A stretch of DNA of 50,306 nucleotides, counting the filler, from Bipalium vagum (taxonomy: Eukaryota), in the NCBI GenBank assembly GCA_037834085.1. It is 3 parts of 3 records of this genome, joined end to end, with 100 filler letters (N's around TTAATTAATTAA, not from the genome) between each part and the next. Parts side by side here need not be neighbours in the genome. Positions count along the whole stretch, not along the records: positions 1 to 16,932 come from JBBMKC010085620.1; positions 17,033 to 33,790 come from JBBMKC010095446.1; positions 33,891 to 50,306 come from JBBMKC010112119.1. One strand, written 5' to 3'. The notes beneath the pieces were generated by a model. That model ran no database searches. It saw nothing but the letters and a program-made list of their open reading frames with translations, and was not told where the DNA came from. Position 1 is the first letter of the stretch. The number at the start of each line of letters is the position of its first letter. Below are positions 1 to 50,306 of this stretch, piece by piece. The position numbers and the translations under genes are program-made.

Positions 1-1303
1 TACTTAGCGTGTGAAATATGAACAAAAAAAATAAAAGTTACAACCTAAGAAAAGGAGCTCAAAAAATTATTTGATGCGCAGATTTACTGAGTTCTGCTTT
101 TTTTGAAGATTTTCTTAATTTAGTTGAAATTATTTTCTGATGAAAATATTATTTCTGAAAAAAGTTACTTTTTTATTATCAACAATCATGAAATGTGGCC
201 CTAAAGAGAACCATATTTCGTTCTCTTAATCTAAAAAATGAAAAAATTTTCAAAAATAATTTTCCAAATTTATTACATTTACTTTATATAAACATTAGGT
301 GACCTTCAAAATTTCAGGCACCCAGTTTATATATTAACCAATATAAATTTTCCTATGAAAATAAAAGGTATTAAAAAAATTAATAAACAAAATAACATTT
401 CAGGTAAAGTATTTGAAGTTACTGAAAATAAAATAATAACACTAATTCATATAGAAAATGTTACAGCTCATCCAACTATAGAAGAAGGGAATTGTAACTT
501 GTTATTATATAATAACCATTATGTATTATGTAAAGATATAAATATAAATATCTTTACTAATGCGAAATTACATAGTAATCGTATCTGTTAAAATTAAGTG
601 ATTATTATAAAAAAAATATTAATTGTGTAATCAATTATCTAAACTATCCCGTTTAGAAATACTAGGGGAAGTTAACAAGGCTAAAGCAGATTCCATCAAT
701 TATTAAAGACTGAATGATTATTCTATTGTAATTGAATCTCTATGTTAAAATAAGTATTTCGTTTGCCCTAATGTTTATATCGTCATAATTTTTGTTCACG
801 GTATTAGTTATCGTATTTTATCATCAAACCTATTATTTATATCTTAAATTACATTTTGAAGTAAAAGTTTAAAAATTATTTTTGCAAAATCTTAAATAAA
901 ATTTAAAACATTAATAATTACAAAATTAATAATTAAAAATGTAAAAATTACTAACCTTTATATCACAATTAAAAAGAAAATCATTGATTATAAGTTATTG
1001 AAAAATTATTTAATTACTATTTATTATTTACTAACTGAAATTTAATTAAATTAAGATTAAGTAATCAATTAAATTTTACTTTTATATCGAAGCAATTTTA
1101 TATGCTTGTTAAAATTAAAATAATGAAATCTTAAAATAATTTTATCAAAATATCTCTCCTGGTCAATTAGATTAAAGATATATTTTAGAAATACTTCTCT
1201 TTGAAAATATCAATGAATTTATTAAATCTTAAAAGGTCCATGAGTGGAGTAGCAAGAAAATAAGAAAAAAAATGTATTTATGTATAGAGTACAAAAAGCA
1301 TTG

Positions 1304-4300
1304 CTATTGATCTTGATTACGTCCCATTGTATTTACATTGTTTCTATTGATCTGGTTCACATGAAGCATTCTAGGAATTTGATTTCCAGCAGCACGACCA
1401 CTGGAGGAGACGCTGGCAATATTTCCTCCTCCTCCTCTGACATTATGACTCCTGATCGGACCGGTAATATTGAAATTGACATTGCGCTCTAAAGTTCGAT
1501 TAATTGCCCCAGATGCACTGCCGCTTTGGTCGTGGGTCGAATTGTTGAAGACGGATATTATTGAATTATTAGCGGCTGCTGAGGAAGAATTCTGAGAATT
1601 TGATTGATTGACAACCTTGTTTTGTTTGGGAAATCTGAACGTTAAACAAAAACACATAACGAGCACACAATAATCGTGGTACCGTGGGAACAATTGGTCT
1701 GACAAACGCCGCCGAGCTTGTTCTGTTCATTATCTGATTCTGACAAATCGACGGGTAATTGTGCATATTTCCAGAATACACCAATCGTTGAAATACCTGA
1801 TCGAACACAATACGCGGTAAAACTATAGAACATCTTTTTTTCGATCAATTTTACCTGACTGGAGGTTCTGCGCGGAATCGAAGCGGAGTTCCTGGGACTT
1901 TGTTGTATTTGAAATTGCACTGGTTGGTGGTTTCTGGATCCCAGGTTGCCTGCAGTTTGGTTCTGGGAAACTGTGGTATTACCAGAACTGGTCAAATTCG
2001 ATGAAATGGCTGAGACAGCCGACTGAACCTGACTGGACGAATTCTGTTGATGAATAACTGTCGTTCCTCCTCCTCCTGTTCCGCCTCCAGACCCTCCGCC
2101 TGCCCCACTCAGCTAAATTAAAGAAAATGAAAATAAACTCGTATCATTATTATTAATACTTTATAATCAATATTTTTCATATACTTATCAATGTTGATCG
2201 ACTTACATTGCGATTGATCGGCAAATTGTATCGAGCTCGAGACACGACTTGACTGTTCCCACCGGCAGAAGTTTGAAGCGAATAGAGATTCTGTCCCGTT
2301 CCACCGAGATTTGTGGAGGTCGTTCTCCTGATATGATTCATGGAGTGAATCGAGGAGTTCGTCGGATTTGTTGTCTCCTGATCAATGATCAATATAAGAA
2401 ATATTTCTCACTATTAAAAAAAACTTACAAAATAACCAATGTTTCGATAAGACGATGACGATTGTATCGATGAAGTGGAAGCAGATGCTAAAATGTGTGG
2501 TGCACGGTTCTGATTGGGGTTTTGGTTGCTATATTCACATTCTCGATCCTTATCCATCTCTTCTCTTCTCTGGATCAACATTGCCGGTGTAAATATTCTG
2601 TCTGGGTGAATGTTGTATTCCTGAATCGAGTGAGTTACCATTTCAAGGTAAAATAACAAAGAAAATCACTTCTAAAGCGCTGATGTGAGTGGCATTTTTC
2701 TTGATTGTCTGACTGTGACTGGGAAGTAGGGAAGGCAGTTTGCTCGTGTTGACAACCTCGTCCAACATTTTGAAGGTCATAGTCGTTTTGATGTCGAAAG
2801 AATTTAGGCAGCTATTGACAATTTGATTGGTTTGGGTGAGGTTTACTTTCATATCGTTCTGAAAAATAGAACAGACGGGTCAGGCCTGTTAATTGGTCGA
2901 TTAAACAAGAAAAACTTGCCAGAAAGCATTGGAACGTTTTAATCTTATTTGTCATTGCTTGAGTGCTTCCAAAAATCGGCATTCCGTAAGTTCCGATAGA
3001 ATTTTTCATTTTTATTTTCAGTTTTCGACCTGTGACTCCGCCTATCACTGAAAATAAGACAAATATTATTCAATACAAAAAATTTTGCCCCATACTCGGC
3101 CTGGATTCACTGTTAGCTCGAACACCCAAAACTCCAGTTGGATTAGACAGACTGGATTGTCTGTTAAATCGTGGCAAATTGCTATCGGCCTTGTTTTGAC
3201 TCAAAAAACCCATTTGCAATTTCGTAAAATGAATATTACACATTTCGCTACTCCGGTGAGTGTTGGTGATGGCATAGAAATTCATGTAATGTTCACAAAT
3301 TTTGAAATTCGGTGACAAATTACTTTTATCGGTCACGGTCGTTGAAAACGGGTAATCTTGGTAATGGCTGATGTTCTGTAGTAAATCACCATTAACAAGA
3401 GCAATTTATTGAAATAAAAATATTTTATCGATTACTTTATTAACTCTGATTTTTCAAAATCCGCTTGAAAAATTTTCATAAAAAATCGATTATTTAAGAT
3501 TAAGCTTTGATAGTTTATACTATTTTTACGTTATAATTATTTTTAATAATAATAATCAATAGAAAATATTTAATGGTTCGCTTTATATTATTGATTTTTC
3601 AAAACATAAAAAGATATTTATCTGTAAATTATATAAACATTGATGTTTTAAAAAAAATTTATCACTTGAAATAAAACGGCTTCTTCATGAATATTCCATT
3701 CGGGTAACTTCTCGTATTCGTTCTCAACATTGGGCTGCAAAACAGATTCGGAGTTGCCACCAAGTTTTGTCTGAAAGAAAATGTTTTTTCATAAACAAAC
3801 AAAAAAATAAAAAATCTTTAAAAAATACATTGAGAAATAATTGTCCTCGGTGATTATTGGCATTGCTGTTGCTGTTATGAATGGATCTCTGAGTCGGTGT
3901 ATAATTCTGTATGCTTGAACTGGAGACAGTAGTCGTTTTAGCACCCAGATTCGATATATTGATTGTGGATATTTGTTGTCTTTTAAATTTTAGTGTTTTC
4001 AACCCGTCTTTCGAATAAAACGGACGTTGGAGATTTATTTTCATCGAACTGTCATTACTACACAAAACGATTGAATTACACTTGCCAACGTCTGTAGTTG
4101 GATGAACTGTGCTGCTTGTATTTGGTGCTGCTGGTTGGTTAACGACCTGGGTGGTGTTATTATCCGCTAAATTGTCGGTAATGGCTGGCGAAGGTTTTTT
4201 CAACTCCACGTCCTTCGTGTCGAGAGGCAGCAAATCAGGATCATTGACACTCCCTGAAACGAAATAAAAAACCAGAATGTTTTGCTCAAACTACTTGCAG

Positions 4301-7300
4301 ACTAAGACTTACTCTTCTCGATTTTATATCTGCTTTTTAGATTATTTTGCGAAGAAGCGAGATCGTTCTCATTTTCCGTATAATAACGCCGGTTGGTGAA
4401 AATTTTCCTCTTTTTTTGATTTAACCCATACTGATTGTAGTTTCTTACTTGATATTCGTTCGGCAACTTTCTTTTCTTCAATCGATCAGCAGAGTCCAAA
4501 TATTCAGGCATATCGACGACCAGATCTTCCTTATTGGACACATTGGATACTTTGTCGTTCCATTTTTTCTGATTAGACTTTATTCGATAGTTTTTCGTTG
4601 GTAACAAATACAAAGACAGTTCCGTATCCCGGATAGGTTTAGTACCGTACATATCCAATATCTCAGTCTGCAAAATTTTTTTTGAATCATCCAATTGAAG
4701 GGGCGTCCATACCTTAATATAAAGTTGAAATTGTTTTCAGTTGAAATCATTGCAGTAAAATATTTAACAAAATTTACTATTTATCAATAATTATTTAGTA
4801 TTAAAGATTGATTTTAAGTCAATGATTAATCAATAATAATATTAGAATTGCAGTGTATTCATTATATATAATATAATTAAAAACAGAAGATTATCCCATA
4901 TTTCGCCTTAATCATATTTATGAAACCCATAAAAAAATATCGCAGAGATAAAATTAATTTTTTCTCAATTAAAGAAATTTTTACTAAAAGTATTTTTACA
5001 CTTCAATATCAATCAACGAAGACATTAATTAACGCTCTTAAAAGAATTAGAAAAATGTAAAAACGCACCCCCGAATCATTCAACTGTAATTGGGTTTGAT
5101 CATAGGATAACAGTGCGTCTTGATGTTCAGTCAGCTCTAGTAAATGACTTAATTTATTTTGACGTTTAATTCTATAGAATTCCATTTTTCTTAACATTTC
5201 CATGAAATCACTATTACTCCTGAAAGGAAGCAGACTATGATTATCGTTATCGATTATTTGATTTGTCCTATCTATCAAGCTGGGTTTCTGACAATTGACT
5301 TTCAATGGACTGAATTCATGTTTGACTCGATTCTTTTGTGTTTGATAATTAGTCAATTGTAACAAGTCGTATGGGTTTTCGAAACTTTTGAACACATCTC
5401 CAATCGAATCCTCAGATAACTTTTCCTTGATCGATAAAACCGATTGAAAACTTTCAATACAAAATCCCGATATCAATTCTTCTTTCAACGGTGAGAACAA
5501 TTTATCAACGAAATATTTCAATAATGACTGTTGAGAAACTACGGCTGACGTTGTGGAAATCAATCCACCCTTGTAACCGAAAGAATTTTCATAGAGAAAC
5601 CCAAGATCGTTAGTCAAAAAATATTGCTCCAGAGTTTCAAAACTACACAGTTTATATATTGACGAAATACCAGATCCTTGGGAAAAAATACAATTCAGAC
5701 CCCATCGATTGATTCTGAAAAAAAATCAATGACCAATCAATTTTAATGGTCTCAGAGACAAAATTTCTCTTACAATTTGTATACCACCTGATCGGAATCT
5801 ATTTGCCAGTGAGAATCAGCGATGATTATCGAACAGGCGTCAACGTTCAACGATGCCAAGTGGTTGTAATTTGTTCTAGCGTGAACCAAAAGAATCGGTT
5901 TTCGATTTCTCAATTGACATCTGTTAAACTTATCGACAACGGATCGTAGGTAATCGTCTGAGTTCCGTAGACAGGTATCGAACCGAAATCGCAGAAAGCT
6001 TCCATAATTGCTATTGAGAAACAAAAGAGCTTCGATTAGATTGAGCAGCTCAGAATTGTGTGACAAAATAATGCACATTTTAACAGTAGAATCATTGACC
6101 AATTTCCGAAGAATGGAATTAAGAATTTTCAGCTTACCTTTTAAATATCAATGATGTAATCAATAAGTAAATTAGATTTCCAACAATACCTGATAATTCT
6201 ATATCCTGTTTTTGAATGACACAATCTCGATTGACGTTTTTAGGTTTGTGGTTCAAAAACGTTTGATAGATTTTACTGATATATTTAACCAGTTTCCGAT
6301 TCTGGTCAATTGAAGATGCAACCAGGGATTTCGATTTGCAGCTAGATGTTAATCTCGGGGGTCTGGAAGCAATCACTTTATTAGTGACAACTGAGGAATA
6401 TCTGGAAAGAAAATCAATAAAAATCCATTTGTATTAAGTTACGGTACGATGTTATTCCATTATATCGTTTTGAGATGGAACACAATGTCTGAAGACAACT
6501 CCGTTGATCTGGCTGAATGCCGAGATCCATTACCAGAAGACCAATTGTACTGACATAGCATGAATCACTACAATCCAACAGTCCGTTGCATTTTACGTTT
6601 TCCTTGGACAGAGTCGTTAATAGGGACTGAATTTGATGAACATTGATTTATTTTTTAAAAATTCAATATCAATAAAATAAAAATTTAATCAACCTTGAAT
6701 TTCGTTTTTGATCGCCTAGCAGCCAGAGTTGAAGTCTGTTGATCTTTGTCACAATGCACAATATCTTTTTGCAGAACCGGTTTCAAGAGGCTAGAGATTT
6801 ATAAATGTACACTTATCAAATACATTAAAATAAATCAATACTTGCTCAAGGTATTCTCGGATTCAACTGAACGGAAATTCTTCAGTTCCAATGTCAACGT
6901 TTCCAAATCAAGTACCGACAAAAATTCTTTTTGATCCTCAGCTTGAAATTTTGACGTACATAACGAACCGAAATCGTTCACTCCGCAAATCTGGCCGGTT
7001 TCATCGTCAGTCTCATTCAACCACATTGATACTTTATTTAATAAAAGATCGATATTTGCGGAAGATATGAGCAAATTCTTCATTTGACCTCTTTCGTATT
7101 TATTGAATGAAAAGTCCGAGATATTGTATGGTAAAATGTAATTGGAAACTTTTTGGTTTTGACAAACACGTAGTGATAACAAAGTCGAGCAAATCTTTTT
7201 CGGTAAATATATCGACAAAGAATCGGAAATATTCATGTAAAATGTTGAAATGGGATTTGGGTCGATTTTACTTTTCTTCATGCACGAATAAAACAATTCC

Positions 7301-9828
7301 ATTTCTGCTTCGTCGGAATATGAATCAAAACAATACGGATGTTGACTCAACAAAATGTCTTGTGAAATGGCCTCGACAATATCGATTAACTTGTTCGATT
7401 CCAATGATCTAAAGATTGTGAATAGATATTAAATTTTGTAAAATCGGTACACCGTGATGTTACTTTTTCAGTTTATCTATAACGTGATGATGCAGAGTCT
7501 GTTGAAAACCAGTCAATGGACACATTACGACTTGTATGGAATTCTCGGGATCGATAATTCTTTGCAAAGGAACACAATGATTTAAAATCACCTATTTTTT
7601 ATACAAAAAAATTAACAAATCGACAAACCCAAATTATTAATGACTATTATTAAATATATGCTTCATTACCGTTGTCAATTTTTCCGACTGGTTAGAAAAA
7701 CCTTTACTGAAATTCTCGTACACACTGTCATTCAACAATTGATCTAGCTCCAATGATGTATAAAACAGGCGGAAAAATGTCTTCATACAATGCTTGGAGC
7801 TGGGAAAGTTATTATCCTCAGAAATCAAACCGATTCTGATCCCAACTTGTTTTGAATCAGATAAAAAAAATAAGTCCGAAACATTTGAGTTTTCACACAA
7901 TGCTTCAATCTGTTGAGGTTAACAAAAAAATAAAATGAATAAAAAAATATTTCCATTAAAAAACGAAACTTGATCATAAATTATATTATTCCATTTGGTC
8001 GAAGAAACACAGAACTGAGAAGCGATGCAACAGTAACTAGCGATACAGACAACCTTATCTCCAGGTTCGGCTCCTCCTATCATTTCAAAAACACTCTTGG
8101 AACTCTTCAAATTAAAATAGGAATCGAGAATAATAACTCTACAGCGAACGTATATCTTTTTCAGTAACAATTCCCATTCCCTCATCCTTTCACCAGTGGT
8201 AATAATCAAATCTGGTATGTCGTTGTGTAGCTTTGTCGACATGTAGACCAGAAACGCTAAAAAATCAATATTTATGTTCAACCTCCAATCAAATTTCATC
8301 GAAACCTGATATTATCAACCGATCATCCCCACACTGCAACGAACTGATAATTGAAAATGACAATTTCTGCATGGCCAAGTCATATAAAACTTGAACATTG
8401 CCATTGATTGTTTCGTTGGACATAAGTTCTTCCAAAATTTCCGGAACGGAAACGGAACCCAGGTCTGTGAATGATATGTTTGACAACAATTCCTGGATTT
8501 TCGTGCTTTGGGAAACGATTAACGGGCACGGTTTCGTGTCAGGTTTCGAGTAAATATCATTTTGATCAAAAGACGTGGCTTCCGACATCAGAGATTCACT
8601 GTCTATGGAATCAGAACTGTTGAAATGCGGCTTCTTGCCGCATATATCTTTATCGAGAAAGTAATTTTCATCGACAATTTTCTCTATTGGAGTCTGAGAA
8701 AGAATATTCAATTCATCAATTTCATTTTCAAAAGAAGTTTTTCTCTGAAAAAAAATTCAAGAAAATCGATAATTATTTGTTAAACATTTTTACCTCATCA
8801 TTTAACTCGATATCATTCTCCAACCAGTTCAATTCGTCTTTAAAATCTGTAATATATGACTCATCGTCACTTATGGACAGACTGTGATCAAAGGTTATGT
8901 CACCATCATCGGTGAACATTATCGATGATCGACTTTGACAAGTATTAAAGGAACAAAGACTTTCGCTACCAGATTTATCATATATAAAGTCAGTTTTATC
9001 ATCACTTTCTGTATTTATGAGATTTTCCGATAACCAAATTTGGAACAGATCGATGTTATTACCACTATAACATAAATCCATGTTATCCTTTAAAGAATCA
9101 ATCTTGTTATCATTAATCTTGAAGAATACCGTTAAAATAACACAATACACAAAACATTTACTTTAGATCTCCACCAATCCTTAATCATATTTGCGATTCT
9201 GGAACATTTCATACGAGCTTCTTCTTGGATTTGTATGAACTCTAAAGTTTTTATCTCCTCTTTAACAAATACATAGGTTTTAGCACTTTCTGCCAACTAT
9301 GTGAAAAATAAAATCGTAACTACTGATATTACAAATAATATTTACAGTTTTTGCAGCCATCATTTTCCAATTCAAACGACTTCTGATATCAGTTGCCATC
9401 CATTCAACTTCATCTAACAAATAATCCCAATGGCCTTTACATCGCAATGGTTCCATTACTTTAGGCAATGCATCTCTGGTCCATATTCCCTTCTTTTTCA
9501 AATTAGAAATTTTATCCAACACAGTGGCCTCTTGAAGAGCATCATTGACATTTTGTTCATCTTGGATTTTCTTGCATATTTTAAAGTCAGACTTATCAAT
9601 TTCAATAGTTTCCTTTTGATTTTTTCTATTCTTATTGATTTTACATTTTACTAACCTCTTAAAAAATTTGCATGTCCTTGGTAAAAATATATTTAACTTT
9701 TCTTTCGAAGTAATTAACTCATTAAATAAATCCGGTCTAAATTTATACTTATATTCACTTTGTAAATAAAACAGATGTAATATTTCTATAGATTTAGCTT
9801 TAAAAATATCACTTTTCGATTCATCCAT
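1304..9828 (-). CDS. EP400: EP400/Domino-type SWR1-family protein (HSA, degenerate SNF2 ATPase, SANT/Myb, low-complexity tail), multi-exon
   Basis: HSA motif LPKVMEPLRCKGHWDYLLDEVEWMATD..WKMMAAK (ORF 9280-9834). SNF2-like segments PDLIITTGERMREWELLLKK and VVCIASY..KWNNIIYDQ. HelicC-like ORF 5770-6102. EP400-like VWTP..DMYGTKPI (~4.7 kb). SANT EWNIHEEAVLFQ..RSSEMCNIHF (3.2-3.7 kb). KNATHISALE..FTPAMLIQRREE tail. In-frame GT-AG introns checked at 9297-9345, 9118-9161, 8257-8305 and 7910-7969. The 3' exon junctions near 1.6-1.9 kb and the exact start codon are uncertain. Confidence 0.87.
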
Positions 9829-10318
9829 AAACACTTAAATAAGTTTGAAAATTTTACTTGTTTACTTATTTAAACAAACCGATATCAATAATGATTTAAT
9901 TTATTACCCATAAAAAATAATCATATTTCTCATAAATACGTACAAATTTACATTACAAATTTCTAAATTAAATTACTTTTTACAATCAATAAAATGTGTT
10001 AAAATATAGAATCAGAACAAACCATAAAGTAATTTAGTACAAGTTTAGTATTAATCATGCAATTCAAAATAATTTTAAGTCCCAGAATTAATAAATGTTA
10101 AGGATTAAATAGAAAGTAAAAATAACTAAGGAAGCTCTTGATATGAAAATAACTGTACATATTTTTACACAAATCTCACAGTAAAATATTAATCACAAAT
10201 TAACTTTAAAATCATTTTAAAGCACTTACATCCATTCGAGACTAAAATCACATTCAAATTTATTTTTATACATAAGTTTCAGAAAACTTTAAATGAAAAT
10301 CATAATAAAGGAATTTTC

Positions 10319-13300
10319 TTAATTAAAATAATTTTGATGAATTGAGCGAAATAATTGAGAATCATTAGGATTCGAAGGTTGAAAATGAAGTGAAGTCGGT
10401 TGAGGCAAGCCTTTTTGAGGTGCAATCATTTTTGAGTAACCTCGAGAACCTTGATGATTTAAGTTGGCTCCATTTGAGATCTGTGAATAGTTTCCTATGG
10501 GACGAATATTTGCTGGAGATGATTGATGATTCTGAACATTGGGAATGTAATTCATTAAAAACGGCTTTCCAGCAGAAGGTGAATAATTATTCATATTATG
10601 ATTTGGAATATTAATTCTATTCATGGGAAGTGAAATTTGGTTGGGGACAATGCCTGACATTGGTTTATTATTGGTAACGATATGGTTATTCATTTCTTGA
10701 ATATAATTTTGATTGATTTGTTGGGTCATTGGTGGATTACTAACGTAAAAAGGTATCTGTGACTGATTTGATGGAGCAGATGTGATATTATGCATTCTCT
10801 GGTGTAAGATATTGTTTTGCGGTGGCATATTTGCTGAAGAATACATTTGATGTGTCGGAGGCATAATGGGAGGTTTGTGTCGTGATGAAAGATTGCGATA
10901 AGCTGTTGAATATCCAGGATTGTTTTTCAACCATTCATTAAATTTTAAAGGCCCGTCCGGCTGGCTATTGAATGTTGCATACATTTTCTCAACCATCATC
11001 ATGTCATTGTGCTGAGAAGAATAAGCCTGGTTCATCATTGGAGGATAATTACCATTCGAATACATTGCACATTGAAAATTAGCCATTTCATTTACATTGG
11101 GACTAATTGGAAGTGATACATTTGAATTTGATTGATGTATATAGTTTTGTTTCATATTAAATGATTGATTACTCACGGAAGCGTTCAGTTTACCAGACGC
11201 GATATAATCTAGATTTGAATTATTATTAGAACTATTGGATTGAGGACCAGAACTTTGAACATATTGCATTTGCCCCACTGACGCTCCTCCTGCATTCACA
11301 CAATCTTGCGCAGAAGCCGAAGGTGGATTGTTAGAAACGTTGCTATTGCAGCGCATTTGCGCAGTGCGGCGACGAAGAATTTGTTTTTGAGAATATCGAA
11401 GCTTGTTTTCTTGCTTTTTCAATTTCTGTTTTATTTGCTGACAATAGGTAATTATACATTTCAAATCGGTACAAAATTTAGCATGGTAAGCTGATAATTT
11501 GAGAATCCATTTACATTGAGAACACTTAACGCCATCTTTACAGCTCTTATTGTGATATATAAACCAATTTTTAAACACTTTGCAATTCGGCATTTTGCAA
11601 TTGGCATCCCTGCATGAGCTGGCATGCTCAAAATTCTTCACCAATCGATCGATTCTTGTTCTATATGTTTCCTCACAATTGTCATCGGATTTAAAAGTCG
11701 ATGGATCGTGTTCTCCATCAGCAACAGATTTGATTAGCTCCAGAGGATGAATATGCTTATTGGTCAAATAACATTTTTCACACAAATCGAATTCTTCGCA
11801 TTGTGCACAATGGTATCTCGTTTCTATTTGAGCATTACAAGCATTACAGGTGTAACAGAAACTTTGTTTCATTTCATTATGTAATTCATAACACATGACT
11901 AAAGTGGAAAATAAGGATCGCCTCAGATTGGAAAATTCCAAATGCTTAGCACGAGCCATTTGTAGAAAATTTTCTCTGCCATCCATCAATTCCGATTCTA
12001 CTGAAGGATCTGGATCATATATTTCTTTAAGGTTAGCAACATTTTTCTGGGGATGTAGTCGAATTATAAAGAAGTTGTCCTTGTGTTTCTCCATTATTTC
12101 CAGAACCTTTTTAAACAATTCATTAACAATATCGGCAGGATCGTGGCATTTTTTCCTCTTAGAAGTGGCTGCAATACTCGTTGTTTTTTTCTGTTTCCTT
12201 TTCTTCGGTTTCTTATTGCCAATGTTATCATTACTTATCTCATATGATGTATCAAGGTTCTCATTATCCTCATCTTCCTGGTGCACGGTTTCTTTAGCCT
12301 TGCGATTGTTTTCTTCAAACTCTTTCAGAATATCTTCAAATGCATTTGGCCAAAAATCTCCTTCAAAATATGGTATTTCCACAACAGACTTTATCTCGGA
12401 CAAATGAGCATCTTTATAAACGTCTTTATAATCATCAATGACCAATTCTTGCATGCCTTTATCCAACATTTTCGTGTACCATTCCTGCAATCGTTTCGGT
12501 TTCGGAATTCGTTGATCTGGTGGATGAATATGGAATATATAATCATCTCCTTCACTAGGCGGACAGGCCCAAATGTGAGCCATCACATAGCCCAATTTCT
12601 TAACATAATCCAAATATCCTACCAAAATTTCATAATAAACTTTCGTTCGGTGTTTTGAAGGTTCAAAGAATTTGACCGAATCTAAATAGGCCACATAAAC
12701 CCGTCTTCTATTTGGTTCCGGACAATCCGAACCATACTCTTGGACGTGCAGACCGAAAAAACAGACTTCGCGACCTTGATACTCTTGAAATGCAAATATC
12801 GCCTTAGATCTGTACGGAAATGAAGTTTCAGCATCACCGAAAAATGATTTCATTCCTGGTTTAACGTCGGTAACTTTCTTGACGCTGGAAAGGACTCTTA
12901 TGATTACATTATCGGTGGTGATTTCATTTTTCTTTAAATAATCATTGACTCGTTTTTCCAGAAAGTTACTCAAAACCGATGGTAGCAAACGTTTTGCAGT
13001 GTATTTGTTTTCCTTCAATACCAGCTTTGGCACTTTCTGTAAACAGTTTTTGCAATAAAATGCAGTCCATATTTCGTCGATGTGACAGGCACAGACCTTG
13101 TGCCATTTTCTTTTGCATTCTCCACAAAAAACGAATTCTTCGTGTATTTCGACATTATTTTTCTTCTTCACCAGCAATTCTTTCTTGACCAATCTATACG
13201 AAAAAATAAAATATTCAGGTATCAAAATTATAACAAAAAACGAACAATAATTCATTAGACTCGGCAATGAATGTAACTTTCGAAGAACTGTCCGAATAAC

Positions 13301-14957
13301 ACTTTTCACAACACAGATAAGATTCGACTGACATTCCTGGTACTTTATCTCTAAACGCAAAAATAGTACGCATTATTATCACAAAAAATGATTGCTTACT
13401 CTGAGCTCTCATTTTGATAAACATAATAAACTGAATCCTTATTTATAGTACAGACATTAGCCGTGCAACACAACAAAGTTAATGGTTGATAGACCTCCAC
13501 TCGTCCACAGCAAAATCCGAGTGTGACCATTATTTCGTCTATTTGCACCTGTATTTCATTCATGCTCTTAAAAAAATTATAAAAAACAAAAGATAATCAA
13601 TCAATAAATACTTGAACAAAATCCTTTTTAGACTTTCCCTTTTTCTTGGTGTAAATGCAGATATTTTTAATCAAAAGATTCAATTCATCGACAATGGCCC
13701 AAGGATCATCATATTCTCCATCCTCCAGTTTTTGATTAATGGACGACAGCGTTATTGGTTTCGAGTTGATTTTCGATAATTCACCAGTGCTGTAGTTTTT
13801 TATGTCAACTTGATTCAAAAATGATTGAGCAGCCTTGTTATTTTTGACATAATCAAAGAAAACTTTGAACGCAGCAATCAATTCATCTTTGGTCCACGTT
13901 TTCAGAGTCGAATCCGGTTTTTTCGGTTCTTCCGGTTCTGGAACTGCTACTTCTTGTTTTACTTCGATTTTCGGTTCCTTCTTTATTTCCTTTATTTTTG
14001 GATCATTTTTTACGTCGTAATTCAACAGTAACTTTCTCTGTCTCTCGTATTCGTTTTGTAAAATTTTTTCAAAATGATTTAAGTGATCCGTATCGGAACA
14101 CCCTTTATTGGATATTGAAAACAAATCGGAATCGTTGTCATTTGTGGAATTATCAGCCGAAATCGTTGATGGCTTAGAAATTATTTCTGGATAATTTACA
14201 CAGTTTTCCGAGTTTTTCTGACTTATGCAAAGCTTTTTGTGGATTATAAAACAGTTCTCTGCTAATAATCTGTAATATTCATCTATAGAATTCGATTTCA
14301 AGTAGCTGTCATTTTCGATTTTTTTGGCATGATTTATTATATTTATCATTCTTTCATCTTTATACGCTTTACCGCAATCCTTCACTGGCAAAATGGTTTC
14401 AACGCTGTAACAAAAAATTAATAAATTAACAATAAAAACCAAACTTACATTCTATTGATAAGTGTGCTTCGAATATCTTTATCGAGAGTCTTTTTATCTT
14501 TCATTTTATTGTCATTTATTTCAGATTTATAATCAGCAGATTTTTCAATCGACTTCTTGTCTTGATTCATGGTAATTTCATTATTTATCACATGTACATC
14601 TTGATCTGCGGTTTCAAAACTTGTCTTACTTTTACTCGATTGTTTTATGGGCGCACAAATAAGACATGTAAATTTGCCACATCTTTTCCAATGGGACAAT
14701 ATACGTTTTGATGTTGAACAGTGTGAAAAAGGACATTGTTTATCTCTATTGCACATGGACATGTGAGACAAAACATTTCTCATCATGGCACAATGTGGGC
14801 TGGAACAAGGTGTCATTCCATTTATTTCAAAATGTTTCTGACATCGGCAAGCATGAAATATTAAAATTAGTTGTTGTTGTATTTGTTTACGTTTTTGAGC
14901 ATCATCTGATGCAATGGTATTACCATTTACACTTATTGACATTTCACGATATATCAT
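10319..14957 (-). CDS. CREBBP: CBP/p300 histone acetyltransferase (TAZ1-KIX-bromo-RING/PHD-HAT-ZZ-TAZ2-NCBD-like), about 1482 aa
   Basis: Exons 14957-14449, 14404-13612, 13566-13400, 13350-13246 and 13193-10319 sum to 4449 nt in frame, with 44-52 bp GT-AG introns. Motifs: KRKQIQQQLILIFHA (TAZ1), EYYRLLAE (KIX), YLDSV, HIWACPPSEGDDYIFH and PYFEGDFWPN (HAT), YTCNAC..CEEFDLC (ZZ), HASSCRDANC (TAZ2). Confidence 0.96.
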
Positions 14958-16159
14958 CAAAGGTTTAACTTTTTCTTCTAAAATTTTAATTAAATTAATA
15001 CATTATATTAAAAGTAATTGTGAATTTTAAAAAGTAGTTACATTAAAATATAATAAAAATACAAGCGGTAGCCATTACACTTCTTATTTATAAATAATAG
15101 ATATTTAAAACAAATATTTTTGATATAGTTTACAAATTAAGTAACTGTATTAAAATTTTAAATTTTCATAAAAATTTATTGATTTTTTCAAAATATAGTA
15201 ATGATATCATATAATAAAATATGTAGTTTTTGAAGTTTAAACTATAAAAAACCTAATACTTCATGGAAGAACTAAAAATTGAACAAATTACGCAAATATT
15301 CAGTTATAAAAATATAAAAATTTTAAATTTCAATACTTGGTTTAATTTTTTTTTAAAAGAATAGGAATGTTAGTTGAAATATTTTATGTTTTCATAAATT
15401 TCATAATCTTTGATCAGCTTTATATATTTAATTAAGATTTTTCTGAGATTCAAAAATTCATCATATAACAGTAATATATAGCTTTCAAATTTATCTATTA
15501 AATGTTATTGATGTCAAAATGCTTATTGTCAATGCATTACAGTTTCAATAATACGCAAAACAATAGAACATCAATTTGATTACACTGTAAACAGTTCAAT
15601 AACAAAGATTTATTTAAATGATTTTCATTTCAGACATTTTAAATTTTCATTTACTTATTTTCTTATATTTGAATTTAATTTGTAATTATTTATTTGCAGG
15701 GTAATTTTTAAAATGATCTAATAATTCTTATTTTATGTAATCTTTCAAAATTGTTTGGATAGACACTGGCACATCCCTTTAACATTTTAATTATCATTTG
15801 AATTATAAGACCATTTAGGTCTAGAATAATACAATAATAAATTAATTATAAAGACCGTAAAAGAGTCAGAATTAGAATAAGAATGCTGGGTTTGCTAAAT
15901 GCACAAAACCAAATTTTGGTAATAATAATGATTTTGGGAATTGATAATAATAAAAAGATTAATAATATTAAACCAGATTTTGATGATTAATAATAATAAT
16001 AAAGTTTTTAATTAAAATGTTTACTAATATTAAAAAATATTACTAAAAAGTAATATAAAATATCGCTGCCAAGATTTTGATATATGATGGTAATAAGTTA
16101 TTAAGATAGAAATTATGCCCCGTCGTGAGAATACATCTTTTTTTTACTTAAATTTTTTA

Positions 16160-16293
16160 ACTTTATAACGGCATGGAGATAAAGTCAGAATTAATGCACT
16201 ATTGAAGGAAATAGCCGTCTCAAAGCGTAGGGATTGAGGATTGTATACCAATCTCTATATCTATATAAAGAGACAGCTATTCCCAGAAAGCTG
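16160..16293 (+). repeat. Structured dispersed repeat, copy A (stem-loops followed by TATATAAA)
   Basis: Aligns by eye to 44075-44215 (+) and 38203-38330 (-): GGCATGGAGATAAAG..CTATT..AATAGCCGTCT..AGCGT..CTATATAAAGAGAC..CTATTCC..GAAAG. Confidence 0.7.
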
Positions 16294-16334
16294 CCCAAAG
16301 AAAGAGAAACATTTCGATTTGAAAACGAATTGCC

Positions 16335-16474
16335 AAATTTTGGACAGATTGGCGAATTGAGGACAAATTGCCGAATTGAGGATAGATTGCCGAATTAAGG
16401 ACAGATTACCGAATTGAGGACAGATTGCCGAATTGAGGACAAACTTTCAAATTGAGGAAAAATTGCCGAATTGA
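16335..16474 (+). repeat. Minisatellite, about 7 copies of a 19-bp unit GAATTGAGGACAGATTGCC
   Basis: Units start at 16335, 16354, 16373, 16392, 16411, 16430 and 16449, with a partial unit at 16468. There are no spacers. Confidence 0.92.
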
Positions 16475-16853
16475 CTTCAGGAGACGAATATTCCAGTAAT
16501 TATCTATTCTTCACGATAGATATGCAAAAGGATTTGTGGAGACTACGACCAAGTCTAAATCCACGAGCAGATTTGGCCAGCATACCAGGAGCAGCGTCCG
16601 TGATTCAGGCAGTGCCAACTCCGTCGAACAATCAATAAACATATTTGATTAAAACTTGTGAATCAAAACATTTAACAATGTGTATTTGTGATCCCTTAAT
16701 GTTGTATTGTTTTTATTCTTGTTTTTATTCTTATGTATTAAATGTAATGTCGAATTTGATTGATTGATAAAATATTAAAAATTAAAGCGATAATTAAATA
16801 ATAATAACTAATAAGCAAAAATAAATGAAATAGGTATAATAATAATATATATA

Positions 16854-17990
16854 CACTACCGCTCAAAAGTATTAGGCAGGTACTTGAATTTTTAAATATA
16901 ATACAAATAGATCATTTTCATAAGGATTTATTNNNNNNNNNNNNNNNNNNNNNNNNNNNNNNNNNNNNNNNNNNNNTTAATTAATTAANNNNNNNNNNNN
17001 NNNNNNNNNNNNNNNNNNNNNNNNNNNNNNNNATTTTTTGGTTATATATATGGAAAAAAAGTCCCTAATTTATTAAATAAGGAGTCTTGCATTGAAAACT
17101 TTTAGAAGTTAATAATATGAAGCAAAAATTCAAAGTTTTTTATAAAAAATTGATCAAAATTATTATCACGGTAAATATTACATATATATATATTTATTTA
17201 TTTAATTTTACAAAGAAAAAAAATTTTAAAAATAAATTCAGACTTTTTTTAATGTAATTTTCCTTTTTTTACAATTAAATGATAAACACGAGATTTCTTG
17301 TTTTGAAAAAGCTTATGAATGGTTCCGCGTTTAATGTTCGACCATTCTTGAATAATCGCATTTCGAAGATCATTTTACATTCATGTACTTTCCTTTTCCC
17401 CAAACGTTTACACTGGGATTTAAATCAAAACTAAGCGAGGGGCAATCTAATGTATTAATATCATGATTTTGTACCCATTGTTTAGTTAATTTTAGTACGT
17501 AAATATGCCCACTATTTTGTTGAAAGGTTAAATTATTATTAGAATATGATTGTGTTTATGGTAGAAAACGTTCGTCTAGTATTTTCTAGTATGCTTTCGA
17601 GTCTAAGGTTCCAAAGAGAGTTTCTGCTATATCTAATCGCTCCCCAAACCATCAATCCATCGTCCCCGAATGGCCTTTTTGAAAAGTACTTTTATCAAAT
17701 CTGACGTCGTGCCAATAGTTGTTCTATCCCTATTAATACGTCTTCCTATCGATATATTATCCAATTTAAAGGCGTCTATCTATCACTTTTCATAATCTGA
17801 ATGATCGGCAAGCATAACTTTTGTACATTAATTTTAACAAAAAACATCTTATCATGATAATATTCTGGTCAATTATTTTATAGAAAATTTTGAATTTTTG
17901 CTTCAAATTATAAATTTCTAAAAGTTTTCAATGCAAGACGCTTTATTTAATAAATTAGGGACTATTTTTCATATTTAATATCAAAAATTA
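16854..17990 (-). mobile_element. Decayed Tc1/Tc3-like DNA transposon with long inverted repeats
   Basis: TA followed by a CACTACCGCTCAAAAGTATT terminus at 16852-16873. An inverted repeat of about 120 bp pairs 17056-17175 with 17850-17970. The broken minus-strand transposase gives YWHDVRFDK, FSKRPFGDDGLMVWGAI and DLNPS-type motifs. The element spans a scaffold gap. Confidence 0.8.
16933..17032. other. Scaffolding gap: 44 N + TTAATTAATTAA + 44 N
   Basis: Artificial linker with stops in all six frames; identical to 33791-33890. Confidence 0.97.
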
Positions 17991-18012
17991 GCTTTTTCGT
18001 GTCTTATTTAGA

Positions 18013-18522
18013 GTGATTCTCCAAAAAATCCAAAAAGAAGTAACACTTGATGAATGGAGAAATAATATTTTAAAATACGAACCGGAACTAGTCATGGTTT
18101 ATATTGAGAACCAGTGGTGTCAATCAATACTTGCAATGTATAAAATCCATAAGACTTTCATAGAAATCTAGGACAAAACAATAAAATGTTTAGAAGACAG
18201 TGTAAATCACGAAGATGAACAAAACAAAATTTATTTTCTTTCGAAACCAATTCTAGATCTTTATGAACAACAACGATCTTCACATTCAGCATGTTTCAAT
18301 AGACCATCAACAAAACAAAAGTTATTTTTTAATTACATTAAAACTCTTCCGGATGCAGAAAGAAATCCAACTCATATTAACATTATCAATGCACCGAATG
18401 TTGACTATTCTCAATATTTGACAAATCCTACTTTTCTTTACACCTGGAATCAACCTGCTTTGTCGACCACAGACTTCGTGCACAATATAGAAATTCTCAA
18501 GAGAGGGTTTTATCAGAAATGA
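18013..18522 (+). pseudogene. About 170-codon frame of unknown family with one internal TAG; its TGA overlaps the RING ATG
   Basis: Reads VILQKIQKEVTLDEWRNNILKYEPELVM..IEI*(18169-18171)DKTIKC..LKRGFYQK* with no other stops. Confidence 0.55.
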
Positions 18523-19367
18523 AAACCTCATTGACTTTCATCATAAGAATTGCCATTTCATTTGTGAGCAATAATAAAGATCTGTACTCGCAGCTGCGAC
18601 CTGATATCGAAGACTCCGAAATTTATAAATGTTTAATATGTTCTCAACACGTTCATGAAGAGACCTTTGCCACTTTCCAACGGTGTACTCATAAAGTATG
18701 TTTAACTTGTGTCACACATTTTATGTTAACCCACGGAAGTTGTCCTTTTCACAACTCTGAAATTCATGACCTAATGATGAAGATAGGTCCAGAAGACTGC
18801 AACCGAGAGATTGTTTTAGTTAAAGAATATTTACTCAAAGACACCATAAATATTGGTTTGGAATTGTCTGAAGAGATCGGAAAGCTCAATTTGACGATAA
18901 CGGAAGACTTTATTTCAAATAAAGATCGCATTTCGAATTTGATAGAACAATTTTCTCAAAGTGATTTGGACATAAAAGAAAACAGACTCAGCAAAACCCA
19001 GAAAGAAGTGTTATTAAGGAATTTTGAAAGACCTATTGAGCAAGTTCTAAGCAGGAATATTTTACATTTGTTTAACACCAGGAGAAATAACTTCAAATGT
19101 TTTGTCCATTGCTTGAAGAGGTTTATCTTAAACCATCAATCAAGACTCGCCAATTCTGAAGAAAACGAGAGTATTATTCCTTCTCTTCTTCAATTTTTAT
19201 ACGTGACTCCGGAGGATTATGACAATTTTTACGATTATCTCTCATGTTTTGTCAAAAATGTCTATATCAAGGAGCACATTTCTACAACAATAGTGCAGCC
19301 ATATTTACGGAAGATGAAGGAATGTTATGGGAGGATAGTGACAAGTATAAATTACCAAAACCTATGA
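18519..19367 (+). CDS. Intronless RING-finger protein (C3HC4-like, last ligand His), putative E3 ligase of unassigned family
   Basis: 282-aa ORF with CLIC-x14-CTHKVCLTC-x10-CPFH. It may be the 3' part of a longer broken gene. Confidence 0.7.
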   Translation: MKTSLTFIIRIAISFVSNNKDLYSQLRPDIEDSEIYKCLICSQHVHEETFATFQRCTHKVCLTCVTHFMLTHGSCPFHNSEIHDLMMKIGPEDCNREIVLVKEYLLKDTINIGLELSEEIGKLNLTITEDFISNKDRISNLIEQFSQSDLDIKENRLSKTQKEVLLRNFERPIEQVLSRNILHLFNTRRNNFKCFVHCLKRFILNHQSRLANSEENESIIPSLLQFLYVTPEDYDNFYDYLSCFVKNVYIKEHISTTIVQPYLRKMKECYGRIVTSINYQNL

Positions 19368-19889
19368 AAAAATTGAGGAAATAAAGTCAGTCCTGAAAAA
19401 ATAGATAATCCATATGGATCCGAAAATATAATAATTTTCAAAAAAATAAATTTTTTATTCTTTTTCTTATTTTTACTTTAAAAATAAAAATGTTTTTAAA
19501 AAAATATAATAATTTAAACCAGGATTACCAATAGATGAAAAAAATGATTTTGGAACAGGGCAGGTAGTCGTTAGAAAATGGATTACCAAATCTAAATGGT
19601 TCTATTTCTGATTTTGTCGTGGATTTATTTTATTCTGTTTTAAAGCAACGTGTAATGAATTAAGAAAACTTAACAAAAATGTTGGCCACTTTGTCAGCAT
19701 CAGTCAGTAAAAAGGACGTTAGGTGACTATTTTTCATCATCTGTATATATAAAAGGAAGATCAAATCTAAAAGATAGACAAAATAAAATTATCGATAGTG
19801 TAAGTATAGGTAAAAGGGAGATTTTATTAAAAGGGAACCAGAATAGAACAATTACATTAAATTAACAGTACGAGTTTATTCCATAGAAG

Positions 19890-19965
19890 TGTTAAGATCC
19901 TAATAGTTTTAGAAGATGGAGTTTAAAATAATGTTATTAGGTCTTAACGACGAAGGTTGCTTTCT
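19890..19965 (+). repeat. Fragment of TGTTAAG-terminal MITE or solo-LTR-like family
   Basis: TGTTAAGATCCTAA..AAGATGGAG..TTAGGTCTTAACG..GAAGGTTGCTT matches the reverse complement of 42630-42697. Confidence 0.7.
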
Positions 19966-20630
19966 ATTATTATTGTGAAAAAGTTTAAAATAATAAGGTT
20001 AAAATCGAAAAAAAAAGACTAAATCAAATTCAAGTTTTTCAAAATTATATTTTATATCAAAAAGGGATTTTACAAATGCGAATGATTGTCCTTGATTGAT
20101 TTTAATAAAAATTTTTATTTCAGGGTCAGAATTAATTTGGGGTTAAAAAGCCTTCCCACTCTTAGGATAGAAGTCCTCGAATAGGAAAAACAATTTAACT
20201 CACCACCCTACTTATTGTGTGAATTAAAAACAAAAAAACGGAAAAAGTAATGGGAAATAGAAAAATTAGATGATCCTCAGATCCTGGCCTGAGTATTTAT
20301 TTATTTATTTTAAACCTTACTATTACTACAAAGATTGTATTAAATGTAAATCTTTGTTTGTTTATATTGTAAGACAAGTTGAAAATTATTAAGAGTTTAT
20401 TAAAATAAAACTTTATCTTAAATATAAGATAAGTTGTTAAAAATTTATTTTATTTAATAATTGAGCAAGTTATTTAATCCAACCTTATTTTAAACATAAA
20501 ACATATTATAAACAAATAAAAGTTTATTATAACTTTGTCTTAATTCTAAGACAAGTATTTCCAAGACAAAATAAAATTAATAACTTTAAATATATTTGGT
20601 CGAATGAATCAAATAAATTCGTCACACGCG

Positions 20631-20733
20631 GATATTGGTAGATGAAGGAATTACGGAATGCGAATATTGGTAGTCAAGGAATTACGGAATTGTGAATATT
20701 GGTAATCGTAGGAATTACTAAATTGTGAATATT
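20631..20733 (+). repeat. Tandem repeat, about 3 copies of 31-33 bp (GAATATTGGTAGTCAAGGAATTACGGAATTGT)
   Basis: Three successive ATATTGGTA..AGGAATTAC units are visible. Confidence 0.85.
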
Positions 20734-22273
20734 AAAATCTCTCGTATTTGTCGCCAGAATAGAAATGCAACGGTACTGAATTAATATTGTTTTTGGTAGC
20801 CGATATCGTTGATGGATATTTCTTTTTGACGTTATCTTCAATGGTTATTTCCTTTTGACGTTATCTGTGACGTTAACTGTGTTGGTTAATGTACCCTTTT
20901 ATATTGTTTAATTTACATTAAAAATTATTTTCAATTATTATTAATACATATATTTATTAGTACATATATTTATTATATTATTTTTGTATTTTTTATACTA
21001 TTTTTAATTTTTTTAGAAATTTATTGTATGTAATTTTTATTTTTAGTAACTATAACTTTACTTCTATATATATTTTATTTATATTTTTTGGTTCCATTAA
21101 AACAAATTTAAAATATTTTATATTTTTTATCCATCAAGGGCGATCTTAAATGAACCATACTTTTTTACAACAAAAAATAAAAATTAGTAAAAACCCAACA
21201 TTTATATAAATGAAATCGATTACTAAGACAAATAAAAAATGTCTTAAAATCATAAGGATCACAAAAATCATAATAATTCAATGTCTGGATTGTCTGCGTT
21301 CTATTGTAGAATTTTGGATGGTTTTGGGTTTGGGGACATGGATGATGGCTTTGATGAGCATGGATGATTTTTGGATGAGTTTGAAAGATTGGCTGATGAA
21401 AGTCTCCATAGAAGTATTTTTTTCTTTTAATTCTTAACTAAGTTTGACCACAAACACCAGTTTAATAAGTAAATAAATTTTGGTTTCACATTGCATACAG
21501 GTGGACCGGTTTTCAAATAATAAATACATTTGTAGATCTTATCTTATAAAATCTTGAAATTTCAAATACACTGTCAATAATAAATTAATTGAATACTGGT
21601 GCTCAGCGAACCTGTTGCAGATATCAGGATTAAGCAATTAATTTTCTTTTTATTGTTTCTTTCCCAGTATCTTCTCTTTCCTGTCCACCAAGTTAAGTCG
21701 GAAGATGGACAGGACATTTTTATGAAGGATTTTCAGAGTAAGATACCGAAGAGATCCCTGACTTGTCTCTCTCGTATTCTAACGGGTTCTTATTCACAAA
21801 CTAGTTTTATCAAAAGCATTTATTGTAAAGTATTTGATAAAAAATCGATTTCAATTTATTTGATCATTTTTATGTTTAAAGTCGTTGTAGTAATTTGCTG
21901 TCTTTGTTCTATTTCATTTCAATTTATCGTTTAATATTTATTTAACGAATCTCACTTCTCAAATTTATATTTTCTCAACTGCTGATTTTTTTTTGAAATC
22001 ACACCTACTTCTAACGTTGCGCGCAAATAATTCCTTTTGATGCAATAATAAATTATGCTAAGTTGCCTATACTCATTACGAGCACTTTTAAAAAATTACT
22101 ACCTTTATTAAGAATTAAACACACTTGTTCACATAATACACACCCTACGTTAATTATAGTGCAGTTTTTATAACAGTTAGAATTGCACCTTTTTAAATTA
22201 TAATTTACCAAAAAAAAAACCACAAAACAGTGATTTATTTCAAAGCAAAGATATGATTGTCATTGACAAGTTT

Positions 22274-22830
22274 TTAAGTGTTTGTCTCTGCTCTGGCTAT
22301 GAATTTTTTCCATATATTATGGGTATTAATGATCGTCCTGGCTGCACATTTTTCCATAATTGAATTAATTTCTGCTATTTTAAATCCAAATACTCCGAGT
22401 GTTTGGTAGTTTGATGGGATCCACGAAGACCCGCGTCCGATTATAAATGTTCTGATATCATAGTACCATGTTCTTCCGAGCTCGGATTGAGCTTCGTCCA
22501 ACAAAGTCTGTTATTTTTGCTTCGTCATTGCCCTTGATAGAAATCCCTGATTCAAAGGGGACTTTGACGTTTATAATTAGGTATCTTTTAAGCCTCTTAT
22601 TCACTAATTGTATATCAGGAATTAAGTTGTTATTATTTTTATAAAAAATTCCTTTCTTTTCAACGTATATTTTCCAATCCTTTTTAGGTGGGTACAACAA
22701 ATCAGCTAAGATATCGCGTACATCATTTTGCCTTTTTCGTACCATATGCATTATTTAGATGCAGCTGAATAAGGCGTGTGAGACAGTTTCTTCTTTCCCA
22801 TAGCAATTTCTACAGTTGCCGGCCTTTTTC
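22274..22830 (-). mobile_element. 3' relic of an R2/NeSL-type non-LTR retrotransposon (CCHC knuckle and restriction-like endonuclease)
   Basis: CRNCYGKEETVSHALFSC, RQND (RHN-like), LIPDI..IINVKVPFE and FIIGRGSSWIPSN..HNIW, with a stop and a frameshift. Confidence 0.8.
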
Positions 22831-23259
22831 ATTATTTTATTGGTTGGTAAATCATTATTCCGATACTTCTAAATAATAAATAAAGTACCATTCATCTGTA
22901 CTGCACAGGTGCCGGTTCATCAGCTTTTTGTTTAGGCGATCATTTAGGACAATTGTTTTTGCCAGCCCAATTCTCAAACATCTTTCCTCCTATTTTCTCA
23001 TGTAATAACGGACATAGCACGTGAGTTGTGAATTTGTCAAAGATTGTAATTTTTAATAATAATAAAGGACTAATAAAAATGACTAACTTAGTTTGGTTCT
23101 AGTAAGTTTTAATAAAAAAGTAAATAAATGAATAACGTTTACAATTAAGTTATTTTAGATATAATTTGTAACAGCCTCATTAAAGAACGAAACTTACAAT
23201 AGGCAAAAGAAATCCGATTACAATTAAATTAAAAAATTCATTAATAATTAATAAAGGTA

Positions 23260-24215
23260 ATATTTCGTAGGCAGTCTGTCAGTGTCAATTAAGACTTGGC
23301 ATCTGCGTGGCATGCTCTCGACAAGATTCATGAAGAAATCTCGTTAAAGTTTTTCCATCCAATGTTTAAAAGTTTAAATAAACCATTTTCATCTGTTTGA
23401 TTTCTGTCACTTGTTTTTCCAGAAAAATCCATAAGTTTTCATTAGGATTTAAATCTGGACTTTGAAATTACCAATCTACTAATTACAAATCTAATAAATT
23501 ACCAATTATTAATATTTTTGATCTGTATATATTTTAGATTATTTTTTGCTTTGTGCTTCGGATCATTATCATGCTGAAACACATAATGACCAAACTGGGA
23601 ACAATTTTTTATGAAGGTATTATTTTCCTAATCATTATTTGACAATATTTTTCTTTATCCATTATTCCGTGAATTCTACCGTGATTTCCAACAATGTGTG
23701 CGGCAAAAAATCCCAAAACCATTATCTTTAAACATGTTTTACTGTTCTTGTTATACATGAAGCAGAATAGCCTTCATTTGGAAGTCTCTAAACACGCTTT
23801 GAGTACTAAAAGGGTCTGACCATAATACTTTTCTCCAATCTTCTACACTCAAACTTAGATGTTCTTTTGACCATGACAAATGTCTTTGCTGATTAATAGC
23901 AGAGACAAAAGGTTTTCTCACTTGAAAATGCGAGTAATAGCCATCTTCATGTAATCTGTAACTGAGATGGTTTGTAGTGAAACATTCATTCTCAGATCTG
24001 CTTTAATGGCTTTGGCCGAAATAGTTCGAACACTTACTGCCATATAAACAATGTTTTGATCATCACCAATGGTATCTTTCTTTTCCTTCCACTACCAACC
24101 TTGCGTTTTTCTAATTTGAAGTTTCTTTGAAATCTTTCATAACCTTAGCAATTGACGACTGAGTTTTCCAAATTTTCTTTGATACTTCTCTTCCTGTCAG
24201 TCTGGATTCTGAAAA
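23260..24215 (-). mobile_element. Decayed Tc1 transposase
   Basis: Broken frames give RKPFVS, WRKVLWSD, FQHDNDPKHK and SPDLNPNENLW. Confidence 0.85.
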
Positions 24216-24484
24216 CAATTTTATAACTTAAGAAATATAAAATTCATAATGATTAAAATACCATTGACAAAAAATAATAATAATTTTAATAAATGGAAAT
24301 AATTAATAATATTATTTTCATTTAAAAATTTTAAACAGTTTTATAAAGTTAAAAATACATATCTGAATTAAAAAACCAATTAATAATTTATAGCACCGTA
24401 CTCAAAACAACTTTAACAACGCAATCATAAAAAGCGATTTTATTAAAACATAAAAAACAGATCAAAATTCTTCACGGATATTCT

Positions 24485-25972
24485 TCAAAGGCAATTGCAA
24501 TCGAGTTCAACACTATTGTCCTTGACTGATTCATAATTTTCAGTGAGGACAATGCTATTGGTCTCAGCGAAGTGGTCGGCATATTCCTGTAGAACTGTAC
24601 CAAAATAACAGATAATATCGACGGGCATGAAATGAGACTTTATGAAAGCCCTTGCATTATAAGCGATTTGCCGGCATTCGTTATCGTGGTTTTTACACCA
24701 GTTCAATTTCTGAATCAAATCACTGAGATCGGTTTTGATTGGCAAATAATGATCGTACGGTTTCAGTTGAGAATAGATATATTCGTAATATTTCGTTTCC
24801 TCTTTCAATATCACAGATCCTCCAGCTAAGCTCAAAGGAAATCGATAAGCAGCCACAGTTCCGTCCATATTGACAACGTATTTGTATTGAAAGAAATCAT
24901 TGAAAGGAATTGGTCGTTCCAACTGACCCAAGGTTGAATCATTAGAAAAAAAGAACATATTCGTTAATCTGGCATTCAACATATCGGGATATTGCAATGA
25001 CATCCTCACCAAATTCAGTCTGGCATTGCTGCTATCTCGACCTCTCCAGAAGCCTTTTTCAACTTTTTGGTGCCAACTGTAATTAGAATCTTTCAAAGCA
25101 GTGAATATATCCAAATAAACACGACCCATCATTTCAAGAACGGTTTCCATAGTTTCATATGATGGAATGACTATATCATTTGTGTCATCACTTCCACACC
25201 AACTGAAAATGTTGAATTTGTCCCGACTTTCATAGGAAAGAGGCCAGTCTCCCAAATTCATAAGAAAATCCATATCAGGTAAAACGGCTTTATGTGATAA
25301 AGAAAGCAAAGCAGCATCACTAAACATTTTGAAGCCAACATGCTCACCAAAACATTTTCGATAGATTTCGTTAGAGATTATTTTATATCTACAAACGGCA
25401 ACGGATGTAAAAGGCTGATATCTTTTACTGAAATTTTCGAAATTCTTTTCAAAATCTGCTGGTTGGAAATGTTGAAAATCTCTCCAGATCTGATCGTTAT
25501 TTTTTGGACAGTTAAGTTTATGGGTCAAGAATTCCTTGAGAGAAAATTGTGGACAATGACATTTTTCTGAATAAAGTGGTGCTCTGAGTATAATACAAAA
25601 TTTGCCAATGTAAGTCTGAGTTGGCAACCAAAGAAGAGTAAAGACAACATTATCATGAATGATTGCTTTGAGAAGACGAAATCGAATAATAAATGTTCCG
25701 TCATTGAGATAAAGCACTTCGTGATGAAGAAGAATCAGCTGACCAGAAGAATAAAATTGGAAAGATACTTCAATTAATTTATCCGCTCGACTCAATTCAA
25801 TGTTTGTCACATTTTCCAGATCCTTATTCACTAGCTGGACAAAAAAGTATCTCACCGGAAGTGTAAGGGAACTGTCTAAACCTGGTCCATAAATTATAAA
25901 ATTTTCAGGATCCAAAGAATGTGACAATATTTCATTAAAAGTTATAAAAAACAATAAAAGAAAAATTTTCAT
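24485..25972 (-). CDS. POGLUT2: Protein O-glucosyltransferase 2/3 (KDELC): signal peptide, filamin-like domain and CAP10/GT90 domain; intronless
   Basis: YGPGL..LPVRYFFVQ, LPDMDFLMNLGDWP, FSWCGS, GFWRGRDS, YKYVVNMDGTVAAYRFP. The true stop may be at 24462-24464 (see findings). Confidence 0.92.
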   Translation of the reverse strand: MKIFLLLFFITFNEILSHSLDPENFIIYGPGLDSSLTLPVRYFFVQLVNKDLENVTNIELSRADKLIEVSFQFYSSGQLILLHHEVLYLNDGTFIIRFRLLKAIIHDNVVFTLLWLPTQTYIGKFCIILRAPLYSEKCHCPQFSLKEFLTHKLNCPKNNDQIWRDFQHFQPADFEKNFENFSKRYQPFTSVAVCRYKIISNEIYRKCFGEHVGFKMFSDAALLSLSHKAVLPDMDFLMNLGDWPLSYESRDKFNIFSWCGSDDTNDIVIPSYETMETVLEMMGRVYLDIFTALKDSNYSWHQKVEKGFWRGRDSSNARLNLVRMSLQYPDMLNARLTNMFFFSNDSTLGQLERPIPFNDFFQYKYVVNMDGTVAAYRFPLSLAGGSVILKEETKYYEYIYSQLKPYDHYLPIKTDLSDLIQKLNWCKNHDNECRQIAYNARAFIKSHFMPVDIICYFGTVLQEYADHFAETNSIVLTENYESVKDNSVELDCNCL

Positions 25973-26382
25973 AGAAGAAATGTAACTAAAAAATGAAAAA
26001 TATTTAATAAATTTTTGTTTAAATCATCATAATATATTTAGATAAATATATAGACAGATAAAAAATATTTGTATACACTTCGTTTCACTTGAAAAGTGAC
26101 ACTTAAATTTTGTTTATCATATATTATATATATATATAATTTATATTATATTATATTATATATAATTTATATTATATCACTTTAAAAATTCTAGAGATAA
26201 GAATTATATTAGTAAACGTTACAAACTTTATTAAAAATAAAATGAACAACCAATTTTTGTAAGATTAGTTATTCAGTTTGTTTCATTTGAATAGCGATAC
26301 CTGTGATTTTTAAAAAATAGTTTAACATAAGAATAAATGTTCAAAAAAATAACAATTTCAGTCTCAAATTAATCAATTCAAA

Positions 26383-26745
26383 ATGGAACGAAAAATATCT
26401 TTGACTGAAAAAGAAAAGGGGAAAATCGAAGAATATATAGTGAAGTCGGACTTTCAAATCGAGAAATAGCAATAAAAATTAACAGATCCAAATCTTTTAT
26501 TTGCAAATTCATGTCAAATAAAGAGAATGATGGAAATAATATAAAAGACCGCAAATCAGAGGCAACAGCATCCCACTGAAAATGTATAATAATGCGAACC
26601 AAATTTGTGGTGAAGATTCAATACAAGAAACTGATAAAAAAAAGTCTCCATTAACGCCGATAAGAGAGAAGCGACTTATTTTTGCGAATACACAAATGAC
26701 AAGTAAAAGAAAGTGGGAAGAAACTGTCTTTTCAGGTGAAAAATA
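26383..26745 (+). mobile_element. Tc1/Tc3-like transposase N-terminal relic
   Basis: LTEKEKGKI..GLSNREIAIKINRSKSFI HTH and PLT..KRLIFA..WEETVFSGEK; frameshifted. Confidence 0.7.
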
Positions 26746-26899
26746 TTATACTTACTCTATTCCATAAAAACCCGATTTATTTATTTTAAAAAAGAATTTG
26801 TAAGTCTAGTTTGTTTAATTGATGTAATATTGATTATTATAAATGGTGCTATCTAATGATAATAAAACATCAATTTTAATCCACTATTAGACTATTCTC

Positions 26900-27480
26900 A
26901 TGAAAATTGGTAAAGTAGAGCCACGATACCGAAGAAAGCATATCGAAGGATATGTTGTTAGACAACAACAAGCTATGGAATCTTTTCGGAAGCGGAGATC
27001 TTCTAGCATTATGTGTGTTTCTGAGGAAACTGATATTTCACATACAAGTGTTCAAAGAATTATCAAAGAAGAAGGAATGAGACTTATTTCCAGTAAAATA
27101 AGCCCTCTGTTAAGTGATGACCAGAAATTGAAAAGAGCTAAAATAATTTCGACAGAATCGTCATCATCAATGGAAGAGTCATGTAGACATAGATGAGAAA
27201 TGGTTTGAGTTGTATCTCTTTCAGCAGAAACGATATCATGACAGCAGACCACAAAGAAAACAGCCACTACTTAATAAAGGTAATCCATCAAAGATCATGA
27301 TTCTTACAGCTGTTGTGAAGCCTTATGTTGAAAATGGATTTAATGGATTGATTGGTATCTGGAGGATTCAGAAAAATGTCGAGGCCCAGCATTCTTCGAA
27401 AAATCATCATAAGAGTGACTCACATAAAAATGCACAATAACGGTAGCTAGTTTTTATGACTTGATGACCATTGAAGTTAT
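26900..27480 (+). mobile_element. Mariner-like (DD39D-type) transposase relic
   Basis: DISHTSVQRII HTH, SPLLSDDQKLKR, IDEKWF, KIMILTAVVKP and FNGLIGIW; frameshifted. Confidence 0.72.
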
Positions 27481-27706
27481 AATTAATTCTTAAAATTCAT
27501 GTTAAGAGAGATCATCACCCCCTTAGTTTCTTTCTTTTCAGATGATTTTTCCTCATTTTTACATGTTCTTAGTTTACCTAACTCATCTAAAGGAAAAAAA
27601 TTAAAATTTTTTAAACTAAATTCAGCTCAAAAAAAAAAGTACAATCACTTAATTTCTAAAATATTTAGATTTATGAAGCACTATGACAAAAAAATATTGA
27701 AAAAAG

Positions 27707-27742
<36 letters not shown>
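27707..27742. repeat. (AT)n(GT)n microsatellite
   Basis: Directly visible. Confidence 0.9.
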
Positions 27743-29142
27743 AAAGAATAACAAATCAAGTATTTGAATAAAATATATTAAAACATAAATTTATATATAT
27801 ATAACGGACGACATTGGAGATAAATAAATTAATTTTAAATAATTAATTTTAATATTAAAATTTTTAAAAAATATTTTTGCTGTTTTACATTTTAATAAAA
27901 ATAATTTTATTGAATTGACAAAACTTGATATTTTTATTCGAAACCAAAATTAATATTTCTGTAAAATAAAATAATATAATAATAAATAAAAATAATATAA
28001 AGAGAACAAAAAAATATTTATTTTAAAATTACGTAATTTCAATTTTAAAGTCACAATTTTATTAAAATTTTTAATAAGTTTATTGTACAAAAATACCTTG
28101 ATAATATTTTAAAAATTGATTTGAATCGAATTTATTATCATACATTTCATTGGAAAACATTGATTTTATATATATTCAAGTGTAATTAGAAAAGTAATAC
28201 GATTATAGAAACGAAGTGGAATATGATCCCACAAACCATGATTGGCAAAAAAGATAAAGGGAAACAACGGCAAGAAAGACTAATTAATAGTGAATATAAT
28301 TAAACAGTCGCCAGAGACCCATGTCTTAAATCATGAAATTTAATTAATAAGAATGTGTTTTACTAGGATATAATTTTTTATACGTTACTGATCCCACTTA
28401 AGAGTGGTAGTAAATTCGTTAAGCATTGATTATTAATTTGACGAATGAATAAAAATCTGATCAAATATCTATATTATTAAAATCTATGTAGAGATTTTCA
28501 TTATTTTGTCTTTTGTAATAGAGGACATAATATAAATTATAGTTTATGTGATACTGAAAAGAAAACAGAATTTTAAACAAAAAATTGAAAAAAAATAATT
28601 TAAATTATACTTAATAAAAAAACTTTGAAAAAAAATTATCAATTCAAATAACACTAAAAACATGTTTGTAGTCAAAATTTAATATGAAATATTACTAAAA
28701 TATCTGTCAAATAAATAATTATCTGTCAATGTATCATATTAATTCGGTTATTTTTATATCAAATTTAAACATTATCAAGACTCCCCAAAAGATATGAAAA
28801 TAAATTTTAATACTTAAATTTTTATTTTATGAAGATCCACAGAGTAATTAAAGATAAACTATCGACTTTTAGAGTTGTAAATAATGTTATTTAAAGGGGT
28901 TTTAACAGATCAATATTTAATTTCTAATAAAAAATTCTCAATAAAAATAAATGAAATAAAAAATTTATGAATTTCGTGTCTAATAATAGTTTATTAATTT
29001 TATAGTTTACAAAAATCAAAATTACCCAAGAAAATTAAATTATCTCTATGAATATTTTATTTAAGTAACTTAATTTAGGTTTTTAACTTAAATATTTAAT
29101 TATTGATTTACCTTATTAAAATTAATTTCTTTTTAAAATTTT

Positions 29143-29618
29143 GAATCATGTTCTTTTGACCGAAATAACTATCAAGTTTTTTTTCAATCAAGTATCTTTT
29201 ATCAAGTAATGAATGAGGAATGGAGAGCCTATTCCCAACTGTCTAAAGATAAAAATTATGTTCATCTAACTGTCAACCACAAGATGAATTTTGTCGCCAT
29301 GGATACTGGTGCTCACATCCAAAGAATTCAATCCAGTTGGGGGAAACTGAAGACTAAGATCGTATCAATGAAGGGCGTCTATGGTGATCCCTGGGAATCA
29401 TATCTAAATGTATAGATGTATCGCAAAAATATTCAATCGAGAAATTGCGAATCAATTTTTTATTTAATAAATTTTTAAATAGAAAATTACTTGTTGTTAT
29501 CATTTTTTTATGATTTTAAATATTTGTGTTTGTTTTTAAGAAAATTATTTGTTTTTATTATTTTTTGTGATTCGTTTCAACTCTTTTGACCGCCTCGGTC
29601 AAAAAAAAAACATGATTC
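29143..29618 (+). mobile_element. Internally deleted Merlin (IS1016/ISXO2-like) transposon
   Basis: TIRs GAATCATGTT..TTTGACCG and CGGTCAAA..AACATGATTC. The 8-bp flanks AAAATTTT and AAAACTTT match at 7/8 (TSD). Peptide EEWRAY..HLTVNH..FV..TGAHIQRIQSSW. Confidence 0.85.
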
Positions 29619-30459
29619 AAAACTTTTATTAAATTTTAAACTATTTAAATTTTTTTCAATTATCTTAATAAAAAAGGTATATTTTTAAATTATAATTTTA
29701 TAATAGAAAATTTACATTATAGCACATTAACTCTTTGTGCAGTTAATAATAAAATAAAAAATATCTTTAAAAAATGAAAATATTTGAAATCCATTTAAAA
29801 GCTTTATTGTGAAGATAAATTTTTCATCAATAAAAATTATTTTTTCTTATCGAATGTAATTTAACAAGCAATAATAAATAAATATTTCATAAATCTAGAA
29901 ATAAACTGCGTGATGATAGTTATTTTTTTTACATTTTGAAGCTGACAAATCAAAGCTATAAAAATAATGACTATATTGAATCAATAAAAGAGATCGACGT
30001 ATTAAGATAAGGACACAAATATTTTATTAGAAAAATAATAATTTAAAATTATTTATGTAAGATTTAACATCAGCACTAAAATTAATATTTAATTGAAAAA
30101 TATCAAATATATTTGTAATTATATAGAAATAAAAATAGGAAACACATTCTTTTTTATTTTTAAAATTAAGTTAAAATAAAATTCTCTTAGCTTAAGATCA
30201 AATAATAAATAACGTACTTTATAAATTTTTTAAGCTAATTCATTTAAGTAAGGTCATATGGAAGAAAAATAATATTAAAACAACTTGTCATTTCCAAAGT
30301 TCTAATTATTATTTAGTAAAATTTTACCAAGATAATATTAATTTTAATCTTCAAGAAACATAAGACCCAATATATGTTAAAAAATGAAACCTGTCAATTT
30401 CGAAAATGTTAATTGAAATGGTTAAATAATATACTCACATAATATATAAAAAAATATTT

Positions 30460-30870
30460 TTTAAAAATCTCGTATATTGATTTTCTGAATTTTTTTGAGG
30501 ATATAAAAGTAGTAGATGACCATAAATGTTTTGCATGGTATGTCTTTAATGTTATTAAGGTAATCTCTACATTCATTGATATATTTTAATGCCTATTCTT
30601 TTGATATCCACTGAATGGACTTGATTTTCCCTTCGTTCGAGACTTCCTCATAAGACAAGTTTTCTTGAATATGATTGGTCAATAAATCATAAATCATCCA
30701 AATTTCTGATCTGACCACGTTATTGTCAATGTCAAAATATTTCTCTAATAATTAGTCAGAAATTAATTCTAATGGTTATGAGATCCATTGTATCTTCTGT
30801 TTCATCCATATTTTCCTTGTCAAAAACGGCTTTCTGAAAGCAATTTGTGACATAATTCTATGACTTTACA
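30460..30870 (-). mobile_element. pogo/Tigger-type transposase C-terminal relic
   Basis: VTNCFQKAVF, YFDIDNNV, SKE*ALKYINEC and KINIRDF, with stops. Confidence 0.55.
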
Positions 30871-31712
30871 ATGAGATGAATTTATTTTTGTCATTATTTA
30901 GTCATATTTTGAAATTTTTAAAATAGTTTTTAACTTTTTTAATTTTAAAAGATGTTAATTGCTTGAATTGAATACGTAAATGAGAGGAATTTTATAGTGA
31001 AATAACTTTTTTAAAAAGTAACTTCCAAAAAAAGTTAGATACTGAAAATTGATATTAGTAAAATATTAATCAAATTTTGGGCTCTCTTTCTTATCTGACT
31101 TAAAATTATTAATTGATAATAGTTGGTTCGAAAAAGTGTTTTTAAATAACTTATGAGAATTTATTATTCGATAATAATTTTTATCAAATTCAATTGTTAC
31201 TCGATATAAATATCGTCTTCTGTTTTGATGGTTTCAACCGGTTGGAGATTTGTTTCACTGGATTCTCAATTCTTCAAACTCTCATAGTTCTTTCAGTTTC
31301 TTTCTTCTTTCAATTTTTCTCAACTTACTAAATTTTCAATTCTTGCTTAGTTCAAAATCTAGTTCGGTCACCTCTGCTAATTCATTCGTTCTGGAAACTC
31401 CATTACTTCATGGAGTTGGAGTTTTCAGAGCTCCTGTGGTTCATAAATTATTTCGAAAGTGCATCGAAAGGACAATCTCCATCAGAGATATTCTCTGTTT
31501 ACAGCTTTTTCCATTAACTAAAGTGAAAATTGTGAGTTTTAATTATGATTAATAATTCACTTACACTTTAATTATTATATTCTTCCTTTCCAAAATGAGT
31601 TATAATAAACTCTATGTAGTTATAATAAACTATCTTTACCTTTCAAATTTTCTTTCTTAGTTGTAATAAACTTAGAATTTTTGAAGGCGAATTTTTATGA
31701 TTTTCCTGTGGG

Positions 31713-31856
31713 TATTTATACTAGTTTTTATTATGTGTGCCAGCATTCCTACAATTATCATTGGTTTTTTTAAAATGACTTCATTTCTGCCCTTTTTTCT
31801 CATTTGACGTCATAACTCATGCCACTGTAACCCACACCAAATCATCACTGACGTCA
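31713..31856 (-). promoter_or_regulatory. Candidate Pol II promoter: two CRE palindromes, a CRE-like site, CCAAT and TATA
   Basis: TGACGTCA at 31849-31856 and 31805-31812, TGACTTCA at 31776-31783, CCAAT (minus) at 31760-31764, TATAAATA (minus) at 31713-31720, in promoter-like order. Confidence 0.6.
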
Positions 31857-32234
31857 TTTCCTTTTTTTAATTAGTGTTATTATTATTTTTAATTTTTATT
31901 TTATTAAATTTTATTATTATTATTAATCTTCTTTTTATTTTATTTAACATTTTTTATTATTATATATCATTATATATCATTACTCTTTATTATACCATCA
32001 TTATTATATACTAAATAATAAATAATAAATAACAATAAATAATAAATAATAATTATAAAATCAATATTACAATGCTGTCCATATGTTTGGAGCCACTCCT
32101 GTAATTTACATAAAATGATAGAAATATATAATTTTAATTACTTTAATTTAGTTTATATTTAAATATATGGAAAAATATGTGTGGCTTATATATTGGCAAT
32201 AACCCTTTCTTTAATACGTCCTGATAGGCAATAG

Positions 32235-32640
32235 AATTCGTGCGATCCGGACACCTTATGAGAATTTAGGTGCCATCTTTTATAGCGCCCCAAACCATTA
32301 AACTCTTTCCACCGATTTTTACAGTTTTTGTTGTATATTTGAGATTAAATCTGGATCCTTGTGGTCTGCGAACGTATTCTCTTCTTCTGGAAAATAATTC
32401 TAGCCTACATTCGTCAGTAAAAATGACCACATTCCAAAAAGAAGGAAGTAATTTGCCGTACTCTCTGAACCACTTTAAACGATTCTTGATGTGCCACTCA
32501 TTCAACAGCGGTTTCTTTGCTGCAATCCGTTCAAATAACTGTATTATCATTTGTTTCATCCAAATTTTCCTCGTTGAAATCATCATTGTCAACCATTATA
32601 TACTCTACAAAAGGCATCGGGCTATCAATTTTTAAAGACG
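32235..32640 (-). mobile_element. Tc1 transposase fragment
   Basis: AKKPLL..RLKW, WNVVIFTDEC, TVKIGGKSLMVWGAI. Confidence 0.88.
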
Positions 32641-32699
32641 AGATCAGCGAATCAATTTCATAGTCATAAGGTATTTGAACACATTTGTTGATATTTTCA

Positions 32700-33790
32700 A
32701 TTTTTATAATTTTTGTGATTCCAACAATTCTTAATTGTTTCCGAACTGATTTCGTCCCATGATTTTGTAATAAATCTAACAGCTGTAATTAAATCGATTT
32801 TTCCTCGTCCATTAATATTATCGTTTTCATCAATTTTTCTCACCAGTTCTTTAATAAAAAAGTATCTATATATTACTTTGAAAGCAGCAATAATGCCTGC
32901 ATCCAGAGGCTAGAGCTTCGAGGTTGTATTGGGAATTAAATATTGAATCTTTACATTGCTTAATTTATAGTTTATATGATTATGGCTTGTTACATTGTCA
33001 ATCAAGAGTAGAACTTTTGCGTGTGGAATCTTTCAATTTGATATAATTTGAAAGATTCCATATATCAGTCGCGTCACCCACGCATTGCTATTACACTTAT
33101 AAATTATTCCAATATTTATCAGATTTATATTTTTAAAGCATCTGGGACTAGAATATGTACCAATAATAAGTGGTTCCATCTTTTCAGTTCCTGTAGCATT
33201 ACAGCACAGACCAATTGTAATTCTAGTCTTATCTTTTTTCCTTCCTTCAACTACTTTTGATGCCAAAGTTTTATCTGGTTCCATTTTATAAAATAAACCA
33301 GTTTCGTCAAAATTGAAAACGTCATTTGGATTATATTTGTTAATGACGTCAATTAATTGAGCGTTAATAATATTTTGATCGACTGAAACTGATTCACCGT
33401 GTATTTGACGTTTCTTTATATTGTGCCTCTTTTTAAAGGAGTATAGTCATCCTTCTGAAAATTTAAAGTCCTCATCAATATTAACTTTTGTTAAAATTTT
33501 CTTTGCCTCTTCTCTAATCATTGCATCAGATATGATTTTTATCATTTCATATTTTAACACCCATTTCAACAGTGCTTTTTCGAGTTCTGGGTGCTTCACC
33601 TTTCTGTCTCTCATTCCACTGTTCATCTTCATATCATAATCTAATCCAGATTTTAAGATCTTAGAAATGGTGGAGCGGTCTACAGTTTTATGGAATTTTT
33701 TCTGTACCCAGAAGACCAATTGATTAATTTTTAAATTTTTATTATTTTTAAAATATGATATTAATTTACCCTTTTCAATAAACGTCAGTG
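32700..33790 (-). mobile_element. pogo/Tigger (CENP-B-like) transposase pseudogene, truncated by gap
   Basis: KHPELEKALLKWV, FKFSEG, HGES, FNFDETGLFY, CCNATGTEK, LLLIDNVTSH, PNTTSKL*PLDAGII, WNEISSETIKNCW. Confidence 0.92.
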
Positions 33791-33890
33791 NNNNNNNNNN
33801 NNNNNNNNNNNNNNNNNNNNNNNNNNNNNNNNNNTTAATTAATTAANNNNNNNNNNNNNNNNNNNNNNNNNNNNNNNNNNNNNNNNNNNN
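33791..33890. other. Scaffolding gap: 44 N + TTAATTAATTAA + 44 N
   Basis: Same artificial linker as at 16933. Confidence 0.97.
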
Positions 33891-33926
33891 CGCGCACTAA
33901 ATCCTTCTGAATTTGCATATATTTTA

Positions 33927-34046
33927 TGTTAAGTTCCTAAAAAGACCACTATCGACATTCTTAACCCGATTAAATATTAATCAATAACAATCATTTTTAT
34001 TTTCATAATCAATTATCTTTTTAGGTCTTTATTTTAAAACTTAACA
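33927..34046. mobile_element. Short TGTTAAG...CTTAACA element (MITE-like)
   Basis: Begins TGTTAAGTTCCTAAAAAG (identical to 42406), ends AACTTAACA, and has TA on both sides. Confidence 0.55.
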
Positions 34047-36192
34047 TATTTAAAGAAAGAAAATTTATGTTACTTTATTTGATAGAAATGAAAAACTCAA
34101 CCCGTAAATAAATTGAAAAAAACATTTTAAAAATTATTTTTGATGATGTTATAAATGTGTTGGGTTGGTCAAAGGCACAAAACTGGATAGGGGCAATAAT
34201 AATAATTATAATAATAATAATAAAGAATACTATCTTTGTGTTAAAACCAAGAATATAGTTAACTAAATTAAAGAAATTTTATTCATTTTAATAATTTTTT
34301 GAATTATTTATTTAATTTACCAATATAATTATATAACACTGACATAATTTTAATTATGGTATAGAATTTACAAATTGTAACAATAAAGATAAAATTAACA
34401 CATGGTATGGTATTCTGATTATTTTTTAATCACTATATTTTTTCAGTCATTAAGAAAGTAATAAAATAGATATACAGGATTTTTAAATGCAAAAGGTCAG
34501 CAGCGACAATAATACACAGTAGTTATTTGATTTTTACGTCTTTGATATTGACCTATGATACTGATTTATCTTTATTAAATACTTGAATTATATAATATAA
34601 AAATTTTAAAAATAATAGGATAAAAAATTAATCATAAAATAACCAACAAAAACCAAAGCTTTCATTTTAAAATTCAATAAAAAAATTGTGAAAGTTCAAT
34701 TATTATTGGATTGATCCAGTCTTAAATTAATATCATTTCAAAAATATAATAAATAAATAAATAGAAAATATATTTTATTATAAAAATTTTTTGACAATTA
34801 AAAGGTATTTTAAGGAAGTTTATTGCTTAAAATGAAATATTTTCTGTATGAGCATTGAGAGTCATGAATTGAAAATGAAAACAAAAACAACAATTGTGAA
34901 GCACCAAATTCTTCATATTTTCAAAATTAATTGTGCCTCAATAAAATTAATATCGTCATCGGTTGTTATAATGAATCAAAAATCATGTACACTGTAAAAT
35001 CAACCAATTCAAATAAATAAAAGGCCTGCACAGATGTCACCAGTTTTTCCAACAGCTGAGAAAAGTTTAAACATTCATTGAAATAAACCAAAGTCAAAAC
35101 GCAAAAATATGATACTGAAACTGAAATGGTATCATAAAACAATGTCACTTTTCTCTGTTCAGAGCTGTCCACAAATGTGTCCATTCCATCAAATCAAATG
35201 GTTGCAACTAATAAAATAGTTATCGATTTTACTTCAGGCTAATTTTTAACGGCATACAAGCCATGAAGAGCCACTCTACAAACTTTATGAGCTTGCGTAG
35301 GTGAGTCATCCGCAATCCGATCAATACAACACGTTGCATACCGTGCGCTCGTGTGCGCTCCGTGAGAACTCAATCATTTTGGCATTGTAGAAAATCATTC
35401 AACCCTGAAAACAGTTCTATCGTTTTTTCCTGTAACTAAGATGATAGATCAGAATCTTATGAAAAGTTTTTTGAAATATTAAGCCATTATTTTATTAATT
35501 ATACTGTTTTAATTATCGATTTTTATTCCACTTCAAAACGGTAGTAAATGAGATTATTGTGCATTGTTTGATAAACGAAATTCTTTTCATGTCCGTGTAC
35601 AAAGTCATTTCTGAACAAAAAAGTATTATTATTATTATTAGGTTGTCACATATGAAATGTCCGAATTTGGAAATCTATTTTTAATTAATATAAGTCAAGT
35701 TATAATCATAAAATTAATTGGCATATAAATATATAATTATTATAATAAATTATATATAATTATGATATAATATTTCAACGTAACATTAAGACTGGATCTT
35801 TAAATCAATAAGTATCTAAAATAATTTCTTGAAATTTTACTTTTTTGTAAAGAAATCGATTTTTATTAAATATTTGTTATAACATTTTTTCAAAAAAAAT
35901 TATATTTATCATGGTAAATATATCTTTTTGAAATCGATAAGAAATTAAAAGTCCTTATTTAAAATGAAAAAATAATTGATTTCAAAATCCAGATAAATAT
36001 AATTAATTACTATAATTAAACCATTGGTTTTAAAGGAACATAAACTACCCATTAATTTCGCCATTACAATCTTTTCCCGTTAAATCTTAAAAGGTTTTCT
36101 GAAGAAAAACCCGGGAAAAAACATAATCAAATAATAATCAAAACATACAATTGTTGATAAAATAAAAATAAAAAAACCATTGAGGAGGATTT

Positions 36193-36274
36193 TTGATACA
36201 TCCAAAGAAGGTGAACATTCTAGTCACATTGAAATCCTTGTATTCTAGAATGCCACCATCTTTGGTGTGATCAA
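36193..36274 (-). ncRNA. mir-61: pre-miRNA of the miR-279/miR-61 family; predicted mature 3p UGACUAGAAUGUUCACCUUCUU (36226-36205)
   Basis: Minus-strand hairpin CCAAAGA-T-GGTG-GCATTCTAG-AA-TACA [AGGATTTCAA] TGTG-A-CTAGAATGT-T-CACC-T-TCTTTGG, plus a basal TTGAT/ATCAA stem. The 3p arm starts UGACUAGA, the family seed. Confidence 0.85.
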
Positions 36275-36366
36275 TACTGTTCAGTAACACAAAAGAAAAC
36301 CAGAATCAACTGGCGATTATCGTCCATAAAACATCATAAAGTTTGATAGCATCAATATGATATAAC

Positions 36367-36678
36367 TATTTATATTGCGTTCAATTCACTAAAACGTAGA
36401 GTAAATGTGAAGTGCACTGGTGTACGTGTGTTGAATTGTGCGTGCGCACGTAAACGTACCCCCGTTGATAGTGGTGAGCACTTCAAGTTTCGGTCTAGAA
36501 ATTTAGAATACAAGCTAAGCTCAGTGGTAGCTCTGATTATTATAATTCACATACACCGACCCATCGGTGACATTGATAATGACAATAATCGTAAATATAA
36601 TATAATATAATATTATCATAATAATAACTACTAACATGATGGCATTAGGTCCACGTGTAGTACCGCACCGATGAGTCA
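36367..36678 (-). promoter_or_regulatory. Candidate promoter of the pri-miRNA
   Basis: TATAAATA (minus) at 36367-36374, TACGTG 36423, GCGTG 36440, TGCGCAC 36443, CACGTA 36447, CACGTG 36652 and TGAGTCA 36672, in a CpG-rich patch within AT-rich DNA. Confidence 0.55.
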
Positions 36679-37349
36679 CAGGAAGAAAACAAAAGAAGAC
36701 TAAAACAACTTCAGCTCATCTTTATCGTAGTTTGTATTCTGCAAATTTTGAGTGGGTTTCATAGAATATCTAAAACTTTTTTCAATAATTTTTGCACTTT
36801 TATTTTATTTTATTCGTGTTTATCTCTTATTTCGATTCATTTATCGAGTCTTGTTATTACGTAATGATATCGAATTTCTGTTTTATTTTAAATGTTAAAT
36901 ATATAAAATAATTATTATTATTATATAAATATTTGAATCACACCAATTAATATGATAGAGAAAGCCATTATAAAATTTACCATGATAAATATTTCGGTAA
37001 TCAAAATTGAAACTTGTTCTGGTGATATTTTTTTCTATGGTTTCAAAATATAATATTGTATATTTTATTTATTTATATTATTTATATGTAGTTTTTGAAC
37101 AAAAACAAATTTATGATTTAAAATCTATTAAAATAAATAATTTCTTAACTGATGATTATTGATAAGTAGTTTGAAACATGTTTCAAAAAGATAAAAATAA
37201 AAAAAGATTTTCTTTTCAGTTATGGAAAGAAAAATATATTTGTAATTCTTTGATTTCTAATTGAATTAAAAATATTTATCAAAACTCAATTATATTTAAT
37301 TATTTTTTTATTGATTTACATTAATTCAAAATTGATTTTCCTACTTTCA

Positions 37350-38170
37350 TAAATGCAGCTTCACAAATTCAAAATGAAGGTAAACATATTCAAAATGAGA
37401 GTAAAATCCCGGGATTTTGATCTTTCTATGTCAATATCTTAAACTGATTTTATTGTTAATTTCACTCGTGTTAAAAAGTAATCAATTTTATACTATTATC
37501 AATAGATACACCAAAACAATAAAATTCTTTTCCCATTTTTGACATGAAAAATCCCAGCCAATTAAGATTTGATGAAATGTCTTATCAAACTTTTAAAGGC
37601 TTACGAAAATTATAATATTAATAAATTTTGTATTGATGTGTTTAAGCTTGCACCGTTAGAACTGTGACTTAGTCTAAAATGGAATTGCATGTCTCTTAAT
37701 TGTTTTCAGACTTATTATTAGTTGATGAATCAAAGATTTCACTAAAATTATTTAAAAACCATTTGAATGAGACCAGCTTTGAAAGAATAAAATTAATTAA
37801 CAATCGATTATGCATCAATTATCAACATACAATTTGGAGACAGAGAATAGCACATTTATATAATAATAATTTTTAAGAAAACGTTGATATATACTCGTTC
37901 AGTTTAGACCTACAGATAGAACTCAGGTTGATGCTAATGTTAACAAATTCTGGGAAGAGCATTATGGTGCTTCATAACGAAGTGTAAGCTCTTTTCAAGT
38001 AAATATATTTTAAAAATTAGGATAGTAAATAAGAAAAATATTTTAATAAACTCTTACAAGGAGACTGAGCTCTTTTGATAAATTTCTTGTTGAAAATTAA
38101 GATCCTGAACAAAAAATCTTTGATTTTATTAGAAATACTTCTACAGTTGTTCATCAATATTATTCTTAGG
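37350..38170 (+). pseudogene. Decayed spliced gene of unknown family
   Basis: Exon-like blocks bounded by ag/gt (LLLVDESKISLK..TIWRQRI; FRPTDRTQVDANVNKFWEEHYGAS*), with stops. Confidence 0.3.
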
Positions 38171-38202
38171 TATGGGAATTAACTAATACTGTTAATTAGT
38201 AT

Positions 38203-38330
38203 TACGCTTACAGACGGCTATTTTCCCTAATAGCCATTAGCTCTATCTCCACGCTGAGATAGAGTTAAATCAATGCTAATGGAAACCTGCAGTCCACCCG
38301 AGAACGACTGTCAGAGAATCCATTAGCCTA
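38203..38330 (-). repeat. Structured dispersed repeat, copy B
   Basis: Minus strand CTCTATCTC-AGCGTG-GAGATAGAG, then GGCTATT-AGGGAA-AATAGCC-GTCT..AGCGT, with an extra upstream stem GCTAATGGA/TCCATTAGC. Confidence 0.7.
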
Positions 38331-39455
38331 ATATGTCGAAATCCCCACGAAAAAATCAAAAATAAAGAATTATATGAATCAATCAATAATCAAATAATAT
38401 CAATTAAATCAAAATTTTAATCAAATGTCTAATGAAAATGTCAATATTCTTTATCAATATTCTTTTAATTAACTTTGTACTTTTCAATTAATTTTTTTTG
38501 TTGGGTTTGCCAAGAGAACATTCCTATGAACCCTGATAAAAATTATATGTTAAAGACCGCAAAAGTGTCTAGAATATTTATAATTATTGTAAATTAATTA
38601 TTAAGACCACAAAAGTGTCAGAAGTAAAATAATAATAATAATTATCCGAAAAATAATAATTTTAGTTTAATTAACAAGTACAAAGTTAATTAAAAATAAT
38701 ATAAAAAAATTTTATTTTTTCAAAAAAATGAATTTTATCTTGACAATGGCGACGCTGAATTCTCAAGATTAGTTCCGGGTCTACAAGGAGGGACCGAGTA
38801 ATCATTTTGAATTTGGGAATTTGTAATCGACATTCCCCAGTGATAAAAAAAGAGAATTTACATTCCCAGCAATAAAGTTTGTCTATGATTGACTGATCGT
38901 CTAACCAAAGTGATATTTAAGAAGTTGGAATCCGCAATGGATTGCCACAAAATTCTTCGAAGGAAACTACGTCAGAAGAAATTATTGAACATTATATTTA
39001 TATAATAACATTATATATATAATAATTAGTAGCTTTATTTATTATTTTTTTTCATTGTCATTATTTTATGTCCGAATTAGGGGCTTATTAACAATGCATT
39101 ATTGATAATATGAATAATTGAAAATTGATTGCTACGTCTTAGTCGTATGCGTTCGATCTGAATCCATAATTAAGCCTCATGGCGCTTTATATATGTAAGG
39201 ATTTAATAAAGTTTCCTTTGGCATAATATTTTAAGTATTTCAAACTTTTTAATTTCATTGTTTTGATATTATTTTAAGCTATTTGATTTAAATATAAATA
39301 AAAAATTATTTTACCTTTAAAAATAATTTCATTATCATAATCTAATTTAATTATTTAAAATGAATTTTCATGTTTTACAATATTTCTTTTGTTATAATAA
39401 TAAAATTTCCTGCAACATTTTAAATTATGTAACTTAATTCAATATTCATTTTATC

Positions 39456-41330
39456 ATGGAAAAAGATATTTTACATAATGATTCAGTGTGCCGCACATTT
39501 TCTCAAAACATTAAAAGGCTCATTCATTGGGCACCTTTGATTGCTCTTTTCATAATTTTTTTCATAGCAATAGTAACAACGAACTGTATTATTTATGTCT
39601 ATCATCCTTTCTCGAATTGGATATGCTTCATACATTTTTCCATCTATGTTTTCGAGTTCTATCTTGTTATGTCCAATTATCTGACTGCAAGTTTTGTCGG
39701 TCCAGGATTTGTACCGTTGGAATGGAAACCGGTATGTTGTTTGTAAGATTATTTAAATTATTGGAAAACTTTACAATAGGATATTCAAAGCCATTATGAG
39801 TATCTTCAATTTTGCGATTTATGTGAAGGCTACAAACCACCGAGATCTCATCATTGCCGAAAATGTGATAGGTGTGTCATGAAAATGGATCATCATTGTC
39901 CGTGGATCAACACGTGTTGCGGACATTTGAATCATGGATATTTTGTGTATTTCCTGTTCTTTGCTCCTGTCGGCTGCGTGCATTCAACTTATTTGTTGGC
40001 TATCACATTGTATTACGCGATCTATGTGGTAATTATAGATAATTTTATCAATTTCTGTTTATTAGTTTCAAACTAATTTCAATAATCTTAAACGCTTTTT
40101 TATTCTCTTCACTTTTATCTAATGCACAATACTTTTACTATCACCTTTACGCAGGATTACTTTTTCGCTTACGACGACAGTGTGGTTGTCGTTTTGTCAC
40201 TGACGGAATTTCTGTGTACATTTTTCGCAACCGGCTTAGCTATTGGTGTCGTAATTGCCGTCGGATCACTGTGGGTGATTCAGATGAAAGGTATCATGAA
40301 AAACGAGACAGGTGTGGAAACGTGGATTAAAGAGAAGGTCTTGCAATAGAGTTTTTTGTGTGATGTTAAACTCGTTGTTCAGTCGGAACTTAGGATCCAA
40401 GAAAGTGGCAACGAGGAGAAATTCGTATACCCTTACGATTTGGGTCGTTGGAAAAATCTAAAAGAAATAATGTCTTGGAGTGGAAAAAGCAACGGAGATG
40501 GAATCACGTGGCCTGTGCGAGAAGGTTGCGGCCAATTTGACTTAACTGTAAGTGAATTATCCTGCCAGATGATTCGATCTTGATGATCCTTTGGGAAAAG
40601 TTTATCGATTAGTTGAATATGTTTTGTTAAATCGATATTAACATTAAAATTCGTCGTAATGATTGTTTTGTAAAAATAATTATGATTATAATCACTTCAA
40701 AAATTATTGATTAATTTAAAAATTAATTGTCGATTGTGTTTCAACATTAAATCATGTCTTATTTTTTAAAGATAGAACAAATCCGTCAAAAGAAGGACAA
40801 AGATTTCCATTCTCAAAATTACGAGATCAAAAAGTTCTACAGTGGTTCTCTTGTTCCGTTATTGAGTTTCGGATGCCGAGTGTCTATGGGGTCTCCTTGC
40901 ACGGATGAAAATCGAATCCCCGTGTCTCCGGGCCAAATTGTCAAAGTTACTCGTTGGAGAAAGTTGGTTTCAATGTTTTTCATTATTGATTTTTTCGTTG
41001 TTTGAATTAATTGATAATTCACTTTTGAAAATAATCGAAATTTAGGCACTGGTTGTATGGGCAGATAATTCACCCACCCGACATTAATTCATTCATTTCC
41101 GAGAAACACCGAGTGAAACACGGTACTTTCACTTTTCTATCTATTTTTATTGATTTTTTTAATTTTTAGGTAAACCAAGAGGGTGGTTTCCGGCCATTTG
41201 TGCTCGGCAATCGTTTTCCGATGACAGTGCAAACGTTAATGTGACTCGAAACGGCAAGGCAACGACAGCCACAATGCCCAAGCCCACTGCTCCCTCCTCC
41301 AATACGTCTGGACATGTGAAATGTGACTGA
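39456..41330 (+). CDS. ZDHHC6: Palmitoyltransferase ZDHHC6 (DHHC-CRD and SH3), 433 aa, 7 exons
   Basis: Exons 39456-39731, 39780-40028, 40155-40337, 40383-40547, 40772-40962, 41046-41122 and 41170-41330 total 1302 nt in frame. Motifs HWAP, GPGFVPLEWKP, KMDHHCPWIN, YPYDLG, PCTDENRI, HWLYG, RGWFP. Confidence 0.95.
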
Positions 41331-42405
41331 AACACGTTTCTGATCCCATCATGATTAAAGTTGTTATTTTTGGTGCTTGTGTTTCATTTTTTTATTATTG
41401 ATATCAATTATTATTATTATTGCTTTTATCGATTATTATTAAATTACCAATACTTATTTTTGTGTAAGGTATTAAACTGTCAATATCGATTGTTCATGTT
41501 ATATTTTAATTATATTTTTTCTCGTTTTACTATTTTTCTCAGTTTTCTGGACCACTTGGGAATTGATTATCTCTTTGCGGTTTTTTGGCATATGTACCGT
41601 GTAACCATGGCAATATTAGAGATCGTGGAAATTAAAGAAATTTCTATTTTTCTTTCCCGTTTTATATTTATATATATCAATTAATCGATTATTGTTAATT
41701 CTCGGTTTGGTGCACAAAAGGAGATTCGATTTTCAAATATATTTGAAAATATTATCTATTATTATTATTGTTGTTGATTATTTCTATAATTACCAGTTGG
41801 ATGTTCCGTTTGTTGTTTTAAATGCAAATATTTTTTTAGCACAAAAAAATAAAATCATTTTCCTGTTTGATAAATTGATATTTCTTGTGCTTTAGAGCCC
41901 ACTGTTACCTTTTTGTCAAATAAATATTGGGAAATGTTTTGCTTGAAATATATTTTCGTTGTAGTGTTTAAATTATCTATCTTAAAAAGTGGGGAACGAT
42001 ATTCAATCACCTTGGTTTTATTCTTTGTTATTTAATAAGTGGTTTTATCGATTATCAATAAATTCGAATTTAAAACACAATTTGTGATATACGGATTAAT
42101 AATAACAAAATCGACGAAAATCTTGAATTTGATAACATTCATAAAAGTTTTTGAAGATTTGAAAATTATTTGAATAGGTAATTGAAGTCGTTCGTTTTAA
42201 TTATGTACGGAAATTATTGACAATAGATATGAAGTTGGATGCTTAACTCTTTCAGGCTTGAATTATTGTTAACTGATAAAAAATATCGTTTTACTAATTA
42301 TTAATAAGAAGGAAATGATAAAAACGTATGAAAATTTTAACATTTTTATTTATTTGCACACAGATAGCGATACAGTAAATTATTTCAAATTAGTTTGATA
42401 AGAAA

Positions 42406-42697
42406 TGTTAAGTTCCTAAAAAGTGACTGATTTTAAGTTAAGAAAAATTATAAAATCTTCTTAAATTGAGGTCCTCTGAGCCTAAGGGCGAGAGGATTTT
42501 TCTTAAATAATATTCCTAAATCAATCAAGGTTGATATCAGACCTTTCTAAACTTAAACTATTTTAATCAAAATAAAAATATTTAAGTCAAATTCGTTCTC
42601 TTAGTTATTTTAAACGATTATAAACGAACAAGAAAGCAAGCAACCTTCACACGTTAAGACCTAAATACAATAAGCTCCATCTTTTAGGATCTTAACA
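42406..42697. mobile_element. TG...CA element with about 17-bp imperfect terminal inverted repeats (MITE or solo LTR)
   Basis: TGTTAAGTTCCTAAAAAG ... CTTTTAGGATCTTAACA, with relatives at 19890 and 33927. Confidence 0.65.
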
Positions 42698-44074
42698 TAG
42701 TGATGTAAAAATAAGTAAATTAATCAGACATCAAACACTCGAATTTTGTGACAGATGATAAATAGTGTTTACCATAGTAATGATTTGTAGAAGACAATCT
42801 AAAGATATTAATAGTGAAAAATAATAGGTTTTAAATATTCTTTTGTTTAAAACTTGTCAAATATCAACTTTAGATATTGTTTTGCGTATATAGTTTTACA
42901 TTCAATCAATATAACAAAAAATCTTAATCTGTTGAAGCTTCCTTGAAACTCAATCCGTATTTGTTAAGCGTTTGATCTTTCAAAAATTCAACTTTAATTC
43001 AGCAAAGACGGTATGAACGATGTCTCTTACTGGAAAAATAAAACTAATAAGATATAGAATATATCTATTTGAGAATTAACCTTTATAAAAAAAACTCTAG
43101 TCCTAAAAATTACTTGTACTAAAAATCAAATCAAAATTAAATTCTCAAAAAAAAATAATAATCACAAATATTAAAATAAATGTTTTAAAGATTCACACAA
43201 GAGTTCCAATGTCCCTTGGTATAATCACCACAAATTAATAAAAATAATTACAAAATTTTAATTAAATAAAAATTATTAACTAATTTAATTAATAAAATAA
43301 TTAAAATTTAAATAAATATTTTGATGAAAAATCTTTAAACTATCTAACAAATGAGTAATCAAATGACTAATCAAATAAATATTAATTTTATTGAGAGGTG
43401 TGTGATACGTATTTTCAAAAACTTGCCTTAATATTTTTGAATCAATCAAAATAGTTTTTTAAAGCAGTACTTTTGATTATATGTTTTTTAAATTTAAAAA
43501 TTCAGTTATTTTATTATTAAAAATAACCGAAACCAAATTTTGATGTATGTGATAAGAATTTTATAATTTAAACAGCAATTATTTCTCATTTGAAATCTAA
43601 GTTTTTTAGAAAATTTTAATAAAATAAATAGTAATATTTTTAAAGAGTTACCAGGAAAAAAAATGAATTAAATTAAATTAGAAGATAAATTTAAAATATA
43701 TATATAATTAAGTTTTTTAATTTCAAATCATGCATAATTAAATTATTTAAGAATCTTTGTCAAGAATTTAAAGAATCAAAAGCAATATTTCTAAATATGA
43801 ATATTATCAATTTAATAATTAAAAATAAAATTTCATTTTTATTATGTGGTTAATTTGATTTTATAACATTTTTAGATGATATTAATAAAAATTTACTTAT
43901 TTAATAAAAGATATAAAATTATTTTGACTGATAAATAATAATCATAATAAGTTAAATTAATGATAATAATAATTATAATTAATAATTTTAATAATAATAT
44001 AAATATTTTTAAAATAAAAAAACGAAAAAAATCATTAATAATTTAGCTCCATCGTCGAGCATATAAATTTTGTT

Positions 44075-44215
44075 CTGTCTCGGCGTGGAGACAGCATTGG
44101 AGATCAAGGGCTATTCTAAATAATGGCCATCCGGAATCGTCATTCGAGCGTGGAGATTAGTGATCGTATCCAGTCTTCACGCCTATATAAAAAGACGACT
44201 ATTCCTGGAAAGGCC
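44075..44215 (+). repeat. Structured dispersed repeat, copy C
   Basis: CTGTCTC-GGCGTG-GAGACAG; GGCTATT-CTAAAT-AATGGCC; GCGTGGAGATT/AGTCTTCACGC; then CTATATAAAAAGAC. Confidence 0.7.
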
Positions 44216-47200
44216 ACGAAAAACCAGAGAAGAAAAAAGGAGAAATTATTATTATTGCTGGAAAACAGTTGCCATTTACTCCAGTAACTCATTTTATACC
44301 CAGGTATGATAACAACGGAACAGGATTATACAAGGGGATCCAACGAGCTTGGGAATTCCTAGATGATCTGAAAAGGGCCTAGTGGACGACCCAAGGACTC
44401 CTTGTCGCTCCGAGTGAGGCAATCCTTGATTTTATTTGTTTGTGTTCTTAGTTTTTAGTATTCTTTTGAATTTCATTTACATTAAATATTATTCTTAATC
44501 TTAAGTTATTTTAACGTTCATTTGTGTTAAATTGATTTTCAGACAGGTTATCAGTTTTGTCTTTTTGAGTAGTATTGATTCTTGAGTTGATTGTGATTTT
44601 TGGTGATTCGTGTGAGCAGTTCAGTTTGACATAATAATAAAGTTTTACTGTGATTTTTTTTTCAATTGGGGTGCGGATAAAGTATTATCGTGGGAGTTTT
44701 GATTCAAGTTGAGTTTAGTCGAATTACGAGCACAACATCATTAAAGTGAAGAGTTTCTGACAGACAACCTGATATTACTTTGTTAAAGTAAAATAGTAAC
44801 AAATTCAAATGTATTTATTGTAATAAAAAAATTAAATATTGACAAAATTAGAGAAAATAATCATTTAAAAGGAAAATTTAGAGGAGCTGCTCTTAATAAA
44901 TGCATTATAAATGATAAACCAATTTAAAAACTTTTCATTCCATTTTTCTGAGTTTACAGATTGATTTTCTATTCATCAAATAATTGCTTTTCATAATTAA
45001 ATATTAATTAGAAAATGATAAAAAAGCTGTAAACGGAACAATCACCAATAATTAACACAGGCTGCAAAACATTTAGCAATATAAAGCTGTTGAGCTTACA
45101 GGTAAAACGAAATATCTGTTGCTTATCTATCAAGGGGAAGTTTGGTGGAAGAGTTTGAGGGGTTGTTCGTTCGTGAGATTATTTGCTTACTTTATTTTGT
45201 TAAAAATTCGATAATTAAATTATCTTTTATATTCAATTTATTATTATTTATTTATTTATTATTATATAAATTTGAAATATTTTAGATTAAAGTAATCATT
45301 TAAAACAAAAACCAATCGCTATATCTTTATCAAATATCCACTTTATCAAGATAAAATAAAAATTCACGTGCTTCACATTTGCATAATTTGAGATTACCAA
45401 TTTTAATTTTGCCTACAATAATAAAAAATTATAATTCTATTTTAAAATTTTCTAGTCGATACAAGTTGATGATGAAGCACTTTACGCGAGTGTTCTAGGA
45501 AGACTGATTTGTTCTTATTACACAATACAAAAGCAAACTTGAGCTTTAAAGTTGAGTTTCAAGATTCCAACCCCAACAGCCAGCTTGGAGTCACTGGCTC
45601 TACTAGCATCGCCCATTGATGTAATCATCGTAGTCGTGGATCTAAAGAATACATTTGAACTTCGTAAAGAGCACCTATTAACGAACCCAACTATAGGATT
45701 TTTGAAGTCAGATCCTAAGACGTTTTTGATTAATATAAAACATTAACAATGGACACCAAATTCTGTTATTCTGTTACCCATAATTATCACCATTCTTCAT
45801 ATTTGTCCATTTTTATGTTTAAAAAATCAATTTTCATTAATGATATTCACATCAGATCTAATTTTATAACATTCATTTATTTTAATGATTTTCTTTACTC
45901 ATTTAAAGTTATATCCTTTGGTGCACTAAAAATATTTAGTATTAATTTTACTTGCACTTTAGAGTAACCAAAATTTTTTTTATTTAAACCTGTCTGAAAT
46001 TTATCCCAAATAATTTAATTTTTTACTTTTGAGTATTTTGGAATATTTCATATTGTCACTTGTAATCCTGAAAGAGATCCCGAAAAGTTGATGATTCCAG
46101 CTTGGTGATTTCAAAACCTGTTAATCAATTACGACAATAGCATTTCTCATAGTGCTCGGTTTATTGATGATCAATGCCGTTTTAAAATGATTTTTTAATT
46201 TTTCTTTTTGATTTTTTAAGGATAAATCAGTACTTTCTAAAACGAATCACCACACACAAAATGTGAAGAAAACTAGAAACTGGGTATTTAACAAGTCTTC
46301 ATCGATAATTCAAAATCACTACCGTTTTATTACGATTAATATTTGTTGTATGCAATTAACCAAATTTCTGTCTTCTAACCACTGGGATCAATAAGCAATA
46401 AGTGTATTCAATACTAATGATTGACTTGACGTCAGAAACCCATAATCAACTTTTCTACATTTAGTTGAGTAGCTTTTCACATTTCAATCATTAAAATTAT
46501 ACGTTAAACCTTAGTAAATTAAGTTTGTCTGATCTTCAATCACATGTCCCAATACACGCTTCCTGTCATTAAAGAACTTCAGATTTATGTTTATACCCGC
46601 AAAAAAACTCTAAATCATCTTCCATTTACTTGGATGTTCATCAGTTTGTTCTAATTTTTCCTTAAAATGACTTTCAATTCAGCATACATTTCTGAAAATA
46701 GGAAAGATTATTTCTGGTTGACTCTTCGAATTTACAAGACGAAAGATTAACTGCAATCACCAAAAATTATTTATAAAAACCCAAGAGGGCCAAGAAATTA
46801 GATGAAGATCACACAGCTCTTAACAAATTTTATCATTTCAACAAGTTTTATTCTTCGCAGATCAAAATTTATCTTTAAAATATTTTCGTCATGTTCACTT
46901 ACTAAAAAAAATTTCATTTTTACATTTATTTCGTACAATTTATCATAGAGCTTTTAAAACAAAAATTTCTCTCGACATAAAAGTCAACGAAATACATCAA
47001 AGCTCAGCATGTTTTCAGTGACAAAATAAAGTCAAGTTTGATTTTTGCTCGATTAATAAGAAAAATTAATATTCCCGTTGGATATTATTTCCCCTTCATT
47101 AATCAGATATTTTAACTGCCTTTGCCAAGTTCATAGTAATTTTACGAAAGCATCGCACAATAAAACTTGAAAAAATTAACTTAATCTATATATAATACAA

Positions 47201-47820
47201 ATTCAAAAATATTTTCAATACAATATTAAATAATAATCCGACTTTAATTTAAAATAAATCATGCGTGATTTTTAATATCCTATTCATGAAAATTAGAGAT
47301 ACTTAACCGTTATCTGTATATAGGCATAATAAAAACCATCAACTATCATGAAGACAAATATTTTAATCATTTCTCATTAAATCTTAATAAAATGACGAAA
47401 AAAAATGTATATTTATCAAAATACTAATACTACTACCGGTGGTCTTTTAAAAATACAAATCGATTAAAAAATGACACTTTTAATCAGAAGCAAAACAATC
47501 TTCTTCTGTTCACAATAATAAGATACTCTCACGACAGCGGTCAAAGAAATAAAATCGGTTGACTGATAATTTATAACTGCAAAAGTTACATCAGAAAAGT
47601 CAGAGATTTTCGAACGTTTTTAACATGAATGATAATCGATTATAAATAAGTTCTAATCAATAATTCCACCTCTCAAAATGTAATATATTCAAGAGACAAT
47701 TATGTCCATCGGATGTAGTGTAACATAAAAATACTACAGCCGATTGTAATCAAAATTACAATGAATACAAATCAGACTTTAAACATGAAAAATTTTAGAC
47801 AAATTCAAATAATTTATTTC

Positions 47821-48138
47821 TCATTTCAATTTAATTATCAACCAACAAAGAAAAAAGATCAGAAATCCAAATAAAACCAGATAAATAATCAATTTTGAAG
47901 GATTGTGTTTTGCTAGATGACCTAACTTAGACATTGATATTTTCAGAGCTCCGTCCACTTTATCGATATCATTTATAAATGCCGATTGAAGGAAATTATT
48001 CTGACTTCGTACCTCTTCACCAATATGAATAGATAATGATTTTAAAATACCAGTCTGTTCATGCAACTGATTAATTAATATTTCATTTTGCTCATCCACT
48101 ATATTATTAACACCAGTGCCAAAGTTATTCCTACGCAT
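47821..48138 (-). CDS. BET1: BET1 Qc-SNARE, intronless
   Basis: LKSLSIHIGEEVRSQN SNARE motif and a C-terminal TM segment ending WLIIKLK. Confidence 0.9.
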   Translation of the reverse strand: MRRNNFGTGVNNIVDEQNEILINQLHEQTGILKSLSIHIGEEVRSQNNFLQSAFINDIDKVDGALKISMSKLGHLAKHNPSKLIIYLVLFGFLIFFLCWLIIKLK

Positions 48139-48889
48139 AGATATTTTTCTTTAAAATATTGGAATTTCTTAAAAAAACATAAATGAAAGAAATTATTTCT
48201 GTAAAATTAAATACACGTATATCAGTGCAATAATAAAACAAAATCATTTTACTTAAATTTCATATTACAAAATTAATATTTTTTACTGTAAAAATAATTA
48301 AGAAATGTTATAAAATATTCTGTTTTAAATATAAGTGATCATTCAATAAACTATAAATGAAAGCTAGTAATTTTCTGAAATATTTTTTTGATAAATGAAA
48401 ATTAGTTATAATTAAAAGTTGATTAATAAATTCAATAAAAAATAATCACAATGAATGATTTTAAATATAAATTTTTTTATAAATCAAATATAGATATAAG
48501 AAAAAAATTAATATATAAATGGTATTCAACCACATATTTATTAGATAATTTGATAATTACATTTGCCATCCATTTATTTAATCACATTTAACTTTCTAGA
48601 GGTAAGATTCCTAGTCAGTGACTCTAAATTGAAGAAGGTGAAAGTCGTGGACCTACAGAATTGGTAGTCGTTCTATTTATATGTAGAGACATGACCCTGA
48701 AGACCTATATATTAATAGTGTTGGGCAAGCGACTTCATTGTGACGATGGTAGCACTGGTACAATATATCAATATTAATTAATTAATTATAAAGATCACAG
48801 ATGGGTCTAAAAAAGAAAAATAATTATTATTATAAAAATATAATGATTATTATAATTAACGTAACGGGACGAAATAATACAGAAATTTT

Positions 48890-50100
48890 AATTCCAGGTG
48901 CAAATAAGCCCATGTAAAAGAATGTATAGTGAAAAGACCATTTTTGAATATTATTGCAGATTCGATAGCAGAACAATCAGCAAAGTCAATCACGGCTTTA
49001 GTGACACGCAAAGGATTGTATCAATACAATAAAATGTATTTTAGATTAATGGGAGTCCCGGAAACTTTTCAGCCTCTAATGGATCTGATACTGATGGATG
49101 TTGTCTATTTGGACGATATTATTATATTTTCCATTAACGGAGGCGAACACATAAAGGAAATAGCGGCAGTATTGCAAAGCCTTAAAGTTGCAGGTTTGAA
49201 AGTAAAACTTACAGAATGCAAATGGGCGAAGAGCAAAGTAAAATATGTAGACCATATAGTGTCAGGATCAGGAATTATACCAGATCCGGAAAATGTAAGG
49301 AAAGTAGAGATATTTGCAATACCTCGAAACACAAGGAAAGTTACAGAATCTCTAGGATTTGCAGGCTATTATCGAAGATTCATTAAAGATTATTCCAAAA
49401 TAGCGACACCCTTAAATGAATTGTGAAAAGGAGAGACATAAGCGATGAAAAGAATACCCAAGCGAGAGAAGGAGATAAATATAATAGAGAAACAAGACAA
49501 TAAATTCGTATGGAGAGAAGAGCAACAGAAGGCGTTTTGAACAGCTAAAAGAGCAGCTAATTTCAGACCGAGTATAGTGATATCCAGACATGACAAATCT
49601 TTTCGGTTAATGACAGACGTTAATAGTTATGCAGTGGGAGCAATGCTAGCGCAACAGACAGAAGGTGAAAAGGACCATGTCATAGCAGGAGAGGTTTGAA
49701 GAAGCACGAAAGTAATTATGCGACAATCAAAAAAGAAGCGTTGGCGATAGCGTTTGCAGTGAAAAAGTTCAGATACTATTTGTAGGGACGGAAAACTATT
49801 TTATTCACAGATCATAGTTCGTCACAGTGGCTATTGAAAAAAAGAGATACCGTGAGTAGACTTATTTGATGGGTGTTAATATCACAGGAAAACGATATAG
49901 AAATTCTTTATCGAAAAGGGAAGGCCAATGCACATACCGATGCTTTATCCAGGATGAGACAAGAAGAATTATCCAAGGAAGATGCTCAATTTGGCGATGA
50001 AGATGTAACTGTGTTAGCCATCATGAGAAAAGTGAACATGGTGGATTCAAGGAAGAGCGATCAAAAGGCAAACGAGGAAATTGAATTGATCAAGAAATAA
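48890..50100 (+). mobile_element. Ty3/gypsy pol relic (RT and RNase H)
   Basis: YLDDIIIFS, LGFAGYYRRFIKDYSKIATPL, LMTDVNSYAVGAML, KEALAIAFAVKKF, FTDH and YRKGKANAHTDALSR, with stops and frameshifts. Confidence 0.95.
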
Positions 50101-50306
50101 ATGGAAGGAAATATTCTGGAGGATTGGGAAAAGAATTAGAAGAAAAAAAAGGTAGATTTAAAATAAAGTGTGGGAATCATCAACCAAGAAGAGGAAAGGA
50201 TTGCAGTTTCATCAAACATTTAAAGCTGATTTTATTTATTTGTGATAGCAAACATTTTAATCTAGACATTTTAATTGTATCTGAACATTTTAATTTGTCA
50301 TCAAAT

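Follow-up and report, generated by a model that had tools for sequence, protein, structure and literature searches.

A functional split between the fly proteins DOM-A and DOM-B has already been published (PMC7239659), and the locus described here would be a variant of this known division of labour. That article describes H4K12 acetylation as still supported by DOM-A K945G. Similarly, in bioRxiv 2025.09.22.677705, the full complex assembles with ATPase-dead EP400 K1085L and histone acetyltransferase activity is retained. In human cells, however, the EP400 motor matters for the loading of acetylated H2A.Z (PMC11578891; also bioRxiv 2025.09.22.677705). H2A.Z exchange by the EP400 motor of TIP60 is itself disputed: one structure paper finds the motor blocked from DNA (bioRxiv 2024.07.30.605802), whereas others report exchange (PMC11578891; bioRxiv 2025.09.22.677705). 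In planarians, TIP60 is essential and its complex is unknown (PMC13264050).

On the minus strand of the 50,306-nucleotide stretch of Bipalium vagum DNA analysed here (assembly GCA_037834085.1; hereafter the window), we find what is probably an unbroken gene of the EP400/Domino family with a dead SNF2 motor, which would serve TIP60/NuA4, a histone acetyltransferase complex, as a passive scaffold (Table 1). From a start codon at 9828, 17 exons linked by 16 introns, all GT-AG (44-78 nt, canonical, plus two of 290 nt and 356 nt), splice into 1770 codons with 0 stops, a count that is partly circular because the exons had been picked for being open. The model extends beyond this core to 23 exons; its stop and final exons, below about 1850, are uncertain, and no conserved coding exon was found upstream of 9828. 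The neighbouring CBP gene, which served to place the host, groups with flatworms.

Table 1. Positions of the features in the window, with the basis of each assignment
Feature	Position	Strand	Basis
EP400/Domino-like gene, at least 23 exons, >2100 aa	1304..9828	-	splicing, coding signal; start codon common with the orthologue
Exons 1 and 2, separated by intron 9345-9297: pre-HSA with HSA helix	9162..9546	-	Pfam, PDB, dN/dS
Acidic linker from HSA to motor (exon 3 and start of exon 4)	8470..9117	-	open, coding-like
Walker A position, D454-D455-R456 where the family has G-K-T	8319..8327	-	gapless register against intact SWR1
Exon 5, lobe 1 core (motif Ia region to Walker B)	7970..8256	-	tblastn E 2e-4; hhalign E 6e-4
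Walker B position, D-Q for D-E (reads DQIE)	7970..7975	-	profile, SWR1 alignment
Motif III position, GLISED for LxTGTP (ISED in place of TGTP)	7814..7831	-	profile, SWR1 alignment
Exons 7-8, helical segment following lobe 1; RR pair replaced by NH, NHP by QHP	7336..7591	-	profile, SWR1 alignment
Insertion of ~320 aa between lobes, as is usual in the SWR1/INO80 group; predicted to dock RUVBL1/2	6194..7335	-	profile position; putative role after PMC11578891
Exon 12, lobe 2, motifs IV-V degenerate	5774..6137	-	ESM Atlas, Pfam, hhalign
Motif VI across intron 5773-5715	5699..5784	-	first Arg replaced by Leu; second Arg and Gly retained
Exons 16-17 with intron 3665-3376, probable SANT region	3096..3770	-	position fits
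GC-AG intron, tail stays in frame across it	2859..2919	-	splice model
C-terminal tail, distal part S/N/Q/G-rich	1304..2858	-	coding signal; exon joins less certain
CBP/p300 gene: TAZ, KIX, bromodomain, PHD, KAT11, ZZ, TAZ	10319..15002	-	Pfam; outside the EP400-like finding

With neighbouring ORFs as its training set, a coding model ranks the frame of the gene model best of the three sense frames in 17 of 17 exons, and the antisense strand is outscored in 16 of them. When neutral substitution is simulated, the first stop appears after a median of 9 changes and in 95% of cases by 34; the motor runs through 755 codons without a stop at only 20-25% identity to intact SWR1. An orthologous locus (L001) has the same start codon and the same introns 1 and 2, and its comparison over exons 1-2 (205 codons) gives dN 0.23 and dS 1.45, a dN/dS of about 0.16. 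Purifying selection acts on exons 1-2, the only ones for which the ratio was measured. The initial annotation had taken the mapped exons to be open and in frame and the locus to be a selected gene, not a pseudogene. Our data agree on both counts, the open model, the coding signal of the model frame and the dN/dS value supporting a selected gene. A pseudogene or an assembly artefact is hardly credible in the face of 17-23 exons free of stops and frameshifts, the coding-frame signal and the constraint seen against the orthologue, even though the only run with the gene (X1, identical to the window) may be the source of the window and so gives no independent check of base accuracy.

With respect to family, the protein carries the N-terminal HSA of SRCAP/EP400 type that marks the SWR1/SRCAP/Domino/EP400 group. 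Pfam PF07529 is recovered at 31.1 bits against a cut-off of 23, and the best PDB matches are EP400 (E 5e-14) and then SRCAP (1e-12), with Eaf1 at 0.03. In the PDB match to EP400 we count 30 identical residues out of 61, and EP400 is preferred to SRCAP by just 3-4 bits in this search. The fungal Eaf1 P0122 matches the domain at 29 bits; when protein collections (proteins of at most 2000 aa) were searched with HSA, one gave nothing and another only the L001 exon and fungal Eaf1. Further downstream, both lobes of the motor fit the SNF2 profile with 24.9 bits, where none of 300 shuffles exceeds 4.0, and align to intact SWR1 with z = 9.1 and 5.3. Profile, z scores and Helicase_C features indicate two RecA-like lobes in SNF2 order, and the long SWR1-type insertion of the group lies between them (aa 712-1030). 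Exon 12 is assigned to Helicase_C in the ESM Atlas (score 0.91, 25 of 30 hits), and it reaches E 8e-4 with Pfam HDA2-3, under the cut-off, and E 0.009 with hhalign. Exon 6, which holds motif III, has no local SNF2 profile match; exons other than those of HSA, taken singly, gave no relevant match in PDB, NCBIfam or Pfam, and no relatives were found in viral contigs. At the level of sequence, membership of the SWR1/Domino/EP400 family is supported.

The motor is missing the residues that ATP hydrolysis requires, and the protein is predicted to be ATPase-dead. The four altered motifs reported in the initial annotation are recovered in our model: (i) QCGDD at Walker A (8336-8322, minus strand); (ii) IIYDQIE at Walker B, with D555-Q556 in place of D-E; (iii) LISED at motif III, aa 584-588; and (iv) VYKLINRWG at motif VI, spanning intron 12. 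Walker A, the Walker B Glu, the TGTP of motif III and the full arginine pair of motif VI, which characterize active SNF2 ATPases, are thus all missing. Human EP400, compared by eye, gives the same gapless Walker A register as intact SWR1. The exon 4 piece that holds this position has, by itself, no detectable similarity to the SNF2 profile (E 0.9), and the assignment follows from position because the piece adjoins the matching exon 5 (E 6e-4).

Residual ATP binding or hydrolysis, whether by way of an exon missed in the model, trans-splicing, editing or non-canonical residues, is highly improbable. Such activity would be in keeping with the retained Walker B Asp and second motif VI Arg, yet two aspartates occupy the place of the phosphate-binding Gly-Lys. 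An alternative exon supplying GKT or DExx, the exception that had been set out in advance, was looked for among splice routes and none was found: 0 of 794 open GT/GC-AG routes restore the Walker A GK, and 0 of 171 yield hydrophobic-DE at Walker B. The sole GK[ST] on the minus strand within 9345-7600 lies inside exon 3, out of frame. For motif VI, 1 of 53 routes (two-intron) gives the RxxRxG pattern and 0 of 53 give HRIGQ.

The motor as a whole looks broadly relaxed and not selectively disarmed, its drift reaching beyond the catalytic residues. Of 137 positions that do not vary among 9 intact SNF2 proteins, 33 are kept here, comprising 14 of 58 hydrophobic and 19 of 79 polar ones. The rate of loss is the same for both classes, and the test for a preferential loss of catalytic residues relative to the core was negative. 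The earlier view of an inactivated motor with its fold kept therefore stands as regards the catalytic residues and is too tidy as regards the fold: besides the equal losses, single-sequence folds are poor (pLDDT 44 for exon 12 and 35 for exon 8). A fold search with the exon 12 model returned generic alpha/beta matches only (best Z 7.2).

HSA, SANT and the EP400-specific tail had all been described as well kept, which is confirmed for HSA and, statistically, not for the other two. The SANT of fungal Eaf1 aligns at the expected place (aa 1658-1698), where 25 of 300 shuffles score equally well, and the Pfam search of the gene found no Myb/SANT. The tail, of about 900 aa, is open and coding-like; four pieces of it did not hit EP400 in PDB, and the post-motor and TRRAP-binding segments, searched as single exons, had no PDB match. 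By eye, these segments presumably resemble EP400. SANT and the TRRAP-binding tail are what separates EP400/DOM-A from SRCAP, and neither is statistically confirmed here.

In this regard, the gene could also be a fast-evolving Domino/SRCAP duplicate, whose HSA-actin/ARP module would serve a different or more restricted function; TIP60 would then be scaffolded by another copy, and the motor would persist as a relaxed linker being lost. The strong conservation of HSA alone, the non-significant SANT and tail matches and the uniform drift over the motor are consistent with this idea. We nevertheless regard it as unlikely, given that few gaps interrupt the two lobes and the insertion, whose spacing is normal, that so long a tail is open and coding-like, and that the contigs of run X1 yielded no further copy with an identity of at least 85%.

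For the scaffold that we favour, human structures suggest how the parts would be used: HSA would bind actin and ARP4/BAF53, the RUVBL1/2 ring would dock on lobe 2 and the insertion, and TRRAP would bind the region after the motor. We propose that the dead motor has been kept at full length, unlike the deletion in Eaf1, because of these docking roles. H2A.Z exchange would then fall to another gene of the SRCAP/SWR1 type, intact and at a different place in the genome. In an extreme form, this would be the sole SWR1-family gene, and the animal would have given up SWR1-type, ATP-driven H2A.Z exchange or passed it to another enzyme. No intact SRCAP is seen in the window, but these 50 kb say nothing of the remaining genome and SWR1-type exchange is separately kept in yeast, fly and human (PMC7239659), which makes such a loss very unlikely. 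If the favoured scaffold reading is true, an EP400-like gene is under selection with a dead motor, so that motor activity is dispensable and the domain still needed; such a gene would mark the surfaces that the scaffold requires. Should the same state occur in planarians, RNAi can test it directly.

Finally, the protein can be set beside known systems. HDA2 and HDA3, which belong to the yeast HDA1 complex, are SNF2-lobe-like subunits not known to carry ATPase motifs. Exon 12 weakly matches Pfam HDA2-3, as does lobe 2 of intact SWR1; complex and domain layout are different, however, and the likeness is an analogy only. With SRCAP/Swr1, the HSA, the two lobes and the insertion align collinearly, whereas the catalytic motifs intact in those proteins are lost here. 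In sequence and layout, human EP400 appears similar in its order of HSA, SNF2 motor split by a long insertion, and long C-terminal extension, and it is likewise altered at motifs Ia and III (against algal SWR1, EP400 scores 472 bits and SRCAP 814 bits). Walker A (GLGKT) and Walker B (DExQ) are intact in EP400, for which exchange activity has been reported as cited above, and both are lost in the flatworm protein, which also, unlike EP400, begins just ~100 aa before HSA. Yeast and fungal Eaf1 is an ATPase-less NuA4 scaffold bearing a similar HSA, but it joins HSA and SANT with no motor between, while a motor remnant of ~750 aa is retained here. DOM-A has likewise been proposed to scaffold a NuA4-like acetyltransferase independently of ATP (PMC7239659); DOM-A and DOM-B, however, are splice forms of one gene with a common intact motor, and in the flatworm the motor itself is degenerate. 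The arguments seem evenly balanced on whether the flatworm lineage duplicated Domino and the motor of one copy decayed to a true pseudo-ATPase kept as a RUVBL-ring adaptor. Such a protein would be a natural animal TIP60/NuA4 scaffold between EP400, with its working motor, and Eaf1, with none, and the path to it would be neither that of fly splicing nor that of fungal domain absence.

Our results point to an EP400/Domino-like protein whose SNF2 ATPase (the motor) has lost its catalytic motifs. These motifs are named as is usual for SF2 helicases, in which the Walker A lysine and the Walker B glutamate are required for ATP hydrolysis, a requirement on which published lysine mutants rely. In a gapless register, the Walker A GKT is replaced by D454-D455-R456, the Walker B DE by D555-Q556, the TGTP of motif III by ISED and the RR pair after lobe 1 by NH, while in motif VI the first arginine is a leucine and the second arginine and the glycine are kept. 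The Walker A register may shift by one or two residues, with GK absent in every register. The degeneration of Walker A, Walker B, motif III and motif VI proposed in the initial annotation is thus borne out. That annotation also named an alternative exon supplying GKT or DExx as an observation that would speak against it. When every zero-, one- and two-intron GT/GC-AG route was followed and the open readings counted, GK occurred at Walker A in 0/794 readings and hydrophobic-DE at Walker B in 0/171; an RxxRxG pattern appeared at motif VI in 1 of 53, by a two-intron route.

The exon model comes from a three-frame reading of the minus strand, and its 17 exons join into 1770 codons with zero stops. 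All 16 introns are GT-AG; 14 span 44-78 nt, and the other two measure 290 and 356 nt. Adding six more introns, including a GC-AG one, lengthens the model to 23 exons and 2121 aa, again stop-free, the joins below about position 1850 and the final stop being uncertain. A three-periodic Markov model, for which five neighbouring ORFs served as training set, ranked the model frame first among the sense frames in 17/17 exons and above the antisense strand in 16/17, and scored 14/16 introns as negative in every frame, in agreement with the earlier claim that the mapped exons are open and in frame. The window stretch matches one contig of one run with zero differences, and this run may be its source.

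Features of the window
Feature	Position	Strand	Remarks
EP400-like gene, 17-exon model	9828-3096	-	ATG at 9828
GC-AG intron	2919-2859	-	donor consensus-like; sole non-GT intron of model
Region with 15-nt pre-ATG stretch	9880-9834	-	counterpart at 258-300 of L001
CBP/p300 gene	10319-15002	-	490 nt upstream of EP400-like gene, same strand
320-aa ORF	18405-19367	+	weak Pfam match to RING finger (E about 0.01)
512-aa single-frame ORF	24485-26023	-	resembles KDELC/POGLUT-type glycosyltransferase; apparent signal peptide
DHHC palmitoyltransferase exons	39438-40330	+	DHHC motif visible
Short ORF like BET1-type SNARE	47821-48150	-	C-terminal membrane anchor (by eye)
Apparent Tc1/mariner and pogo-type transposase, Ty3/gypsy reverse transcriptase fragments	26891-27440, 32266-33842, 48908-49426		by eye

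To find intact motors, a SWR1 motif pattern was run against two collections of contigs; it returned a single-ORF eukaryotic SWR1 (L002; SRCAP 814 bits, Swr1 685, EP400 472), two further eukaryotic copies and bacterial SNF2 genes. A profile of nine references (three eukaryotic and 6 of 13 bacterial-type loci) aligns with aa 461-1148 of the window protein, covering both lobes, which are separated by a gap of some 320 aa. The score for aa 401-1200 is 24.9 bits, and neither the 300 shuffles nor the reversed sequence exceeded 4.0. Lobe 1 is 20% identical to L002 (58/283; z 9.1) and lobe 2 is 25% identical (37/148; z 5.3), and exon 12 is read as Helicase_C by ESM Atlas (0.91; 25/30 matches, with only 138/256 features common). 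The window protein keeps 33 of the 137 columns that are invariant in these references, 14/58 hydrophobic and 19/79 others. Drift, as read from these alignments, spans the motor as a whole, which counts against the initial annotation's reading of a motor inactivated with its fold kept.

L002 is an IMG/VR viral contig in which the SWR1 gene adjoins an apparent T4-type capsid gene (2222-5569 and 7362-9328), and is probably a chimeric assembly. Eukaryotic SWR1-type genes 55-79% identical to it lie within three prokaryotic MAG records (L003, L017, L018), likely as contamination of the bins.

An orthologue on a metagenome contig (L001, one of 128 candidate stretches), which ends before the motor, has its start codon and introns 1 and 2 placed as in the window gene. 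Over 205 codons the two share 62% amino-acid identity, with dN 0.23 and dS 1.45, the latter near saturation, which points to purifying selection ahead of the motor. In simulations of neutral change over 2265 nt, the first stop arose after a median of 9 substitutions (2000 runs, maximum 108), yet 75-80% of motor residues differ from intact SWR1 with zero stops. This stop-free drift is an indirect argument that selection may have kept the motor open. A 15-nt stretch some 45 nt ahead of the ATG is identical in both sequences, and an AG follows it right before the ATG; this is perhaps a conserved 5' UTR intron, a splice-leader acceptor or a promoter element.

Among 24 ORF pieces scanned against Pfam, the HSA helix in exon 1 exceeded the cut-off, and no piece matched the SNF2, Helicase_C or Myb models. 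Against PDB entries, the HSA gave E values of 5e-14 to 1e-13 for EP400, 1e-12 for SRCAP and 0.03-0.05 for Eaf1, and it is 33% identical (15/46) to L002. Our label of EP400-like rather than SRCAP-like is based on the length of the extension behind the motor, on an HSA that favours EP400 by 3-4 bits and on a presumed, by-eye likeness to EP400. The initial annotation had further described SANT and the EP400 tail as well kept, which was not confirmed: fungal Eaf1 SANT aligns at the expected place (aa 1658-1698) with 25/300 shuffles scoring as well, and the tail exons had no match in Pfam or PDB searches.

The neighbouring CBP/p300 gene carries PHD, KAT11, ZZ and TAZ2 in a single 3-kb open frame; the EP400-like gene has >20 introns. 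The best identities of this CBP/p300 among the matches listed are 52-53%, to schistosome CBP. In a tree of this CBP with 44 of 120 matches listed, picked for taxon spread (one row being joined to the flatworm group after inspection of a quick tree), a branch supported at 100/99 places it with the flatworms; its own end branch is long, and it groups with neodermatan CBP2-type copies.

In human TIP60, three structural reports place actin and BAF53 on the EP400 HSA, seat the C-lobe of the motor and the insertion on the RUVBL1/2 ring and have the post-motor part hold TRRAP (PMC11578891; PMC11995519; bioRxiv 2024.07.30.605802). Work on ATPase-dead EP400 describes assembly of the whole complex and retained HAT activity, with a fall in acetylated H2A.Z and about 26% of H2A.Z peaks altered (bioRxiv 2025.09.22.677705), and work on fly DOM-A describes H4K12 acetylation without need for the ATPase (PMC7239659). 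Together, these data make a duplicate turned scaffold the simplest account. The window gene would be a duplicate that took over the DOM-A/EP400 role, beside a partner copy, the exchange enzyme, whose existence we infer; selection on catalysis would have been lost once the motor exon was no longer common to both, and the dead domain would have been retained as a structural part.

Among the matches listed from full-text searches of mainly open-access papers, without their supplements, there was no animal EP400-like protein that naturally lacks Walker A and B. The available parts of two planarian papers (PMC13264050; bioRxiv 2024.04.10.588909) do not describe the scaffold, and those of PMC9236257 contribute no further information. 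The degenerate-motor state may be flatworm-wide and already present, unremarked, in databases. The split between acetyltransferase scaffold and exchange motor is already known from yeast, fly and human, and the dead-motor EP400-like protein is a testable extension of this published principle. Whereas human EP400 keeps both Walker motifs and has altered motifs Ia and III, the window protein lacks Walker A and B.

Follow-up and report, generated by a model that had tools for sequence, protein, structure and literature searches.

A TATA-bearing hairpin module in three diverged copies in Bipalium vagum as a possible fragment of a retroelement terminal repeat

Introduction

A hairpin-rich module occurs in three copies within a 50-kb window of Bipalium vagum DNA (the whole stretch analysed here, 50,306 nucleotides made of three joined pieces), and the question it raises is what kind of element it once belonged to. 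A preliminary description had proposed a new structured RNA or mobile element with compensatory substitutions in its stems. We find this observation partly confirmed and its interpretation partly supported: repeated homologous copies without an Rfam match support a structured, mobile-element-like module, and the option of an LTR/UTR structure, named there in passing, is also the reading that we prefer.

According to the available part of PMC3601003, the conserved motifs of LTRs include a TATA box, AATAAA and a GT-rich stretch. Penelope-like elements show truncated, tandem and inverted arrangements, and the Naiads among them are without hammerheads (10.1101/2021.04.23.441226, in part). Template switching is able both to create and to repair hairpins, including by loop-to-stem copying (PMC8794818, in part).

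Results

Three homologous copies of one module

Copies A, B and C were found where the preliminary description had placed them, on both strands and on two of the three joined pieces (Table 1). We aligned each core locally with every other 150-nt segment of the window, on both strands. Core A matched B (61) and C (59) best, with 38 for the best unrelated segment and a 99th percentile of 31 (n=1964); core B matched A (59) and C (47) best, the next segment scoring 37 (n=1966), and core C matched A (66) and B (47) best, the next scoring 34 (n=1966). A, B and C are real homologues. The A–B match is also present in a self-blastn of the window (E=3.9e-4). Motif-pattern searches of the window returned 3 occurrences against 0.02 expected, and 3 exact ones for a second pattern, counts that overstate the significance because the patterns were derived from the copies themselves. 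HMM and covariance-model searches of the window revealed no fourth copy, their sole extra match being B's own antisense. Extrapolated from this 50-kb window, were it typical, the density of three copies would come to about 60 per Mb.

A and C agree in 50 of 76 aligned columns up to and including the TATA box; their similarity fades 25–40 nt past it. The homology of B continues to about 38167, ending just short of the TATA position; at its other end, 38270–38330, which had been counted as part of the copy, is unrelated to A or C and holds a two-stem hairpin private to B. Across copies, the stem-1 loop, CTATT/AATRGCC, AGCGT and the TATA box have held their positions, whereas the linkers and loop 2 have diverged, a pattern that calls for past selection on the parent element. 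Two RGCRTR motifs, separated by 55–65 nt, precede a perfect TATA box.

Table 1. Coordinates of the module copies and associated repeats in the window
Feature	Position	Strand	Remarks
Copy A stem 1: 7 outer pairs, 2 mismatches, closing C-G, loop GGCATG	16160..16185	+	RNA pairing probability 0.96
Copy A stem 2: 5 bp, 6-nt loop; loses to long alternative stem	16199..16214	+	RNA probability 0.00
Copy A stem 3 (arms 16227-16258), small inner hairpin	16225..16260	+	probability 0.17 in context
Copy A alternative long stem, 16207-16221 with 16270-16284, 13/15 Watson-Crick	16207..16284	+	
Copy A TATA-box-like CTATATAAA	16261..16269	+	A–C homology fades ~16293-16308
19-nt tandem array, 7.7 units, copy A only	16329..16474	+	
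Copy A remaining GC island, AATAAA 16634-16639, then GT/T-rich tract	16475..16740	+	
Copy B core: stem 1, stem 2, rearranged stem-3 region	38167..38269	-	
Copy B stem 1, 9 bp	38264-38241	-	
Copy B stem 2, 7 bp	38235-38216	-	
Copy B adjacent 7-mers ordered rc(X) rc(Y) X Y	38177..38204	-	
B-only upstream two-stem hairpin	38275..38327	-	
Copy C stem 1 (7 bp, loop GGCGTG; 44075-44094) and stem 2 (7 bp, one G-U)	44075..44128	+	
C-only insertion, ~11 nt	44134..44146	+	pairing probability 0.74
Copy C stem 3 (44148-44182, probability 0.99), CTATATAAA (44183-44191), end of A–C homology	44148..44231	+	
Copy C remaining GC island and T-rich tail	44232..44480	+	next AATAAA 44636-44641
U block, A side, 275 nt upstream of A stem 1	15751..15884	+	
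U block, B side, 234 nt upstream of B stem 1	38498..38675	+	inverted relative to hairpin module
Partial third U block, ~110 nt before 5'-truncated Ty3/gypsy pol fragment	48742..48860	+	

Layout and surroundings of the copies

The layout of A comprises the GC island, TATA box, tandem array, AATAAA and GT-rich tract, its contig stopping about 300 nt past the island. C has the TATA box and a T-rich tract, with AATAAA only at 44636, and in B the TATA box, AATAAA and GT-rich stretch are all missing. Past the TATA box, the A and C sequences show no significant similarity, their alignment score being reached in 135 of 500 shuffles.

The flanks of the three copies are unrelated except for a second repeat of 135 nt, the U block, which is inverted between A and B. 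Its A-side and B-side versions are identical in 99 of 142 columns, a level reached by 0 of 200 shuffles. It lies less than 300 nt upstream in two of the three copies (random-placement P=0.001, with the distance picked post hoc); a U block suspected upstream of C gained no support from alignment, and a third one stands without a hairpin module alongside.

The host sequence is AT-rich, spiralian-like and littered with transposons. The copies themselves sit intergenic, among decayed Tc1, pogo and gypsy fragments. In a tblastn of 120 gypsy pol relatives against the window, matches were confined to 48971–49905 and one weak, unrelated match. No transposon domain was found in the 24 frames flanking B and C, and over the copies 18 of 18 frames show neither coding signal nor a domain. 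Searching for TG...CA ends with the 4–6 bp target-site duplication of Metaviridae solo LTRs yielded 10 candidates in A and 21 in C, but no 6-nt duplication and no candidate that stood out; the copies are old.

We read the copies as diverged fragments of a non-coding, promoter-bearing terminal repeat from a single retroelement family, and give this reading as a whole roughly an even chance. The points in its favour include the multi-copy spread, the transposon-rich setting, the layout of A, the fading of A–C similarity after the TATA box, the truncation of B, the inverted U block and the lack of coding signal over the copies. Against it, the search for TG...CA ends with a duplication gave nothing convincing, no reverse transcriptase, integrase or endonuclease remnant was found near the copies, and C is without a U block and without AATAAA near its T-rich tail. 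The dissimilar post-TATA regions of A and C are odd for one terminal-repeat family. The available part of PMC3601003 lists no conserved set of several hairpins ahead of the TATA box among LTR features.

Database searches and rejected identities

The preliminary description had seen no fit to hammerhead, HDV, tRNA or snRNA layouts, and our searches matched the module to no known structured RNA. Rfam gave 0 matches in the window at gathering score, the best match having E=0.59, far from that score, and we found 0 tRNA genes. A hammerhead core (pattern CTGANGA), which canonical Penelope-like clades carry in their pLTRs, is absent from the six strands of the copies. The novel SINE head that had been suggested is disfavoured because these same six strands contain no box A or B pattern and no tRNA was found. 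A replication origin, also suggested there, stays a candidate. Pistol, HDV-like, SL-RNA/snRNA and group II domain V identities were dropped on comparison by eye with their consensus. An Sm-like site precedes stem 1 in C only. The nonamer TAGTATTAC, on the opposite strand of B, has no counterpart in A or C, and we regard it as a chance occurrence.

A coding reading with an 'RGD'-like frame was rejected, there being no coding signal over the copies. A 63-codon frame after the TATA box of C was likewise rejected as a gene: it gave only a Macro match at E=0.13, no Atlas match was usable, and of 7 matches to multi-stretch proteins, the 2 that were aligned gave only summed weak repeat matches.

Pattern searches outside the window returned 38 viral, 23 viral, 16 metagenome and 7 genome loci, a later pattern 1 genome locus, and three further searches 0 loci. 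The stem-1 loop motif was found upstream in 0 of the first 38 viral loci; the other 46 have at most 5 of the 7 stem-1 pairs, the sole locus with an RGCRTG loop having 3 of 7. With a covariance model, these 84 loci, which had been pre-selected for part of the motif, scored at most 24.8 bits against 83–88 for the training copies, and we read them as chance. A phage blastn gave 5 short matches (E 0.009–0.4). A description of the element was not found in the literature searched by family terms rather than by motif, and one may still be published.

Folding, covariation and strand

Stem 1 was located in all three copies, with two inner mismatches in A. The arms of stem 2 are likewise present (5 bp in A; 7 bp in B and C), but their pairing as RNA has probability 0.00 in A and C, where a longer nested stem wins in the predicted ensembles (0.84 in A). 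In A, this stem encloses stem 3 and the TATA box, and its 12-bp core has probability 0.84 in the sense and 0.99 in the antisense strand. Stem 3 of A and C shows one double change and five one-sided, G-U-keeping changes among 15 pairs, and the sequence drawn after it, CTATATAAA, is at 16261 in A and 44183 in C. The fourth stem does not hold: in A it has probability 0.00 as RNA (0.44 as sense-strand DNA), and in C it needs a 1-nt loop. The stems as drawn match the predicted fold in B only.

Compensatory substitutions do exist, as few double changes: in stems 1 and 2 they affect 3 of 17 pairs, all in stem 1 and none in stem 2. The covariation is nevertheless within the shuffle control, being matched by 59 of 500 shuffles for stems 1–2 and 249 of 500 for stem 3. 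The wobble preference claimed for the TATA-sense strand amounts to 7 G-U against 4 A-C over three stems (one-sided p=0.27), and the alternative long stem of A adds 2 A-C, for a tally of 7 to 6. Whole-region folding is stronger in antisense (z of -3.8, -3.9 and -3.2, against -2.3, -1.9 and -2.0 in sense), whereas for stem 3 taken alone the TATA strand gives the more stable fold (A, -10.0 vs -5.5; C, -14.8 vs -9.3). Selection at the RNA level, as first argued, is thus not established because covariation stays within shuffles, the wobble bias has p=0.27 and the drawn fold lies outside the predicted ensemble in two of the three copies.

One alternative is a structured RNA not yet described, perhaps a self-cleaving ribozyme, on the TATA-sense strand; sitting at the end of a retroelement or SINE, it would free the element from read-through transcripts. 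The conserved loop and three double changes of stem 1, together with the changes of stem 3, would suit such an RNA; RNAalifold finds stems 1–3 unaided, ribozymes are common in retrotransposons (PMC6765202, in part), and the segment order of A and B recalls the twister domain table in the available part of PMC8501958. Given the shuffle-level covariation, the non-significant strand bias and a common fold outside the ensembles of A and C, along with the missing twister features (P4 3' arm, P2 pair, GAGGG), the missing hammerhead core and the lack of any Rfam match below E=0.5, we regard it as unlikely. Rather unlikely is the more specific idea of an undescribed invertebrate-retroelement RNA motif, in which an RGCRTG-loop hairpin would be combined with a switch between stem 2 and the long stem that hides the TATA segment, as a rewired twister-like ribozyme or an RNA-processing switch.

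The copies could also be ends of a rolling-circle element that is non-autonomous (Helentron/HINE, DINE-1-like), or of some other element mobilised as single-stranded DNA, with hairpins recognised in single-stranded form by an HUH or tyrosine-recombinase enzyme. HUH origins typically combine a conserved loop with a variable stem. Stem 1 offers such a loop and stem, and antisense folding is as good or better in A and B. The position of the terminal hairpin behind a T-run, the 6-nt spacing of its arms and the tandem array of A fit a 5' subTIR-IR with central repeats (PMC7492417 and PMC4067079, in part). We consider this improbable: no 3' subTIR matching stem 1 and followed by a palindrome was found within 0.8 kb of A (to the contig end) or 4 kb of B and C, there is no GTCY microsatellite, and the conserved TATA box goes unexplained. 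The stem-1 arms vary, whereas subTIR identity defines Helentron families in the available parts of PMC4067079 and PMC7492417.

Copy-specific inversions and possible template switching

In B, the four adjacent 7-mers rc(X) rc(Y) X Y stand in place of the 5' arm of stem 3, whose original 3' arm is still there; among shuffles, 0.4% give a perfect 7-bp stem at a fixed start. This block may be the footprint of a template switch. In the B-only hairpin, one arm is the reverse complement of the linker between stems 1 and 2 of B, and the C-only insertion is partly reverse-complementary to the segment right after the TATA box. Several of these copy-specific inversions are better explained by template switching, which leaves the five G-U-keeping changes in stem 3 unaccounted for.

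Neutral decay by itself would see in the copies old repeat fragments whose inverted repeats arose and were mended through template switching, none of the folds being under selection. The inversions in B and C speak for it, as do the near parity of G-U and A-C once the long stem of A is counted and the comparable folding of unrelated segments (z below -2 in 32 of 332 window-strand tests, several outside the copies). It is quite improbable, in our estimate, given that the stem-1 loop, CTATT/AATRGCC, AGCGT and TATA box were kept despite diverged linkers and loop 2.

A multi-copy host regulatory module, such as an origin or the promoter of a small-RNA or short-gene family, would use the inverted repeats as duplex-DNA sites for dimeric proteins. 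It would account for the conserved stem-2 arms flanking a variable 6-nt spacer and for the paired RGCRTR motifs upstream of the TATA box, but is very improbable: no conserved transcript or ORF lies downstream, B has no TATA box, and variable yet still-pairing stem-1 arms are unexpected for a duplex binding site.

Discussion

Returning to the terminal-repeat reading, we slightly favour a Penelope-type pseudo-LTR over a classical LTR. The module would drive transcription from the TATA box, with a start about 25–30 nt downstream, where A–C homology fades. Its sequence may also become single-stranded in the RNA or cDNA of the element, where stems 1 and 3 would fold and the conserved RGCRTG loop might be the recognised feature. 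Replication of such a hairpin-rich template could lead to template switches, leaving repaired stems, new copy-specific inversions and flipped neighbouring segments, and the genome would retain truncated, rearranged relics only.

If the copies do derive from a terminal repeat, they represent a new lineage-specific repeat family, useful for genome annotation and ordinary in kind, and a compact case of template switching that mimics covariation. If a larger alignment shows real covariation and strand preference, the module would instead represent a new RNA motif of an animal mobile element, and it is in such elements that hammerhead, HDV-like and twister variants have turned up.

Among known systems, twister and the T-variants of the Schistosoma Perere-3 retrotransposon share with A and B the succession of TAA, a hairpin, CCG and a 9-nt segment ending in AAGC (PMC8501958, in part). 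In contrast, by eye against the available part of the same source, no CCGG P4 3' arm, P2 pair or GAGGG/T1 partner is present, and C breaks the spacing. By eye, GTAG, GTAA or GTGG follows (A)AGC in place of the twister CCGG, and the twister L4 pattern is absent on all three sense strands. With the P4, P2 and GAGGG features missing, twister membership was rejected.

HINE/DINE-1 Helentrons resemble the module in the 5' hairpin after a T-run and, in A, the central tandem repeats (PMC4067079 and PMC7492417, in part), but the module has no 3' subTIR with a palindrome and no microsatellite, and its terminal-hairpin arms vary between copies.

The likeness to Metaviridae (Ty3/gypsy) solo LTRs lies in the TATA box, AATAAA, downstream GT-rich tract and internal tandem array of A, and in a GC island, here of 400–550 nt (PMC3601003, in part). 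The differences are that no TG...CA short inverted repeats or target-site duplication were found in the copies, and that the TATA box rather than the downstream part is conserved, opposite to the pattern usual for animal Metaviridae LTRs in the available part of that source. The gypsy pol fragment of the window is tied to the module only by the shared U block.

In contrast to Penelope-like pLTRs, no RT or GIY-YIG remnant was found in the 18 frames over the copies or the 24 flanking B and C, no tandem pLTR pair and no microsatellite target were seen, and a conserved hairpin set is not among the features described in the available part of 10.1101/2021.04.23.441226. The truncation of B and the inversion of the U block between A and B may recall the Penelope-like arrangement. 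In the same source, in part, Penelope and Chlamys start transcription inside the pLTR, and the likeness to these pLTRs, especially those of Naiads, extends to truncated or inverted segments, the lack of TG...CA ends and of a hammerhead, and an invertebrate host.

Homology of the three copies

Copies A, B and C, three related hairpin-rich stretches, are homologous: among ~1,965 other window segments, each finds its top matches in the other two copies (scores 47–66), while the best unrelated segments score just 34–38. Stems 1–3, the RGCRTG loop of stem 1 and CTATATAAA were found where the preliminary description had placed them. Over the stretch that takes in stem 3 and the TATA box, copies A and C are identical at 50 of 76 columns; their alignment fades by 16308 (A) and 44231 (C). 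For copy B the core homology holds, spanning 38269 to ~38167 and ending at the TATA position, while the remainder of the proposed copy (38270–38330) is a hairpin private to B. Neither a profile nor a covariance model found a fourth copy in the window.

Coordinates of the copies and other features
Feature	Position	Strand	Remarks
Copy A	16160–16293	+	
Copy B	38203–38330	-	
Copy C	44075–44215	+	
U block	15751–15884, 38498–38675, 48742–48860 (partial)	+	near-palindromic AGACC...GTC units
POGLUT/KDELC gene	24485–26023	-	single open frame; closest match a metagenomic protein, 58%
Ty3/gypsy pol fragment, decayed	48971–49905	+	begins mid-RT; 54–66% identity with protein P0131
Artificial spacers	16933–17032, 33791–33890		100 nt each (44 N, 12 bases, 44 N); join separate ~16–17 kb pieces

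Genomic setting

Copy A lies on the first piece; the third carries both B and C. The host is an animal with AT-rich DNA. Its genes in the window include CBP/p300 and POGLUT/KDELC; the best named matches of the latter are annelid and mollusc proteins (42–48%), which suggests a divergent, spiralian-like lineage. Decayed Tc1, pogo and gypsy fragments lie between genes. A MITE-like element at 17036–17987 has 139-nt terminal inverted repeats (81% complementary), and an intronless 320-codon frame (18405–19367, +) adjoining a Tc1-like MITE weakly matches a RING finger (E ~0.006). The fragment 22460–22754 (-), once translated, resembles the terminus of a non-LTR retrotransposon that carries the restriction-like endonuclease. 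The region 31370–31860 contains a strong hairpin (31388–31431, z=-3.4), and TGACGTCA occurs there twice, at 31805 and at 31849. At 36193–36274 (-), a pre-miRNA-like hairpin (z=-5.7; 0/200 shuffles equally stable) opens its 3' arm with a miR-279/miR-61-type seed; its sole Rfam match is an unrelated plant miRNA (E=1.2).

Strength of the structural case

The proposed compensatory substitutions do not exceed chance. Of the 17 pairs in stems 1–2, three carry double changes, every one of them in stem 1, a count equaled by 59 of 500 shuffles. Among the 15 pairs of stem 3, one has a double and five a one-sided change, a result that 249 of 500 shuffles reach. With two or three sequences, these tests have little power in either direction. 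Nor is the suggested wobble bias towards the TATA-sense strand significant: G-U outnumbers A-C pairs by 7 to 4 (p=0.27), and counting the long stem of A (16207–16221 with 16270–16284) as well narrows this to 7 to 6. Stem 3 in isolation is stabler on the TATA strand; for whole regions, antisense folding is more significant than sense. RNA ensemble predictions give stem 2 a probability of 0.00 in both A and C. Stem 3 reaches just 0.17 in A and stem 1 just 0.02 in C (sense), and the proposed stem 4 has 0.00 in A. An RNAalifold consensus does recover stems 1–3, which counts for a structured or catalytic RNA. The case for conserved structure is weak; we consider such an RNA unlikely, and a new RNA motif improbable.

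Copy-specific inversions

In A and C, the segment immediately downstream of the TATA box pairs with a partner lying upstream that differs by copy: stem 2's 3' arm in A (13/15 pairs) and an insertion found only in C. In B, reverse complements of the next two 7-mers have taken the place of stem 3's 5' arm, and the old 3' arm is still alignable. These inversions are consistent with template switching, a process that can form new stems and mend existing ones (PMC8794818), so some of the covariation seen may be mutational in origin.

A linked, inverted block

A second repeat, the U block (135 nt), stands upstream of two of the copies, at a distance of 275 nt from A and 234 nt from B; relative to the hairpins, its orientation is inverted between the two. 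These blocks share 70% identity (99/142 columns; 0/200 shuffles as high), and their linkage to the hairpins has P=0.001 under random placement, at a distance chosen after the fact. No U block was found upstream of C; the partial third precedes, by ~110 nt, the gypsy pol fragment, which is truncated at its 5' end.

Origin of the repeat family

The copies form a real, so far unclassified repeat family, most likely of an already known kind. They are best read, at about even odds, as the control region of a retroelement terminal repeat, since the module is dispersed, has a conserved TATA box, loses homology near the expected start site, and shows truncation, a linked inverted block and, in one copy, a polyadenylation-like tail. 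Copy A goes on with a tandem array of 19-nt units, then AATAAA and a tract rich in GT; its post-TATA region bears no significant likeness to C's (135/500 shuffles as high). The unit of a 32-nt tandem array in a GC-richer island (20620–20900) loosely resembles the 19-nt unit. No LTR ends (features from PMC3601003) or target-site duplications were found, and no parent ORF. Within such a terminal repeat, the hairpins would fold once the repeat is single-stranded during replication, a protein might read the RGCRTG loop, and template switching would reshape the stems.

The hairpins would also suit the end of a single-stranded-DNA element, which we think rather improbable; a Helentron 3' end, with features from PMC4067079 and PMC7492417, was not found. 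Neutral palindromes are about as improbable, and a host regulatory module is very doubtful.

Comparison with known classes

The copies match no Rfam family, carry no coding signal, and have no Pol III box; the reported lack of fit to hammerhead or tRNA layouts was borne out, with neither a hammerhead core nor a tRNA. No relatives were found in viral, metagenome, prokaryote and phage collections, which says little since these hold little animal DNA, and the outside pattern matches examined lack stem 1. A literature search by family terms found no description of the repeat. Set against PMC8501958, A and B follow the domain order of twister in part, yet P4, P2 and T1 are missing. The terminal-repeat reading finds its closest parallel in the Penelope-like Naiad elements, for which truncation and inversion are described, with neither TG...CA ends nor hammerheads (10.1101/2021.04.23.441226); on this likeness we lean slightly towards a pseudo-LTR as the type of terminal repeat.
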